DNA from: Vicinamibacteria bacterium
GTDB lineage: Bacteria > Acidobacteriota > Vicinamibacteria > Marinacidobacterales > Marinacidobacteraceae
Length of the DNA: 64,000 nt
Assembly (NCBI GenBank): GCA_963422395.1
Contig: OY729431.1
Coordinates: 160,001 to 224,000, forward strand
Direction of reading: 5' to 3'
The position numbers were made by a program, and so were the translations under genes. Positions 1-64,000 of this stretch are shown here, piece after piece (the stretch's first letter is position 1; each line of letters starts with the position of its first letter). Below the pieces are notes generated by a model, which saw only the letters and a program-made list of their open reading frames with translations, was not told where the DNA came from and did no database searches.

Positions 1-1860
1 CTTCCGGTGGAACGGCTCGATCTCATCGAGAAGTACGCGGCCGGCGCCGCCGGCCGGGCGCCGCCGCTCGACCGCCTCGGCGGGACGAGCTGGGTGCGCC
101 GCCGAAAGCGGGTGGCGCGAGCGCTCCGCGACATCGCCGCCGAGCTGATCCGCCTCTACGCCGAGCGGCGCCGCGCCCCCGGCTACGCGTTCTCCCGCAA
201 CCCCCCGGGAATGGACGAATTCGAGGACGGCTTCGAATGGGTAGAGACCGACGATCAGGCGAGGGCGATCCGGGATGTGTTCGCCGACATGGAATCCGAC
301 GCGCCGATGGACCGGCTGCTGGCTGGGGATGTGGGGTTCGGGAAGACGGAAGTCGCGCTCCGCGCTTCGTTCAAGGCAGCGATGGAAGGCAAGCAAGTCG
401 CCATCCTGGTCCCCACCACCGTCCTCGCCGCCCAGCACGCCCGTGTCTTCGAACAGCGCTTCGAGCCCTTTCCGATCCGGGTCGAGATGCTCTCCCGGTT
501 CCGCACCCCGAAGCAGCAGCGCCAGATCGTCGCCGGACTCCGGGATGGCTCCGTGGACATCGTGATCGGAACCCACCGGCTGCTTTCGCAGGATGTGGAT
601 TTCCGGGATCTCGGGCTGTTGATCGTGGACGAGGAGCAGCGATTCGGTGTTTCCGCCAAGGAACGGCTGAAGCGCATCGCAACGCGGGTGGACCACCTGG
701 CGATGACCGCCACCCCGATTCCCCGCACGCTGAACATGTCGCTCTCCGGCATCCGCGACCTGTCGGTGATCGAGACCGCGCCGCGGGATCGGATGGCTAT
801 CCAGACCCATGTGCTGCCGTTCGATCCGGAGCGGATCGCTGAGGCCATCCGCCACGAGCTCTCCCGCGAGGGGCAGGTGTACTTCGTCCACAACCGGGTG
901 CGCTCGCTCGAAGCGATGGAACGCCTCCTCGGGCGGATCGTGCCGGAGGCGCGGGTGCTCACCGCTCATGGGCAGATGCGGGAAGCCGCACTCGAGCGGA
1001 CTCTGGTGGGGTTCCAAGCAGAAGACGCTGACATCCTGCTCACCACCACGATCATCGAGAATGGGCTGGACCTGCCCCGGGTCAACACTCTCATCGTGAA
1101 CCGGGCGGACGCTTTCGGGCTCTCCCAGCTGTATCAGATCCGGGGCCGGGTGGGCCGCTCTTCGCGGCGCGCGTATGCGTATCTGCTCGTGCCGCCGGGA
1201 GTGCCGCTCTCGAAAACCCGTGGGGCGCGCCTTTCGGCGCTGCGAGAGTTCAGCGAACTGGGCGCCGGGTTCCGGGTGGCGGCGCTCGACATGGAGCTGC
1301 GGGGCGCGGGCAACCTGCTCGGTGCGCAGCAGCACGGACACCTGGAGGCGGTAGGGTTCGACCTCTACTACCGGCTCCTCGAGGAGGCGGTCGCCGAGGC
1401 CCGGGGCGAGGCGCCGAGATCTCGATGCTCGATGAACCTGCGCTTCCAGATCCGCGTTCCCCGGGTCTATCTGGACGATGTGCGGCGCCGGATGTGGTTC
1501 TACAAGCGCTGCTCCGCGATCTCCGACCCGGAGGCCCTCGATCGGTTCGCTGCGGAAGTGCGCGACCGATTCGGCCCCCCACCGTCGGAAGTCGAGATGT
1601 TCTTCGAACATGTGCGGCTGCGGGCGCGCGCCGAGCGGCTCGGTTATCGGGCGGTGAGCCGCGAAGGCGGCACGCTCCGGTTCGAGTCCGGCGAGGGCGA
1701 CCCGGAGGATCGCGGCTTTCGGGTCTCGCTGCCCGCGGGGGCGGGGCCGTCGGAGGTTCTGGAATCGCTCTCGATGGCACTTTCGACAGTCGAGGCGGCC
1801 GGGCTCGGTCGGAAGGGCGCAACCGGCGGGGTCGCGCCAGCTGGGAATCCCGGCCCGTGA
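1..1860 (+). CDS. mfd: Transcription-repair coupling factor, 5'-truncated by the window edge
   Basis: Motifs MDRLLAGDVGFGKTEVA, DEEQRFGV, MTATPIPRTL, GLSQLYQIRGRVGRS, DMELRGAGNLLG, and a C-terminal TRCF domain. Confidence 0.97.
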   Translation, partial: LPVERLDLIEKYAAGAAGRAPPLDRLGGTSWVRRRKRVARALRDIAAELIRLYAERRRAPGYAFSRNPPGMDEFEDGFEWVETDDQARAIRDVFADMESDAPMDRLLAGDVGFGKTEVALRASFKAAMEGKQVAILVPTTVLAAQHARVFEQRFEPFPIRVEMLSRFRTPKQQRQIVAGLRDGSVDIVIGTHRLLSQDVDFRDLGLLIVDEEQRFGVSAKERLKRIATRVDHLAMTATPIPRTLNMSLSGIRDLSVIETAPRDRMAIQTHVLPFDPERIAEAIRHELSREGQVYFVHNRVRSLEAMERLLGRIVPEARVLTAHGQMREAALERTLVGFQAEDADILLTTTIIENGLDLPRVNTLIVNRADAFGLSQLYQIRGRVGRSSRRAYAYLLVPPGVPLSKTRGARLSALREFSELGAGFRVAALDMELRGAGNLLGAQQHGHLEAVGFDLYYRLLEEAVAEARGEAPRSRCSMNLRFQIRVPRVYLDDVRRRMWFYKRCSAISDPEALDRFAAEVRDRFGPPPSEVEMFFEHVRLRARAERLGYRAVSREGGTLRFESGEGDPEDRGFRVSLPAGAGPSEVLESLSMALSTVEAAGLGRKGATGGVAPAGNPGP

Positions 1861-2828
1861 CCGCCTGCTTCCTTCGGGTGCCCGGGCGCATCCCCGGTGC
1901 CGCCTTCCTCCTGGCAGTCGGTGCCGCAGGCTGCGGAGGATTCGGCGGGAGCCCTCCGCCTCCGGTGATCACGGTCGGCGAGCGGGGATTCACCCACGAG
2001 GAATTCGACCGCTTCGTGGACGCCCGCACCGCGCTCGTCTCGTCCTTCGACGCCGCAGTGTTGAGTGCTCTGCTCGACGAGTTCGCGCGGGAACGACTTC
2101 TCCTCCTCGCCGCGGACGAAGCCGGCATCGAGATTCCCGAGACGCAGCTCCTCGCCGAAATCGGAGCCTTGAACCGCGGCCCGCGCCCCGACGCGGTGCG
2201 CTCCGAGAGCCGGGACTCGCCGGAACCGCTGGGGTCTTTCGGCGAAGCGGGGGGGGACACCGATCGGTTACGCGCCGAAGTCGAAAACCGGCTGCGGGTG
2301 AACCGGCTCCTCGAGACGGTGGTGCTCGGCGATCTCGAAGCGCCCCAAGCGGTCGCGCTCTTCGAGTTCGAGACGAACCGCGCCTTCTATGCCCGCCCCG
2401 ACATGGTCACTCTCTCCGAGGCCCGGTTCCCGGACCGCGAAAGTGCCGAAGCGGGCGTCAGGCGGCTCGCGGATGCGGGCTCTGAAAACGGCGCGGACGA
2501 CGAGCCCGACCGCTTTCGCCGCGTCGGGTCTTTCCGCCGGGGAGAGCTTCCCGAAGCGATGGAACGGGCGGTGTTCGGCCTCGAACCCGGACGAACGACG
2601 GGGGTTCTCGAGACGGCAGCCGGGTTCCGCATCTTCCGGATCGAAGAGCGCCTTCCGGCGGCGACGCTGGACTTCGAGGAAGTCGAAGATGTGGTCCGGC
2701 AAAGTGTGTTGCGGAAGGAGGCCGACGCCCGGCTCGAGGTCTTCCTGGCCGGGCTGCGCGACCGCTTTCCGGTGACGGTCCATGCGGACCGCCTTCGCTT
2801 CCCCTATGTGGGCCTGCTCCGCGAGTGA
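1857..2828 (+). CDS. PpiC/SurA-family peptidyl-prolyl isomerase, probable lipoprotein
   Basis: GTG overlaps the mfd stop (GTGA); lipobox-like AAGC; parvulin-like GSFRRGELPEAMERAVFGLEPG...ETAAGFRIFRIEE; usual position downstream of mfd. Confidence 0.8.
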   Translation: MTACFLRVPGRIPGAAFLLAVGAAGCGGFGGSPPPPVITVGERGFTHEEFDRFVDARTALVSSFDAAVLSALLDEFARERLLLLAADEAGIEIPETQLLAEIGALNRGPRPDAVRSESRDSPEPLGSFGEAGGDTDRLRAEVENRLRVNRLLETVVLGDLEAPQAVALFEFETNRAFYARPDMVTLSEARFPDRESAEAGVRRLADAGSENGADDEPDRFRRVGSFRRGELPEAMERAVFGLEPGRTTGVLETAAGFRIFRIEERLPAATLDFEEVEDVVRQSVLRKEADARLEVFLAGLRDRFPVTVHADRLRFPYVGLLRE

Positions 2829-2919
2829 CCGAAACCGCCTTCGCGCCGCGCGACCATGCTTCGAAACCCTCCCCGATGCCGGATTAGAATCCGGTTCCCC
2901 TGGAGGAGCTCTTCTGCTC

Positions 2920-3924
2920 ATGCGGTTCGTCTTCCGCCCCCTGCCGCTCGCTTCGCTGTGCTGCGCTCTCGCTGCGGTCCTTCCGGCACAGGAAGCAGGG
3001 CAGCCCGTAGAGATGCTGGACCGGGTGGCGGCTCTGGTGAACGGAGACATGATCCCCCTGAGCGAGCTGGATCGGCAGGTCGTCATCCAGGCAGAGCGGC
3101 TCGGTGTCCCCGACGACCCTGAAGTCCAGGCGAACCTCCGCCGCCAGGTCCTCGCCGGAATGGTGGACAACGCCCTGATCCTGCAAGTCGCCGCGCAGCG
3201 CGGGCTGCGGGTTCCAGACCGTTACTTCGAGGAGTGGAAGGAACAGACGATCCAGGAAATGAATCTGCCGAACGAGGAGGAATTCATCCGGCAGGTAGAG
3301 CTGCAGGGCACGACGATCGAGGAACTCAAGAAACAGTTCCTCGAAGGGGTGCTGATCCAGGAGATTCGCCGCCAGGACATCGAGGAGCGAGTCCGGATCA
3401 GCGAGCCCGAGATCGAGCAGCGCTATCGCGAGAATGTGGATGACTTCGTCCAGCCTCCGCAGGTGCGGCTTCGCGAGCTGGTCGTTCCCATCGGCGATGC
3501 CGGAGAGGCTGCCGCCCGTGCCCGGATCGGCGAAGCCCAGGCTCTCATCGCTTCCGGCAACGATTTCGGCGAAGTCGCCAGGGTGCGGTCCGAAACCGAT
3601 TCCGCCGAAGCCGGCGGCGATCTGGGGTTGTTCGAAGTGGGAGAACTCGACGAGACCTTCCGCGAAGTGGTGACCGGACTCGAGGTCGGACAGGTTTCGG
3701 AACCCCTCCGGATCGGCGACTCCTTCTATCTGCTGCAGCTGGACGCCCGCACCGAGGAATCCACGATCCCCCTCGACGAGGTGCGGAACCGGATCGCGGA
3801 GTCGCTCTACGCCGAGAAGATGGACGCCGAGATGGCGAACTTCGTCCGCAAGCTGCGGGAGAACGCCATCGTCGAGATCCGCCTCGACGAAGCGGATACT
3901 CCGGCTCCGCCGACCAGCCGGTAG
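2920..3924 (+). CDS. SurA-like chaperone/peptidyl-prolyl isomerase
   Basis: GGAGG SD at 2902-2906; signal peptide; LDRVAALVNGDMI (SurA N-domain); parvulin motifs SAEAGGDLGLF and GQVSEPLR. Confidence 0.9.
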   Translation: MRFVFRPLPLASLCCALAAVLPAQEAGQPVEMLDRVAALVNGDMIPLSELDRQVVIQAERLGVPDDPEVQANLRRQVLAGMVDNALILQVAAQRGLRVPDRYFEEWKEQTIQEMNLPNEEEFIRQVELQGTTIEELKKQFLEGVLIQEIRRQDIEERVRISEPEIEQRYRENVDDFVQPPQVRLRELVVPIGDAGEAAARARIGEAQALIASGNDFGEVARVRSETDSAEAGGDLGLFEVGELDETFREVVTGLEVGQVSEPLRIGDSFYLLQLDARTEESTIPLDEVRNRIAESLYAEKMDAEMANFVRKLRENAIVEIRLDEADTPAPPTSR

Positions 3925-3966
3925 CAGCCTTCCCGCTCTCGCTGCCGCGCTGCGGTGGGTCGGGGT

Positions 3967-5007
3967 TCAGCCGCCGCGGGTGTGCATTTCGAGATGAGGA
4001 TCCTGCCGGAGATCGATGGCGGCGAGCAGCGGAGTCCGTTCGGTGAGCGCGGCCCGCTCCTCGGCGCCCCGATCGGTCCGGCCGGCCCAGACGCGGGCGA
4101 TCAGCGCTTCCAGCTGCCCGGCGCTCGCGCCTCCCCGCAGCGGGGCGCGCAGGTCCAGCCCTTCGGCGGCGTAGAGACAGCGGAACCAGCGCCCGTCGGC
4201 GGTGATCCGGCTCCGGTCGCAGGCGGCGCAGAAGGGCTCGGTCACCGAAGCGATGACCCCGAAGGTCCGGCCGTCGGGGATGCGGAAGCGGCGGGCAGGC
4301 GCTGCCGGATCCTCGACCGGAAGCGGCTCGACGGGGCCGTAGCGACGGGCCATCGCCTCCCGGATAGCCGCCGCCGGGAGCACCAGATCCGGTTTCCAGC
4401 CGGTGGCACCGCCCACATCCATGTACTCGATGAAGCGGATTTCGGCATCCTGACTGCAGGCGAATTCGAAGAGCTGGCTCAGTTCGTCGTCGTTGACCCC
4501 CCTCATGGCGACGGTGTCCAGTTTCAGCGGGAAGAGTCCCGCGGCGCGGGCGGCGGCGATCCCCTCCCGAACCGTTTCGAGCCCCGCTCGGCGGGTGAGC
4601 GTCCGGAAGCGGTCCGGGCGGAGGGTGTCCAGGCTCACCGTGATCCGTTGCAGTCCGGCAGCCCGCAGGGCCTCCGCCTGCCCCGCGAGCAGCACGCCGT
4701 TGGTTGTGAGCGCGAGGTCCCGGATGCCCGGGACCGCGGCCAGCAGTCGCACGAGTTCGGGCAGGCGCCGCCGGATCAGGGGTTCGCCGCCGGTGATCCG
4801 GAGCTTCTCCACTCCGAGCGCCGCGAAACGCCCCGCCAGAAAGGCGATTTCGTCGAAGGTGAGCAGGTCCTTGCGGGGCAGCCACACATATTCCTCTTCC
4901 GGCATGCAGTACTGGCAGCGGAGATTGCAGCGGTCGGTGACCGAGAGCCGCAGGCTGCCGAGCGGCCGGCCGAAGCGATCGCGGGCTGGCCGGCGGGAGA
5001 TGGGCAC
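3967..5007 (-). CDS. moaA: GTP 3',8-cyclase (molybdenum cofactor biosynthesis radical SAM enzyme)
   Basis: DRFGR..LRLSVTDRCNLRCQYCMP, ITGGEPL, FCAACDRSRITADG..RCL, C-terminal MHTRGG; start placed at GTG 5007 (the ORF-track start overlaps other genes). Confidence 0.96.
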   Translation of the reverse strand: MPISRRPARDRFGRPLGSLRLSVTDRCNLRCQYCMPEEEYVWLPRKDLLTFDEIAFLAGRFAALGVEKLRITGGEPLIRRRLPELVRLLAAVPGIRDLALTTNGVLLAGQAEALRAAGLQRITVSLDTLRPDRFRTLTRRAGLETVREGIAAARAAGLFPLKLDTVAMRGVNDDELSQLFEFACSQDAEIRFIEYMDVGGATGWKPDLVLPAAAIREAMARRYGPVEPLPVEDPAAPARRFRIPDGRTFGVIASVTEPFCAACDRSRITADGRWFRCLYAAEGLDLRAPLRGGASAGQLEALIARVWAGRTDRGAEERAALTERTPLLAAIDLRQDPHLEMHTRGG

Positions 5008-5024
5008 GAAAGAGAGTGTGCGGG

Positions 5025-5840
5025 TCAATGCACCGCGAGCAGTTCCACCTCGAAGAGCAGCGTTGCGTAGGGCGGAATCGCGTTGCCGGCACCGGCGCTT
5101 CCGTACCCCAGGTCGTGGGGGATGACCAGACGGCGGCGGCCGCCGACCCGCATCCCCGTTATCCCGCGGTCCCATCCCGCGATGACGCTCCCGACGCCGA
5201 GCGTGAAGCGGAACGGCTCCTCGGCGGTGGTGGAATCGAAGATGCTCCCCTTGTTGTCCGGCTCGGTCAGCTCGTAGAGCCAGCCCCGGTAGGCGACCGA
5301 GAGCGTTTTCCCGTTCGCCGCCTCGTCGCCGTCGCCCAGTCGAAGATCGGTCGTTACGAACGGAACCTCGCCGCCCTCCAGCAGTTCGATCTCGAAGATC
5401 AGAGTCGAGCCGCCGGGCACCAGATTCGTCCCCTGAGGCCCGAAGCCGAGTTCGGGCGGAGTCACGATCTGCCGGCGGCCGCCGACCCGCATCCCCGCGA
5501 CCCCCCGATCCACCGCTGCGATCACCTGGCCCACTCCCAATCGAAACGAAAACGGCGCTTCGACCGGTGCCGAAGCGAACGCGCTTCCCTTGTTCTCCGG
5601 AGCTGCCGGATCGTACAGCCAGCCGGTATAGGAGATCGCCAGCAACCAGCCGTCCTCCACCAGGGCTCCGCTGCCTTCGCGCAGATCGGTGGTGCTGAAA
5701 GGCGTCGACGGACCTGGAGGCGCCGGCGGCGGGGTTGGGGTGGTCGGGGCGTTTCCGGACCCGCCGCATCCCCAAGCGGCGGCGAGCGAAGCCGCCAGAA
5801 GCGCTGCGGCCGGAGACCGCAGGGTGTCCAGAACCGACAT
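5025..5840 (-). CDS. FKBP-type PPIase lipoprotein with two FKBP domains
   Basis: Lipobox AWGC; two copies of Y(T/R)GWLY...F.LGVG.VI...DRG..GMRVGGRR.....P.LG(F/Y)G...TL(I/L)FE(I/V)ELL. Confidence 0.92.
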   Translation of the reverse strand: MSVLDTLRSPAAALLAASLAAAWGCGGSGNAPTTPTPPPAPPGPSTPFSTTDLREGSGALVEDGWLLAISYTGWLYDPAAPENKGSAFASAPVEAPFSFRLGVGQVIAAVDRGVAGMRVGGRRQIVTPPELGFGPQGTNLVPGGSTLIFEIELLEGGEVPFVTTDLRLGDGDEAANGKTLSVAYRGWLYELTEPDNKGSIFDSTTAEEPFRFTLGVGSVIAGWDRGITGMRVGGRRRLVIPHDLGYGSAGAGNAIPPYATLLFEVELLAVH

Positions 5841-5981
5841 GGGACCTACTGACCGCGGGATCGGGCTCCCGTGCTCGGCGAGCCCCGATACCAGCGGAAT
5901 CCCGCAGCGTACACCGAAGCCGATTCTCGTGGTTCGGGCCGATCGTCCGGAAGGGGGGAGATCGGCCGGGGCGAAGAAGGT

Positions 5982-7517
5982 TCAGCGCCCGAGGAAGACT
6001 CCGGGACGCGCTTCGGTGGTCCGCCCGTCCGCGAACACGGTTTCGCCGGCGACCAGAACCCGCTCGATGCCGATCGCGAGGGCGTGAGGGTTCTCCGGAG
6101 TCGCCCGGTCGCTCACCGTGTCCGGGTCGAAGAGGACCAGATCGGCCGCCATGCCGGGGGCGATACGGCCCCGATCGACGAATCCCATGTGGTCGGCGGC
6201 GAGCGAGGTCATGCGGCGCACCGCCTCCTCGAGACTCACGATCCGCCGCTCGCGGACGAACTGCCGGATCGCGCGGGGAAAGGAGCCGAAGCCCCGCGGA
6301 TGGGCGCCGAAGAGCCCGCCGTCGGTAGCGAGGTTCGCATGCTCCCAGGCGAAGATCGCGGCGATGTCGTCCTCGTTCATGCTGGTGGCGAGCACCGACT
6401 CCACCCGCGCCCCGGGGGGCTGCTCCGGATCGATGCGCATCGTCTCGGCTTCCCGGATCAGCCACAACAGCGCCGCCGCCGGTTCCTCCCCGCGTTCTTC
6501 GGCGATGCTCGAAAGCGTACGCCCGGCGTAGGCCGGCTCGGGCGCGTACAGCGGGATCAGCATCCCCTCGGGCGGCGCGAGTTCGCGCACCACGAAGCGG
6601 GCTTCTTCGAGATCGTCGAAATCCCGGTCGGGGAACATCACCGTGAGAGTGGACTGCCAGAACGGGTAGGGGTACACATCCAGAGTGACCGCAACCCCTT
6701 CGGCGCGGGCCTCGTCCAGCCGGCCGAGGAGCCAGGGCGCTTCTCCCCAAAGGCTGCGCATCGCCAGCTTGGCGTGGGAGATCTGCACCGGCATCCCGGT
6801 GTCCGCCCCGATCCGGAGGATCTCCTCCACTGCTTCGCGGAAGAAGCGGTCCTCGCTGCGGAGATGGCTGATGTAGCGGCCGCCAGCGGCGGCCGCGGCG
6901 CGCGCGAGCTCGATCACCTCTTCCGGGGCCGCGTAGATGCCCGGGTCGTATTCGAGTCCGGTGCTGAGACCGAGCGCTCCGGCTTCGAGTTCGGTTTCGA
7001 GCAGCCGCCGCATCGAGGCGATCTCCTCCCCGGTGGCCTCGCGGCGGAAGTCGGCGCCGAGGAGCCTGCGCCGCAAGGTGTTGTGGCCCGCGTAACTCGC
7101 CACATGTACCGTGGCCGGGGCCGCTTCGAGGCGGGTGCGGAATGCGGCGAGCGGCCAGGGCGAGCTGCCGTCCTGGCCGACCACCACCGTGGTGATGCCC
7201 TGGCTCACCGCCGCGGTGGCGTCGGGCCTCTCGAAGATGTCCGAATCGGCATGGCTGTGGGTGTCCACGAATCCCGGAGCGAGGACCAGGCCGCCGGCGT
7301 CGAGCACTCGGTCACCGGAAGCCGGCCGGACTTCCGGACCCACCGCCTCGATCCAGCCGCCCACGATCCGTACCGCGCCGGAATAGGCGGGAGCCCCCGA
7401 GCCGTCCGCGATCCGGGCGTTCTCGATGACTAGCGGCGGCGGGTTCCCGCCTTGGCACGCCGCGAGCGCGAGCGCCACTCCGGCGGCTGCCGGAACGAAA
7501 GCCGGGCGCGGTTTCAC
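5982..7517 (-). CDS. N-acyl-D-amino-acid deacylase family amidohydrolase (lipoprotein)
   Basis: APGFVDTHSHAD, QGITTVVVGQDG, GALGLSTGLEY, SHLRSE, HPRGFGSFPR, GMAADLVLFDP; lipobox LAAC; start at GTG 7517 inferred. Confidence 0.9.
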   Translation of the reverse strand: MKPRPAFVPAAAGVALALAACQGGNPPPLVIENARIADGSGAPAYSGAVRIVGGWIEAVGPEVRPASGDRVLDAGGLVLAPGFVDTHSHADSDIFERPDATAAVSQGITTVVVGQDGSSPWPLAAFRTRLEAAPATVHVASYAGHNTLRRRLLGADFRREATGEEIASMRRLLETELEAGALGLSTGLEYDPGIYAAPEEVIELARAAAAAGGRYISHLRSEDRFFREAVEEILRIGADTGMPVQISHAKLAMRSLWGEAPWLLGRLDEARAEGVAVTLDVYPYPFWQSTLTVMFPDRDFDDLEEARFVVRELAPPEGMLIPLYAPEPAYAGRTLSSIAEERGEEPAAALLWLIREAETMRIDPEQPPGARVESVLATSMNEDDIAAIFAWEHANLATDGGLFGAHPRGFGSFPRAIRQFVRERRIVSLEEAVRRMTSLAADHMGFVDRGRIAPGMAADLVLFDPDTVSDRATPENPHALAIGIERVLVAGETVFADGRTTEARPGVFLGR

Positions 7518-7536
7518 GAACGCCGGCGGGAGCCGA

Positions 7537-7866
7537 TCAGCCGACGAGTTCGTGCAGCCGGGCGGCGAGCTTGTCCTTCGGCTGCACCCCGACGACCTGG
7601 CCGACGACCTCGCCCTGCTTGAAGAAGAGCAGTGTCGGGATCGAGCGGACACGGAATTTTTCGGCGATCCGCGGCTCCTCGTCCACATTCAGCTTGCCGA
7701 TGACCGCCACGCCCTCGAATTCTGCCGCCAGCTCGGAGATGGCGGGAGCGATCATCCGGCAAGGGCCGCACCATTCGGCCCAGAAGTCCACGAGAGTCGG
7801 CTGTTCCCCGCCGACCGCCTCGTCGAAGTTGTCGCTCGTCAGTTGCAACGCGTTGCCATCGGCCAT
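7537..7866 (-). CDS. trxA: Thioredoxin
   Basis: VDFWAEWCGPCRMIAP, 109 aa. Confidence 0.97.
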   Translation of the reverse strand: MADGNALQLTSDNFDEAVGGEQPTLVDFWAEWCGPCRMIAPAISELAAEFEGVAVIGKLNVDEEPRIAEKFRVRSIPTLLFFKQGEVVGQVVGVQPKDKLAARLHELVG

Positions 7867-7999
7867 TTTCGGGGGTGCTCCACTCCGGGGAATTCAGGAA
7901 AAGGGGACGCCCCGCCACCCGCCAGCGTCCCGGGAAGGGCCTCCATTCTAGCCGGGGGAGAAGAGACGGCTACGGCATACTTCGTCGGCGCGGGCCGCC

Positions 8000-8920
8000 A
8001 TGTCGCATGACCATCTCCACGCGCCGGCGGGGAAAGCGGGCAGGCGGCCGTCCCGGACCGCGCTCGGCGTCGCGCTCGGCTGCACCCTGACGATCGCTGC
8101 CGCCGAATTCGTCGGCGGCCTCTGGGCGGGCAGCCTTGCTCTCCAGGGCGATGCCGGCCACATGCTGAGCGACAGCGCGGCGCTCGGGGTGTCGCTCCTC
8201 GCCGCCTGGCTCGCCACGCGTCCCCTGACCGCCCGGCGGACCTTCGGATTCCACCGCGCGGAAGTGCTGGCGGCGCTGCTCAATTCGCTTCTGCTGCTGA
8301 CGATCGCCGGCTGGGTCGGCATCCGCGCGGCGGCCCGGCTCGGCCATCCGGCGGATGTCGCCGCGCTGCCGGTGCTGGTGATCGCCAGCATCGGACTCGT
8401 GGTGAACCTGGCAGCGCTGCGGATCCTCGGCGGCCACCAGCACCGCAGCCTCAACATCCGGGGCGCGTTCTTGCATGTCTTCGGCGACACCCTCGGCTCG
8501 GCCGGGGTCATCGTCTCCGCCCTCGTGATCCATTTCACCGGCTGGACCACGGTGGATGTACTGGTATCGCTCGGCATCGCCGCCTTGCTCGTCCTGTCCG
8601 GAGCGCGGCTGCTGCGCGACAGCGTGTCGGTATTGATGCTCGCCACGCCTTCCGAAGTGGACGGAGAAGCGGTCCGCGCCGGGCTCCTGTCGCTGGCCGG
8701 CATCCGGGGCATCCACGACCTGCACATCTGGACGATCAACAGCGGGTTCGTCTCGCTATCCTGCCACGCCGACATCGAACCCGACACCGCACCGGATCAG
8801 GTTCTTCGGAGTGCGACGAACCTGCTTCGGGAACGCTTCGGCATCCGCCATGTGACGATCCAGCCGGAAGCCAGCCGGGCCCACGGCGAAGCCGATTCCT
8901 GTCAGATTCTCGCCACTTGA
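8000..8920 (+). CDS. Cation diffusion facilitator (CzcD/ZitB-type Zn/Co/Cd exporter)
   Basis: SLALQGDAGHMLSD, TFGFHRAEVLAALLN, LNIRGAFLHVFGD, HDLHIWTI, HVTIQPE. Confidence 0.93.
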   Translation: MSHDHLHAPAGKAGRRPSRTALGVALGCTLTIAAAEFVGGLWAGSLALQGDAGHMLSDSAALGVSLLAAWLATRPLTARRTFGFHRAEVLAALLNSLLLLTIAGWVGIRAAARLGHPADVAALPVLVIASIGLVVNLAALRILGGHQHRSLNIRGAFLHVFGDTLGSAGVIVSALVIHFTGWTTVDVLVSLGIAALLVLSGARLLRDSVSVLMLATPSEVDGEAVRAGLLSLAGIRGIHDLHIWTINSGFVSLSCHADIEPDTAPDQVLRSATNLLRERFGIRHVTIQPEASRAHGEADSCQILAT

Positions 8921-11523
8921 AGCAAGGCGCCCTCTTTCTGCTCGCCGCCCTCGCCGCGGCTGCGGCAGTTGCTGCTGCCGCCGTCACCCCTGCGGTCGTC
9001 CCTGCTGCCGCCGCCGGGTCTGGCCCCGAGGCCCAGATGAGCCCGCTCCGCTACCCGGCGGTGGCCGGCGGCCAGATCCGGGTGGAGAACTACCTGGTCC
9101 CGCGGGTCACCTCGTGGCCCGCCTATCCCGCCTGGTCCCCCGACGGCGCCGAGATCGCCTTCGCGCTCGACGGCCGCCTCTGGGCGGTCCCCGCGGGCGG
9201 CGGGACGGCGCGCCAGATCACCGGCGGGCCGGAGGACGCCTCTCCCGCCTACGACTTCGAGCCCGACTGGACTCCTGACGGGCGGTGGCTCGTCTTCTCC
9301 CGCGATCTCGATGGAAACCTGGACATCTGGCGGGGGAATGCGGCGGGCGGCGGGGTTCCCGAACGCCTGACCCGGCGTCCGGAGATGGACTTCCATCCGC
9401 GCGCCGCCGGGGGCGGGCGGGTGTTCTACGCCTCGGCGGCCTCGGGCAGCTTCGACATCCGCGCCGCCGCGCCCGAGGGGGTGGGCTCCTGGACCGACAG
9501 CCTCGTCTGGGGCGGCGGCTCCAACGAAATCCAGCCCGACCCCGGCCCCGGCTTCGGCGAAGAAGCGGGCGGCGGCTTCCTCGTCGCGGTCTCGTCCCGC
9601 TCGGATCATCCCGGAACCGGCGGCATCTTCCGCCTCGAGGACGGGGGCGGCCACCGGGAGCTCCATGTCGAGGAAACCACCTTCCGCACCCGCCCGGCGG
9701 TCTCCCCGGACGGCAGCCTGATCGCCTTCGCCTCCGACATCCGCGGCAGCTACGACCTCTTCCTGCTTCCCGCGGACGGCGGCCTCCCCTTCCGGCTGAC
9801 CCGCGACGACGACTGGGACGAACGGGATCCGGCGTGGTCCCCGGACGGCCGGGAGATCGTCTTCACCACCAACCGCTACGGTCGGCCCGAACTCCGGGTC
9901 GTCGGCGTCTTCGGCGGCGGCGAGCGGGTGGTTCCGGTGACCGGTCTAAACCGTGCGGGTCCGGCGTGGGGGCGCCTCCGGGTGCGGCCGAGCCAGGCGG
10001 CGCGGGCCACCGTGATCGGGGCCGACGGGCGGAGCCACGCTCCCCGGGGCGCCTTCCGGCGCATCGTCTCCTATACCGAAACCCACTACTTCCACGCCGG
10101 CGGCGAATTCTCCCTCGAACTGCCCCCCGGCCCGGCCACCGTCCGGCTCAAGCGGGGGGTGGAGTTCCACCCCTGGGAGCGTGAGATCGCGGTGCGTTCG
10201 GGAGAGGAGACCGTGGTCACGGCCGAGCTCGAAAGGTTCACCGACGGGGAGGCGGCGGGCTGGATCTCCGGAGACACCCATGTGCACGATCTCCACGCTG
10301 GCGATCTGCGGATCACTCCGGAGGACCTGGTGGCGCAGGCGGAGGCCGAAGCGGTCCGGGTGGTCCACGCGCTCCTCCATGTGGACGGCTCTCGAACGAT
10401 GGGCGATCCGGCCCGGTTCGTCGCCGGGCGGCATCCGGCTTCGACGGAAAGCGTCTGGCTCCGTTACGGCCAGGAATACCGGATGCCCTTCGGCCACCGC
10501 ACCTTCCTGAACCCGGAGCGGCTCTTCTTCCCGCTCGCGACCGGGGTCCGGGGCACTGCTCGCGAAGCACCTTTCCCGCCGCTCTTCGAGTACATCCGGC
10601 GCCTCCGGTCCGAGCAGGGCGAACAGGTACTGGTCGGCATGCCCCATCCCTACTTCGGCTATCTGGCCGAGGGGAAGGCGTTCACCGGAGACTCGCCTTC
10701 CGAGATCCCGCTGGACGCGGCGCTCGGGGTCGTGGATTTCTTCGACATCAACTGCATCCCCAGTTCGGAAGCAGGGGCGGCGGCGATCTACGCGAGGCTG
10801 CTGGGCGCCGGGTTCCGCCTCGCCGCCGCCGGCGGTTCGGACACTTTCTCCGACACCTCCCGCGACCCACCGCTCGGCACCGGCCGGACCTATGTGCGGG
10901 TGGAAGGCCCGCCCGGGATCGAGGCCTGGCACGCCGGGCTCCGCGCCGGGCGCAGCTTCGCAACGAACGGCCCGCTGCTGGAGCTGAGCGTGGACGGCGC
11001 CGGGATGGGGGAGGAGATTCGGCGTGAGGGTCCGGTTCGGCTGCCGGTCCGGGCGCGCGCGGTGTCCGCTACGCCCCTCGCGCGGCTCGCGGTGCTGGTG
11101 AACGGCGAGGTCTGGCGGGAAGCGGGGCCCGAACCGGCGGGGGAAGGCCCGCCCGATCCGGTGGCGGGATCGCCCTTCGCGCTGGAGATCGCCGGAGAAA
11201 TCGAGCTCCCGGACAGCGCCTGGATCGCAGTGCGCGCCGAGGGGCCCCGTTCCGTCTGGACCACCGACAGTTCGCTCTTCGCCCACTCCTCGCCGGTGTA
11301 TGTGCTGCTCGACGGACGGGAGATCGTGGTGGAGGCCGACCGGCTCTATCTGGAGCGTACAATCGAGGACTTCGGAGAAGCGATGGGGCGGCGCGGAGAC
11401 TGGGGGAACGAAGCACAGCGCGCCCTCGTCCTCGCCGGCGTCGAAGAAGCCCTCGCCCGCATCCGCTCGAAGCGCCGTTCCCGCGACCCGGAAAACCCGG
11501 ACGGGCAGAACCAGACCCGATGA
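8917..11523 (+). CDS. Secreted PD40 (TolB-like) beta-propeller fused to a CehA/McbA-family metallohydrolase
   Basis: Repeated PAWSPDG/PDWTPDG motifs; GWISGDTHVH, GQEYR..GH, HPY, AAAGGSD, GRSFATNGPLL, FAHSSPVYV. Confidence 0.82.
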   Translation: MKQGALFLLAALAAAAAVAAAAVTPAVVPAAAAGSGPEAQMSPLRYPAVAGGQIRVENYLVPRVTSWPAYPAWSPDGAEIAFALDGRLWAVPAGGGTARQITGGPEDASPAYDFEPDWTPDGRWLVFSRDLDGNLDIWRGNAAGGGVPERLTRRPEMDFHPRAAGGGRVFYASAASGSFDIRAAAPEGVGSWTDSLVWGGGSNEIQPDPGPGFGEEAGGGFLVAVSSRSDHPGTGGIFRLEDGGGHRELHVEETTFRTRPAVSPDGSLIAFASDIRGSYDLFLLPADGGLPFRLTRDDDWDERDPAWSPDGREIVFTTNRYGRPELRVVGVFGGGERVVPVTGLNRAGPAWGRLRVRPSQAARATVIGADGRSHAPRGAFRRIVSYTETHYFHAGGEFSLELPPGPATVRLKRGVEFHPWEREIAVRSGEETVVTAELERFTDGEAAGWISGDTHVHDLHAGDLRITPEDLVAQAEAEAVRVVHALLHVDGSRTMGDPARFVAGRHPASTESVWLRYGQEYRMPFGHRTFLNPERLFFPLATGVRGTAREAPFPPLFEYIRRLRSEQGEQVLVGMPHPYFGYLAEGKAFTGDSPSEIPLDAALGVVDFFDINCIPSSEAGAAAIYARLLGAGFRLAAAGGSDTFSDTSRDPPLGTGRTYVRVEGPPGIEAWHAGLRAGRSFATNGPLLELSVDGAGMGEEIRREGPVRLPVRARAVSATPLARLAVLVNGEVWREAGPEPAGEGPPDPVAGSPFALEIAGEIELPDSAWIAVRAEGPRSVWTTDSSLFAHSSPVYVLLDGREIVVEADRLYLERTIEDFGEAMGRRGDWGNEAQRALVLAGVEEALARIRSKRRSRDPENPDGQNQTR

Positions 11524-13142
11524 AACGGATCCTCTTCTTCGCGGTCCTGATCTGCGGCGGTTGCGGCGTGCCCGACCTCGTGCGGGGGCGTTCCGCTGCC
11601 GGCGAGGAGATCCAGACCCATCTCTACGCCCTGGAAATCGAAAATGCCTGGGTGGATGAACCGCAGGCGACCGGTGGAGCCTTCGCGGTGCTGGGCGGCG
11701 ATCTGCTGGTCGTCACCGCCACCGGGAGGATCTTCCTGCTGCGCGCAGGTGCAGAGGCCGCGGAATTCCTCGACGAGACCGTTCCCATGAACCTCTCGGC
11801 GTGGGAAGCGAACGAATCCTTCCCGCAAAAGGAATACAGTCATTTCCGGGTCGCGGACATCCTGCTGAAAGCGCATTCGCAAGAGCGCTTCGAGCTGTTC
11901 GTCACCCACCACTTCGCAACCGAAGACTGTGTCCGGTTCCGGCTGTCTTCCACCTTCGTGGAGCGTTCGTCCCCAGAAGTGCCGGGGAGCGAAGCTGCGG
12001 TCACCGTGCTGCCGTCGTGGAGGACCGTGTTCGACGCGGACCCGTGCATCGACGGCTTCTTGAGCGAAGAGTCCGGCGGAAGGATGGTGACCGACGGCCC
12101 CGATCATCTGCTGGTCCAGATCGGGGATCACGGGAGGGATGGCTGGAGCACCGGCCCCTACCGAAGAACCCCCCTCTCCGACGATCCCGACTCGCATTTC
12201 GGCAAGCTGCTGCGGGTAGCGGTGGATACCGGAGAAACGGAGATCGTGGCCATCGGCTTTCGCAACCCTCAGGGGCTCGTTCGGGATGCGGACGGCAGGC
12301 TGTGGGCCACCGATCACGGACCGCAGGCCGGGGATGAACTGAATCTCGTCGAGCCGGGCGCCCATTACGGCTGGCCGCGGGCGAGTTACGGGGTGGAGTA
12401 CGGCCGCCGGGCCTCGCTTCCGATCGGGTACGAGAGGATGGGCCGCCACGACGGCTTTCGAGAGCCGGCCTTCGCCTGGGTGCCTGCGATCGGCATCTCC
12501 AATCTCGTCGTGAACGACGAGCACTCGTTTCCGCTCTGGAAGGACGATCTGCTCGTTGCCTCGCTGAAGGACGGACTTCTGTTCCGGCTCCGCCGAAGCG
12601 GCGGGATCGTGCGGTATGCCGAGGAGATTCGGGGCCTCCGTTCCATCAGGGATCTGGCCTGGATGCCGGATGGCCGGCTGGCGGTGTTGTTCCCCCATGA
12701 AGGGAACCGGGTGGCCTTCCTGAGCCGCTCCACGGCGTACTGCGACGAGGCTTCGCGGGAGACCCGCGATGTGTACGCGGCGCACTGCGAGAGCGAATCG
12801 CCGGCTGCTGAAGATCCGAGTTCGGAAGAGCAGCGTTCGCAAGTGACCGCCGAGCGGCTCTACGACCGGCACTGCGGCTCCTGTCACGGCTCGGACCTCG
12901 AACGCCACGGCCCGGATGGGCCCAGTCTGTCGGGGGTGATCGGAAGGCGCGCCGGGAGTGCGGACGGGTATTCGTTCTCGACGGCGTTCGCTTCGCTGGA
13001 CCTCGTCTGGACGGAGGACGAGCTGGTGCGGTTACTCGTGAATCCGCAGCTGTTCGCCGGCGGTTCGATGATGCAACTCAGCGTCACCGAAGCGGAAGCC
13101 CGCACCATCGTGGATTTCCTGGCAACAGCTTCAGAGCGTTAG
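11520..13142 (+). CDS. Glucose/sorbosone (PQQ-dependent) dehydrogenase family protein with C-terminal cytochrome c
   Basis: IGFRNPQGL, WATDHGPQAGDELNL..GAHYGWP; heme motif CGSCH followed by GPSLSGVIGRRAGS. Confidence 0.87.
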   Translation: MKRILFFAVLICGGCGVPDLVRGRSAAGEEIQTHLYALEIENAWVDEPQATGGAFAVLGGDLLVVTATGRIFLLRAGAEAAEFLDETVPMNLSAWEANESFPQKEYSHFRVADILLKAHSQERFELFVTHHFATEDCVRFRLSSTFVERSSPEVPGSEAAVTVLPSWRTVFDADPCIDGFLSEESGGRMVTDGPDHLLVQIGDHGRDGWSTGPYRRTPLSDDPDSHFGKLLRVAVDTGETEIVAIGFRNPQGLVRDADGRLWATDHGPQAGDELNLVEPGAHYGWPRASYGVEYGRRASLPIGYERMGRHDGFREPAFAWVPAIGISNLVVNDEHSFPLWKDDLLVASLKDGLLFRLRRSGGIVRYAEEIRGLRSIRDLAWMPDGRLAVLFPHEGNRVAFLSRSTAYCDEASRETRDVYAAHCESESPAAEDPSSEEQRSQVTAERLYDRHCGSCHGSDLERHGPDGPSLSGVIGRRAGSADGYSFSTAFASLDLVWTEDELVRLLVNPQLFAGGSMMQLSVTEAEARTIVDFLATASER

Positions 13143-13257
13143 ATTCGGCGCAACGGCCTCGGGGCCTCGGGCTTTCCCCCGGCGTTCTCGAAGGTCGCCT
13201 CCGCCGGATGCGGTGGCGGTCCGCGGTGCCGCTCCGGTAGCCTGCTCCGCGCGCAAC

Positions 13258-14691
13258 ATGCCGTCGAGTCAGGCCGGATTCGATGCCGTGGTGGTGGGCG
13301 GCGGCCCGGCGGGGTGCTTCGCCGCCCGCCAGCTCGCGGTCTTCGGCTGTCGAGTGGCGCTCGTCCACTCGCCCCGCCGGCGCCGCCAGCATCTGGGAGA
13401 GAGCCTCTCCGCCTCGGCGCCGCGCCTGCTCGCTTCCTACGGTCTCGAACTGCCGCCGGCGGTGTTCGCGCCGCGCCCGGCAGACCACTTCGTCCGCTGG
13501 GGCGGGCGGGAGGAGCGCGTCGCGGTCCAGCCCGAAGACGGCGCGGGCGAGGGGCAGCGGTTGGTCCGCCGGGACCGGCTCGACGACTGGGCGCTCGCCG
13601 AGGCGCGCCGCGCCGGGGTGCGGGTTCTGGAAGGTTCGGCGGCCGCACCCGAGGCCGGAACCGACGGTGATGGGACTGCTCTCGCGGTCCGGGAGCGCGG
13701 CAGCGGAGAACTGCGGCTCGCCGCCCGCGCGCTCGTGGACGCCAGCGGCCGGAGCGGCGTGCTGACCCGGCACTCGAGGAAACGGCCCGCCTGGCGCACC
13801 ACCGCGCTCACCGCGCACCTGGCTCCCGGCGACCGGGCGGGCACGCTCATCGAATCGTTCTCCGACGGTTGGGTCTGGAGCGCGCCCGTGCTCGACGGGA
13901 GACGGGATGTCACGGTGATGCTCGATGCCGAAGCGGCCGCCGGGAGGGCCGAGGAGTGCTTTCGCGAGGCGATTCGGCGGGTGGACCTTTCGGGGTTCGT
14001 CGCCGGCGATCTCCTGACACCCGTCCGGGCGGCGGAGGTGACCCCCTATCGCCTCGCTGCTGCTGCTGCCGCCGTCCGCGAGGTTTCGCCGCTGCTCGCC
14101 GTCGGCGACGCGGCGAGCGCGCTCGATCCGCTCACTGGCCTCGGGACGATGAAGGCGATGGATTCCGGGCTCACTGGAGCCGTGGCGATGCGCACCGCAC
14201 TCGAACGGCCGAGGGAGGCCGGGCTCGCGCTCGCGTTCCACGCGGAGAAGGAGGCCGGACTCGCGGCGGAGTCGGCGGACCGGATCGCCGCCTTCCACGC
14301 AGGCGAACATCGCTTCGGCGGCCGGCCCTTCTGGAGCCGCCGGTCGCGGGAAGCGCCGCCGCCGCCGGCTGCGCCAGCGCTCGCTCCGAACGACCGGCTG
14401 GCGCCCACTCCCGGGGCGCGGGTGGAGCGCCGCGGGGTCCTCGAAGCGGACTGGATCGTGGCGGCCGAAGTTCTGGTCCGCCCCGGCCGGGCCCGCCCGG
14501 TGCACCGTCTTCGCGGGATCCTCCTCCCCGAACTCTTCCGGACCGCCTGCGCGTCCGGCAGAGTCGGGCGGACGGTCGAGCGCTTCCCGACGCCCGCAAC
14601 GACGGGAGTGCGGGAAGAGGTGACGGCGGGGCTTTCCTGGCTGGTGCGGGAAGGTTTCCTGGCCGCTACTCCGTCCGGCGGCCCTCCCTGA
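13258..14691 (+). CDS. FAD-dependent monooxygenase/halogenase superfamily protein (QhpG-like)
   Basis: VVVGGGPAG, GESL, RRDRLDDW, VDASGRSG, GWVWSAP, VGDAASALDPLTGLG. Confidence 0.8.
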   Translation: MPSSQAGFDAVVVGGGPAGCFAARQLAVFGCRVALVHSPRRRRQHLGESLSASAPRLLASYGLELPPAVFAPRPADHFVRWGGREERVAVQPEDGAGEGQRLVRRDRLDDWALAEARRAGVRVLEGSAAAPEAGTDGDGTALAVRERGSGELRLAARALVDASGRSGVLTRHSRKRPAWRTTALTAHLAPGDRAGTLIESFSDGWVWSAPVLDGRRDVTVMLDAEAAAGRAEECFREAIRRVDLSGFVAGDLLTPVRAAEVTPYRLAAAAAAVREVSPLLAVGDAASALDPLTGLGTMKAMDSGLTGAVAMRTALERPREAGLALAFHAEKEAGLAAESADRIAAFHAGEHRFGGRPFWSRRSREAPPPPAAPALAPNDRLAPTPGARVERRGVLEADWIVAAEVLVRPGRARPVHRLRGILLPELFRTACASGRVGRTVERFPTPATTGVREEVTAGLSWLVREGFLAATPSGGPP

Positions 14692-15029
14692 CCCCGTCGT
14701 ATCCAGATTCCTCGGAGCCCGGCATCTGGGACTTCCTCCGACCGACGGTGATCCATCCCGGCGGCGCTCCGCCCGGAGAAGCGGCCAGGTCTGGAAGCTC
14801 GCACCATTCCATTTCACGGATTGCTAGGATTTCCGGAACATCGACGCGATACGGATCGTTGACTCCTCATTCCGGCACCGCGGCGCCCGCTCGGACGCTC
14901 GCGCGACAGAAGATGAGGCGGCTCGCAGTTCTGCGGAGAGCCGCGCGGCGCCTGGTTCCTTCCGATCCGGGCGTTCGTCCCGGATCGACTCCGCACCGAT
15001 CGGTCGGTGCCCCGCCGAAAGGAGAACCG

Positions 15030-16598
15030 ATGGATTTTCATCAACCGCGCGCCCGCTTCCGACGGGAACCCCGACTGGCCGGGTGGCGCGGTGCGGTGTT
15101 CGGCCTGCTCCTCGGCGTTTCGCCGTCGGCCGCTGCCGCGCAAGCCCTGGAACGCTCTCCGGCAAGTGCTTCCGCCGATGAGGTCCTCGACCGGTACCGC
15201 GGCCTGATCGAACAGGAGACGCTCGCCTTCACCATCTCGCAGGCGGTGGAGGTGGCCACCGCGCTCCACCCCGAAGTGCGCCGCAACCAAGAGAAGCTCG
15301 CCGAGTTTCCGATGCTGGTTCGGGAGGCCCGCGCCGCGTACCTTCCGAGGCTGGATCTCAACCTCCAAATGGCCCAGACCCGCGATCCGGGATTCCGGAA
15401 CAGCCCCTTCTTCTCGCGGCTCATCGAGGATCCGGAGGCCGCTGCGGGGTTCGGCGGCCCGGACCCGTCTGCTTTCGGCAGCGCTTTCACTTTCGGCACC
15501 TATCTCTGGAACTTCCAGTTGTCCCAGACGGTCTGGAGTTTCCGATTCCAACCGTCCCTGCACGGGGTGGAGGTGGGCCGGTCGCTCGCCGAGGCGGATC
15601 TCGCCGAGGCCGAGATCCGAATCGCCCGCGACACCGCCGGCCGGCTCTACGCCTACCTGCTGGGGCTTCGCACCCGGGAGGTGCTGGCACAGGCGGTTGC
15701 GACCCGCGAGCGGGGTTTGGTCCTCGCGCAGGATCGGCTCGAGCTCGGGGCGGGTGCGCGGCTGGATGTGCTGCGGGCGCGCGTCCAGCTTTCCCGTCTT
15801 CGACGCCAGCTTTCCGATGCCGAGGACGCACTCACCGTCGAGCGCGCCGGGATCAACGCACTCGTGGGCCGTGAACAGCACAAGGCGATCGAAGTCCTCG
15901 ACGAACTCGCGCTTCCCGATCCGGTTCCGCGGCTGCTTCCGGCCGCCGCTCTGATGGAACTCGCCGGCGAGCGCCGGCCGGCGCTGCGCCGGTTCGGCAT
16001 CGACCGCGACCTGCTGGAGGTGCAGCAGCAGCTCACCCGAGCGGACTCGCGCCCGGAGGTGCAGGCGAACGCCTCCTACGGGATCAACACCTTCACCTTC
16101 GGAAACGCCTACGACTTCGCTCTGCACAACTGGAACGCTGGCGTCTCGCTGACCTGGACCCTCTTCGACGGCTTCGAGACCGGCTCGCGCCTCGCGAGCC
16201 TGCGGTCGCAACGGACGCAGAAGGAGTGGGAGGAGAACGAGTACGAATCCAGTCTAGAAGTGCAGCTGCGGAACGCTTCGGCCGGCTGGCTGGCGGCGCT
16301 GAACGCCGTCGAGGAAGCGACCCTGGCTCTCGAAGAGGCCGCCGAGGCGGAGCGGGTCGCCGCCGAAGAGGCGGCCGCCGGCGCCGCGACTCCGTACCTG
16401 ATCATGGAGGCCGCCCAGACGCGGCGGGAAGTGGAACTCGAAAGCGCGCGGCATACCCACGATGCCCTCGCAGCGCTCGCCGAACTGAAGTATCTCGTCG
16501 GATATCCGGCGAACGCCCCCCATTCGGTCCTTGCCGATGGAGCCGCCCGCGCGGCGGACGCTCCCGAGACGGAGCCAGACAGAGAGGAAGAACGGTGA
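15030..16598 (+). CDS. TolC-family outer membrane efflux protein
   Basis: AAAGGAG SD before ATG 15030; signal peptide; two OEP repeats (ARAAYLPRLDL, GAGARLDVLRARVQL, WNAGVSLTWTLFDGF). Confidence 0.9.
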   Translation: MDFHQPRARFRREPRLAGWRGAVFGLLLGVSPSAAAAQALERSPASASADEVLDRYRGLIEQETLAFTISQAVEVATALHPEVRRNQEKLAEFPMLVREARAAYLPRLDLNLQMAQTRDPGFRNSPFFSRLIEDPEAAAGFGGPDPSAFGSAFTFGTYLWNFQLSQTVWSFRFQPSLHGVEVGRSLAEADLAEAEIRIARDTAGRLYAYLLGLRTREVLAQAVATRERGLVLAQDRLELGAGARLDVLRARVQLSRLRRQLSDAEDALTVERAGINALVGREQHKAIEVLDELALPDPVPRLLPAAALMELAGERRPALRRFGIDRDLLEVQQQLTRADSRPEVQANASYGINTFTFGNAYDFALHNWNAGVSLTWTLFDGFETGSRLASLRSQRTQKEWEENEYESSLEVQLRNASAGWLAALNAVEEATLALEEAAEAERVAAEEAAAGAATPYLIMEAAQTRREVELESARHTHDALAALAELKYLVGYPANAPHSVLADGAARAADAPETEPDREEER

Positions 16599-17719
16599 TG
16601 CCCACCGCCCATTCGAAAATGTCGATCCACTCCCGCTCCCGCCGATTCGGTTCGGGATGCTCCGGCCTGACCCCGGTGGCTGCTGGAGCCGTTCTCCTGG
16701 CGCTCGGCGCCGTCGGCTGCGGGGAAGAGAGCGGTTTTGCGGCGGAAGAGAGCGCCTCGGCGCCCGCCGACTCGCGCGTGGTGGTGGAGGTCTGGCCGAT
16801 CGCTCCGGGGTCCCTCACCGATGTACTCGAGATTTCAGGCCGCCTCGAGCCGCGGGCGGAAGTGCTCGTCTCGGCGGAACTCGGCGGCGCCGTCGAGGAA
16901 GTCCTCTTCGACAAAGGACATCGGGTGGAGAAGGGGCAACTTCTGGCACGGGTGGGTTCGGACCTGCTGCAGGCCGCCCTGAACGAAGCGGAAGCCGATC
17001 TCGACGAGGCGCGCATCGAACATGAGCGGGCCCGCCGGCTCGTCGAGCGTGAAGCGGCCCCCGAGCAGACGCTCACCGCTGCCGAAGCGAACCTGAAGCG
17101 CACCGAAGCCCGGGTGGAATCGGCGCAGCTCCGCCTCGCCCGCTCGGAGATCTCCGCTCCGGCAGACGGGGTCGTCGTCCAGCGCGCCATCGAGCCGGGA
17201 GAAGTGGTCGGCCCCGGGAGTCCGGTGGCGGTGCTCCACGACACCTCCCGGCTTCGGGCCACGGTCGGCATTCCCGAGACCGATATCGCGTTCTTTCGCG
17301 TCGGCAGTCCGGCGGAGGTGCAGGTGGATGCGTATTCGGATCGTTCTTTCGAAGGACGCATCGCTTACATCGCGCCGAACGCCACCCAGCCGGGGCGGAA
17401 CTTCCAGGCTGAAGTGGAGATCGAAAACGAGGACGGATCACTTCGCTCCGGCCTCATCGTCCGGACTCGGCTGGAACGCCATGCCTATGAACAGGCGGTG
17501 GTGATCGATCGCGATCTGCTGATGGAGCGCGACGGTGTCCTCTACGCGTTCGTTCTCGATGGCGGCGAAGCAGCGATGCGCACGGTCGCCATCGGGCCCG
17601 ACGAGGGCGACCGGGTGGTAATCACCGCCGGTCTCGCAATCGGTGAAACGCTCATCGTGGGCGGCCACCGGAACCTGCTGGACGGCCAGCCGGTCCGGGT
17701 GGCAGCGCGGGCGAACTGA
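16598..17719 (+). CDS. RND efflux periplasmic adaptor (membrane fusion protein)
   Basis: TGATG overlap with the TolC stop; VSAELGGAVEEVLFDKGHRVEKGQLLA, EISAPADGVV, LRSGLIV, ITAGLAIGE. Confidence 0.92.
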   Translation: MPTAHSKMSIHSRSRRFGSGCSGLTPVAAGAVLLALGAVGCGEESGFAAEESASAPADSRVVVEVWPIAPGSLTDVLEISGRLEPRAEVLVSAELGGAVEEVLFDKGHRVEKGQLLARVGSDLLQAALNEAEADLDEARIEHERARRLVEREAAPEQTLTAAEANLKRTEARVESAQLRLARSEISAPADGVVVQRAIEPGEVVGPGSPVAVLHDTSRLRATVGIPETDIAFFRVGSPAEVQVDAYSDRSFEGRIAYIAPNATQPGRNFQAEVEIENEDGSLRSGLIVRTRLERHAYEQAVVIDRDLLMERDGVLYAFVLDGGEAAMRTVAIGPDEGDRVVITAGLAIGETLIVGGHRNLLDGQPVRVAARAN

Positions 17720-17734
17720 CGGCGGAGATCCCTC

Positions 17735-20700
17735 ATGAAAGTCACCGAGTACGCCATCCGACACCGGCTGTCGGTCTATTTCCTGATCCTCATCCTCTGT
17801 CTCGGAGGAGTCGGGGTCTATGTCTCGATGCCGCGGGAGTCGTTCCCCGAGGTCGAGATTCCCTTCGTCGTGGTGTACACCGTCTATCCGGGGGTGAGTC
17901 CCACCGATATGGAGACGCTGGTCACCCGCCCTATCGAAACCGAACTGAAAGCGGTCTCGGGGGTCAAGGAGATCCGTTCGACCACCAGCGAGGGGCTGTC
18001 CAGCATCGAGGTGGAGTTCAATCCGGAACAGGACCTCGAGACCGCGCTCGCGAATGTCCGGGAGAAAGTGGACCTCGCGAAGCCCGATTTGCCCCCCGAG
18101 GCCGAGGATCCCCGGGTCCAGGATGTGGACTTCTCGCAGCTCCCCATCCTGCTCGTGACCCTTTCGGGTCCGGTGGGGGTCCAGCAGCTCACCGAAGTCG
18201 CCGAGGAGATGCAGGAGGACATCGAGGCGCTCCCCGGAGTCAACCGGGTGAATGTGGTCGGCGGGAGGGAACGGGAGGTCCATGTACAGGTGGATCCCAA
18301 GCGGCTCTCGTTCTTCGAGCTGAGCCTCTCGGACCTGGTGATCGCAGTGGCCCGGGAGAACCGGAACGTTCCCGGCGGCGAGATCGCCGTCGGCGGGCTC
18401 GAATACCTCGTCCGACTCCCGGCGGAGGTGCGGAATCCGTCCGAGATCGAGGACTTCGTGATCAAGGTCCGGGACGGCGAACCGGTCTTCGTGCGCGATG
18501 TGGCGACCGTGGTCTTCGGGTTCGAAGACGAGTCCAGCCGCTCGCGGGTGGACCGGGAGCCCTCCGTCACCCTCAGCGTCGAAAAGCGCACCGGGGCGAA
18601 CCTCGTCTCGGTGGCAGACCTGGTGAACGCGGAAATCACCCGCTGGGACGAGCAGCTTCCTGCCGGGATCCGCGCCTCGGTGCTCGGAGACATCTCGGTC
18701 GAGATCCGGCGCATGGTGAACGAGCTGGAGAACAATGTGATCTCCGGGCTGCTGCTGGTGGTCGGCTGCCTGATGGCCTTCGTCGGGCTGCGGAACTCGT
18801 TCTTCGTCGGCGTGGCGATCCCTCTCTCGATGATGGCCTCGTTCCTGGTGCTCGGCTGGATCGGCTACACCCTGAACATGATGGTGCTGTTCAGCCTCAT
18901 CCTCATGTTGGGCATGCTGGTGGACAACGCGGTGGTGATCGTCGAAAACATCTACCGGCACCGCGAACAGGGCGCCCGCGGGCCGGCCGCGGCCTACGCG
19001 GCGACCACCGAGGTCGCCCGCCCGGTGATCGCTTCCACGATCACCACTCTGTGTGCGTTCTCCCCCCTGCTGATCTGGCCGGGGATCATCGGGGACTTCA
19101 TGTCCTATCTCCCGGTGACCCTCATCATCGGCCTCTCCGCGTCGCTCTTCGTGGCGCTCATCATCAACCCCACCCTCTGCGCCCACCTGATGAAGCCGCC
19201 GCGCCGCGGCGTCCGCAAGCCGGACGAGGAGCACGCCTTTCGGCGCGCCTACCGCCGGCTCCTCGAGTGGTCGCTCCGTCCGGGCGCCGATGCCGGAACC
19301 CGCGGCTGGTTCCTCCGGAACTGGGCGCTACCGGCGGCGTTCGTCCTGTTTCTCGGATTCGGCGCCACCCTGGCTCTCGCTGGCATGTTCTTCCAGACCG
19401 ACGCCCTGATGCCCGCAGTGGCGGGTTTCGCCGGGCTCGGGGTGCTGGCCTTCACCCTCCAGGGGATCCTGTGGTTCGGCTCGAGCCTGATCCGCCGTCT
19501 CTTCGGCTGGCCCCCGTACATCACCGATCACCGCTCCGGCTGGATCTGGACGATGTGCGCGATCCTGGTCGGAACGGTCGGGATCTACACCGTGGTCGGC
19601 AAGGGAGTGGAGTTGTTCCCCGAGGTGGAGCCGCGGCAGATCATCATCAGCGTGGACGCTCCGGCCGGATCGAGCCTCGCGAGCTCTGACGAGGTGGTGG
19701 GCCGTATCGAGGAGCTGACCACCGGCACGGTGGACATGAAGCACCAGATCGCCAATGTGGGCTCCACCGGCCTCAGCCTCACTCCGGATGCGGGGGGCGG
19801 TGGAGGCAGCCCGAACCAGAGCCGCGTTTCGCTCTACATGCAAGAGCGCGCCGACCGCACGGTCCGCGACACCTTCACCACCATGGAAGGGGTTCGAGAG
19901 TCTCTCGTCGACATCGTCGGGGCGAATATCAAGGTCGATGCTCCCCAGGACGGACCGCCCACCGGAGCTGCGGTCTCGGTGCGCATCCTCGGCGACGATC
20001 TGGACGAGATCACCCGGCTGGCCGAAGAGGTGCAGGCGCGGGTCCGGGGCATCGAGGGGCTCGTGAACCTCGACGACGACATCGAGGAGGGCAAGCCGGA
20101 ACTCCGGGTCGAGGTGGACCGCGAGGAGGCGATGCGTTCGGGGGTCAACACCCAGATCATCGCGGCCACCGTCCAGACCGGAATCCTCGGCGCCGAGGCG
20201 TCCAAGTACCGGATCGGAGAAGACGAACACGACATTCGGGTGCGGCTCGCCCCGGAAGCCCGGCGCTCCCTCGACGATATCGGCGAGCTCACCGTGCCCG
20301 ACGAGGACGGAGTGCCGGTCCCGATCCGGGCGGTGGCCGAGCTCCGCCACGGAGTGGGTCCAGCCGCAGTCCGCCGCGTCGATCTGAACCGGGTGGCGAC
20401 GATCCAAGGAGATGTGGTCCGCGAGTCCGGCCGCACCGAGGCGAGCGTGCGCGAGGAAGTGGCAGCGGAACTGGACGCGATGGACTGGCCGCCCGGCTAT
20501 CGCTGGGAATTCTCCGGCGCGAACCAGGAAGAGCAGATGGCGACCGAATTCCTGTCCCGCGCCTTCGTGATCGCTCTGCTGCTCATCCTGATGGTGCTGG
20601 TGACCCAGTTCGACTCGCTGGTGCTGCCGCTCGCCATCATCACCTCGGTGGCCCTCTCGGTGATCGGCGTCCTCTGGGGACTGATCCTCACCGGCACGGC

Positions 20701-21148
20701 GTTCGGGATCATCATGACCGGCATCGGGGTGATCTCGTTGGCCGGGATCGTGGTGAACAACGCCATCGTGCTCTGCGACTTCATCCGCCAGCTCCGAAAG
20801 AAGGGACTCAGCCGCCACGACGCAGTGGTGGAGGCGGGGTCCATCCGGCTCCGCCCGGTGCTTCTCACTGCGGTGACCACGGTGCTCGGGCTCGTTCCGC
20901 TGACCTTGGGACTGAACATCGATTTCTTCAGCCTCTCGGTGTCCACCGGAGGCGAGAGCTCCCAGTTCTGGGCTTCCATGGGCGTCGCGGTGATCTTCGG
21001 ACTGACCGTCGCCACCGTGCTCACCCTGGTGGTGGTACCGGTGACCTACGACAGCCTCGACGGCCTCTCGGAGGCGATCGCCGGCTATCGGGAGCGCCGG
21101 CGTGAAACGGGGCGCTCCGAAACCGGCGCACTTCCCGCCGACGCCTGA
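17735..21148 (+). CDS. RND efflux permease (AcrB/AcrD/AcrF family)
   Basis: MPRESFPEVEIP, YPGVSP..ME.LVTRPIE, LGMLVDNAVVIVENIYR, GIVVNNAIVLCD, RLRPVLLTAVTTVLGLVPL. Confidence 0.95.
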   Translation: MKVTEYAIRHRLSVYFLILILCLGGVGVYVSMPRESFPEVEIPFVVVYTVYPGVSPTDMETLVTRPIETELKAVSGVKEIRSTTSEGLSSIEVEFNPEQDLETALANVREKVDLAKPDLPPEAEDPRVQDVDFSQLPILLVTLSGPVGVQQLTEVAEEMQEDIEALPGVNRVNVVGGREREVHVQVDPKRLSFFELSLSDLVIAVARENRNVPGGEIAVGGLEYLVRLPAEVRNPSEIEDFVIKVRDGEPVFVRDVATVVFGFEDESSRSRVDREPSVTLSVEKRTGANLVSVADLVNAEITRWDEQLPAGIRASVLGDISVEIRRMVNELENNVISGLLLVVGCLMAFVGLRNSFFVGVAIPLSMMASFLVLGWIGYTLNMMVLFSLILMLGMLVDNAVVIVENIYRHREQGARGPAAAYAATTEVARPVIASTITTLCAFSPLLIWPGIIGDFMSYLPVTLIIGLSASLFVALIINPTLCAHLMKPPRRGVRKPDEEHAFRRAYRRLLEWSLRPGADAGTRGWFLRNWALPAAFVLFLGFGATLALAGMFFQTDALMPAVAGFAGLGVLAFTLQGILWFGSSLIRRLFGWPPYITDHRSGWIWTMCAILVGTVGIYTVVGKGVELFPEVEPRQIIISVDAPAGSSLASSDEVVGRIEELTTGTVDMKHQIANVGSTGLSLTPDAGGGGGSPNQSRVSLYMQERADRTVRDTFTTMEGVRESLVDIVGANIKVDAPQDGPPTGAAVSVRILGDDLDEITRLAEEVQARVRGIEGLVNLDDDIEEGKPELRVEVDREEAMRSGVNTQIIAATVQTGILGAEASKYRIGEDEHDIRVRLAPEARRSLDDIGELTVPDEDGVPVPIRAVAELRHGVGPAAVRRVDLNRVATIQGDVVRESGRTEASVREEVAAELDAMDWPPGYRWEFSGANQEEQMATEFLSRAFVIALLLILMVLVTQFDSLVLPLAIITSVALSVIGVLWGLILTGTAFGIIMTGIGVISLAGIVVNNAIVLCDFIRQLRKKGLSRHDAVVEAGSIRLRPVLLTAVTTVLGLVPLTLGLNIDFFSLSVSTGGESSQFWASMGVAVIFGLTVATVLTLVVVPVTYDSLDGLSEAIAGYRERRRETGRSETGALPADA

Positions 21149-21485
21149 CCGGCGGGGTCCCGGTCGGATCTTCCCGACCGGGAGCCGCTCGCTCCGCGGC
21201 ACGGCCGTGTGACTTCGTCCACGAGAGCTGGTTCGGCGGTTTGTCTCGGCTGCCCTGATCGAGGCGGGTCTTCACCCCCTTCGGGCGGGCGTTGCCAAGC
21301 GGTCCGCTCTCGTGCCCGCCAGCTCGCCGGGCCTTCCCCGACCCTGCCGTAATATCCGCGCCGACACCCGGATTCACAGGGGTGGAAAACCCGGGGAGGA
21401 GACCCGGGGTTCGGCTGGATGGGCGGAACGGCCGCCGCCCCTCCAAGAGTAGAGATCTGGAAGAGATCGAGTTTGCCTTAGTTCC

Positions 21486-21572
21486 GGAGGGGTGCAAGAG
21501 CGGCTGAATTGGCCAGCCCGGAAAGCTGGTGTACCGGCAACGGTACCGTGGGTTCGAATCCCACCCCCTCCG
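21486..21572 (+). tRNA. tRNA-Ser(GGA), prophage target
   Basis: Acceptor GGAGGGG/CCCCTCC; anticodon stem CCAGC/GCTGG with loop CCGGAAA; long variable arm GTACCG-GCAA-CGGTAC; T arm GTGGG-TTCGAAT-CCCAC; discriminator G. Confidence 0.95.
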
Positions 21573-21686
21573 CCGAACTGGCCTTGCGAAAGGTCATTCG
21601 GTTCCCCGAAATCGAGCCTTTCCCCACTGTTTTGGTGGTTTCCGACGAATTCGACGGCGAATTCTCCACAGACCGACTGATTTCCA

Positions 21687-21712
21687 AGCAAACACAACCC
21701 AAACACAAACAC
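21687..21712 (+). promoter_or_regulatory. Putative integrase arm-type sites, left end (CAAACAC x3)
   Basis: AGCAAACACAA 21687-21697, CAAACACAA 21700-21708, CAAACAC 21706-21712; perfect inverted copy at 53859-53869. Confidence 0.6.
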
Positions 21713-21745
21713 CTGAAGGATCGCCGCCCGGAACCTCGAGGCGCC

Positions 21746-23674
21746 ATGAGCGGCGGCCGCCCCCCGCTCCGCCACCACGAAGAGCTGACCCCCGAATTCG
21801 TCGAGGCGGCGCCGGAAGGGCGCTTCGACGACGGCAACGGCCTGGCGCTGTTCGTCGCGGAAGACGGCTCGCGCCGCTGGAAGCAGCAGCTCCGGCTCCG
21901 GGGCCGCGATTACTGGGTGGGCCTGGGCAACGCCGCGGTGATCCCGCTCGAAGAGGTGCGGGCGCTGGCGCTCGAGAACTTCGAGTCCGCCCGCCGCCGG
22001 GAGGAGGCCGAGAAGATCGAGAAGGAGACGGCGCCGGAGCAGGAGCAGGCGGTCCAGGCCCCGGCCGAGCCCGCCCGCCGCCCGCGGCGGCGGCGGAAGC
22101 TCTGCGACGAGCTCACCGTCGAGCGCATCGAGCAGAACCCGGCGGGGCGCTACGCCGACGGGCGGGGCCTCCACCTGAGCATCTCCCCGACGGGGGTGCG
22201 CCGCTGGTACCAGGTGGTCACCTCCCGCGGGAAGACGCACCGGATCGACCTCGACCTGTATCCGAAGGTTTCGCTCGCGGCGGCGCGGGCGCGGGCGCTC
22301 GAGAACTGGGAGATCGCCCGCGCCGGCGGCGACCTCTCCGGCCGGGACGCCACCGGGCTGACGCTCTCGCAGAAGCGGAGCATCGCCGCCCGGCAGGCGG
22401 CGGCCTGGCGGGACTACGCGCTGACGCTCAGCGAGGAGATCGTCGAGCAGGCGCCGCCGGGGCGCCACCCGGACGGCAACGGGCTGGCGCTGGTGGTCTC
22501 CAACCGCGGGGTGCGGCACTGGAATCAGCGGCTGGTCATCGACGGGCGGACGCGCTCCTTCGGCCTGGGGAGCACTGCGGATCTCTCGCTCGCGGCGGCG
22601 CGGGAGCTGGCGCAGAAGAACCGGGAGATCGCCGGCGAAGGCCGGGATCCGCGGCGGAAGCTGCCGATCCGCTGGGCCGGCAGCCGCGGGCCGGCCGGGA
22701 CGACGGGCCGCCGCGGCGCTGCCCTCGTCCGCCGGGCGATCCGGGCCGCGGGCCAGGGGGTTTCGCTCGCGGAGGCGATGACCTTCGAGCAGGCGGCGGC
22801 GGCGGTGCTCGATCTGCACCGCGACAGCTGGGTGAAGAAGCACATCGAGGAATGGGAGTCCGCGCTGCGGCGCTTCGTCTTCCCGAACCTGGGGGTGTTG
22901 CCGATCTCGAAGATCACCCCGCAGCAGGTGGTCGAGGTGCTCCGCCCGATCTGGCGGGATCGGCCGGTGACCGCGCAGCGGGTGCGGCAGCGGATGGGGC
23001 TGGTGTTCCGCTGGGCGCAGGCGACCGGCATCCGCCCCGACGACCCGGCGGCGGCGGCGAATGTGATGCTGCCGCGGCAACGGCACCAGGTTCGGCACTT
23101 CAAGGCGCTGCCCCACGCCGAGGTGCGGGAAGTGATCGCCCGGGTGCGAGCCGCGCCGTCCGCCGCCGCCGTCCGGCAGGGGCTCGAATTCCTGATTCTG
23201 ACCGCCGCGCGCTCCGGCGAAGTGCGGCGGGCCAGCTGGGGGGAGATCGACATGACGCAGCGGCTCTGGACGGTGCCGGCGGAGCGGATGAAGGCGAAGC
23301 GCCAGCACCGGGTGCCGCTGGCGCCCGCAGCCGTCGCGCTCCTCGTCGAGGCGGGCGGCGGCCAGGGGAAGAAGCCGGACAGCGCGCTGCTCTTCCCCAG
23401 CTCGAGCGGGGCCCCGCTCTCCGACGGGACCTTCGGGAAGCTGCTCCGCTCCCTCGAGGTCGCGGCGGTGCCGCACGGTTTCCGCACCAGCTTCCGCACC
23501 TGGTGCGCGGAGAAGACCCCCTTCCCCCGCGAGGTCGCCGAACGGGCGCTCGCCCACATCGTCCGCGACGCCACCGTGGCGGCTTACGACCGCTCCGACC
23601 TACTCGCCAAGCGTCGCGAGCTGATGGAGCTGTGGTCCCACTATGTGCAGCCGATCCGGAGGCTCTTCAGGTGA
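21746..23674 (+). CDS. int: P4-type tyrosine integrase with three N-terminal arm-DNA-binding domains
   Basis: Three G..DG.GL.L.....G.R.W repeats; catalytic residues in TAARSGE, MKAKRQHRVPL, PHGFRTSFRTW, LAH, AAYDR. Confidence 0.95.
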   Translation: MSGGRPPLRHHEELTPEFVEAAPEGRFDDGNGLALFVAEDGSRRWKQQLRLRGRDYWVGLGNAAVIPLEEVRALALENFESARRREEAEKIEKETAPEQEQAVQAPAEPARRPRRRRKLCDELTVERIEQNPAGRYADGRGLHLSISPTGVRRWYQVVTSRGKTHRIDLDLYPKVSLAAARARALENWEIARAGGDLSGRDATGLTLSQKRSIAARQAAAWRDYALTLSEEIVEQAPPGRHPDGNGLALVVSNRGVRHWNQRLVIDGRTRSFGLGSTADLSLAAARELAQKNREIAGEGRDPRRKLPIRWAGSRGPAGTTGRRGAALVRRAIRAAGQGVSLAEAMTFEQAAAAVLDLHRDSWVKKHIEEWESALRRFVFPNLGVLPISKITPQQVVEVLRPIWRDRPVTAQRVRQRMGLVFRWAQATGIRPDDPAAAANVMLPRQRHQVRHFKALPHAEVREVIARVRAAPSAAAVRQGLEFLILTAARSGEVRRASWGEIDMTQRLWTVPAERMKAKRQHRVPLAPAAVALLVEAGGGQGKKPDSALLFPSSSGAPLSDGTFGKLLRSLEVAAVPHGFRTSFRTWCAEKTPFPREVAERALAHIVRDATVAAYDRSDLLAKRRELMELWSHYVQPIRRLFR

Positions 23675-23704
23675 GCGGCGGCGGGGGGCGGCGGGGGCGC
23701 TGAC

Positions 23705-23869
23705 ATGCCGCGGGCGAAGGAATACCGCGCCCGCCGGTCGGCGGGGATATGCGTCGAGTGCCCGACCGGCACCGCGGCCTCGCGCTGCCCCGAGTGCCGC
23801 CGGCGCGAACGGCTGCGGTCGCGGGCGAAGGCGCGGAGCGAGCGGTCGCGGGGGAAGTCGCGGCGATGA
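23705..23869 (+). CDS. Small basic zinc-finger protein (54 aa, not in the ORF track)
   Basis: MPRAKEYRARRSAGICVECPTGTAASRCPECRRRER...; ATGA overlap with the next gene; resembles the repeats in 26228-26584. Confidence 0.6.
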   Translation: MPRAKEYRARRSAGICVECPTGTAASRCPECRRRERLRSRAKARSERSRGKSRR

Positions 23870-24252
23870 CGATCGCAGCGGCGAGGGCGCTCGTCGCCGC
23901 CACCGACAACGAGCGCTCCGCTCCGCAGTTCAGCGAAGAGCTGCGCGAGGAGCTCCGCCGCATCCTCGACCCGAAGCCCTTTCCGATGCCTGGGCATCGG
24001 ATCCGGGTGCACTGCCGCAGCTGCGGGGCCGAGGACTGGGAAACCTGCCCGCCATCGCCGCCGATGTGCTCGCAACTGACCTGGTTCTGCGGGCCGTGCC
24101 GGCACGACTGGAACCTGCCGTCGCCGGCATTCGCCCTCCCTACCGGGCGCTACCTGTCGGTTCCCGAATACCAGGCGCGGTACCGGCGCACCCAGGAGAA
24201 GCGGCGGCTGCTGGCCGAGGCGCCCGGGATGCTGGCGGGGGCAGGCGGCTGA
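23866..24252 (+). CDS. Hypothetical protein with a zinc-ribbon motif (CRSC...CGPC)
   Basis: Coupled start and stop overlaps at both ends; N-terminal module shared with 27802-28182. Confidence 0.65.
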   Translation: MTIAAARALVAATDNERSAPQFSEELREELRRILDPKPFPMPGHRIRVHCRSCGAEDWETCPPSPPMCSQLTWFCGPCRHDWNLPSPAFALPTGRYLSVPEYQARYRRTQEKRRLLAEAPGMLAGAGG

Positions 24253-26231
24253 TGCCGGCGTTCGCGGCGGCGATCAGGGCGCTTTCGGCCGCCGGCGCCC
24301 AGCTGGTGCGGCTCGACTCCGCCAAGAAACCGATCGATCGCCGCTGGCTGAAACAGGGGTGCCGCCCCGAAGCGGCGGCCCGCCACCTGGCGGCGCCGGG
24401 GGGCGGCCTCCTCGGCCTGATCCCGGCCTCGGTCGGGGCGCTGGTGGTGGACCTGGACCGGGGGGCGGCGGCGGAGGTCGAGGAGCGCCTGGGCCAGTCG
24501 GCAGCCGCCCGGCTGCCCAGCCGGCGGGCCGGCGGGGCGCACCTGTTCTATCGGGCGGCGGCAGGGCTCTGGTGCGGGAACAAACAATTCCGCCTTCCCG
24601 GCGGCGCCGGCGGGGAGATTCGCCACGCGAACGGCTGCGTGGCACTCCACGCCCTGGCCGAAGTGCCGCGGGCGCTGACCGCGCTCGCCGTCGCCGCGCC
24701 GCTCTCCCCGGACCGCCTCGACCTGCTGCTCGAAGGCAGCGGCTCCGCCGGCGCCGGGCGGACGGCGCCCGCGCTCCACGGCCCGGAGGCGGTCCTGGCG
24801 GCGGCGAAGGGCGAGCGGAACCTGCGGCTGAACGGCGAGGCGTTCCGCGAAGCGCGGCGCGGCTCGCTGACGCCCGAGCGCCGAGCCGCCTACCGGGCGG
24901 CGGCGGTCGCCTCCGGGCTGCCTCCGGAGGAGGCGGCCCGCACGCTGGACAACGCCGAGCGCGGCGCGAAGAAGAAGGCGGGGACGAGAGCGGCAGGAAT
25001 TCCCTCTGGGCCCGCTGCCCACCGCCCGGCGCCCCCCGCTGCCGGCGAGACGGCGCCCCGAGCAGCAGCGACGGCACCCGCCGCCGGAGCGGCGCTGCTC
25101 GACCGTCTCGCCGAAGAGTTCGCGCGGGTGGCGCCGCTGCCGCCCGGAGGGAGCGCGGCGCTGGCGCTGTGGGCGGTTTCCACCTGGACGGTCGAACGCT
25201 TCCCGGTGGCGCCGCTGCTGTTGCTGCTGGCCTCGGCCCGCCGCCGCCCCGCCGGCGAGAAGGCGATCCTCGAAGCCCTCGCCGCCGTGGTCCGCGAGCC
25301 GCAGCCGATCTCCGGGATCGTCGATCCCGCCGGTCTCTACGCGGCGGCTGACCCATCTGGCCCCGGCGCCGGCAGCAGCCTGCGCCCGCCGACCGGCCTG
25401 CTCCACGAAGTGGGGCGGCGCGGCGCGCCGCTGCGGAAGGCGCTGCGGGAAGCGCTGCGGGATGGTGCGTTCCGCCGGTGGCAGGTTCGGGGGGAGGGGG
25501 CGCGGACGGCGTTCGCGGCGCGGGCGGTGGGGCTTTGCCGCGGGAAGGCGCCGGAGGAACTCGCGCCGCTCGCGGTGACGCTGCAGCTGCCGGGGCTGCG
25601 TCCGGCGGCGGCGCCGTCGTTGTTTCGCGTGGAACCTCCGGCGGCCTTCTCGCGGGCGCTCGCCGGTGCGGCAGAGGCGGCGGCGGCGGCGCTCGCTCCC
25701 GCCCTCGCTCCCGACGGCCGCTCTCCCGACGGGGTTCCCGACGGGATTCCGCAGTCCTGGGGGCCGCTGCTCGCGCTCGCCGCGGCGGCGGGCGCCGGCT
25801 GGCGGCAGCGCGCCCGGCGGGCGGCGGAGGCCGTCGCCCGGCAGCATCCGAACAGCCCCTGGACGGCGGTGCTGGTCGCGGATCTGCGGGCGCTCGCGGC
25901 GGCGCGCGGCGCGGAATGGCCCGACCTGGGGCGCTTCCTGGCCACCGAGGACGCGCTCGCCGGGCTGGCGGCGATGCCGGGGCGCCCCTGGGCCGCCTGG
26001 AGCGGCGGGGTCGCCATCACCTCGCAGGCGGTGCGCCGCCTGCTCTACCCGGCGGGGATCGGAGCCGTCCGCGAGCCTTGCAGCTCGGTTGCTCGCCGCC
26101 ACGGCCGGCGCCGGCGCGGCTACCGCCTCGCCGACCTGCGGCTGCCGGCGGAGTGGGAGCAGCCGGGCAGCGGCAGCGCCGGCGAAGCAGCAGCAGCAGC
26201 GGCCCCCGAGCCGGCGGGCGGCCCGCGATGA
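24252..26231 (+). CDS. Bifunctional primase-polymerase (Prim-Pol) with PriCT-like and DUF3631-like domains
   Basis: LVVDLD, GGAHLFY, GEIR; GERNLRLNGEAF (PriCT-like); ALALWAVSTW..RFPVAP; C-terminal PWAAW...ITSQAVRRLL..AGI...RRGYRLADL. Confidence 0.78.
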   Translation: MPAFAAAIRALSAAGAQLVRLDSAKKPIDRRWLKQGCRPEAAARHLAAPGGGLLGLIPASVGALVVDLDRGAAAEVEERLGQSAAARLPSRRAGGAHLFYRAAAGLWCGNKQFRLPGGAGGEIRHANGCVALHALAEVPRALTALAVAAPLSPDRLDLLLEGSGSAGAGRTAPALHGPEAVLAAAKGERNLRLNGEAFREARRGSLTPERRAAYRAAAVASGLPPEEAARTLDNAERGAKKKAGTRAAGIPSGPAAHRPAPPAAGETAPRAAATAPAAGAALLDRLAEEFARVAPLPPGGSAALALWAVSTWTVERFPVAPLLLLLASARRRPAGEKAILEALAAVVREPQPISGIVDPAGLYAAADPSGPGAGSSLRPPTGLLHEVGRRGAPLRKALREALRDGAFRRWQVRGEGARTAFAARAVGLCRGKAPEELAPLAVTLQLPGLRPAAAPSLFRVEPPAAFSRALAGAAEAAAAALAPALAPDGRSPDGVPDGIPQSWGPLLALAAAAGAGWRQRARRAAEAVARQHPNSPWTAVLVADLRALAAARGAEWPDLGRFLATEDALAGLAAMPGRPWAAWSGGVAITSQAVRRLLYPAGIGAVREPCSSVARRHGRRRRGYRLADLRLPAEWEQPGSGSAGEAAAAAAPEPAGGPR

Positions 26232-26584
26232 AAGGCGGCAAGACCGGCGGCAGCTGCGCAAACTGCCCTCGGCCTGTCCAGCAGGGCCGCACCCGGTGTT
26301 TTCGCTGTGCGCTCCGCGCTGCCGAGAAGGAAAGGCGAAGGCGCCAGGAGCGGAAGGATCTGGGGCTCTGCGCACAGTGCGCCGATCCCCAGATCCGCGG
26401 GACGAGCCGCTGCCGCAAGCACCTGCAGATCAACGCCGAAAGGCGTTTCCAAGAGCGGCGCCGACTGCGCGGGGGACCCCCGCGGGCCCCTGACAACTCG
26501 AACCATCCGTGGAGGAGGGCCGAGGCCGCCTCCTGGGCCGCCCGGAAGCCCGCCCGGGAAGCCCGCCCGCCGCATGATGGATGA
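26228..26584 (+). CDS. Double zinc-finger protein
   Basis: CANC-x10-CFRC and CAQC-x10-CRKH; ATGA overlap with the Prim-Pol stop. Confidence 0.7.
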   Translation: MKGGKTGGSCANCPRPVQQGRTRCFRCALRAAEKERRRRQERKDLGLCAQCADPQIRGTSRCRKHLQINAERRFQERRRLRGGPPRAPDNSNHPWRRAEAASWAARKPAREARPPHDG

Positions 26585-27089
26585 CCAGCACGGCGCATAC
26601 GAGGCCGCGTACACGCACGCGACCGAGGTCGCGGCGCGCATTCGGAAAGGGGAAAAGCGAGAGCTCGACGAGCTCGATCTGGCTCACTACACCCTCGCAA
26701 TGGCCCGACGCCGGGGGGTCCAGCGAATGATCCACCGGGGCCTGCTCCGCCGGCGCCGGCTCACCGAGCTGCTGACTCCGGAGTGCCTACGCCCCCCGAA
26801 CTTCGAAGAACGGGTCGCGCTGCAGCGGGCGCAGGAGACCGCTTGGGCGAAGCGGAAGCAGCAGCCCGCCCCCCGACCCCTGAACTCCGCCCCAGTGAAC
26901 ACGACCTGGCGAGCCCGGCCATGCGTCGAGCTCGACGCCACCGCCGACAAGTGGCTCTTCGCCTGCGAGGACGGAACCCCTTTGGTCCAGTCCGAAGACG
27001 CCGCCCGCAAACGGCGGGTCTTCATGGATTCCCTGGAACTCCAGCAGAGAGCGAAACGCATACAGCGTCATGCTCCTCGACTCTGGTGA
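26574..27089 (+). CDS. Hypothetical phage protein
   Basis: Natural-looking ORF (MMDDQHGAYEAAY...) overlapping its neighbours in the operon. Confidence 0.55.
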   Translation: MMDDQHGAYEAAYTHATEVAARIRKGEKRELDELDLAHYTLAMARRRGVQRMIHRGLLRRRRLTELLTPECLRPPNFEERVALQRAQETAWAKRKQQPAPRPLNSAPVNTTWRARPCVELDATADKWLFACEDGTPLVQSEDAARKRRVFMDSLELQQRAKRIQRHAPRLW

Positions 27090-27100
27090 GCGACCGCGCC

Positions 27101-27805
27101 ATGAAGGATCGCCGGGTGCTCGACTCCGGGGCGCGGATGCGCCTCGAGGTTCTGATCGAAGGCCGGGACGCGGTCACGAGCTCCGAGGCGGCCCGGCTGC
27201 TTTCGCCGCCGCTCACGAAGAGCAAACAGGTCGCGGTGGGGAAGTTCTTCGCCGGCCTGGGATGGGCGGCCCATCGCTGCCGCGGGGAGGCCGGAGTGGG
27301 CCAGAAGACCATCTACCAGAGGTCTGGAAACCGCCGCCCCGGGCAGCGCTTCGAGCACTCCCTCACCCCCACCGAGGGCGAACGGCTGCTCGCGCTGCTC
27401 GAAGGCCGGGAGGTGATCCCGGTGGCCGAGATCGTGGCCGCGCTCGGAGGGGGCCGCTCCCACGGGCGGATGACCGCCATCGGACGCTTCCTGAATCGCC
27501 GCGGCTGGACCTCGATGCGCAACAGCGGCGCGACGGCGGGCCGGGACCGCTACCGGCGGGTGCGGTACGACCAGATCGAGGCGGTCGTGGACTTCGCCGC
27601 CAGCCGCCAGCCGGCGAGTGTCCGGATCTCGGAGATCGAGAACCACTTGCGGGCGGCTTTCCCCGGGCAGCCGATCCTCGCCCGGTACCGGATCGGCATG
27701 TTGATGCCGAAGCTGGGCTACCGGCGGTGGAAGCGGAGGGCCCGAGAGGGCCAGGGGAAGGAGGAGTCGGTCTATCAGCGCGCGGCGCCGGCTTCGCTGC
27801 GATGA
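27101..27805 (+). CDS. Protein with three tandem winged-helix-like repeats (putative DNA/origin-binding)
   Basis: Repeats AVGKFFAGLGW..R....TIYQR, AIGRFLNRRGW..R....RYRR, RIGMLMPKLGY..KR....SVYQR. Confidence 0.62.
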   Translation: MKDRRVLDSGARMRLEVLIEGRDAVTSSEAARLLSPPLTKSKQVAVGKFFAGLGWAAHRCRGEAGVGQKTIYQRSGNRRPGQRFEHSLTPTEGERLLALLEGREVIPVAEIVAALGGGRSHGRMTAIGRFLNRRGWTSMRNSGATAGRDRYRRVRYDQIEAVVDFAASRQPASVRISEIENHLRAAFPGQPILARYRIGMLMPKLGYRRWKRRAREGQGKEESVYQRAAPASLR

Positions 27806-28182
27806 CGGCGCTGGCGGCGCGGCGCTGGATCGAGGCGAACCGCGCTCTGGTCCAGGCGCCCCCGGGGACGGTCTGGCGCGAGCTGGCGACCGGCGAGTTC
27901 CGCTGCGAGGTCGAGGGGGAGACCTGCTGCCCGGCGGGGGTGGCGATCCTCCGATACTGCGGGGAAGAAGAAGAGGCCGAAGACGGTCCCCAGCACCAGC
28001 CCCTCGACCTGCAGGTGCCGGATCCGGAAGAGATGAGCCGGCGCCTCGACGGGCTCGACCTGGCGGCGGCGCAGGCGCTGGCCGTCGCCGGCGACAACGA
28101 GCGAAACGACCCTCGGTTCAGCGTCGAGCTGCGGAAGGCGCTCCGCCGCGCTCTGGGCGAGGTCCTCCCGTTCCAGCCGTGA
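27802..28182 (+). CDS. Hypothetical phage protein
   Basis: ATGA overlap; MTALAARRWIEANR...CCPAGVA...; C-terminal DNER module shared with 23866-24252. Confidence 0.65.
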   Translation: MTALAARRWIEANRALVQAPPGTVWRELATGEFRCEVEGETCCPAGVAILRYCGEEEEAEDGPQHQPLDLQVPDPEEMSRRLDGLDLAAAQALAVAGDNERNDPRFSVELRKALRRALGEVLPFQP

Positions 28183-28301
28183 GTTGCTCCATGGCGAACG
28201 ACCTCGAGAGCGGCTTCTTCTCGGCGGCGGTCCGGGGCGCGCTCCGCTGCGCCCTGGCCCTGACGCCGGCGGCGCAGCAGCTGCCCCCTCGGTAGCAGCC
28301 G

Positions 28302-28541
28302 GTGGACGAAGGCACCCCGACAGCGGAGGTGCTCGTCTTCCTCGATTGGAATCCCGGGGACCGGGTCTGGACCGCGTGGCGCGTCCAGTCGGGGCAGCTG
28401 TACGGGGAACGGATCGCCGCCGCCCCCTCGGTGGTGGAAGTGATCGCGCGGGCCCGCGCCTGGGCGAACGAGCACCGCCTCCGTATCGAGCGGACCCTCA
28501 TCGAGGCGGGGTGGGCTCCGGTGTTCCTCGAGGGGCCGTAG
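28302..28541 (+). CDS. Hypothetical phage protein
   Basis: 79-aa ORF with host-like codon usage, in the operon. Confidence 0.5.
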   Translation: MDEGTPTAEVLVFLDWNPGDRVWTAWRVQSGQLYGERIAAAPSVVEVIARARAWANEHRLRIERTLIEAGWAPVFLEGP

Positions 28542-28553
28542 GCCGCCGGGCAG

Positions 28554-28889
28554 ATGGTGATCGACCTGGGCTACCCCACGCTCGCGCAGAACTGGATCTA
28601 CGCCTGGGCCGGCGGCGGCCCGGGAGACCCACTGCCGCCGGGACTCCCGGACACTCCCAGCGAATACCCGGATGGAAACGGGGCCGCGAAGCGCTACGAG
28701 TTCGCCGACGGCTCCGCTGTGATCCGTGACGCTTTCGGGGCGAACGACTGGGAGCTGGGCATCCACCGGGAGCAGCTGGAGGCCAGCCGAGAGCGAATCG
28801 AAGCAGAGAACGAATCGGTTGCCGAAGCGGCGCCGGTGTACTTCGAGGAGCAGCTGGCGGTTCCGCCGGGGACGCCGATCTGCCGATGA
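28554..28889 (+). CDS. Hypothetical phage protein
   Basis: 111-aa acidic ORF; ATGA overlap with the next gene. Confidence 0.55.
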   Translation: MVIDLGYPTLAQNWIYAWAGGGPGDPLPPGLPDTPSEYPDGNGAAKRYEFADGSAVIRDAFGANDWELGIHREQLEASRERIEAENESVAEAAPVYFEEQLAVPPGTPICR

Positions 28890-29134
28890 GCGTTCTTCGA
28901 CATCTCTGCCCTGCCTGCGGCGCCCGGCTTCGGGTGAGCCGCCGCCGGGGCCGGCAGGAAGGCAGATGCAGCGGCTACCGCGGGCGGGGGCCGCTTCCAG
29001 CGATGAACGGCAGCGGCGGGCGCGATCCCGACAAGTGGGGCCGATCCTGCGGGCGCGATTTCGACCACACGGCGGACGGGTGGGTCGAGCGGAAACCCGA
29101 GCCTGCCGTTTTCTGGATGCCGGGGCCGCGCTGA
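28886..29134 (+). CDS. Small zinc-ribbon-like protein
   Basis: CPACG...C...CGRDF; last gene of the rightward early operon. Confidence 0.5.
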   Translation: MSVLRHLCPACGARLRVSRRRGRQEGRCSGYRGRGPLPAMNGSGGRDPDKWGRSCGRDFDHTADGWVERKPEPAVFWMPGPR

Positions 29135-29504
29135 CGGAGCTGCTGACGGGCCGCTGACGGCCTTCCGGCGCCGGGGGGTGGTCGGAGGGGCCGGGGGAGA
29201 GCGCGGCGCGGTCTGGGGCGCCTTCTGGGCGCTCCTGGGGGTAGGGAACGGGCGTCCGATGCTTCCGGTGCCGGTCCAGCGGTGAGGTCTCCGGCGGCGA
29301 GAGGTTCGGCGGGGATCGGGTTTCCGGTTCGGTTCGCTCTTTTCGGATCGCCTCGGAGTTTGGAGTCGGGCCGTTTTCGCGGCTGCAGCGCGGATTTCCC
29401 GACTCTGATTTTTTCTTCTTCTTGGGTTTTTTCTGGATTGGATTTCGGTTTTCGCCGGGTTCCGCAGTTGCTCGGTTTGCCTCCCCTTCCTACCTTCTTC
29501 ATGG

Positions 29505-29920
29505 GTACGCGCGCGTACGCGTACGCGCGAGGCCAAGTCGTTGACTGATTTATGGAAAGGGGAGGGCCGGTGTGTACGCGAAATTCATACCTATCGATTT
29601 ACACCGGCCCTCCCCCCCGGTAAGTCATTGAAAAATGGGGGGGGGGGGGGGGGGCGGCCGGTGTCGTTCGAGATCTCGAACCCGTTCTGAAGACACCGGC
29701 CCTCCCCCTGAAAACCGCGCCGGGTCAAGGAGTTCCGGCTTCGAATGGGCCAGGGGAGGGCCGGTGTCTCTGTTCGAGCGCCGGATCCGTCAACAGGTTT
29801 TCAACAGGTTTTCAACAGTCTGGAAGGTAGTTTTCAACAAAATGTTGAACTTCTATTCAGCATTCCATTTTTTCAAGGAGATCACTACTCACTATTTGAG
29901 TGATTCCTTAGGATTTTGGC
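29505..29920. repeat. Putative prophage replication origin (alternating iterons, palindromes, TTTTCAACA boxes, AT-rich tract)
   Basis: Five copies of GGGGAGGGCCGGTGT in +,-,+,-,+ orientation (third copy degenerate); 20-bp and 16-bp perfect palindromes; TTTTCAACA x3; between convergent operons. Confidence 0.65.
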
Positions 29921-30021
29921 GACTTCCCGCCGCGGAAGAAGGGGGCCAGTGCCAGGCAGAGGAGCGCCGCCAGCCAGAGGGCGCCGTAGAGGATCGCCCC
30001 GGCCAGCGCTTCCGGGTTCAG
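29908..30021 (-). CDS. Small single-TM peptide (37 aa, probable CTG start)
   Basis: (M)NPEALAGAILYGALWLAALLCLALAPFFRGGKSPKS; CTGA overlap with the upstream stop. Confidence 0.4.
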   Translation of the reverse strand: MNPEALAGAILYGALWLAALLCLALAPFFRGGKSPKS

Positions 30022-30857
30022 AAAAGCAGGCGGGCGGCGCGACCGAGGTCGAGGGTGACCCCGATCCCGCAGTGCCAGCCGCTCTCGGGGCCGCCGAAGC
30101 TGCGGGCGCAGGTGGGGCCGACGGCGAAGGGGAAGCGGGCCCGAGCGGCGGCTCTCGCGGCTTCTTCGACCGCCGCCTCGGCGGCGCGTCCGAAGTCGGC
30201 AGCGCGCGCTTCGGCGAGGTCGGCGCGGCGCTCGGCTGCAGCCCGCGCGAAGGCCTGGGCGTCGTGCGCCTGCCGCAGCTCGTCGAGCGCCTCGCGGAGC
30301 GCCGCTTCCCGGCGCTCCTGGACCTCCCGCCGCAGTTCGAGCTCGTAGGCGTAGTTGCGCAGCGCGTCGAGGTCGCGTTCGGCGCGTTCGAGCCGCAGCC
30401 GGAGTTCCCCGGGGGGCAGCGATTCGGGCTCGGGGGGCTCCGGCGCTTCCGGCTCGGGGGGCTTCGGCCAGTGCGCGCTCGGGGACTCCGGGAGCGGCGG
30501 CAGGAAGAACTCGCCCGCCAGCAGCTGCTCCAGCTCTTCCGCGCGGCGCAGGTGCTGTTCGGCCTCGTCGCGGAAGCCGTCGGCCTCGGCGCGGGCGTAG
30601 CGGATGTCGGCCCGGTAGCGGGCGTGGGCCAGATCGTCCAGCAGCCCGGAAGCGCCCGTCGGCGCCCCGGCGGCGGGGCGCCGGCCGCGGGCGGTCCAGC
30701 CGGCGGCGGCCCCGGTTCCGGCCGCGGCCAGGGCCAGCCAGAGGGCGGGCCGGCGCAGCGCGGGCGCCAGCCAGGCGGCGGTCAGCCGGACCAGCCGCCA
30801 GCCGGCAGAGAGCGCGGCGGTGATGACGGCGGAAAGGACTGCGGAGACGACGGCCAA
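30018..30857 (-). CDS. Membrane-anchored coiled-coil protein, putative spanin-like lysis protein
   Basis: N-terminal hydrophobic segments, long coiled coil split by a Pro/Glu linker, C-terminal beta-like segment FAVGPTC...WHCGIGVTLDL. Confidence 0.5.
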   Translation of the reverse strand: MAVVSAVLSAVITAALSAGWRLVRLTAAWLAPALRRPALWLALAAAGTGAAAGWTARGRRPAAGAPTGASGLLDDLAHARYRADIRYARAEADGFRDEAEQHLRRAEELEQLLAGEFFLPPLPESPSAHWPKPPEPEAPEPPEPESLPPGELRLRLERAERDLDALRNYAYELELRREVQERREAALREALDELRQAHDAQAFARAAAERRADLAEARAADFGRAAEAAVEEAARAAARARFPFAVGPTCARSFGGPESGWHCGIGVTLDLGRAARLLF

Positions 30858-31164
30858 ATGAGGACGGCCCCCGAAAAGGGGCGGCGGCGGGCGGGGGGAA
30901 AGGGGGGAATCGCTGGGTGAGCCGGCCCCCGAGTGTGGAGAACCGAACGCTTCCGGCCGAATCGCAGACAGCGGCCCTTGATCCCGATTCCAGGCGCTCG
31001 ACGCCCCGAAGGGTAACCGGAGGAATTCCGGCGAACGGCCTCTTCAGCGACTGGCCGGGCGGGTAGCGAGCGGCTGGTCGGCGATCACTTTCCCTCGGTT
31101 CGTGTTCCACAACCTGGGTTGTCGTGCACAGGTGATCGGTGAACGGCGCCGGTGGGCGTTCCGA

Positions 31165-31596
31165 TCAGGGCTTTTCGATCAGGGAGTCTCGATCGGGCGG
31201 GGACCCCCCGGCGCCCGCGGTCTCGTTCACCGAGACGCCCCGCGCCCAGGCTTCGGCGAAGAGGTCGGCGGCGGTTCGGCGGTTCTGCTCGGCAGCGCCC
31301 GCTTCGGCGGGGAGGAAGTCGGCCAGTTCGGGCGCTTCGCCGCCGCTTCCGCTGAAGACGCGGGAGACCAGCCAGGGGGTGAGCGCCAGCATCCGGTGCA
31401 GGATGGCGGGGCCGAAGGGGGCGGCTCGCCAGTGCTGGATCCAGTCGTCGAGCCAGCGCGCCGGCCAGCGGCTTTCCAGGATGTCGGGGTGCGGCGCCCC
31501 GACCGCGAGCGCTAGCTGGTGGAGGAAGTAGCGCTCGCCGGAGCGGGTCGCGCGCGCCGCTTCGACTTCGCTCGCGGCTTCGCCGCCGGTGCGTTT
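31165..31596 (-). CDS. Tail assembly chaperone T domain (expressed as a G-T fusion by -1 frameshift)
   Basis: The -1 frame after the A8 run is open: RYFLHQLALAVGAPHPDILESRWPARWLDDWIQHWRAAPFG...ELADFLP, like lambdoid gpT. Confidence 0.75.
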   Translation of the reverse strand, partial: KRTGGEAASEVEAARATRSGERYFLHQLALAVGAPHPDILESRWPARWLDDWIQHWRAAPFGPAILHRMLALTPWLVSRVFSGSGGEAPELADFLPAEAGAAEQNRRTAADLFAEAWARGVSVNETAGAGGSPPDRDSLIEKP

Positions 31597-32081
31597 TTTT
31601 TCGACCCGGGATCGTCGGGGCCGGTCTCGGGGCCGGCGGCGGCCGCAGCCGCCTCGGAGAGGCCGAGCGCGTCGGCCACCGCCCCTTCGGCGAGCAGCCC
31701 GGCGGCGGTTTCGAGGGTCTGGTGCAGGTCGTCGGCGCAGAGGAGTCCGCCCGCCTGTTCGCGGGTCAGGCCGAGCGGCCGGCCTTCCTCGTCGATGGCC
31801 AGCAGGACCGCGATGTCGAGCATCGACTGCACCAGCTGTTCAGCGCTGGCGGTCTCGGGACGGGTGTCGGCGGCGGCGGTCTCGCGGGGGGCGGCGTAGC
31901 CGGCCATGCGGATCTGGAGCAGCGAGCGCTCGACGCGGGTCGGCTCGCGCACCCGGAGCAGGCGGCCGTCCACCGTCGGGAGGTCCACCCAGGCGAAGTT
32001 CCGCACTTCCTTCGGGGTGAGGTCGGCGCGGCCCACCACCAGGGGCGGCGGCCCCGGTGCGGCGCTGCTGCTGCTGCTCAC
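31512..32081 (-). CDS. Tail assembly chaperone (gpG-like)
   Basis: VDLPTVDGRLLRVREPTRVER, LLAIDEEGRPL, ends near SKKN encoded by TCG AAA AAA AAC. Confidence 0.78.
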   Translation of the reverse strand: MSSSSSAAPGPPPLVVGRADLTPKEVRNFAWVDLPTVDGRLLRVREPTRVERSLLQIRMAGYAAPRETAAADTRPETASAEQLVQSMLDIAVLLAIDEEGRPLGLTREQAGGLLCADDLHQTLETAAGLLAEGAVADALGLSEAAAAAAGPETGPDDPGSKKNAPAAKPRAKSKRRARPAPASATSSTS

Positions 32082-33052
32082 GCCGCCGCTGCGACCCCGG
32101 CCTCGACGAAGGAGAAAGCCAGCCCGACCGCGCCGTGCTCGTCGTAACGGCAGCGCACCTCGGAGCGGTCGCGCGGGGCCATGGCGACCATCGCTTCCAT
32201 CGCCGGCGCCACCGGCTCGCCGGGCTTCGGGACCGGCACCCGCGCCGGAGCGACCCGGATCCGGCGGCGGCTCGCCGCGTCCTCGACCGCGAGGTAGCAG
32301 CGGTCGCCGATATAGAGGGTGTCCCCGGTGCGGAGGATGGGGTCCGGCAGGTGCTCGGCCCCCTGGATTTCGACGGAGAGGATGCCGTCGGACGGCAGCG
32401 CGACCGCCTTCACCACCTCGACCTGGTGGTGTTTCGCGCTGCCGTCCATTTGCGAGGCGGCAGCGGCCCCGCCGCCGGCCAGCGTCACTTCGGTCCGGCA
32501 GCGAATGAGCCGGCCGCCCCTTCCAGCGACCGTTACCGTGAGCGTCGAGCTCCCGCCGGCCTTCCAGTAGAGCCAGAGCGAGCGGTTCGCCCCCGAGCCG
32601 TACACCGGATCCAACTTGAGAACCTGGTCGTTCGAGGCGGCGGCGGTGACCGAGTCTGCGTTCGCCACCTCCAAGTGCAGCCGCTTCCGGCCGTTCCTGG
32701 GGAGGTGGATCGTCGCCGGGAGGCCGGTGCAGGACACTGCGAGCGGGTCGCGGCTCGCTTCATCTTCGGCGCCGAACCGGCCGAGGCTGCCGCGCACTCC
32801 GGCGCCGTGCACGAGCGGGGTGACCGGGATGCGGAAGAAGACGCCGGCGTGGCGGAGCCGGGCGGCGAAGGCGAGGATGGCGGCGGCCTGGTCGCGGTTG
32901 CGCCGGGGCGCGATGTTCAGCGTGCCGCCCCAGTTCCAGGCGGGGATCTGCGTCTCGACGAGGCGCCCTCCCTCGGTCTGGAGGAGGCGGGTCGTCCCGG
33001 GGAGGTCGATTTCCAGATCGCGGACGGAAACCGGAAGATCGAGGGTGGCCAC
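32078..33052 (-). CDS. Distal tail (Dit-like) protein with an inserted Ig-like domain
   Basis: N-terminal QT..G...WGGTL...ILAFAARLR..GVFFRIP; C-terminal LRTGDTLYIG...RIRVAP...LAFSFVEA; insert homologous to the tail-tip repeats. Confidence 0.68.
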   Translation of the reverse strand: MATLDLPVSVRDLEIDLPGTTRLLQTEGGRLVETQIPAWNWGGTLNIAPRRNRDQAAAILAFAARLRHAGVFFRIPVTPLVHGAGVRGSLGRFGAEDEASRDPLAVSCTGLPATIHLPRNGRKRLHLEVANADSVTAAASNDQVLKLDPVYGSGANRSLWLYWKAGGSSTLTVTVAGRGGRLIRCRTEVTLAGGGAAAASQMDGSAKHHQVEVVKAVALPSDGILSVEIQGAEHLPDPILRTGDTLYIGDRCYLAVEDAASRRRIRVAPARVPVPKPGEPVAPAMEAMVAMAPRDRSEVRCRYDEHGAVGLAFSFVEAGVAAAA

Positions 33053-33074
33053 GGTGCGGGAGGGGGTAAGTGTT

Positions 33075-33653
33075 TCACTCGGCGGGAGGGCCTTCGCCTC
33101 CGGGGAGGGTCCAGGCGCCTTCGTCGTCCTCGATACGGCACACCGCCCCGCGCCTTTCCAGGGTGCGGAGGCGGGAACGCGCCGCCGGCGCGGAGAGTCC
33201 GAGCGCGGCGGCGACTTCGCCGGCAGTGCGGGGCCCGGCGGCCAGCTCCGCCAGCACCGCGCGCTGGGCCGGGGTGAGCGAAACGAGCCGCGGGCCGAGG
33301 GGGGCTTCGTCGAGCGGGGGCGCTTCGGCCGGCGATGGAGCGGCTTCGGCCGGGGGCGGCGGGAAGAGCGCGGCGAGGGCTCGGCTTCGGCGCGGGAAGA
33401 AGTCGGGGACGGCGAAGAAGTCGAGGTCGCGGCTCATCAGGAGCGCGTAGGCGCGGGTGCGGTGGCCGGAGCGAGCGGCGCGGGCGGCCGGGCCGAAGAC
33501 GGCGGTGCGCTGGTTTTCCGGGGCGGCGGCGGCGATCTCGGTCAGGCGCGCTGCCGCCGGGCTCAACCGGCGCCGGCGCTTCGGCTTCGAGGGTGGAGTC
33601 GGCGAAACCTTCGGCGGAGCCGGTGCCGCCTGCTTCTCGGGAGAGCCGCCCAT
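33075..33653 (-). CDS. Winged-HTH transcription regulator (ArsR/MarR-like C-terminal domain)
   Basis: LTPAQRAVLAELAAGPRTAGEVAAALGLSAPAARSRLRTLERRGAV. Confidence 0.75.
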   Translation of the reverse strand: MGGSPEKQAAPAPPKVSPTPPSKPKRRRRLSPAAARLTEIAAAAPENQRTAVFGPAARAARSGHRTRAYALLMSRDLDFFAVPDFFPRRSRALAALFPPPPAEAAPSPAEAPPLDEAPLGPRLVSLTPAQRAVLAELAAGPRTAGEVAAALGLSAPAARSRLRTLERRGAVCRIEDDEGAWTLPGGEGPPAE

Positions 33654-33907
33654 CGTCGGCAGAATTTGGCCGGTCCCGGCGCGTCTCGCCGGCGCCCGGC
33701 GATTCCGGGGCGGCCCGGAGGAAATGCGCGCCTTCGGCTCGAACCCGCGAATCCTGGGGGATCGCCGGGAAAAACGAGGCCCGGAAGCGCGCGTAGAACG
33801 GCGTTTCGGGCCGCGGCCCTACCCGTGCTGCCCGGCGAATTCGGAGGCCGTTCAGGAGGCCGGTCGCATTCCGATCGCCCGGGACGGATTCCGGGATCGG
33901 AGGGTGC

Positions 33908-34600
33908 TCAGAAACCCGCGTAGTGCGGCGCGGCGGCGAAGATGCGGCGGATGTAGCGGCGGGTCTCGGTGCAGTGGCGGGCGGCGCGGAGGCAGTTCGC
34001 CTCGTCCTCGATGTGCTCGAACCAGTGCCGCCGGTCGCATTCGCCGCGGCTTCCGCAGCGGCGGGCCTCGCGGAGCATCCAGCCGTAGCCGGCGTTGTAG
34101 CTGCCGAGGGCGAGAGCGAGCGCGGCGGCAGCGTCGGCGGTGCGGGGGCGCCAGAGCGTCTCCCAGCGCTTCAGCAGCCGGCACTGCGCCGCCACTGCCC
34201 AGCGCGGATCGAGTGGGCCGCCCCAGTCGGCGAGCTCGGGATACCAGCGGCGCAGGTCGGCGGCCGTCGGGGCGGTGATCTGGGCGAGGCCGCGGGCGAG
34301 GCCGGAGTCGGCCGCCGGGTTCCCGGAGGACTCCGCCATCATCTGGGCGGCGAGGAATGCCCGCCCCGAGGCGCTGAAGCCGCAGCGCTTCCCTTCGCGC
34401 CGGATCAGCTCGCGCCAGCGGAGCGCCCGGCCCGGCGGCGGCCCTTCGAGGAGCGACGCACCGGCGGCGGGGTTCGGGGGGGCGGCGGGGGGCCGAAGGA
34501 GGGGAGCTGCCGCTGCCGCCGTGACCGCGAGGGCGAGCCCGGCGCCCAGGAGGGCGGCGAGGCCCCGCGCCTGGAGGCCCCGCGCCTGGTTGCCGCTCAG
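33908..34600 (-). CDS. Endolysin, SLT lytic transglycosylase with an N-terminal hydrophobic segment (probable CTG start)
   Basis: AAQMMAESSGNPAA, ARGLAQITAPTA, ALGSYNAGYGW, ETRRYIRRI; frame open up to the CTGA overlap at 34600. Confidence 0.85.
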   Translation of the reverse strand: MSGNQARGLQARGLAALLGAGLALAVTAAAAAPLLRPPAAPPNPAAGASLLEGPPPGRALRWRELIRREGKRCGFSASGRAFLAAQMMAESSGNPAADSGLARGLAQITAPTAADLRRWYPELADWGGPLDPRWAVAAQCRLLKRWETLWRPRTADAAAALALALGSYNAGYGWMLREARRCGSRGECDRRHWFEHIEDEANCLRAARHCTETRRYIRRIFAAAPHYAGF

Positions 34601-35109
34601 CGGAAGGTGACCCCGATCTCGATGGCGGCCCGCCGCTCGGTGACGGAACGCGCGCCCGAGACGACGACCATGGTCTCGCCCTGGTGGCGGACCTCGATGT
34701 CGCTGCCGGCGAGCGGAGGATGCGCGGCGGCGCCGGTCGCGGTCCAGGGGTCGGGGGACGGGCGCCGCCAGTCGCTCGCCGTCAGCCGGAGCATCACGAA
34801 GTCGGTGAGATGGTCGAGCAGCTCGGCATCGCCTTCGGCGGCAGCGAAGGTCAGGCCCAGGCGCACCCGCGCACCCTCCGGCTCTTCGTCCACTCCGTCG
34901 AGGGTGGCCACCGCGTAGGGGGTTCGCGCCGACTCCGGCGCCGCACCCCGGAACACTGCGGGCGGTGCGGGCGGCGGCAGCCGGCCGTTACGGCTCGCAT
35001 CGGAGTCGCCGGCGTCCGGCGCCGCCGCTTCGAGGCGTGCTTCCCGGAGCGCGTCCATGGCGAGGTAGCGGCAGGCGTCGAGCGCCCGCACCCCGATCGA
35101 GGCGATCAC
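34597..35109 (-). CDS. Putative tail terminator/completion protein
   Basis: VFRGAAPESARTPYAV motif; about 170 aa; coupled (GTGA) to the head-closure gene. Confidence 0.55.
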   Translation of the reverse strand: MIASIGVRALDACRYLAMDALREARLEAAAPDAGDSDASRNGRLPPPAPPAVFRGAAPESARTPYAVATLDGVDEEPEGARVRLGLTFAAAEGDAELLDHLTDFVMLRLTASDWRRPSPDPWTATGAAAHPPLAGSDIEVRHQGETMVVVSGARSVTERRAAIEIGVTFR

Positions 35110-35525
35110 CCGACGCTCACCGGATCTGTGGGCGGTGGCGCCGGTTCGGCGGGGGGCGATTCTGCGGGTTCTGCGGGGCCGGCGGCGGTGAGCGGCAGCT
35201 CGATCAGCCGGGGGCGGTTCTGGGCTCCCACCCGGCGCGGCGGCCCGCAGTCCCAGCGCCGCCCGCGCCCCAGGACCACGCTCGTCTCGTCGAGCCCGGC
35301 CAGCGGGCGCAGGGTGATCGTCGCGGTCATCCGGTCGCGCTGCCGGTCGAAGTCGTCCGCCGGCCCCCCGCGCCCGTCGCGCCATTCGCAGGGGATGCGC
35401 TGGTGGACGGTCTCGGTCCAGCGGGCCGCCCCGGAGGCGGCGTCCGGCGGAGCCGGCGAGCGGAGGATCACGGCGATGCGGGAGTTGAAGCGCTGCGCCA
35501 CCGTGCGGCGCGGGAGCTTGCCCAT
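35106..35525 (-). CDS. Head-closure / head-tail adaptor protein
   Basis: RFNSRIAVI...D..SG...WTE...IPCEW, TATITLR...LDETSVVLGRGRRWD...RLIEL pattern. Confidence 0.65.
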   Translation of the reverse strand: MGKLPRRTVAQRFNSRIAVILRSPAPPDAASGAARWTETVHQRIPCEWRDGRGGPADDFDRQRDRMTATITLRPLAGLDETSVVLGRGRRWDCGPPRRVGAQNRPRLIELPLTAAGPAEPAESPPAEPAPPPTDPVSVG

Positions 35526-35547
35526 CGTTCCGTCTCGCGGCGCCGGA

Positions 35548-36045
35548 TCAGGGCGGGCCCCAGTCGAGGCTCTCGGGTTCGACCGGCTGCACCACATCGA
35601 GGGCCCGGTCGCCGCCGCCGGGGAGGATCGGACCGTAGCGCGCGCCGCTTTCGCGGGCACCCGCCGCCGGCGACTCGATCGTGGCGTCCCAGTGCCCGCC
35701 GCTCGCGGCGGCCGCGACCAGCCGCCCTTCCCAGCTCCCGACCTGGGACCAGTGGACGCCGTCCGGGGACCAGACGGCGCGCACCGCCGCGGGGTAGCCG
35801 GCTCCGGTGTTCCGGGCGATGTCGCGCATCACCGCCCCGGGCAGCCCGCCGAGGCGGATCCGCGCCGACGGCGGCGCCGAAGAACCGGCGGCGGTCGGGG
35901 TGACATCCACCTCGAGCACCAGCCCGCGGGCGGGGCGGTACACCTTCCCGGCGAACTCCAGCTCGGCGTCGCCGGCCCAGAGGTGGACGACTCCCCCCTC
36001 CGACTCCTCAGCTCCGAGCGAAACGAGGTCGGCGCTCAACGGCAT
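35548..36045 (-). CDS. Tail-tip hub / minor tail protein
   Basis: VHLWAGDAELEFAGKVYRP, RIRLGGLP, WEGRL, ends LDWG; GAGG SD. Confidence 0.65.
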   Translation of the reverse strand: MPLSADLVSLGAEESEGGVVHLWAGDAELEFAGKVYRPARGLVLEVDVTPTAAGSSAPPSARIRLGGLPGAVMRDIARNTGAGYPAAVRAVWSPDGVHWSQVGSWEGRLVAAAASGGHWDATIESPAAGARESGARYGPILPGGGDRALDVVQPVEPESLDWGPP

Positions 36046-36254
36046 GTCGCGGTCCTCTGCCGGCGTGGGGACGGGTCGGCGGGTGGGATTCTGTCAGTAG
36101 GGGCGGGTTCGCCGGCGCGCGCGGGTCTGCTACTTTCCGTTTCGTGGAGGACCGAAACTCGACGACGCGGCAGCTCCCGGCAGCAGGGAAGAACGCGATT
36201 CGAGCCCCGGCCTTCGGATTCGAGAGCGCCGCCGGCGGGCGGAGGGGGTGAGTC

Positions 36255-36674
36255 ATGTCGTTTCTGGCCAGCATGGGAACCGGGTATATCTCCGGCAAGG
36301 TGTGGCTGTGGGCCGCCCTCATCACCTGCATGGGCGTTGCGGCCACGCTGCCGGACTGGATGCTCTACCCCACTTTCGTCGCCCTGCCGCTCCTCTACTT
36401 GTGGTCGCTCAGAGCGTCGACGCGGGCGGCTCGGATCGTGCGAGGAGAGGGGGCCGGCGTCCTGGAGACTTTCGATGCCAAGTTGGAGGTCGCGCTCAAG
36501 GTGCCGATCTTCCTCATCGTCTTCTGGGGCGGCAGCGGTGCCATCGCGCTCTTCAAGTCGCAGATGACGGTGTATCTGTGGTGGGCCGCAATTGTGATCT
36601 TCTTCGGCATCTGGATATGGCAGAGGCTGCATTCCGAGGCGGTGGAAGAGGGATACGAAGACGAGTACGACTGA
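36255..36674 (+). CDS. Four-TM membrane protein (moron-like)
   Basis: Four hydrophobic segments, acidic tail, own SD, visibly lower GC. Confidence 0.7.
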   Translation: MSFLASMGTGYISGKVWLWAALITCMGVAATLPDWMLYPTFVALPLLYLWSLRASTRAARIVRGEGAGVLETFDAKLEVALKVPIFLIVFWGGSGAIALFKSQMTVYLWWAAIVIFFGIWIWQRLHSEAVEEGYEDEYD

Positions 36675-36720
36675 TCCCTGAGCCGCCGGCCGCTCGGGGG
36701 TTTCCGGTTACGCTACGGCG

Positions 36721-36963
36721 ATGGTTTCCTCCGAATGGTTCCAGCTCGCCGCGGTCGTCACCATCGTCGGGGCGGGGCTCGCGGTGGTCCGGTCTTTCTG
36801 GCGGCTCGAGCTGGCCTTGCAGAAGCAACTGACCGAGCTCTCCACCGCGATCTCGCACCTCGCGGATGTCGTCCTGGATATCCGCAAGGAGCAGCGGCTG
36901 CTGCTCCGCGACCGCGAGCGCGATGTCGGGCGCCGGGAGGCGCTGGCCGCCACCCACAAATAG
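36721..36963 (+). CDS. Small single-TM coiled-coil protein (holin/antiholin-like)
   Basis: N-terminal TM followed by a heptad pattern; TACGCT -10-like box 6 nt upstream of the ATG. Confidence 0.6.
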   Translation: MVSSEWFQLAAVVTIVGAGLAVVRSFWRLELALQKQLTELSTAISHLADVVLDIRKEQRLLLRDRERDVGRREALAATHK

Positions 36964-37001
36964 AGCCGGAGCGCCGGGCCGGGGAAGTCAGCCCGGCGAA
37001 G

Positions 37002-37418
37002 TCAGAGGCCGAGCCGCTCGGCCATCCGGCCCAGCGCGCGCTCGACGGCGGCTTCCCCCGAGTGCTCGACCGCCTGCTCCGCCCAGCGGTTGCCGGCGAC
37101 CGGCCCCGCCCGGTGGTGGGTGAAGCCGCGCGAGGTCCAGATTCCCTGCGGCGCCATCTTCACCGAGGCGCGCGCCACCGACGGGTCGCGGCTGCGCCCG
37201 GCCTGGACGCGCACGCTCCGGGCGAGCGGGATTTCGGCGCCGATGCTCGACTTCGCCCGCGGCCGCCGCTGCCGGGGAGCGGCGCGGCGCACCGCCCGCG
37301 CCAGCTCGACCGCCCCGGCCCGCGCCGCCGCCCGCATCACCCGCCGCCCCGCGCGCCGGTCCAGCCGCGAAAGCTCCGCCTGCAGTTCCGCCGCCCCGGA
37401 GAGTTGCGCGTCGAGCAC
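37002..37418 (-). CDS. HK97 gp10-family neck/tail component
   Basis: AQLSGAAELQAEL..L....RRVMRAAARAGA..LA..VRRAAP...LARSV...RGFT.....GNRWAEQAVE. Confidence 0.75.
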   Translation of the reverse strand: MLDAQLSGAAELQAELSRLDRRAGRRVMRAAARAGAVELARAVRRAAPRQRRPRAKSSIGAEIPLARSVRVQAGRSRDPSVARASVKMAPQGIWTSRGFTHHRAGPVAGNRWAEQAVEHSGEAAVERALGRMAERLGL

Positions 37419-37505
37419 CGGAGGAGGGTACCCGGGGCGGGCGGCGGGGTGTCCGGCCCGCCGGGGCGGGTGACGGGCGGCGGGTAGCGGGTACCGTTTC
37501 GGGTC

Positions 37506-39488
37506 GTGGCCGCCCCGAAGAACCGCCGCCTGGTCGTCGACCTCGTCGCCCGGACCTCGAAGTTCACCAGCGGCCTCGACCGCAGCCGGAAGTCCCTCGA
37601 CAAGTTCCAGCGGAGTTCCCGTGGGTTGAAGGGGGAGCTGGAAGGGATCGATTTCAAGGAGGTGGCGGAGGGTGTGACCGCTTTCGCCCGGGGCGCCGTG
37701 GAAGCCCTCGAAAAGGCGGCGTCTTTCGGCGACACCCTCGCCAAGCTCTCCGACCAGACCGGCTTCTCGGTCGAGCGGATCCAGGGGATGCGCCACGCCT
37801 TCGAGCTGGGCGGGCAGTCGGTCGAGCGGACCGACGAGGCGCTGAAGAAGTTCACCGTCAAGCTCGGCGAGATGAAGGCCGGGACCGGCGAAGTCGTCTC
37901 CGGCCTGGAAAAGCTGGACCCGAAGCTCCTCGATCAACTGCAGCGGGTGAAGGACGGTTCCGAAGCCTGGGATGTGCTCATCCGGCGGGTGGGCGAATAC
38001 GACACCGCTACCGAGAAGGCGGCGACGCTCAAACTGTTCGTGGGCGAGCGCCGGGCGACCGAGCTGGCGCGGGCACTCGAAGGCGGCGTCGAGGCCATCG
38101 ACGCGGCGACCGCGAAACTGCGCGGCGCCGGCATCCTCATCGACGAGAAGGCGGCGGCGCGCGCCGAGGAGCTGGCCGACAAGCTGACCGAGATGCGGAC
38201 GACCTGGCAGGCGGGCTTCTCCCAGGCGATCCTCCAGAACTCGGACCGGATCATGGAGGTTCTGAAAGACATCGAGAGGATCATGCCGGGGATCGTCAGG
38301 CAGCTGACGGCGGTGGTCGAGAAGTTCGCTGCGGTGCTCGGCCCGCTGCTCGCGGACGATTTCCGCGGCTCGCTGATGCGGATCGCGGCCTTGACCGCCG
38401 GCGGATACGGCGTCACCAAACATCCCGCCGGCGCCATCGGCGGTGCGGCCATCGGTGTCGTGGTGGAATCCGGGAGCATTCTGGATGACGTCGAGGAATG
38501 GTTCAGGGACATGTATGAGCGCGACAGGATTCACACCGAGGCTTATGTGAGGGATATGTTCGGCGGATCCGGAAGTGCAGAAGCGGCATTCGCCGAGAAA
38601 ACAGAAAAGATGGATGAACGGCTCCGGCAGTTCGCGCGGGATTTGGAGAATCGGGGCGGCCCTCTGAATTCGATCGTCGAGCCGTTGGCCGATGGAATCG
38701 CGGACGCCGCCGCGGCGAGAGTCGAAGCGGAGCTCGCCCAGGCGGAGCTCGCCCAGGCGGCCCTCGCCCCGCCTCGAATCCAGCGCCCGGCCCCGCTGCC
38801 TCTGCCGGAGATCCCGGCGCGCGTTCCGCTCACTCTGCCCGAGGAGTGGCTCCGCCCGGAGAAGCCGCCGGAGAAGAGCTGGGCGGAGCTGATGCGGCAC
38901 CCGGCGGTGGCGGCGCTCGCGAGTGTCGAGCCGCCTTCGCCGCCGCCGCCGGAGGCGCGGGAATGGCTCGCCGACCTGCTCCGGGAGCAGGAGGAGTTCC
39001 TCGCCCAGCAGGAGCGGATCCGGGAGTCGATCCGCTCCTTCGGCGACGCCTTCGACGACGCGCTCCACGACGCGATCCTCGGCACCGAGAGCCTGACGGA
39101 CGCGCTGAAGGAGCTGGGCCGCACGATCGCCTCCGACCTCCTGCGGAACTTCGTCACCGGTCCGATCTCCGACTTCCTGTCTTCGTGGATCTCGGGGAGC
39201 CTCGCCTCCCCCGTTTCCACCTTGCCGGCGGGCGGTTCCTGGAACCTCCGCCCGGTCGCGCCGAACTGGTCGCCCTCCGGGAGCAGCCTGATCGGCCGCT
39301 CTTCGGCACCGCCGGTGACCGTCGGGCCCATCAACCTGAGCGTCCAGTCCACCGACGGGCCGGGGGTCACCCGCGCGCTGCTCACCGCCGAGCCCCACTT
39401 GACGCGGGCGGCGCACGACGGGGTGCTCACCGCCATCCAGGAGCCGGGGCCGATGCGCGCGGCGGTCGCCGACGCCGCCCGCTACTGA
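37506..39488 (+). CDS. Tail tape measure protein (660 aa)
   Basis: RRLVVDLVARTSKFTSGLD; LAKLSDQTGFSVERIQGMRHAFELGG; helical body; C-terminal SFGDAFDDAL..AILG..SLTDALKEL and VTVGPINLSVQ. Confidence 0.88.
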   Translation: MAAPKNRRLVVDLVARTSKFTSGLDRSRKSLDKFQRSSRGLKGELEGIDFKEVAEGVTAFARGAVEALEKAASFGDTLAKLSDQTGFSVERIQGMRHAFELGGQSVERTDEALKKFTVKLGEMKAGTGEVVSGLEKLDPKLLDQLQRVKDGSEAWDVLIRRVGEYDTATEKAATLKLFVGERRATELARALEGGVEAIDAATAKLRGAGILIDEKAAARAEELADKLTEMRTTWQAGFSQAILQNSDRIMEVLKDIERIMPGIVRQLTAVVEKFAAVLGPLLADDFRGSLMRIAALTAGGYGVTKHPAGAIGGAAIGVVVESGSILDDVEEWFRDMYERDRIHTEAYVRDMFGGSGSAEAAFAEKTEKMDERLRQFARDLENRGGPLNSIVEPLADGIADAAAARVEAELAQAELAQAALAPPRIQRPAPLPLPEIPARVPLTLPEEWLRPEKPPEKSWAELMRHPAVAALASVEPPSPPPPEAREWLADLLREQEEFLAQQERIRESIRSFGDAFDDALHDAILGTESLTDALKELGRTIASDLLRNFVTGPISDFLSSWISGSLASPVSTLPAGGSWNLRPVAPNWSPSGSSLIGRSSAPPVTVGPINLSVQSTDGPGVTRALLTAEPHLTRAAHDGVLTAIQEPGPMRAAVADAARY

Positions 39489-39518
39489 CAGCCTGTCTGT
39501 GGTCGACCTGCTCACGCG

Positions 39519-40190
39519 ATGATCGTCCCGAGGAACTGGCGCACGCTCGCCGACGCCTGGATCGTGGACCGCGCCACCATGGTGGACCGGCTCCGCGCCG
39601 ACGCTGCCGACCGCGCCGCCGTCGAGGCCTCGGTCGAAGCCGCCGAGACCAGCGTCGAGACGCTGTGCGGCGGCCCGCTCCGTCTCGCCGAAGTGGTGGT
39701 GCGGCTGCCGCGCGGGGAGAGCCTGACCGCCGGTCCGCTGCACCTTCGCGGCGGCCCGCTCCGGCACCTGATCCGGATCGAGGCGGAGGCGGCGTCCGCC
39801 GGCAGACCTTCCCTCACTCCGACCGCCCTCGCGTCGCTCCGTCGGGAAGGGGACCCCGAGGTGAAGCCCGCCGAAGCCGGCTACCACTGGAGCGGCCAGA
39901 CGATGATCGGCCCCGGCGGCGGCGCGGTGCGCCTCGCCTGGGTGCAGCGCTGGCGCGGGCAGGTCCCGCACTTTTCCGAACTCGATCTCTCCGGTCTCGG
40001 GGAGCCGTCGGGCTTCTCCGCCTTCACGCTCTACGCGCAGGTCGGCTGGGCCTCCGGCGAGCAGCCGGGCCCGATCCGCGAAGCGGCCATCCTGCTCGCG
40101 AGCCACGCCTACGACGGGGCGAGCGGAGAGGCCGCGACCCGCGCCGCCGAGCGGCTGTTGGAGCCGTTCACCGCGGCCTGGACCGCGTGA
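39519..40190 (+). CDS. Head-tail connector (gp6-like, long type)
   Basis: VDRATMVDRLRAD..D...VEASVEAA..SVETLCG.PL; C-terminal VGW....PGPIREAAILLASHAYD. Confidence 0.72.
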   Translation: MIVPRNWRTLADAWIVDRATMVDRLRADAADRAAVEASVEAAETSVETLCGGPLRLAEVVVRLPRGESLTAGPLHLRGGPLRHLIRIEAEAASAGRPSLTPTALASLRREGDPEVKPAEAGYHWSGQTMIGPGGGAVRLAWVQRWRGQVPHFSELDLSGLGEPSGFSAFTLYAQVGWASGEQPGPIREAAILLASHAYDGASGEAATRAAERLLEPFTAAWTA

Positions 40191-40310
40191 TGATCCGGTC
40201 GGCACTACCCCCCCGGGGGGGTGAAAGGTCGGGCGCACGGCACGCGAAACCGCGCCCAACCTCCGCTTTCACGGATGTTCGCTCGAGCGGCGGCCAGCCA
40301 ATGCGATTTC

Positions 40311-40572
40311 CGTTGATACTCTCGGGATTCCGCCGCATTGCCCCGGAGTTCGCCGGAGATCGCCGCTCTCGGGGGAACCGCCCGGCCCCGCGCCCCGGCG
40401 CCGGCCCGGCGCGGAATGCCGTGAATTCGTTGCGGCTCTCGGAGATTGCCGCCCTCGCCAGCGGCGGATTTCCGCCGTCCCCGCCGCCCGGCCCGCCCTC
40501 TTCCGAGCGCGGTTTCTCCGCACGCTTGTTCGCCCATTCCCCCGATGGAAACCGTTGCGGCTCTCGGGGATT
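40311..40572 (+). repeat. Three dispersed 19-20-bp direct repeats CGTTG(CGG/ATA)CTCTCGG(N)GATT
   Basis: Copies at 40311-40329, 40428-40447 and 40553-40572 (last two 19/20 identical), in a roughly 490-bp non-coding gap. Confidence 0.7.
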
Positions 40573-40683
40573 TCTGGAAGGCGCTTCCAGCGGCGCTCCG
40601 GCGGGAGTTCGCTTTTTCGCGGTTTGCGGAAAAATGTTCCCCGTGCCGCAAAAGCCGCCGGTCGCGCGGGAGGCCGTCCCTCG

Positions 40684-41061
40684 ATGACTGCGGAACCGTC
40701 TTGCCCGCCGCCGAGCTTCCGGCCCCGGTCGCGTCTCGCCGCCGCCGTGACCCACATCCTGGTCGCCGGCGCGGCGCTCGGGATCGCCGTCTGGATCGAG
40801 AACGAGAGCTTCCTGGTGGAAGCGCATCCCTGGCGCCTGCTCCGCGCCACCTCGGTTCTCGCCTGGCGCGCGGTGTGTGCGGTCTCGCTCTGGCGGATCG
40901 TGGACACCTGGCTGCTGCCGTGGATCTCGCTTCGCGCGGTGGTCTTCGGGGAGCGCGGCTGGGCGGAGGTCGAGCCGCGGACACGGGCGGCGGTCGCCGG
41001 CGTCTGGGCGGCCGCCCCGCACCTCTGGGTGCTCGCGTTCGTGCTGGCGAGCCCCATCTGA
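40684..41061 (+). CDS. Putative holin (2-3 TM)
   Basis: GGGAGG SD; 125 aa with three hydrophobic segments; SLWRIVDTWLLPWISL resembles holins found beside SLT endolysins. Confidence 0.55.
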   Translation: MTAEPSCPPPSFRPRSRLAAAVTHILVAGAALGIAVWIENESFLVEAHPWRLLRATSVLAWRAVCAVSLWRIVDTWLLPWISLRAVVFGERGWAEVEPRTRAAVAGVWAAAPHLWVLAFVLASPI

Positions 41062-42851
41062 CGGCAGGCGTCCGGGCGGGGAGCGTTCCGACGGCAGGGG
41101 TCCGGACGAAAGGGATTCCGTCAACAGGGATTCCGGCAACAGGGATTCCGACAGGGGGCGGGCTGACCCGCGATTGGAGCGCCGAGGCCGCCGCCTACGC
41201 CGCGGCGGTGGACCGGGGGGTCTGGGTCCGGCCGGTGGGCCGCTTCGAGGTCGCCCGCTGCCGCCGCTTCCTCGCCGGCTCGAAGCGCTGGACCTTCCGC
41301 CCGGCCGCCGCCAACCACGCCGTCGAGTGGATCTCCCGGACGCCGCATGTGGTCGGCGCCTGGCCGACCCCGCTCCTCGAACTCGCCCCCTGGCAGATCC
41401 TCACTCTCGTCGAGCTGTTCGGCTGGGCGGACCCCGAGACCGGCGAGCGGCGCTTCACCCAGGCCTACATCAGCACCGCCCGCGCCAACGGGAAGACCTC
41501 GCTGGCCGCGCTGATCGGCCTCTACGAGTTCGTCTCCTCACCTCCGGGCGCGCGGGTGGTCTCGGTCGCCACCACCCAGCAGCAGGCGCAGATGGTGGTG
41601 GACATCGCCAGCGAGGTGGTTCGGCATCCGCGGAGCGCCTGGATCGTCCGCGACCACGGCCTCGTCGCGCGGGCGAGCCGCCTCGAACGCCGTGCCTCCG
41701 GCGAGATGCGCGCCCTGGCCTCGCGCCGAACCTCGCTCGAAGGGCTCGTCGGGCTCCGCCTCGGAATCGTGGACGAGATGGCCTCCCACGGGAACGACGG
41801 GGTGCTCAAGGTCATGGAGTCGGGGCGGGGCAAGATGGCCGACACCTGGACGCTCGTCACCACCACCGCCGGCGAGAACGCCGAAGGTCCGGGCTACGAC
41901 CACGACCGCGCCTGCCGCACGGTGCTCACCGGCGACCAGGAGGGCCCCTGGGCCGAGACCCAGTATGTGGTGGTCTGCGCCCTCGACAAGGAAGACGACC
42001 CGCTCGACCCCACCGTCTGGGAGAAGGCGGCCCCGCTCCTCGGCTCTTCCGCCCCGCTCCGCCGCATCTACCGGCAGGAGGCGGACAAGGCGGCCCGCTT
42101 CCCCGGCGACCGCGTCGAGTTCGAGATGAAGCGGGTGAACCGTTGGCGCCGGGCGGCCGCCGCCTGGATCGACCGCGACCTGTGGGCGCGGTGCGCCGAC
42201 GAGACGGTCTCCTGGGAGGCGATCCAGGGAGGGCCGGTCTCCGTCGGCGGCGACCTCGCCGGGCGCCAGGACATCACCGCCATCGCCGCCTGCTGGTTCC
42301 GCGGCCAGACGCCGCTTCTCGCCTTCCGGCTCTACCTGCCCGAAGAGTCCATCCCGAAGCTGGCCGATGGCCGCCCCTGGATCCGCGACTGGGTAGAGTC
42401 TGGCCACCTCGTTCTGACTCCCGGCGACTGGATCGACCATGCCTTCATCCTCCGGGATCTGCGCGAGCTCGAAAGCCGCGCCACCATCTTCAAGTGCTAT
42501 CTGGACCAGTACTCGGGCGCCGCGTCGCTCGCCGTCGAGCTGACCGAATCGGGGATCGAGACGCAGCTGCTGGCGAAGACCGCCCGCAACTACGGGACGG
42601 CGTCGCTCGACTTCGAGGCGCGGATCAACACCCGCCGGTTGGCGCACGACGGCAACCCGTGCGCCGCCTGGATGGTCGGTAACGCGGTGGTGGACCGCCG
42701 GATCGACGGTTCGATCCTGCCGAAGAAGGTGTCGGCGGCGTCGCGGGAGAAAATCGACGCGGTGGACGCGGCCATCCTCGCGCTCATCGCCGCGAGCGAT
42801 GTCGATCTGCTCGGCGCCAGCGGCGGCGACGAGCAGGCGATGGTGGTCTGA
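41058..42851 (+). CDS. terL: Terminase large subunit (HK97-like; start uncertain, CTG 41058 or 41163)
   Basis: LELAPWQ, RRFTQAYISTARANGKTSLAA, GIVDEM, VTTTAG, GGDLAGRQDITA, HDGNPCAAWMVGN, KIDAVDA. Confidence 0.93.
   Translation: MTAGVRAGSVPTAGVRTKGIPSTGIPATGIPTGGGLTRDWSAEAAAYAAAVDRGVWVRPVGRFEVARCRRFLAGSKRWTFRPAAANHAVEWISRTPHVVGAWPTPLLELAPWQILTLVELFGWADPETGERRFTQAYISTARANGKTSLAALIGLYEFVSSPPGARVVSVATTQQQAQMVVDIASEVVRHPRSAWIVRDHGLVARASRLERRASGEMRALASRRTSLEGLVGLRLGIVDEMASHGNDGVLKVMESGRGKMADTWTLVTTTAGENAEGPGYDHDRACRTVLTGDQEGPWAETQYVVVCALDKEDDPLDPTVWEKAAPLLGSSAPLRRIYRQEADKAARFPGDRVEFEMKRVNRWRRAAAAWIDRDLWARCADETVSWEAIQGGPVSVGGDLAGRQDITAIAACWFRGQTPLLAFRLYLPEESIPKLADGRPWIRDWVESGHLVLTPGDWIDHAFILRDLRELESRATIFKCYLDQYSGAASLAVELTESGIETQLLAKTARNYGTASLDFEARINTRRLAHDGNPCAAWMVGNAVVDRRIDGSILPKKVSAASREKIDAVDAAILALIAASDVDLLGASGGDEQAMVV
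41061..41150 (+). repeat. Degenerate 15-bp tandem repeat (about 6 units, consensus near NCAACAGGGATTCCG)
   Basis: AGGGATTCCG recurs three times at period 15, preceded by three degenerate units. Confidence 0.7.
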
Positions 42852-42862
42852 CCCTCCGAGAC

Positions 42863-44086
42863 ATGCCGACCCTCTTCGAACGCATCCGCGGCCGCTGGCC
42901 CTGGAATGACCGGGCCTCTCCAGAGAGCGGGGAGGCCGAAGAGCGGGTGGATGCCGGGGGCCCTCCGACGACGCTGTTCGGCAGCGCCGGGGTAGAGGAG
43001 GTGCTCCGCACCGACATCGGCTGGCGGGCGATCTCGGTGAACGCCGGCTCGCTCGCCGCCCTGCGCCTGCGCCATGTGTCGCTCGACGACCGGGGCGAGG
43101 AGGCCGCCCCGATCCCTGGCTCGCGCCTCCAGGCGATCCTCGACGAGCCCTCGCCGGGCACCCTGCAGGCCGACTGGCTGGCGCTGATCTCGGAGCAGCT
43201 CGACACCGAGGGCGAGGCGCTGGTCTTCATCCACCGCGACCGCCGCGCCCGGCCGCGCGAGCTCGAAGTGCTGCGCAGCCTCGAGAGCCAGGCGGAGCGC
43301 ATCGAGACGCCCCAGGGGAAGGTGCGCTGGCGGCTGCGGCTCCGCCGCGGCCGGACGCCGGTGACCTGCGACCACGGCGATGTGATCCACATCCGCGGTC
43401 CGCACTGGGGCCGCGGCCCGTTCGGCGGCGCCGCTCGGCCGGGGAGCTTCGCCGCCGGCACCGCCGCCCGCACCCATGCCGACGCGGTGACGCGGCTGCG
43501 CGAACTCTCCCGTTCGGCGGCTCTCCACGCCCGCACCTCGCTGCGCGGCGAGGCGCTCTCCAAGCTGGGAGAGCAGTACCGGCGGAACGAGCGCCGCGAC
43601 CTGCGCTTCCTCGGTGCCGGGATCGATGCGATCTCCCCTACCGGCCCGCAGGCGGGCGACAAGCTGCTGCTCGAAATCTCCGAGTTCGCCGGCCGCCAGC
43701 TCGCGACGGTGTACGGCGTTCCGTTGCTGTTGCTCGGCACCGGCGCCGCCGGCAGCTCGGCGCTCGGCGCCGGCGGCATCCACGAGCTGGCCGCCGCCTA
43801 CGAGCGCTGGACCCTGCGCCCCCGGCGGCTCCGCATCGAGGCCGCGCTGGAACAGCGGGTGCTCCGCAACCGCCGGGGGCCGGGAATGGAGGGCGTCCGC
43901 TTCGAGGCGGCGGCGGAGGTCCAGACCCCGACCGAGAAGGCGCAGGTGACCGAGGCGCTGGCGGCGAAGGCCGGCATCCTCACCCGCGACGAGGCCCGCG
44001 CCCGCCACGGCTACGCCCCGCTCGGCGGCGCCGCCGGGCACGAAGTGGCGCGTCCGGCGGGCACCCCGGGACCCTCTCCGGCCTGA
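42863..44086 (+). CDS. Portal protein (divergent HK97-type)
   Basis: Between terL and the protease; WRAISVNAGSLAAL, ILDEPSP, EGEALVFI, DVIHIRG, QLATVYGVPLLLLG, GILTRDEARARHGYAPL. Confidence 0.85.
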   Translation: MPTLFERIRGRWPWNDRASPESGEAEERVDAGGPPTTLFGSAGVEEVLRTDIGWRAISVNAGSLAALRLRHVSLDDRGEEAAPIPGSRLQAILDEPSPGTLQADWLALISEQLDTEGEALVFIHRDRRARPRELEVLRSLESQAERIETPQGKVRWRLRLRRGRTPVTCDHGDVIHIRGPHWGRGPFGGAARPGSFAAGTAARTHADAVTRLRELSRSAALHARTSLRGEALSKLGEQYRRNERRDLRFLGAGIDAISPTGPQAGDKLLLEISEFAGRQLATVYGVPLLLLGTGAAGSSALGAGGIHELAAAYERWTLRPRRLRIEAALEQRVLRNRRGPGMEGVRFEAAAEVQTPTEKAQVTEALAAKAGILTRDEARARHGYAPLGGAAGHEVARPAGTPGPSPA

Positions 44087-44250
44087 CCTGCCCTCCGGCG
44101 GCGGGGGAAACCGCCGCCCGCCGGCGGGAGCCGCCCTTCGCGGGGAACCGGACGAATTCCGCCGGGGGGTATTTCCGTCGACTCCCTCGGGCCGCTTCCG
44201 TTGCCCTATGATCCTTATCGGACAGCGGCGCTACTGGACACCCCTCCGCC

Positions 44251-45138
44251 TTGCCCCGCCGCCTCCGCCCGCTCTCCAGTCTGGTCGAGGCGATCTCCCG
44301 CCTCCCGCAGACCCCGCCCCGGGCCGCGTTCGCCCCCGGCATCCGGGGAGAGAACGGAGGGCGCGTCGAGGGCGGGCCGTCCGAAGCCGCGCCGGCGGGC
44401 GACGGAACCAGCGTCCTGGTGTACGGCCCGATCGGGAATTCCGGGCGGGACGAGTTCGAGCAGATGTTCGGGGGCGGCATCGCGCCGGAAGAGGTCGTCG
44501 CCGCCATCCAGCGGATCCGCGCCGGCGGGCGTCAGCCGGTGGTGCGGATGGATTCGCCGGGCGGCTCGGTGTTCGGCGCTGCGGCGATCGCCAGCGTGGT
44601 CGAGGAGACCGGCGCGCGCGTCCACATCGACGGCCTCTGCGTCTCCGCCGGAATCCTGGTGCTGCTCGGCGCCGAAGAGCGCACCGCCAGCCCGGCGGCG
44701 CGGCTCATGGTCCACCAGGCCTCGCTGACCGCCCACGGCACCGCCGCCCAGCTCCTCGAAGCGGCCGCGGTCGTCGCCGACATCGATTCGATCTTCGTCG
44801 AGCGGCTCACGGCGATGACCTCGCTCGACGAAGCAGCCGCGAAGCAGGCACTGCTCGAGAGCACCTGGTATTCCCCGGCGGCGGCCGCCGCCATCGGGCT
44901 GATCGCCGCGCCCTCCGCCGAGAAGGGATTCCCTGCAGGGAAGTCTGCAGGGAAGTCCGCCGAGAAGAAGACCGCCGCCCCCGCTTCCTCGCCTCGACCC
45001 GCCGCCGCCCACCGTCCGCCCGAAGCCGCCCCCGCGCGGACCGCAACTCCCGTCCCGGCTGCGGAGCTCACCGCCGCCGCCGCCCTCGCTCTCCGCCGCG
45101 CCGCCCAGATCCGCGCGGCGGCCGCCGCTCTCCGCTGA
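44251..45138 (+). CDS. ClpP-type (S14) prohead protease
   Basis: VYGPIG, RMDSPGGSV, IDGLCVSAG, LMVHQAS, STWYSPAAAAAIGL; start uncertain. Confidence 0.87.
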   Translation: MPRRLRPLSSLVEAISRLPQTPPRAAFAPGIRGENGGRVEGGPSEAAPAGDGTSVLVYGPIGNSGRDEFEQMFGGGIAPEEVVAAIQRIRAGGRQPVVRMDSPGGSVFGAAAIASVVEETGARVHIDGLCVSAGILVLLGAEERTASPAARLMVHQASLTAHGTAAQLLEAAAVVADIDSIFVERLTAMTSLDEAAAKQALLESTWYSPAAAAAIGLIAAPSAEKGFPAGKSAGKSAEKKTAAPASSPRPAAAHRPPEAAPARTATPVPAAELTAAAALALRRAAQIRAAAAALR

Positions 45139-45158
45139 CACAGGAGGTTTCCCGCCCC

Positions 45159-46613
45159 ATGCCCCTCGGCCATTCCGACATCCAGGCGCTCCGCGAGCGC
45201 CGCATCGACCTGACGAACCGCGTCCAGGAGGGCGCGGCAGAGCTGGCGGAGCTGGACGCTCTCGAAGGGGAGGAGCGCGACGCCGGCGCCATCGCCGCCA
45301 AAGCGCAGCAGCTCCTCCGGGTCGAGGACGCCTACGACGAGGCCGACGCGGTGTACCGCGCCCAGGACCGCGCCGCCCGCGTCAGCGCCGCCGCCGAAGC
45401 CGCGGGCGAAGACGACGAGCCGGCGAGTGCGGCCGAGCTGCTCCACGAACGCGCCTTCCTCGCCTACCTCCAGGGGGGGATGCCCCAGGCCCTCGATGTC
45501 GTCGGCCCCGAGGCCCGCACGGCGCTCCAGACCGTCCCCGGCCGCGAAGACCCCCGCCTCGAAGGGATCGTCCCCGACTCCGCCCGCGCCGCCGCCTTCT
45601 CCACCCCGAGCAACGCCGTCCTCTTCCCACCCTCGACCGTCCGCATGATCGAGCGCATCCGCAAGGCCTACGGCGGCGTCGAGCCCTACGCCCGTCGGAT
45701 CAGCACTCCGGACGGGCGCCAGCTCGACTTCCCGGTCTTCGACCGCGCCAGCCGCGGCAAGGGGCAGGCGGCGGTCAAGGCGGAGAGCGCCGACGCCGGG
45801 AGCGCCGACTGGACGAACCTCACCAAGGTGTCGCTCGGCAGCTATCGGGTCCCCTCCGGCATCCTGCCGGTGCCCCGCGAGGCGGTGCGCGACGCGGTCA
45901 CCGACCTCGAATCCTTCGTCGCCGAGGAGCTGATCGAGGATGTCGCCCGCGCCGAGGCCGAGATGCTGATGACCGGCCCCGGCGAGACCGCCCCCACCGG
46001 CCTGGTCACGGCCACCAGCGGCGTCAGCGCATCGCACTATGTCTCGCGGACCGACACCGGCGACCCCAAGACCACGCGGAAGTGGTTCTTCCGTTGGGAG
46101 GACGCGACCGCGCTCTTCTACGCCATCGACAAGGCCTACCGTGCCGCGCCCAATTCCGCGCTGGTCGTCGGCGACGGGATGCACAAGGCGCTGATGCTGC
46201 TCCACGACAACGACAACCGGCCGTTCTGGCAGCCCTCGTCGGTGGCGGGCGAGCCCGACCGCTTCCGCGGCAAGCTGGTGATCGAGGACTTCGGAATGCC
46301 GGATGCGGTTCCCACCGAAGAGGGAGAGGTCGCTCTCGGCGTCTTCGGCGATCTGCGCTGCTTCTTCGTCCGGCGGGTGGGCTCGATGATGTTCGAGCGC
46401 TTCACCGAGAAGTACGCCGAGAAGGGGCAGCTCGGGTTCATGGTCACCAGCTGGCTCGATTCGAAGATCAAGACGAAGAATGCCTTCGCGGTGCTCCGGG
46501 CGAGCGCCATCGGAACCGACGCCGGCAAGACCGGCTCGCTCGGCCTCGCCGACGCCGAAAAAGTCAAGGGCGTCCAGCTCGGCAGCAAGGTGATCGCGAA
46601 CAGCGACGGCTAA
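45159..46613 (+). CDS. Major capsid protein (HK97 fold, N-terminal delta-like coiled coil)
   Basis: AGGAGG SD; ILPVPREAVRDA..DLESFV, G.GETAPTGL, IDKAYR, LLHDNDNRPFWQPS, FGDL, RFTEKYAEKGQLGF. Confidence 0.93.
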   Translation: MPLGHSDIQALRERRIDLTNRVQEGAAELAELDALEGEERDAGAIAAKAQQLLRVEDAYDEADAVYRAQDRAARVSAAAEAAGEDDEPASAAELLHERAFLAYLQGGMPQALDVVGPEARTALQTVPGREDPRLEGIVPDSARAAAFSTPSNAVLFPPSTVRMIERIRKAYGGVEPYARRISTPDGRQLDFPVFDRASRGKGQAAVKAESADAGSADWTNLTKVSLGSYRVPSGILPVPREAVRDAVTDLESFVAEELIEDVARAEAEMLMTGPGETAPTGLVTATSGVSASHYVSRTDTGDPKTTRKWFFRWEDATALFYAIDKAYRAAPNSALVVGDGMHKALMLLHDNDNRPFWQPSSVAGEPDRFRGKLVIEDFGMPDAVPTEEGEVALGVFGDLRCFFVRRVGSMMFERFTEKYAEKGQLGFMVTSWLDSKIKTKNAFAVLRASAIGTDAGKTGSLGLADAEKVKGVQLGSKVIANSDG

Positions 46614-46640
46614 GAAGCGCCCCTCGGGGAGGAACGAAAC

Positions 46641-47435
46641 ATGACCGCAGCCATCCGGCCGCAGCGCTACGCGGCAGTGGACGCCGAGCGCCTCCGGTTC
46701 CAGCTCTGGAAGGACTCCCAGTGGCTCGACATCGCCGGCGTCCGCTCCTACTCCGGCCCCGACCGCACCGCGAACGAGTGGGCGGTCGGCGGCCCCCACA
46801 CCGAGGGCGAGGACTACGAGCGCGGCAAGACCGTCTTCGGGACGATGCAGCTCGATCTCCTCTGGTCGCCGCTGGTCGAGGGGCAGGCCGAGCTCGAGAA
46901 GATCTACTTCTCGGCGGATGAACGCCGCTTCCGGGTGATCCACCGGGGCGGCGGACGGGACGCCCACAAGGGCGACGGGACGGCGAGTCCGGGCCGGGCG
47001 CTCTCCGGCGCCGTCACCGGCAACTCCAAGGTCTTCACGGTAGCGAAGCAGGCGGGCGGGAACAGCGACGAGGGCACCCGCCGCACGAAGGTCCTCGCGG
47101 GCTACGACCTGGCGCAGCGCGGCGGCGGGATCGGCGTCGGCGTCGGCCTGAAACGGGGCAAGACCTATCACTTGGTGGTGATCGAAGATGTCACCGCAAA
47201 GCTCACCGCGAAGGTGCGGGCGGTGCCCGGCAAGGAACTCGCCGACATCGCCGCCGGCGAGTTCGTGGTGATGAAGCTGCCGCTCACGATGGAGTTCCAG
47301 GCCGTCGTCCAGGCGATGGGGATCTCCGTCCCCAGCGGGCAGGCGGGCTCCGGTTCGACGACGCTCCGGCTGAACAGCAGGCCGGACTACGGGATCGACG
47401 AAGAGAGCGCCCAGACGATCTACGACGGGCAGTAG
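46641..47435 (+). CDS. Major tail (tube) protein with an internal insertion
   Basis: GGAGG SD; WLDIAGVRSYSGP, DYERGK..FGTMQLDL, RRFRV, TMEFQAVV, STTLRLNSRP. Confidence 0.75.
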   Translation: MTAAIRPQRYAAVDAERLRFQLWKDSQWLDIAGVRSYSGPDRTANEWAVGGPHTEGEDYERGKTVFGTMQLDLLWSPLVEGQAELEKIYFSADERRFRVIHRGGGRDAHKGDGTASPGRALSGAVTGNSKVFTVAKQAGGNSDEGTRRTKVLAGYDLAQRGGGIGVGVGLKRGKTYHLVVIEDVTAKLTAKVRAVPGKELADIAAGEFVVMKLPLTMEFQAVVQAMGISVPSGQAGSGSTTLRLNSRPDYGIDEESAQTIYDGQ

Positions 47436-47487
47436 CGGCCGGGAGATCCGGGCGCTTCTCGGGCGGTAGCCGGCCCTTCCTCTCCCC

Positions 47488-50400
47488 GTGGGTTTCTGGG
47501 CCAGTCTCTTCAGCTGGGGGACGCTCCAGAGCGCCCTCATCGCCGCCGCCATCAGCGTCGGCACCCGGGTCGCCTACCACCTCCTCTCCGACAAGAAGGG
47601 CCTGGACCCGCGCGAGCGCGAACGCTGGCAGCCGCAGACTCCGCGCTCACCCGCCGAAGTTCCTCGGCGGGTGATCGTCGGGCGCGCCCGCGTGGGCGCG
47701 ATCAATGTCTGGTATCGGGTGGACCGCGCCGCCGGAGCGCTCCATTCGCTCTGGATCGTCGCCGACGCCGACGAGGCCGACAACCAGCTCGGGATCGTCG
47801 AGGTGGAGGTGGACTCCTACCGCGTTCCCCTGGCTGCTGCGGACGCGGATCCGCTGCATCCCGTCGGGGCGAACCGCCGCGAGGAGATCGGCGCCCGCGG
47901 CGGCGACCTCGATGTCGTCTTCGACGGCAGCGGCGAACAGATCGGCAACACCCGGCTGCGCGAAGCCGGGTTCGAGCCCAGCGGCCTCGACGCGCCGAAC
48001 ACCATCGAGGGGGTGGCGTGGCTGCTGGTGACGCAGCGCAATCCGCTCGAAGGGAGCTGGAAGAACCGGGGGCTGCCCGAGGTCTTCGCCACCGTCCAGC
48101 GCGTCCGGAAAGGCGGCGACGGCAGCGCCCAGGAGAACCCCGCCGCCCTCGCCGGGTGGTGGCTCGCCCGCCACTCGGTGAACACCGACGCTGCCTCGCT
48201 CGCCGCCGCCGAAGCCGCCTGCGCCGAGATGATCGTGAACGGCGACGGCCAGGCGGTCGCCCGCTTCCGCTGCGGCGGCATGATCGAGAGCATCGATCCC
48301 TTCTGGCGGGTGGTGCGCGCCTTCGAGGAGGCGATGGACGGGCGCATCCTCATCGGCGGCGACGGGCTGGCCCGCTTCTACGCCGGCGTCGCCAGCCCGC
48401 CGACCGCATTCCTCATCGAGGACACCGTCGGGGCGCCGACGGTGCAGCACGAAGGGCGGCGGCGCGAGCAGCGCAACATCCTCCGCGCCCGGATCCGCGC
48501 CCACTCCGATCCCCGCCGCCGCGGCGCCGAGGTCACCGTCGAGCGCCGCGTCGAAACCTCGATCGAGAAGATCGGCGAGTGGGCCCACGACGCCGGCTTC
48601 CTCCGCCTGGTCGCCCACGAAGGCCAGGCCCGGCGGCTGCTCGCCAGCCAGCTCCGCCGCTCGCAGCGCCCGATCGTCGTCGCCGCCACCCTGCCGGAAA
48701 CCTTCGACACCGTGCGGATGCGCGCCTGGCAGCGCGGCAGCGTCCACCTCGACGCCCTCGGCGCCCGCGGTCCGTTCCGCCTCCTCGCCGACCCGAAGTG
48801 GAACCGCAGGGCCGGAACCGTCGCGGTCGAGTTGATCGAAGACCCGACCGCCCTCTACTCCGACTCCGAGGACGCGACGCTCTCGCCGCGGAACGAGCCG
48901 TCCGAGGAATACGAGCTCCCCCCGCCGGAGAACCTGCGCGCCGACGCCGACGCGGTGGTGCAGCACGACGGCACGGTCTCGGTGCAGACCGAGGTGGAGT
49001 GGGATCCGCCGCCCAAGCTCGCCCGTTGGGTGCTCTTGCAGCTCCGGCGGCCGCCGAGCACCGTCTGGGGGGACGGCTATTCCGGCCCCGCGGCCGGCCC
49101 GGCGCTGCTGACCTACACCCCGCCCGGCCAGGCCCTCGCGCTGCGGGCGCGGTTCTTCGACCCGCGGGGCCGGCGCTCCGAGTGGTCCAAAGTCCTCTCC
49201 TTCACCCCGGGCGGCGACCTGCAGCCGCCGGCGGTGCCGGAGAACCTGACCGCCGAGCCGCTGTCCGACACCACTGCGCTCGTCACCTGGAAGCCCCCGC
49301 CGGATCCGGACTACGCGAGAGCGGAGCTCTTCGCCGCCGAAGCCGACGCCGCCGCCCCGGACGCCGAAGACGCGGCCGCGCCGCGGGCCGGCGACTCGGG
49401 AAACGCCGGCGAAGGCATCCAGCAGGGGGTCCTCACTCTCGAAACCGGAGCTGCCTTCGTCTGGGCGCGCGCCCTCGACCACAGCGGCAACAAGTCGGCC
49501 TGGATCGGGCCGGTGCTCGCCCGCGCGAAGCCCCCCGCGACCGAAGTCGATGTGCAGATCCTCTACCGCCGGTCGCGGATCCGCCCGCAGCCCCCGCCCG
49601 ACCTGCCGCTCGATCAGATCTCCCAGACCGACTGGATGGCTGACTTCAACTCCGTCGGCGCCCTGACGGTCGGCGTGTCGCTCTGGCAGGCCAACCGCAC
49701 CGTCCTGCTCTCCCGCGCCGCCGCCGGCGCGGATCCGAGAGTCCTGAGCCGCTCCGCCTGGCAGGTCTCCCTGGCGGTGTCCGCCCCTTCCCTCGAGGAC
49801 AAAGTCGAACCGGGGAATCAGCGGGCCTTCTCGAACCAGGCGGCGAAACCGGTGAAGCCGATCTACCAGCCGGGCGAAGACGACGGCTGGGCGGTCGGCG
49901 GTCCGCTGACCAAGTGGACCGACCAGGCGAGCGGGGTCCTCTGGTACGGCAACGACCGCTGCGACGGGACCGGGGACGCCAAGTGGGTCGTCCACCGCAC
50001 CGCGACCAAGACCCAGGAGTTGATCGAGGGGGACGAGTACACTCCCCCGCAGCACGACGCCACCCCCTGGAGCGAGGTGGAGAGCTACACCCGCTCCGGA
50101 CCCGGCCCGCAGCCGCAGCCGAAGGACCTCCCCGAGATCCTGGTCGGCGAGACGAAGACCTTCACCGTCGGGGAAAACCCCTTCGCCGACGCCGCCGACT
50201 CCGACGAAACCGCCCCCGACCCCTCGGTCAGCGTAACGATCGAGCGGGAGAGCACCGCCACCGCCACCGTCTCGACGGCATGGCAGAACGACATCCTCGA
50301 GCTCTCGATCACCGGGGGTTCGGTGGGGGTGCTGGTGGTGCGGGTCACCATCAGCGCCCCGCAAAGCGGGCGCCTCGACGAAGTGAGCAGCTTCCGGGTG

Positions 50401-53379
50401 CGGGTGGTCGCCCAGAAGAAGTCCGGCTCGACGGTGAAGATCGATGGGGTCCCGGACACGCTCAACCTCCGCCCGGGCGAGACCCGCGACGAGGACTTCA
50501 CCGTCCAGCCGGCGGCGGCGGTCACCCGCGTCGCGGCGATCGGCTCGGCCGCCGCGATGCTGACCGCTTCGCTGCCGGACAACGACGGCGGCGCCCGCCG
50601 GCTGCGGATCGCGGGCGAGCAGAACCGGTCTCGCAAAGACAGAGAAGCGGTGGTGACCGTCACCGCTGAGCTCGCGCTCGACGACGGTTCGACGGCCAGG
50701 GACTCGGCGGAGCAGACCGTCACCCTCGAACCGGACCCCTGGATCACCCTGCGCCGGGGGCCCAGGATCGAATTCGAGCCCGAAGGGGGCGTCCACTACA
50801 TCCGGCTCGACTACGGCCCCAAGCTCTCCGACCGTACCTCCCGCTTCGAAGTCGTTATCGCTTCCGGGGATGCGGCGAGCACTGCGTCGGTGAGCATCGA
50901 CCAGTACGGCGCCGGCGGCCGGAAGCTCGACGACGCCCTGCGGTTGGTCCTGAACGACAACCGAAGCGGCCGGCAGCAGCTCAGCGGCAGTGTCCGGGTG
51001 TGGCACCGACAGACCTACCAGGGCACGACCATTCGGCGGAGCGCCTCCGCCGACCTCCTGGTCACCGTGAAGCCCGGCGAGAAATCGCCGAAGGGGCCGG
51101 GAATCCACGACCTGCCCGGGAAGGAGGAAGTCGCCGTCGGCGAGACGAAGACCGTGACCTACGAGATCGAGGTCGCGGGCGGGGTGGAGAACCTGACCGC
51201 CGGGAACCTCGCCGTCAGCGTTCCGGTGGGCGCCCACCGGGTAACCGTCCAGCCCGACCCGGCGCCGGCGAAGGGAGCTACCCGCAGCTTCCGGGTGACC
51301 GGTGTCCAGGCCGGGAGCGCGACGGTGACCGTGACGCTGACCGACAACGAAGGGCAGCAGGTCTCCGAGGATTGCGTCGTCGAAGTGACCGGGCCCGCCG
51401 CCCCCTCCTGCTCCGGCCTGCCGGAGCGGGTCACCTTGACCCCGGGCGTCTCGCGGCGGCTGGCCTTCACGGTGGCGAACGCTTCTTCGGTCGCTGCCGC
51501 CGCCTCGAACGCCAATGTCTGGGTCGACCAGATCTACAGGAGCGGGGCGAACCGCTCGTTCTACCTGAGATGGAAGAAGGCCGGGAGCGCGACGGTGACC
51601 GTCACCGTCACCGGTGCGGGCGGCCGCGACACCTGCCTGATCGCGGTCACGCTCGAGCCGCGGACCGGCCCCTCCTGCTCCGGCCTGCCGGAGCGGGTCA
51701 CCCTGGCCCCGGACGAATCGCGGCGGCTGGCCTTCACGGTGTCGAACGCGGCTTCGGTCGCTGCCGCCGCCTCGAACAGCGATGTCCAGGTCGGCCAGAT
51801 TTACGGGAGCGGGGCGAACCGCTCGTTCTATCTGGACTGGAAGCGGGCCGGGAGCGCGTGGGTGACCGTGCGCGTCGCCGGTGCGGGCGGCCAGGTCGTG
51901 AGCTGCCGGATCGAGGTCACGTTGTCGCCGCGCCCGATCGATCTGCCGTCGAGCGACACCCTCCGGGTCGGCCAGAGCCGGACCTATTCCATCACCGTGG
52001 CGTCCCGGCGGCAGCTGCGGGTCGAGACCTCGAAGAGCGGCATCGTCAGGGCGTCGCTCAGAGGGGGGACCGGCGACACCCGGCGGCTCACGGTGGAGGC
52101 GCTCGCGGTGGGAGTGGTGGATGTGACCGTAACCGCCGCCGGCATCCGGGGCGGGGATCCGAGTTCCGACACCGTCACGATCACCGTCGAAAAGGCGGTG
52201 CTGCACGCCGAGATCAGCGGCCTCAAGGGCTCGTTCGAAATGGATGTCGGCGAGACCGACTCCGACAGCTTCACGGTGCGGAACACTTCGGGCGTGTCGG
52301 TGTCCTCTGCCGCCAGGAGCATCGCCACCGCCAGCGTGTCCGGCTCCGGCAGCTCGCGGACCCTGCGCGTCACCGGGAAGAAGAGGGGCCGTACCACGGT
52401 GACGGTCACCGCCGCCGGAACCGGCGGCGGCCGCCCCGCCGAAGAAGATCGGGATGTGGAGGTCACCACCGCGGCGGTGCCGGACGCCGAGATCAGCGGC
52501 CTCGATACCTCGGTCACTCTGGATGTGGACGAGACCGACTCCGACAGATTCACGGTTCGGAACACTTCGGGCGTGTCGGTGTCCTCTGCCGCCAGGAGCA
52601 TCGCCACCGCCAGCGTGTCGGGCTCCGGCAGCTCGCGGACCCTGCGCGTCACCGGGAAGGCGGGGGGCCGGACCACGGTGACGGTCACCGCCCGCGGGAG
52701 GAGCGGCGGGGAGGACGCCGAGGAGGATGTGGATGTGACCGTGAACGCGCCGACGGTGTTGGATGCCGAGATCAGAGGCCTCGTTTCCAGGCTGCCGGCG
52801 ATGGATGTCGGCGAGAGCGAAACCGATGGATTCACGATTCGGAACGCCTCGCGGGTGACGGTGCACGGATGGGACCGCGACATCGCCCGCGCCAGCTTGT
52901 CCGGCTCCGGCAGCTCGCGGACCCTGCGGGTTACCGGGGTGTCGGCGGGCGATACGACGGTGACCGTCACTGCCTACGGGAAGAACGGAGGCGCGAACGC
53001 GGCGAAGGATGTGGAGGTGACCGTCAACCCGCCGCCGAACCCGCCGCCGACGCTCACCGCTCTCTCGTCCGCGTACGCGCTGAAGACCTACCCGGACAGC
53101 GGCTACTCCATCACCGAGTACTACTCGGTGTCCCCGACTTCCACCACGGTGAGCGTGTCGAGCTCGAACACCTCGCTCGTCAAGATTCGGCAGAACGACA
53201 CCACGGGAACGACTCGTAACTTCTCCGTGTGGGCGGCGGGCCAACGTACCGGCAGGGCCACGGTGACGGTCACCGCCCGCGCCAACGGGAAGACGACCAC
53301 GAGGCGGATCCTGGCCACCGTGGCGAAGCCGGGGACTCCCGATCCCGATCCCGATCCCGATCCCGATCCGATCGCCTGA
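47488..53379 (+). CDS. Central tail tip/host-specificity protein (gpJ-like) with FN3 and many Ig-like domains, 1963 aa
   Basis: PRRVIVGRARVG, ENPA, RFRCGGMI (J-like N-terminus); FN3 motifs PPENL..VEWDPP and PAVPENL..VTWKPP..WARALDHSGNKSAW; repeated G.ATVTVT Ig modules. Confidence 0.88.
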   Translation: MGFWASLFSWGTLQSALIAAAISVGTRVAYHLLSDKKGLDPRERERWQPQTPRSPAEVPRRVIVGRARVGAINVWYRVDRAAGALHSLWIVADADEADNQLGIVEVEVDSYRVPLAAADADPLHPVGANRREEIGARGGDLDVVFDGSGEQIGNTRLREAGFEPSGLDAPNTIEGVAWLLVTQRNPLEGSWKNRGLPEVFATVQRVRKGGDGSAQENPAALAGWWLARHSVNTDAASLAAAEAACAEMIVNGDGQAVARFRCGGMIESIDPFWRVVRAFEEAMDGRILIGGDGLARFYAGVASPPTAFLIEDTVGAPTVQHEGRRREQRNILRARIRAHSDPRRRGAEVTVERRVETSIEKIGEWAHDAGFLRLVAHEGQARRLLASQLRRSQRPIVVAATLPETFDTVRMRAWQRGSVHLDALGARGPFRLLADPKWNRRAGTVAVELIEDPTALYSDSEDATLSPRNEPSEEYELPPPENLRADADAVVQHDGTVSVQTEVEWDPPPKLARWVLLQLRRPPSTVWGDGYSGPAAGPALLTYTPPGQALALRARFFDPRGRRSEWSKVLSFTPGGDLQPPAVPENLTAEPLSDTTALVTWKPPPDPDYARAELFAAEADAAAPDAEDAAAPRAGDSGNAGEGIQQGVLTLETGAAFVWARALDHSGNKSAWIGPVLARAKPPATEVDVQILYRRSRIRPQPPPDLPLDQISQTDWMADFNSVGALTVGVSLWQANRTVLLSRAAAGADPRVLSRSAWQVSLAVSAPSLEDKVEPGNQRAFSNQAAKPVKPIYQPGEDDGWAVGGPLTKWTDQASGVLWYGNDRCDGTGDAKWVVHRTATKTQELIEGDEYTPPQHDATPWSEVESYTRSGPGPQPQPKDLPEILVGETKTFTVGENPFADAADSDETAPDPSVSVTIERESTATATVSTAWQNDILELSITGGSVGVLVVRVTISAPQSGRLDEVSSFRVRVVAQKKSGSTVKIDGVPDTLNLRPGETRDEDFTVQPAAAVTRVAAIGSAAAMLTASLPDNDGGARRLRIAGEQNRSRKDREAVVTVTAELALDDGSTARDSAEQTVTLEPDPWITLRRGPRIEFEPEGGVHYIRLDYGPKLSDRTSRFEVVIASGDAASTASVSIDQYGAGGRKLDDALRLVLNDNRSGRQQLSGSVRVWHRQTYQGTTIRRSASADLLVTVKPGEKSPKGPGIHDLPGKEEVAVGETKTVTYEIEVAGGVENLTAGNLAVSVPVGAHRVTVQPDPAPAKGATRSFRVTGVQAGSATVTVTLTDNEGQQVSEDCVVEVTGPAAPSCSGLPERVTLTPGVSRRLAFTVANASSVAAAASNANVWVDQIYRSGANRSFYLRWKKAGSATVTVTVTGAGGRDTCLIAVTLEPRTGPSCSGLPERVTLAPDESRRLAFTVSNAASVAAAASNSDVQVGQIYGSGANRSFYLDWKRAGSAWVTVRVAGAGGQVVSCRIEVTLSPRPIDLPSSDTLRVGQSRTYSITVASRRQLRVETSKSGIVRASLRGGTGDTRRLTVEALAVGVVDVTVTAAGIRGGDPSSDTVTITVEKAVLHAEISGLKGSFEMDVGETDSDSFTVRNTSGVSVSSAARSIATASVSGSGSSRTLRVTGKKRGRTTVTVTAAGTGGGRPAEEDRDVEVTTAAVPDAEISGLDTSVTLDVDETDSDRFTVRNTSGVSVSSAARSIATASVSGSGSSRTLRVTGKAGGRTTVTVTARGRSGGEDAEEDVDVTVNAPTVLDAEIRGLVSRLPAMDVGESETDGFTIRNASRVTVHGWDRDIARASLSGSGSSRTLRVTGVSAGDTTVTVTAYGKNGGANAAKDVEVTVNPPPNPPPTLTALSSAYALKTYPDSGYSITEYYSVSPTSTTVSVSSSNTSLVKIRQNDTTGTTRNFSVWAAGQRTGRATVTVTARANGKTTTRRILATVAKPGTPDPDPDPDPDPIA
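51403..51930 (+). repeat. Two tandem Ig-like coding repeats, type A (267-bp period)
   Basis: CCCTCCTGCTCCGGCCTGCCGGAGCGGGTCACC at 51403 and 51670. Confidence 0.9.
52207..53030 (+). repeat. Three tandem Ig-like coding repeats, type B (279-bp period)
   Basis: GCCGAGATCAG at 52207, 52486 and 52765; first two copies share a near-identical block of over 100 bp. Confidence 0.9.
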
Positions 53380-53421
53380 TCCGGGGCGGCGGCGGGCCGG
53401 GGGGCATCGAGGGGGAGGGGC

Positions 53422-53742
53422 ATGGCGCGCGCTCCCCGCTGGCGGCGCGATCCGTCGGCGCGCGTCCGGCGCCCGGCGCGGCAGCCCGCCTCGAAGCGCG
53501 GTTACGGCCGCGACTGGCGCCCGCTGCGCGACGAGGTCCTCGCCGCCGAGCCGCTCTGCCGCCGCTGCCGGGCGGCAGGGCGCACCGCCGCCGCCGAGCT
53601 GGTGGACCATGTGATCCCCGTCGAGATCGCCCCCCAGCGCCGGCTCGACCCGAAGAACCTGCAGCCGCTCTGCCGTCCCTGTCACGGCGAGAAGACCGCC
53701 GAGGACCGCGCCCGGTATCGGCAGGAGATCGCCGGATGGTGA
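53422..53742 (+). CDS. HNH endonuclease (HK97 gp74-like terminase accessory)
   Basis: ASKRGYGRDW..LR..VL..EPLCRRC...VDHVIP...NLQPLCRPCHGEKT. Confidence 0.93.
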   Translation: MARAPRWRRDPSARVRRPARQPASKRGYGRDWRPLRDEVLAAEPLCRRCRAAGRTAAAELVDHVIPVEIAPQRRLDPKNLQPLCRPCHGEKTAEDRARYRQEIAGW

Positions 53743-53858
53743 AACAATGTTCGGGTGGAGAACGGACGGCGGCGGTGGACCGGGGAGACAGCTGAAGGGC
53801 GGGGGATCGGAGTGCGTTTCCGGTTCGATCCAGGCGGTTCGTTTGCGCGCGCGCGCCC

Positions 53859-53991
53859 TTGTGTTTGCTCCCGAAATGTTTCGGTAGGGCGCGGAGCGGT
53901 GGTTGGGGTCCGGTGGGCTGCTAAATGAAGGGAAATAGGGGGGTTTCGGTGAAGTCTGAGCTGGGCGCGGCGGCGGATGGGGCGTCAGCCA
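53859..53991. promoter_or_regulatory. Putative attR: inverted arm site TTGTGTTTGCT and core GGCGGA-N7-TCAGCCA
   Basis: 53859-53869 is the exact reverse complement of 21687-21697; 53972-53982 matches the reverse complement of the tRNA end at 10/11; TCAGCCA resembles the tRNA end TCCGCC(A). Confidence 0.65.
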
Positions 53992-54203
53992 CCCCCAGAA
54001 ATCAGCCCCTCACTCTCTTCGGGGGCGCAGTTCCGCCGGCCTCTTCTCCGGACGAAACACCCGCACTTCCGGCAGCGGAGCCTCCGTTGTCGGAACGCCC
54101 CGATCCTTCGGAGAGCTTCGGGCCAGAGAGGGGAAAGCTGGAGGGTGGAGAGCTGGAGGGAGAGCCGGAAGAGGGAAAGCCTGAGATAGAACCAGAGCCA
54201 GGA

Positions 54204-55712
54204 ATGGCCGCCCCAGACGCCGGCGCGGCGCCGGTGGTCGAGTCCGTGGTCGAGCCCGCTGCCACCGGCGCCGCGAAACCGAAACGGCCGTCCCCTGAGG
54301 CCGCCCCGCACCCGGAAAGCCCTTCCGTATCCGATTACCAGGTGCTCGCACTGCGCTATCGGCCGCAGACTTTCGCCGACCTGGTGGGCCAGGAAGCGAT
54401 CGCGCGCACCCTCCAGAATGCGATCCGCAAGGGTCGGATATGGCATGCCTTCCTCTTCGCCGGACCGCGGGGCGTGGGCAAGACGACCACTGCCCGGATC
54501 CTCGCCAAGGCGCTCAACTGCTCCGAGACCGGCGGTCCGAATCCGGAACCCTGTGGTGTCTGCCCCTCCTGCCGGGAGATCGCCGGCGGTTACTCCCGGG
54601 ATGTCCCCGAGATAGACGGGGCGAGCAACAACAGCGTGGAGAAGGCGCGGGAGATCATCGAGACCGCCCACTACACCCCGGTCCGCGACCGATTCAAGAT
54701 CTTCCTCGTGGACGAAGTCCACATGCTGAGCAGCGGAGCGTTCAATGCACTGCTCAAAACCCTCGAAGAGCCTCCCGGTCATGTGAAGTTCCTCTTCGCC
54801 ACCACCGAGATCCACAAGATTCCCGACACCATCCTCTCCCGCTGCCAGGAGTTCGAATTCCGGGCGGTGCCGCAGCGCGCGGTGGTGGACCGGCTCCGCC
54901 ACATCGTGGACGACCAGGAGTTCGGGATCGAGCCGGAGGCGCTGGCGCAGATCGCCCGATTCGGCCAGGGCAGTTTGCGCGATGCGGTGTCGGCGCTCGA
55001 TCAGGTGATCGCCGCGGTGGACGGCACGGTGAGCGCCGGCGATGTCAGCGAAGTGCTCGGCGTTCCGGATGTCGCGATGTGTCGGCGAACCGCCGAGGCG
55101 ATCCAGCGGGGAGACCGCCGGGCGGTGTTCGAGGTCGTGGAGGAACTCGTCGTCGAAGGGCGGGACCTCAAACACTTCGTGACCCTGCTCATGCATTACC
55201 TGCGCGATGTAGTGGTCGCCCGGGTGGCTGCTGACAGCCCGGATCTCCTCGAGTGGCCCGGCGAGCGCGATCAGCTCGCCAGCTTCGCGGAGAAGTTCAG
55301 CGAGGAGGATCTGCTCCGCAGTCTCGATGTCCTCACGAGGAGCGAGGAGGGGCTTCGCTGGTCTCCCGAACCGCGTTTCCACCTCGAGATGGCCCTTCTC
55401 AAACTGGTGGAAATGCCGCGCCTCGCGGCTTTCGACCGACTTCTCGAAACGCTCGACCAGTCCTCGGAACCCGCTGCCGCAACGAAATCCGTGCCGCCTC
55501 CCGGGCTTGCGCAGCGGGGGACCCCAGACCTCCGGGACTCCCGGCCGCCCCCGCCGGCAGTCGTCGACGAGTATCAGAAGACCTTCGGAGGCACTATCGT
55601 TTCCACGAAACCGCCGCCTGCTCCGCACCGTCTCGCCGGGGCGGACGATCCGTCGGGCGGCGACGGACACGGCCCGGACCGCGGTCACCCGAGCGCTGGA
55701 GGAAGAAGATGA
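54204..55712 (+). CDS. dnaX: DNA polymerase III subunit gamma/tau
   Basis: YQVLALRYRPQTFADLVGQ, GPRGVGKTT, EIDGASN, DEVHMLS, TILSRCQ; start uncertain (the ORF-track start 53925 lies inside the prophage end). Confidence 0.96.
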   Translation: MAAPDAGAAPVVESVVEPAATGAAKPKRPSPEAAPHPESPSVSDYQVLALRYRPQTFADLVGQEAIARTLQNAIRKGRIWHAFLFAGPRGVGKTTTARILAKALNCSETGGPNPEPCGVCPSCREIAGGYSRDVPEIDGASNNSVEKAREIIETAHYTPVRDRFKIFLVDEVHMLSSGAFNALLKTLEEPPGHVKFLFATTEIHKIPDTILSRCQEFEFRAVPQRAVVDRLRHIVDDQEFGIEPEALAQIARFGQGSLRDAVSALDQVIAAVDGTVSAGDVSEVLGVPDVAMCRRTAEAIQRGDRRAVFEVVEELVVEGRDLKHFVTLLMHYLRDVVVARVAADSPDLLEWPGERDQLASFAEKFSEEDLLRSLDVLTRSEEGLRWSPEPRFHLEMALLKLVEMPRLAAFDRLLETLDQSSEPAAATKSVPPPGLAQRGTPDLRDSRPPPPAVVDEYQKTFGGTIVSTKPPPAPHRLAGADDPSGGDGHGPDRGHPSAGGRR

Positions 55713-56014
55713 TCTCGAAGTTCATTCAGGCCACGAAACAGATGGGCCAGCTGCGCAAGTTGAAGCGGCAGCTGGAGTCCCTCGAGAGCGAGGGGGCGGC
55801 CGGCGCCGGCATGGTCCGGGTGCGGATGAACGGAGCCCGGCTGGTGCGCCGGGTGACGATCGACCCGGAAGTCGTGAAGGGCGGTGATGTGGAGCTTCTC
55901 GAGGATCTGGTGAAAGCGGCGGTCAACGACGCTTCCCGGAAGGTCGATCAGCAACTGCAGGCGCAGCTCGCTTCGGCGGAAGAGTTGGGACGATCGGTGG
56001 CCGGCCGCCGATGA
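55709..56014 (+). CDS. ybaB: YbaB/EbfC nucleoid-associated protein
   Basis: GAAGAGMVRVRMNG...IDP...DVELLEDLVKAAVNDA; between dnaX and recR. Confidence 0.94.
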   Translation: MISKFIQATKQMGQLRKLKRQLESLESEGAAGAGMVRVRMNGARLVRRVTIDPEVVKGGDVELLEDLVKAAVNDASRKVDQQLQAQLASAEELGRSVAGRR

Positions 56015-56610
56015 ACGGCCTGCCGGAGCCACTCGTCGAGCTCATCGACGAGCTGAAGCGGCTCCCCGGCATCGGGGAAAAGTCGGCGCAACGGATCGCC
56101 TTCCACTTGCTTCGGGCGAGCCCGGAACGCGCCCGCTCCCTCGGCGGGGCCGCCGCCGCGCTCCACGAGCAGGTTTCTCGTTGCGATGTCTGCGGCAATG
56201 TCACCGATGTCCAGCCGTGCGTTTTCTGTCGCGATCCGGGTCGCAGCGACCGCGTCCTCTGTGTCGTCGAGGACCCCGCGGACATCGACGCGGTCGAAAA
56301 GGCCGGTGCGTTCACCGGTCGCTACCATGTTCTCGCTGGGAATGCCCTTCCGCGCCAGACCTCCGAAAGCGACGACCGGCGGCTCGCGGCACTGGTGCAC
56401 CGCGTCCGCGAGGGCCGGTTCGAGGAAGTGATCGTGGCCACGAATCCCACCCACGACGGGGAAGCTGCCGCTGCCTGGCTCGCCCACCTGCTGAAGCCCG
56501 AGGGCATTCGGGTGACCCGGATCGGGATTGGCATCCCGATGGGCAGCGAGATCATCCACACCGACCAGACCACCATGGCCGAGGCCCTCCAGCATCGCAG
56601 CACACTCTGA
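56011..56610 (+). CDS. recR: Recombination mediator RecR
   Basis: LPGIGEKSAQRIAFHLL, C4 zinc finger, TOPRIM motif EVIVATNPTHDGEAAA. Confidence 0.96.
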   Translation: MNGLPEPLVELIDELKRLPGIGEKSAQRIAFHLLRASPERARSLGGAAAALHEQVSRCDVCGNVTDVQPCVFCRDPGRSDRVLCVVEDPADIDAVEKAGAFTGRYHVLAGNALPRQTSESDDRRLAALVHRVREGRFEEVIVATNPTHDGEAAAAWLAHLLKPEGIRVTRIGIGIPMGSEIIHTDQTTMAEALQHRSTL

Positions 56611-56863
56611 CCGATCAGGGAGCGCTGCCGAGCGGCTTCGCTCGCCCATCTTTTTCATTTGCGGTGTCGGGGCTGCATCGGGTTGCTGAAGCTGGGAATG
56701 CGCCCAACGCGAGCAGGGTGATCGACCTGCCGGTGCTGACTGTCATACCTCACCAAGTCGGAATGTGAGCACATCGGTGAACTCGGATCGACGCATTCTG
56801 GGGAGAGGAAAGCCGCGGGCCGGGATATGCTCCCCGGCCCTTGCGGCGAGCGCCCGTTTGCGA

Positions 56864-56935
56864 TCCACGGTAGCTCAATGGCAGAGCAGCGGACTGTTAA
56901 TCCGTTGGTTGTAGGTTCAAGTCCTACCCGTGGAG
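56864..56935 (+). tRNA. tRNA-Asn(GTT)
   Basis: Acceptor TCCACGG/CCGTGGA; D arm GCTC-AATGGCA-GAGC; anticodon loop CTGTTAA; T arm GTAGG-TTCAAGT-CCTAC. Confidence 0.96.
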
Positions 56936-57025
56936 CCGGGCGCCAGCGACCCGCTGGGAGAAACGCACTCCAGCGTGGGGACGAAACCACCGCCGCCGGT
57001 TTTTCGGAGTGGATGCCCGGAACCG

Positions 57026-58117
57026 ATGCGCCGCCCCGACCCCCCGCCGTCCCGCCCTCCTGCCGCTCCGATCTTGGCGGCCTCGATCTTGGCGGCCTCG
57101 ATCTTGGCGGCCTCGGTCCTGGCGGTTCCGGCAGCGGGGGAAGAGACCGCCCCGCCAGCGGCGGAAGAGACCTGTCCGGCCCCCGCGCAGGATGCTCCCG
57201 TCCCCGACCCGAAGCCGCTCGTGGATGTCCACTTCCGGCTGCGGGGGCGCTTTCTCGACGAACTCGCAGACCTCGGCGACACTCAGGTCCAGCGCCTTTC
57301 CGCCTGGACGGACACGACGATCGGTGACCGCATCCGGGCTCGCGCCACCTACGACTTCGGCGCGGTCCGCATCCACGACCTCTGGATCCAGTACGACATC
57401 GGCGGGGGGCTGCGCCTCCGGGCCGGCCGCAGCTCGCCGCTCTGGCTCGCCGAGTTCACCGACGCGCCCCATGCGGTCCAGATGGTCGGCGCCGCAGTCG
57501 GCGCGGCGCTCACCCGGCCGCGCGAGACGGGTGTCTTCTGGTTCTTCGACCGGGGGCCCTACAACGCCCGATTGCACTTCGTGAACGGAAGCGGCTGGGA
57601 GGCGGACGGCAACCGCCGGAAGGATGTGCTGGCGAGCGCCGGCCGCTCCTTCGACGCCCTCGGGGCTTCCTGGAAACTGGACGCTGGCCACTACGATGGG
57701 CGCGACGGTCCGGACGGCGCGCTGATCCCCAGGCGGCAAACGGGTTTCCACCTCGACGGCGGATTCGAGCCCGGCCGCTTCTTCTTCCGCGGGGCGGCTT
57801 TTCGGCGCGAACAGGACGGCCGGAAGCATTTCGGCGGTTTCGCCCGCATCCGCAAGCGGTTTCCCCAAGGGCTCTGGGGGGCGTTGGAGTTCGGTTCGGA
57901 ATCGAATCGGGGATCCGAAGAAGCCGGATTCGAAGAGGACCGACCCGAAGACTCCGGCCGCGCCAGCTATTGGATCGTCGGGACCCGCTACGAGCTTCCC
58001 TGGACGCTCACCTATCTGGCGGCCGACTACCGCCGCCGCTTCGGCACGGTCTCCGACCACGAAGTCCTTCTCGTCTTCCAGTGGATTCTCGACTTCCGGA
58101 ATCCGCGGCGGAACTGA
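57026..58117 (+). CDS. Outer-membrane porin-like protein (phosphate-selective porin O/P-like)
   Basis: Signal peptide; amphipathic beta strands; HDLWIQY...LRLRAGR, NGSGW..DGNRRKD, C-terminal FQW. Confidence 0.65.
   Translation: MRRPDPPPSRPPAAPILAASILAASILAASVLAVPAAGEETAPPAAEETCPAPAQDAPVPDPKPLVDVHFRLRGRFLDELADLGDTQVQRLSAWTDTTIGDRIRARATYDFGAVRIHDLWIQYDIGGGLRLRAGRSSPLWLAEFTDAPHAVQMVGAAVGAALTRPRETGVFWFFDRGPYNARLHFVNGSGWEADGNRRKDVLASAGRSFDALGASWKLDAGHYDGRDGPDGALIPRRQTGFHLDGGFEPGRFFFRGAAFRREQDGRKHFGGFARIRKRFPQGLWGALEFGSESNRGSEEAGFEEDRPEDSGRASYWIVGTRYELPWTLTYLAADYRRRFGTVSDHEVLLVFQWILDFRNPRRN
57069..57125 (+). repeat. 15-bp tandem repeat CGATCTTGGCGGCCT x3-4 in the signal peptide
   Basis: Encodes ILAAS-ILAAS-ILAAS-VLA. 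Confidence 0.85.
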
Positions 58118-58189
58118 ACTTCCGCCCGCTTCCATCGTTCCGTTTCTTTTCTTCCGACTACTCCCGAATCGTCCCAGGAGGCGTTCCGC

Positions 58190-58684
58190 ATGGCCAAAGC
58201 GAAGCACTACATCCCCGACCGCACCCACGCGGTCACCCCATACCTCGTCGTCCATGACGGACAGGCCGCGGTCGCCTGGTACCAGAAGGTGTTCGGCGCC
58301 GCGGTGGACTCGATGATGGAGGGAGAAGGCGGCGTCGTGATGCACGCCGAGCTCCGGGTCGGACCGGCGCAGGTGTACCTGGCGCAGGAGCTCCCGGGTC
58401 CGCCGGCGGACGCCGGCTACATCTCGCCGAAGAATCTCGGCGGCACCACGAGCTCCGTCCACCTCTATGTCGAGGATGTGGACGCGGTGCACCGCCGCGC
58501 GGTTCAGGAAGGGGCGCGCGAGATCCAGCCTCCCGAGGATCAGTTCTGGGGCGACCGCTTCTCGACCATCGTCGATCCCTTCGGCCACCGCTGGGGGATC
58601 GCCACCCACATCGAGGATCTCAGCGAAGCAGAGCTCGAGGCGCGGGCCGCGAAGGCAGCGGCCGAGTTCGCCGCCGAAAGCTGA
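58190..58684 (+). CDS. VOC/glyoxalase (PhnB-like) family protein
   Basis: AGGAGG SD; VTPYLVV, HAELRVG, HLYVEDVD, DQFWGDR...DPFGHRW. Confidence 0.92.
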   Translation: MAKAKHYIPDRTHAVTPYLVVHDGQAAVAWYQKVFGAAVDSMMEGEGGVVMHAELRVGPAQVYLAQELPGPPADAGYISPKNLGGTTSSVHLYVEDVDAVHRRAVQEGAREIQPPEDQFWGDRFSTIVDPFGHRWGIATHIEDLSEAELEARAAKAAAEFAAES

Positions 58685-58722
58685 ACCGGCCGGGCTGCGG
58701 CCGGCGCGGAACGATCCCGCCC

Positions 58723-60564
58723 TCAGAGCGTTCTGAGGAACGCGATCAGGGCGGGCAGATCTTCGCCAGCTACCTCGACTCCGTGCCCCGGATGGACGCG
58801 GAAGACCTCTTCGAGCGAACCGGCCGAGCCGTCGTGGAGCAGCCGGCGGCGGAGCCGCACTCCCCGCAGCGAAGGCGGGTTGAACCGATGGTTGCCGAGC
58901 TCGTCGGCGAGCCCCACATCGTGGGCGCCCGGCGAGGTGTACTCCGGGGCGCGGTGGCAGCGGTCACAGGAATAGCGGGCGAAAGCTTCTCGTCCGCGCG
59001 CCAGCAGTCCGCCCCCCGGCGGTGCCGCCGCTGCGGCTGCAAACGCCGGCAATTCCAGAGTTCGCAGGTAGGCCGTCAGATCCCGCACTTCCGCAGCGGC
59101 CAGCGTTCGCCCGCGGAGGGTGGTCCGCACCGACTGGACCACCTGGTCTTCGAGCCGCCGGATCTGCCCGTCCCACGCCCACGGCTTCGTGTCGCGCACC
59201 CCCAGGAGCGAAAGCACCCGCTTCGGCGCGCCGTAGTTCCCGTCGCCGAGGGTGTCCGAGAGCCGGTGGTTCGTGTGCCCGCGGGTGTGGCAGCTCGCGC
59301 AGCTCATCCACCCCCGGAGCGAGAGACTCGCATCGTGGAACAGCATCTCGCCCCGGTCGGCGGCGGTCAGCGGTGCGGGCGGACCGAGCGGTGCTCGGGC
59401 GATCTCCTGCTGCAGGTCGAGGGATACCACCGAGATGGAATCGGAACGGGTGTTCGCCACATAGAGCCGGCCGCCGCTTCCCGAGACCATCGCCGAAGGG
59501 CCGCGGCCCACTCGGACATGGCTCGTCTGGCGGGCGTCCACGGCGCCGAAAGCCAGCCGTCCGACCCCCGAGAGTGCTACCGCCAAGCGGCCGTCCGCTC
59601 CTGCGATCAGCGCCGCTGGATCCCCCGAGGGCGTCAGCACATTGCCGAGATCGAGCACCCGAGTGCGCCGCTCGAGGCGCGGACTGCCGGATCGGAGGTC
59701 GTCCACCGGCAGCAGGCTGACGCTGTTCGTGAGGAACACCCCCCAGCGGATGTCGTCCGAGCTGGTGTGCATCCCGGAATGGAGTTCCTGGTGCGCTACC
59801 GCGACTCGCGTTCCCCCGGGAAGCAGCGCCAGGCCCCGCAGGTTGTGGGCGCTCAGCTCCCGGACCCGGAGCACCTGTCCGTCTTCGGCTGAGACCACCG
59901 CGAGGCCGCCGGCGAAACCGTCGGCCGCCAGCAGCGTCCGGTCGTCGAGGAAGAGCAGTTCCTGCGCCTCGAACGGCAGCCCGGCTTCGGCCCGCGGCGT
60001 CTCCAGACCGCCCGGGCCATCGAGGTCGTACAGCACCACCCGGCGGGACCAGAGACAGGACACCGCGAGGGTTCCGCCCCGAAGTGCGGTGCGCATCGGA
60101 TGGCGGCAGGTTGGAAACGCGGCGGCGACCTCCACGAGCGGGGTTTCGACCGCGGTCGGGAAAGGAACGGGGCCCCGCGGAGGCGCCGGCGCGACCCGCA
60201 GCAGCAGGAGCGCGTGGCGTTCGTGGTCCACGGCGACCACTGCGGGCGCGGGCGGCTTTCCCGCGCTGCCGGAACGGGTCGGAAGCGGCTCGAGGTCGGT
60301 GATCTCGCCGCCGACCGCAGTTTCCCCCAGCAGGATCAGGTCGCCCGTGCGGATCACACTGACCGAGCCGGAGCGGTTTCCCACCAAGAGCAGTTCGTCC
60401 GCCGCTCGCCCGACGATGGCGAGCGCCTGCGGCCGCTTCGGGGCGTCCGCCGCGAAAGGACCTTCGGCCGCGGCGAGAACTCGGGGAAACGCCGGAGCGA
60501 GCGGCGGCAGCGCGGCGGCGGCCAGCGTCAACGCGAGCCGGCGACCGGGAAACCGAATCCGCAT
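58723..60564 (-). CDS. Secreted YncE-like beta-propeller fused to a di-heme cytochrome c (CCP/MauG-like)
   Basis: VGRGPSAM...LYVAN..SDSISVV; GEMLFHDA..S..GWMSCASCH; CDRCH; FNPPSLRGV...LLHDGS; ATG 60564 lies 7 nt after TAGAAT. Confidence 0.85.
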   Translation of the reverse strand: MRIRFPGRRLALTLAAAALPPLAPAFPRVLAAAEGPFAADAPKRPQALAIVGRAADELLLVGNRSGSVSVIRTGDLILLGETAVGGEITDLEPLPTRSGSAGKPPAPAVVAVDHERHALLLLRVAPAPPRGPVPFPTAVETPLVEVAAAFPTCRHPMRTALRGGTLAVSCLWSRRVVLYDLDGPGGLETPRAEAGLPFEAQELLFLDDRTLLAADGFAGGLAVVSAEDGQVLRVRELSAHNLRGLALLPGGTRVAVAHQELHSGMHTSSDDIRWGVFLTNSVSLLPVDDLRSGSPRLERRTRVLDLGNVLTPSGDPAALIAGADGRLAVALSGVGRLAFGAVDARQTSHVRVGRGPSAMVSGSGGRLYVANTRSDSISVVSLDLQQEIARAPLGPPAPLTAADRGEMLFHDASLSLRGWMSCASCHTRGHTNHRLSDTLGDGNYGAPKRVLSLLGVRDTKPWAWDGQIRRLEDQVVQSVRTTLRGRTLAAAEVRDLTAYLRTLELPAFAAAAAAPPGGGLLARGREAFARYSCDRCHRAPEYTSPGAHDVGLADELGNHRFNPPSLRGVRLRRRLLHDGSAGSLEEVFRVHPGHGVEVAGEDLPALIAFLRTL

Positions 60565-60571
60565 CCGGCGC

Positions 60572-60599
60572 ATTCTACGAAAGGAACCGCCGTTAGAAT
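60572..60599. promoter_or_regulatory. Divergent pair of -10 boxes (TAGAAT on each strand)
   Basis: TAGAAT on the minus strand at 60577-60572 and on the plus strand at 60594-60599, between divergent genes. Confidence 0.6.
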
Positions 60600-60635
60600 T
60601 CCGGATCGTTTCCATACCGAACCGAGGTACCTCGA

Positions 60636-61391
60636 ATGACCGAATCGATCATGATCGAGGCGCGCGATCTCAGCAAGTTCTACGGGCCTTTCGTGGCGGT
60701 GGAGAAGGTGCGCTTCCAGATCCCGCGGGGGCAGATCGTGGCCTTCCTGGGGCCGAACGGCGCCGGGAAGACCACGACCATGAAGATGCTCACCGGCTAC
60801 TTGGCGCCGAGCGAAGGGACGGCCGAGATCGCGGGGTTCGATGTTCGCCGGGACCGTCTGGAGGCGGCCCGCCGGCTCGGCTATCTGCCGGAGAACGGGC
60901 CGCTCTATCCCGACATGACCCCAGGAGAGCTGTTGCGCTTCTTCGGGGAGGCGCGGGAGATTCCGGCGGCCCGCCTCTCCTCCCGCATCCGCGAGGTCGC
61001 TGCGCTCTCCGCCCTCGACCAGGTTCTCGAAAAGCCCATCGGGAAGCTGTCGCGCGGCCTGCGCCAGCGAGTGGGGCTCGCCCAGGCGCTGCTCCACGAC
61101 CCCGAGGTCCTCATCATGGACGAGCCCACCGCCGGGCTCGATCCGAACCAGATCCGCGAATTCCGGCGCAACATCCGCCGGCTGGGGGCGGAAAAGACGG
61201 TCCTGATCTCCACCCACATCCTGCGTGAAGTGGAAGCGGTCGCCGATCGAGTGCTGCTGGTGAACGGCGGTCGGCTGGTGTTCGATGGAGCGCCGGCGGA
61301 CCTCGAGCGGAACGGTTCGATGGAGGACACCTTCTACGAGCTCACCGGAGCGCCTGCGGGCGCCGCCGCCCGGCAAGGAGAGGCCGCCTGA
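60636..61391 (+). CDS. ABC transporter ATP-binding protein (GldA-like)
   Basis: GPNGAGKTT, LSRGLRQRVGLAQAL, IMDEPT, STH. Confidence 0.95.
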   Translation: MTESIMIEARDLSKFYGPFVAVEKVRFQIPRGQIVAFLGPNGAGKTTTMKMLTGYLAPSEGTAEIAGFDVRRDRLEAARRLGYLPENGPLYPDMTPGELLRFFGEAREIPAARLSSRIREVAALSALDQVLEKPIGKLSRGLRQRVGLAQALLHDPEVLIMDEPTAGLDPNQIREFRRNIRRLGAEKTVLISTHILREVEAVADRVLLVNGGRLVFDGAPADLERNGSMEDTFYELTGAPAGAAARQGEAA

Positions 61392-64000
61392 TGCCCGGCC
61401 TCGTGGAGATCCCCCGAATCCGCCGTCCGGTGGTGGCCGCGCTCATGCGGCGCGACCTCCGCATGTATTTCTCGAATCCGTCGGGCTATGTGTTCCTGAC
61501 GCTGTTCATCCTGCTGAGCGCGGCCGCCGCCTTCTGGCAGGACCGCTTCTTCCTGAACAACCTGGCGAATCTGGATCAGCTGAACGGACTCTTCCCGTAC
61601 CTCCTGGTGTTCTTCATCCCGGCGCTCACGATGTCGGTCTGGGCCGAAGAGAAGAAGCTCGGAACCGACGAACTGCTGCTCACCCTTCCCGCCAGCGATG
61701 TGGAGATCGTGCTGGGCAAGTACGCCGCGGTTCTCGGGGTGTACGGAGCGGCTCTCGCACTGTCCCTCAGCCACGCGCTGGTGCTGATGTTCCTCGGCAA
61801 CCCGGACCTGGGCCTGCTGTTCGCGAACTACCTCGGCTACGCGCTCCTCGGCGCCGCGCTCGCCGCCGTCGGCATGGCGGCGTCGCTCCTGACCCCGATC
61901 CCGACGGTGGCCTTCATCCTCGGCGCGTTGGCCTCCGTGGTCCTGGTGCTGCCCGAGGCCCTGCTCGGCAGCTTCAGCCCCGCGCTCGCGCGGCTTGCGG
62001 CCCCGGTGTCCGCGATCGTCCACTTCGAGGAGTTCGGCCGAGGGGTGCTGCCGCTGACCTCGATCCTCTACTTCGCGGCTCTCGCCGGGTTCTTCCTCTA
62101 TCTGAATGTGCTGCTGATCGGCCGCCGGCACTGGCCGCCTGTTGCCGACGGTTACCGGATGACCACCCACCACGCGGTCCGCGCGGTTTCGGTGGCGCTC
62201 GCGCTGCTGAGCGCGATCGTGCTCGTTTCCCGGCTCGGCCTGCGCCTCGACGCGACCGCCGAGCGCCTCCACTCACTTTCTGCCGAGACCCGCGAGCTCC
62301 TGCGGGGGCTGCCCGCTGACCGGCCGGTGTTCGTACAGGCGTTCCTGAGCCCCGAGGTTCCCGAGCCGCTCGTCCAAACCCGGGCTACGCTGGTGAGCGT
62401 CCTCCGCGAGATGGAATCGGTGAGCGGGGGGCGGGTGCAGGTTCTCCTCGAGGACACCGAGCCGTTCACCGAGGCGGCGCGCGAGGCCCGAGAGAAGTTC
62501 GGGATCGTCGCCCGGCAGATTCCGAGCGTGACCTCGGCCCGCACCGGGGTCAGCGAGGTCTTCATGGGGGTCGCCTTCACCTGCGCCGCCGAGGAGCAGG
62601 TCGTCCCCTTCTTCGACCGCGGCCTTCCGGTCGAATACGAGCTGGCGCGCAGCATCCGGGTGGTGGCCGACACCGAGAAACGGCGGATCGGAGTGATCTC
62701 GAAGGAGATCCGCATCTTCGGCGGCCTCGACTTCCAGACCATGCGCTCCACTCCCGAGTGGTCGGTGGTGGACGAACTGCGGAAGCAGTACGAAGTGGTC
62801 CAGATCCAGCCCAATTCGAGGATCACCGAGGAAGTGGACGGCCTGCTCGTGGTGCTGCCCTCGACGCTCGCCGAAGACGAAATGGCGAATGTCACCGATT
62901 TCCTCCGGACCGGCGTTCCCGGGCTCCTGCTCGTGGATCCGCTGCCGGTAGTCGACCTCGGCCTCGCGCCCTCGGAGCCCCCCGGTGCGGCACAGAACCC
63001 GTTCATGCGGCAGGGGCAGCCGCCGCCCTCGCCGAAGGGCGATGTGCAGTCCTTCCTCGCCGGCCTCGGGATCTCCTGGGATCCCGGCGGGATCGTCTGG
63101 GACGCCTACAACCCCCATCCCGATCTCGGCCACCTTCCGCCGGAGGTCGTCTTCCTGGGTGAGGGGAACGGCAATCCGGAGGTCTTCGCCGCCTCTTCGC
63201 CGGTGAGCGCCGGGCTCCAGCAGGTTGTACTGATCTATCCGGGCTATTTCGAGCCGCTCGCCGGATCCACCGCAGAGTTCGAGCCCCTGCTGACGACCGG
63301 TGAGATCTCCGGCGCCTTCCCCTATTTCCAGATGGTGCAGCGGAACTTCCTCGGCTCCCAGTTGAATCCCAACCTTCCGCACCGGCCGGACCCGATGACC
63401 TATGCGGTGGCTGCCGAAGCCCGCACTTTCCGTCCGCAGGATGCGGGCGCGGAGGCAGAGGGGGAAGGCGCTCCCGACCCGGCGGACGGTGAAGCGGACA
63501 GCACCCGCGTCATCGCGATCGCCGATCTCGACTTCATTTCCGAACAGTTCTTCGAACTGCGCCGGATCGGGCCGCCGAATTTGAACTTCGACAATGTGTC
63601 CTTCTTCCTGAACGCGATGGATGTTCTCATCGGGGACGCCTCCTTCGTGGCGCTGCGGAACCGAAGGGTGCGGCACCGGACTCTCGAGGCGGTGGAATCG
63701 CGGGTCCGGGCTTTCACCGAGCAGCGCGCGATCGGGGAGGACGAAGCCGAAGAGAGCGCCCGGGAGGCCCTGCGTCAGGCGCAGGAGCGGCTCGACCGCC
63801 GGGTCGCCGCGGTGCAGGAGCGCGACGATCTCGACGCCCAGGCGAAACAGATCATGGCGCGAAATCTCGAGGAGGTGGAGAACCGCCGGTTCACCGTCCT
63901 CGAAGCGAATATCAATGCCGAAAAGGACATCCAGATCCGGGCCAGCGAGGAACGGATGGAGTCCCAGATCCGCCGCATCCAGAGCGGCATCCGCACTGCC
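61391..64000 (+). CDS. ABC-2 permease fused to a GldG-family domain, 3'-truncated by the window edge (not in the ORF track)
   Basis: TGATG overlap; RRDLRMYFSNPSGYVF, PALTMSVWAEEKKLGTDELLLTLP, RLDATAERLHSLSAETRELL, VEYELARSI, VIAIADLDF. Confidence 0.9.
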   Translation, partial: MPGLVEIPRIRRPVVAALMRRDLRMYFSNPSGYVFLTLFILLSAAAAFWQDRFFLNNLANLDQLNGLFPYLLVFFIPALTMSVWAEEKKLGTDELLLTLPASDVEIVLGKYAAVLGVYGAALALSLSHALVLMFLGNPDLGLLFANYLGYALLGAALAAVGMAASLLTPIPTVAFILGALASVVLVLPEALLGSFSPALARLAAPVSAIVHFEEFGRGVLPLTSILYFAALAGFFLYLNVLLIGRRHWPPVADGYRMTTHHAVRAVSVALALLSAIVLVSRLGLRLDATAERLHSLSAETRELLRGLPADRPVFVQAFLSPEVPEPLVQTRATLVSVLREMESVSGGRVQVLLEDTEPFTEAAREAREKFGIVARQIPSVTSARTGVSEVFMGVAFTCAAEEQVVPFFDRGLPVEYELARSIRVVADTEKRRIGVISKEIRIFGGLDFQTMRSTPEWSVVDELRKQYEVVQIQPNSRITEEVDGLLVVLPSTLAEDEMANVTDFLRTGVPGLLLVDPLPVVDLGLAPSEPPGAAQNPFMRQGQPPPSPKGDVQSFLAGLGISWDPGGIVWDAYNPHPDLGHLPPEVVFLGEGNGNPEVFAASSPVSAGLQQVVLIYPGYFEPLAGSTAEFEPLLTTGEISGAFPYFQMVQRNFLGSQLNPNLPHRPDPMTYAVAAEARTFRPQDAGAEAEGEGAPDPADGEADSTRVIAIADLDFISEQFFELRRIGPPNLNFDNVSFFLNAMDVLIGDASFVALRNRRVRHRTLEAVESRVRAFTEQRAIGEDEAEESAREALRQAQERLDRRVAAVQERDDLDAQAKQIMARNLEEVENRRFTVLEANINAEKDIQIRASEERMESQIRRIQSGIRTA

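Follow-up and report, generated by a model that had tools for sequence, protein, structure and literature searches.

In the window (the whole 64,000-nucleotide stretch of DNA analysed here), it was found that siphovirus virion genes lie on both strands in a non-canonical order at about 30018-53742. The original prediction had proposed such an arrangement, and sequence profiles, a fold model and the gene order itself bear it out. The element is probably an integrated temperate siphovirus-type phage with an HK97-type head and a lambda-type non-contractile tail, from a lineage without a close relative in the collections searched, whose late region has been re-ordered. Few traits of small tailed phages are as well conserved as the canonical order of their head and tail genes. 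Here, the conserved succession of packaging, head, head-tail joining, tube, chaperone, tape measure protein (TMP), and tip genes is absent.

Insertion site and gene content

The insertion spans about 32 kb, from 21576 to about 53900, between tRNA-Ser(GGA) and dnaX. Three of the six related genomes examined (G012, G008, and G005) have an empty site, in which tRNA-Ser(GGA) adjoins dnaX. The tRNA homology of the relatives stops at about 21576, and their dnaX lies within about 45 nt of the tRNA. The block is a strain-level insertion at the tRNA with an adjacent integrase. The TMP query matched none of 40 relatives and the large terminase (terL) query none of 54 other genomes of the order, G000 itself apart in both searches. 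The left part of the insertion has the following features.

21486..21574, plus strand: tRNA-Ser(GGA), the integration site (attL side), found by ARAGORN
21509..23674, plus strand: P4-type tyrosine integrase ORF (PF13356 in three stretches, PF22022, PF00589; phrog_1 at 2e-46)
23643..26231, plus strand: DUF3631 protein, candidate replication protein (PF12307 at 1e-9)
29300..29900, no strand: repeat-rich non-coding stretch (G18 run, CAACAGGTTTT copies, inverted GGGAGGGCCGGTGT copies; no coding signal)

The integrase has three tandem arm-binding domains, and 62-nt repeats occur at 21944, 22271, and 22586. Its true start is downstream of the tRNA. The DUF3631 protein may have a replication role, and the stretch at 29300-29900 is a candidate origin or control region. 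The structural part follows.

30018..30857, minus strand: membrane and coiled-coil protein, first read as spanin-like (best coding frame; no family match)
31165..32081, minus strand: tail assembly chaperone pair G/GT (G at 31512-32081; T in the -1 frame to 31165)
32078..33052, minus strand: candidate distal tail protein (Dit-like) with an inserted Ig-like domain (phrog_1302 at 1e-3; Atlas score 0.79)
33075..33653, minus strand: MarR-type winged-helix regulator (PF12802 at 6e-9)
33908..34600, minus strand: SLT lytic transglycosylase with a signal-peptide-like N-terminus (PF01464; phrog_669 at 1e-21)
34597..35109, minus strand: tail terminator, as supported by an AF2 fold and Foldseek
35106..35525, minus strand: head closure (family f7 at 2.8e-4; hhalign probability only 7.7%, P 0.0045)
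35548..36045, minus strand: tail-tip ('hub') candidate (phrog_2048 at 9e-4)
36255-36674 and 36721-36963, plus strand: two small membrane proteins, candidate holin or spanin parts (coding frames; hydrophobic segments; no family match)
37002..37418, minus strand: HK97-gp10-type neck or tail completion protein, a lone minus-strand gene (PF04883 at 1.4e-3; phrog_5 at 1.9e-4; family f8 at 2e-9; hhalign 93%)
37506..39488, plus strand: TMP, 660 aa (12 PHROG TMP families, best phrog_9483 at 3e-18; family f13 at 8e-23)
39519..40190, plus strand: head-tail adaptor (connector) (phrog_442 at 6e-5; lineage family f5 at 8.5e-8; hhalign 93%)
40191..40683, no strand: non-coding stretch with 25-nt direct repeats (40423-40447 / 40548-40572) and partial copies
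40684..41061, plus strand: small membrane protein upstream of terL, first read as a holin (coding frame; no family match)
41208..42851, plus strand: terL (PF03354, PF20441; phrog_9 at 1e-112)
42863..44086, plus strand: portal (PF04860 at 7e-26)
44251..45138, plus strand: ClpP-type prohead protease (PF00574 at 1e-12; PHROG head protease families)
45159..46613, plus strand: HK97-type major capsid protein (PF05065 at 4e-34)
46641..47435, plus strand: probable tail tube (PF16461 at 0.005; phrog_41 at 6e-4; Atlas score 0.94)
47488..53379, plus strand: J-like central fibre with Ig-like repeats, 1963 aa (phrog_5616 at 4e-19; phrog_31 at 1.5e-13; Big_2)
53422..53742, plus strand: HNH endonuclease, the last gene before dnaX (PF01844; phrog_144 at 1e-26; family f4 at 2e-31)

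The library or lineage profiles used for the virion assignments were built without the window. The terL and portal genes are also matched by the lineage families f1 and f3, and the public protein P0002 (terL) is 547 aa in length, which fits the start at 41208. A small terminase (terS) was not recognised; a terS family of 78 ORFs (80 related loci) had no match among the 561 ORFs of the window, nor did hhalign of two small ORFs reveal one, and the protein at 40684-41061 is not recognisable as terS. A divergent terS may have escaped these queries. The repeats at 40191-40683 are a candidate packaging or late-control site.

Among the tail genes, the TMP and the giant fibre are homologous to the TMP and the J protein, respectively, of a canonical prophage in the genome G230. 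At about 1.5 Å per TMP residue, a tail of near 100 nm would be predicted. The terminator had no HMM match (Pfam, PHROG, or lineage families). Its single-sequence AF2 model is of medium confidence (pLDDT 62, pTM 0.57), and the Foldseek matches of this model are mostly tail terminators with E values of 4e-3 to 5e-2 (monocin cap, lambda gpU, T4 gp15, and T5 p142), so that the predicted fold supports the assignment. The T chaperone (31165-31599, minus strand) is of the lambda T type (PF06223 at 7e-5; phrog_337; family f11 at 4e-6). It was revealed that a canonical A_AAA_AAC -1 slippery site, located at 31599-31593 in the zero frame of G, links G with the T domain in the -1 frame; a frameshift is predicted there. 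The product of 46641-47435 is probably the tail tube protein; its scores are weak, but tail tube families are among its nearest Atlas clusters, and hhalign gave P values of 0.002-0.004 to two families at the tube position.

The Dit and hub assignments are leads only. In the Dit-like protein, residues 103-192 are 52-54% identical to the giant-fibre repeats, an Ig domain being common to both genes, while a search with its first 100 residues against 1.84 billion representatives returned only itself and one marginal match. Its AF2 model is unusable (pLDDT 40). An iterative search that started from the Dit-like protein strayed to ORFs antisense to terL, and its result was set aside. The hub candidate has one homologue, a 244-aa gene of G230 between the TMP and J genes. 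The tail-tip genes of G230 received no Pfam labels, and phmmer against PDB sequences gave nothing significant for the hub, tube, and fibre. When the terminator, tube, Dit, G, hub, and three small ORFs were compared with 17 lineage families by hhalign, nothing reached a probability of 40% or more. The holin and spanin calls are likewise leads, taken solely from hydrophobic segments in the translations. Thus, most gene identities of the original prediction stand by library profile, lineage profile, or fold, but its holin, spanin, Dit, and hub are leads. Its leftmost ORF (29908-31110, minus strand) was abandoned because the codon statistics reject that frame; the coding frame is 30018-30857 on the same strand.

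Gene order and relatives

From a gap of 210 bp (36045-36255), the late genes run outwards in two arms. On the minus strand, the hub gene is followed by those of the closure, the terminator, the secreted SLT lysin, and the MarR regulator, and then by those of the Dit-like protein and the G/GT chaperones. On the plus strand, the two membrane proteins come first, then the TMP, the adaptor, the stretch with the repeats, terL, the portal, the protease, the capsid, the tube, the giant fibre, and HNH; the neck gene is inverted alone within this plus arm. The strand switches at 36.1, 37.0, and 37.45 kb. For the seven firmly assigned blocks, at least five inversions are needed from the canonical order even if any circular rotation is allowed as the target. 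It had been argued originally that a single inversion could not suffice, and this holds.

In 80 terL-related loci and the distant G230 prophage, these gene families stand in the usual order. The median offsets from the terL start over the 80 loci are -1.1 kb for HNH, -0.6 kb for terS, +5.4 kb for the adaptor, +5.8 kb for the closure (family f7, which has 50 members), +6.3 kb for the neck, +7.7 kb for T, and +8.6 kb for the TMP. A tblastn search placed HNH some 1 kb upstream of terL in 32 of the 80 loci and a TMP match upstream of terL in none of the 80. The G230 prophage has the order HNH-terL-portal-protease-capsid-...-TMP-...-J. With these canonical HK97/lambda-type siphoviruses, the element shares the HNH, terL, portal, ClpP-type protease, HK97-type capsid, adaptor, closure, gp10-type neck, TMP, and J-like fibre genes, as well as a T-type chaperone gene with a predicted -1 frameshift. 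In contrast to them, its TMP and adaptor lie upstream of terL, its tube and fibre come directly after the capsid, and its closure, terminator, chaperones, and lysin are on the opposite strand. Its HNH closes the block, 10.6 kb beyond the end of terL, and does not adjoin terL. The element also differs in having no recognisable terS and an identity of at most 35%. A comparison of gene order with relatives, which the original prediction had suggested, thus found canonical orders in the 80 loci and G230, and no relative with the order of the element in the collections searched. As for inverted repeats able to mediate inversions, only the Ig-domain pair (71-73%) was found.

The best terL match has 33-35% identity, and no relative exceeds 35%. 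Word searches returned only the protein itself for the TMP, and itself and one 25% match for the capsid. Viral contigs searched with the portal and with the TMP gave no match. Among phage records, the TMP found none, and all terL matches were below 60% identity, the best among the matches listed being 33%. In a 400-genome sample of the phylum, the TMP query found distant TMPs alone, in 8 other genomes. These results fit a lineage without a close relative in the collections searched, in agreement with the earlier suggestion of an undescribed lineage.

Intactness and selection

The original prediction cited three 4-bp stop/start overlaps at new junctions. The overlap of the Dit-like gene and the chaperone gene G (32078-32081) is indeed GTGA, and an additional GTGA was found at the closure/terminator junction (35106-35109). 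The other two cited overlaps, those of terminator/lysin and 'holin'/terL, are CTGA instead of ATGA or GTGA, and thus a CTG start is implied at both. In the SLT lysin, there is no ATG, GTG, or TTG upstream of the domain, and the sole in-frame start is the CTG in the CTGA overlap.

Most of the listed indels of variant strains inside the ORFs are in frame: four indels or indel groups are (+6 at 31860, net -6 at 37642-37651, -12 at 44933, and +12 at 49532), and a fifth listed pair (+1/-1) cancels within 5 nt. In X5, on the other hand, the first 84 codons of the portal gene would be out of frame owing to +1 at 42855 and -1 at 43114. The selection test used the 40 sites listed of 214, all within 42.9-49.9 kb. 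Among these 40 variable sites, 24 fall on codon position 3 (P 5e-4), and 22 of the 40 substitutions are synonymous, as compared with about 30% expected (P 8e-4). There are thus signs of purifying selection. Since long open frames arise easily in a sequence of 68-77% GC, as a 2012-aa ORF antisense to the fibre gene illustrates, intact frames are by themselves weak evidence. A search for promoters gave none of the sigma-70-like kind, and the number of terminator-like sites was close to that expected by chance.

Explanations and comparison with known elements

Could the unusual order be an artefact of assembly, in which fragments from several phages or strains were joined? The genome consists of one 2.9-Mb contig, assembled by an unstated method, and X1 may be the source sample itself. 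However, the X1 contigs of 17 kb and 9 kb, which cover 30000-38821 and 38792-47928, have the same joins with 0 and 7 differences, and contigs of X5 and X6, from other studies, bridge several unusual junctions (HTH/SLT, SLT/terminator, membrane gene/neck, adaptor/terL, and capsid/tube/fibre). Short joints with sides of about 20 letters were left out as repeats or other organisms. Codon usage is also uniform across the block. Because contigs from runs of three studies carry the same joins, an artefact is hardly credible, and the original prediction was right to set misassembly aside. The element may instead be a grounded defective prophage, namely a canonical phage whose genes were reshuffled once it had integrated, and which has lost terS and attR and no longer makes infectious particles. 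The integrase and the tRNA junction are present, but sequence searches revealed no other copy of the tRNA end; the missing terS, the HNH apart from terL, the lysin without a canonical start, and the possible portal frame difference in X5 also speak for this. Against it, decay would be unlikely to pass through at least five inversions and yet cost no other core virion gene, the new junctions are tight and two have GTGA coupling, the -1 slippery site is kept, the indels listed inside ORFs keep the frame overall or restore it within 5 nt (the X5 portal pair excepted), and the substitutions listed (40 of 214) have a synonymous excess. A defective prophage is therefore rather unlikely, although it deserves consideration, and decay is not favoured, as had been predicted.

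It is also conceivable that two elements abut here: an island of the P4 or satellite type with the integrase and DUF3631 protein (21.6-29.3 kb), and next to it a structural element in its own right (29.3-53.8 kb), older than the island or dependent on it. Between the two parts lie 600 bp of non-coding, repeat-rich sequence (29300-29900), an imperfect direct repeat (29308-29332 / 53798-53828; its score was reached by 0 of 300 shuffles) flanks the structural part, and a related genome, G018, has a different 11.9-kb insert at the same tRNA. Nevertheless, both repeat copies are terminator-like hairpins after plus-strand operons and so need not be att sites, there is no tRNA-end copy at 29.3 kb, and the insertion holds a single integrase; two abutting elements seem improbable. 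The original prediction had further allowed for a domesticated particle-producing element, like a gene transfer agent (GTA), kept for host use. A relaxed gene order might follow once exchange with other phages ends, and the unrecognised terS and the signs of purifying selection are compatible with domestication. This part of the original prediction gained no support, however, since the block is a strain-level tRNA insertion beside an integrase, was not found in the 40 relatives (TMP query) or in 54 other genomes of the order (terL query), and carries a candidate replication gene. Domestication is unlikely, with a very small probability.

The preferred reading is an integrated phage at tRNA-Ser(GGA) next to dnaX, in which the integrase and the DUF3631 protein are followed by the late genes. 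The two arms diverging at 36045-36255 would be co-regulated late operons, the repeats upstream of terL would act as a packaging or control site, and particles may still be made. A more specific version is quite plausible, if not quite probable: a viable temperate siphovirus lineage whose synteny was dismantled by at least five inversions and rebuilt as two divergent late operons with new translational couplings, an HNH unlinked from terL, and no recognisable terS. If true, assembly would not require the canonical order even in a genome of 32 kb, and this order would be a mere habit of modular exchange. A full parts list under purifying selection with nearly every adjacency broken would offer a natural test of whether the order matters to assembly or expression, and of whether it is no more than a reflection of recombination between modules. 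Annotation by position relies on conserved order, and the element would warn that it may fail in poorly sampled host lineages, as could calls of prophage 'completeness'.

GTAs are inherited vertically within a clade, are not known to have integrase or replication genes of their own, and package random host DNA in undersized heads. GTAs of the RcGTA type resemble the element in that their particle genes derive from a phage and some of these genes stand apart from the main cluster. Unlike GTAs, the element is not conserved across its host clade, its site being empty in three of the six relatives examined, and its insertion carries an integrase and the DUF3631 protein. Capsid-forming satellites of the cf-PICI type have head and packaging genes and are not known to have tail genes, whereas the element has a TMP, a T chaperone, a terminator, a tube candidate, and a J-like fibre. 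The only precedent found in a literature search, although others in print are possible, is cluster S of the mycobacteriophages (Marvin and its relatives). As far as their description goes, these siphoviruses also depart from the usual structural gene order. According to the same description, just two minor tail genes are displaced in cluster S, whereas most head-to-tail adjacencies are broken in the element.

Insertion between tRNA-Ser and dnaX

The window corresponds to G000:C1:160001-224000 of a single-contig genome of 2.9 Mb with 68.4% G+C. Its flanking genes include those for AcrB, an outer-membrane efflux protein and SurA, a pattern of a Gram-negative host. Two features serve as landmarks:

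21486-21574: tRNA-Ser(GGA)
start at 53925: dnaX

It was found that the tRNA and dnaX are adjacent in three of the six related genomes examined (G012, G008 and G005), with ~45 nt separating the end of the tRNA from the start of dnaX in the spacer sequences examined, and that the similarity of the window to related genomes stops at ~21576. Based on this adjacency and the end of homology, the segment ~21576-53900 is, on sequence comparison, an insertion. It begins with a P4-type tyrosine integrase followed by a DUF3631 protein. P4-type integrases usually have one Arm-DNA-binding domain; the integrase ORF (21509-23674) has three in tandem (PF13356, three stretches) and carries 62-nt repeats with spacings of 327 and 315 nt. 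In the related genome G018, the insert at this tRNA-Ser is a different one of 11.9 kb (L108 = G018:C1:925000-939500, 893-12789), and the site appears to be an insertion hot spot. No repeat of the tRNA end that could mark attR was found. The first 70-140 residues of dnaX (window 53925-54350) are unalignable with relatives, and the spacer sequences are variable and of low complexity there; thus, the right edge of the insertion is not exactly placeable. As a side observation, a 48-residue integrase remnant adjoins the tRNA in another relative, G021 (L107).

Gene calls and gene identities

Since long spurious ORFs are abundant at 70-77% G+C (150 ORFs were listed in 30 kb), reading frames were picked by two criteria, the G+C content at each codon position and a codon-usage score derived from confidently identified genes. 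The leftmost ORF of the original prediction, 29908-31110 (minus strand), was rejected in favor of the coding frame 30018-30857 (minus strand), while a minus-strand gene flanked by plus-strand genes emerged at 37002-37418. On the minus strand, the codon statistics favor three distinct small genes (35548-36045, 35106-35525 and 34597-35109) over a single broken one.

Clear Pfam/PHROGs matches were obtained for terL, portal, ClpP-type protease, HK97-type capsid, HNH, tape measure (TMP), SLT lysin, a MarR-type HTH protein and a J-like fibre of 1963 aa, and weaker ones for adaptor, tube, distal tail protein (Dit) and hub. The trimmed neck ORF matches HK97-gp10_like (1.4e-3) and phrog_5 (1.9e-4). Among the trimmed ORFs, the -1 frame past the G-like chaperone ORF matches the lambda Minor tail protein T (7.4e-5); the slippery sequence A_AAA_AAC occurs in the zero frame of the G ORF at 31599-31593, and the -1 frame encodes the T domain.

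I also built a lineage set from 80 loci around terL relatives, each at 35% identity or less. Their plus-strand ORFs were grouped into 36 families labelled by median distance from the terL start, and the family profiles, made without the window sequence, were searched against 561 window ORFs.

Lineage families and their window matches (family, members, median offset from terL start, E-value)
HNH (f4), 64, -1.1 kb, 2e-31
adaptor (f5), 56, +5.4 kb, 8.5e-8
closure (f7), 50, +5.8 kb, 2.8e-4
neck (f8), 38, +6.3 kb, 2e-9
T frame (f11), 19, +7.7 kb, 4e-6
TMP (f13), 16, +8.6 kb, 8e-23

The lineage profiles of terL, portal, protease and capsid likewise match window ORFs. Nothing among the 561 ORFs matches the families that occupy the terminator and tube positions, nor the terS family (78 members, -0.6 kb); hhalign on two small ORFs found no terS either. 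The hhalign probability is 93% for both neck and adaptor, 8-15% for tube and only 7.7% for closure. The single-sequence AF2 model of 34597-35109 (minus strand; pLDDT 62) gave Foldseek matches mostly to tail terminators, with weak E-values of 4e-3 to 5e-2, and AF2 gave no usable model for the Dit-like protein. For the hub candidate, a single homologue turned up: a gene of 244 aa that sits between TMP and J in the canonical prophage carried by the genome G230. The holin and spanin labels are candidates based on hydrophobic segments only.

Gene order of the late region

The distant prophage of G230 runs from HNH through terL, portal, protease, capsid, small genes, TMP and tip genes to J, and the median family offsets in the 80 loci reproduce this order. 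The tblastn comparison placed HNH ~1 kb before terL in 32 of the 80 loci and gave a TMP match upstream of terL in none of them. From left to right, the window reads as follows:

minus strand: membrane/coiled-coil gene, T, G, Dit-like, HTH, lysin, terminator, closure, hub
plus strand: two membrane genes
minus strand: neck gene alone
plus strand: TMP, adaptor, 490-bp gap, membrane gene, terL, portal, protease, capsid, tube, fibre, HNH

HNH is unlinked from terL. The firmly assigned genes were reduced to seven blocks, and a breadth-first search was run against the circular canonical order with any rotation or reflection accepted. At least five inversions separate the two orders. This bears out the central observation of the original prediction, a virion gene set in a non-canonical order on both strands (present at about 30018-53742), and its statement that a single inversion cannot produce the order.

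Just before the packaging genes, the gap (40191-40683) contains a direct repeat of 25 nt whose two copies (40423-40447 and 40548-40572) are 88% identical, and also incomplete copies that share a CTCTCGG core. This gap may serve as a cos/pac or late-control site.

Integrity of the region and alternative readings

Nine public runs from six studies contain all or part of the stretch, and five of them have at least half of its words. Contigs from four of the nine were compared. For run X1, which may be the source sample itself, the contigs span 30000-38821 without any difference and 38792-47928 with 7 differences. Runs X5 and X6, from other studies, gave pieces of 0.5-1.6 kb spanning HTH/lysin, lysin/terminator, membrane gene/neck, adaptor/terL and capsid/tube/fibre. 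The same joins recur in X1 and several are bridged by contigs of other studies, so that misassembly is unlikely.

Among the listed in-ORF indels of variant strains, four are net multiples of three (+6 at 31860; -12 at 44933; -1, -3 and -2 within 10 nt at 37642-37651; +11 and +1 at 49532-49533) and one pair cancels (+1/-1 within 5 nt at 45085-45090). There are two exceptions: a 14-nt loss at 31162 reaches the T stop codon, and X5 has +1 at 42855 (intergenic, just before the portal start) and -1 at 43114, 259 nt on, which would frame-shift the first 84 portal codons in that strain. Of 214 variable sites, 40 were listed; 24 fall in third, 11 in second and 5 in first codon positions (binomial P 5e-4), and 22 of the 40 are synonymous, against ~30% expected from the codons and transition share (binomial P 8e-4). 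The rough dN/dS from these 40 sites, which concern head, tube and fibre genes only, is ~0.35.

Further signs of function are the slippery site in G and the GTGA overlaps that couple Dit/G and closure/terminator, adjacencies that are both absent from the canonical order. Of the three 4-bp overlaps cited in the original prediction, Dit/G holds as GTGA, but terminator/lysin and "holin"/terL (41058-41061) are CTGA. The terL protein in the protein collection has 547 aa, which fits a start at 41208. The SLT domain and a signal-peptide-like segment of the lysin (33908-34600) reach upstream of its first ATG, and no ATG, GTG or TTG lies upstream of the SLT domain; the CTG in the overlap with the terminator stop is the sole start candidate that includes the signal-peptide-like segment.

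Taken together, the element is a real prophage, probably functional or recently functional. It belongs to a lineage that has not been sampled, and its late region is extensively rearranged. Several findings count against a working phage: neither terS nor a second tRNA end was found, HNH is apart from terL, and the lysin has only a CTG as start candidate for its signal-peptide-like segment. A domesticated particle-producing element, the other option originally offered, fits poorly, as the block lies inside an insertion adjoining an integrase and was not found in 40 relatives (TMP as query) or in the 54 other genomes of the order (terL as query). Two elements in tandem are possible. The repeat-rich 600-bp gap at 29300-29900 would suit such a boundary, as would an imperfect direct repeat flanking the structural block (29308-29332 and 53798-53828; its score was reached by 0 of 300 shuffles), although both copies are terminator-like hairpins. 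The gap is non-coding and contains 18 consecutive G, CAACAGGTTTT in three copies and GGGAGGGCCGGTGT in several inverted copies; it looks like a candidate origin or operator region.

The prophage shares its gene families with HK97/lambda-type temperate siphoviruses but differs in gene order, which is relevant to phage genomics. The nearest published precedent found is the cluster S mycobacteriophages, in which two minor tail genes are displaced (PMC9872701); the literature search found none closer, which is not proof of absence. No paralogues of the element proteins were found elsewhere in the genome. Within the element, an Ig-like domain in the Dit-like protein (32480-32734) and repeats in the giant fibre (51394-51927) share 52-54% identity, which suggests domain exchange.
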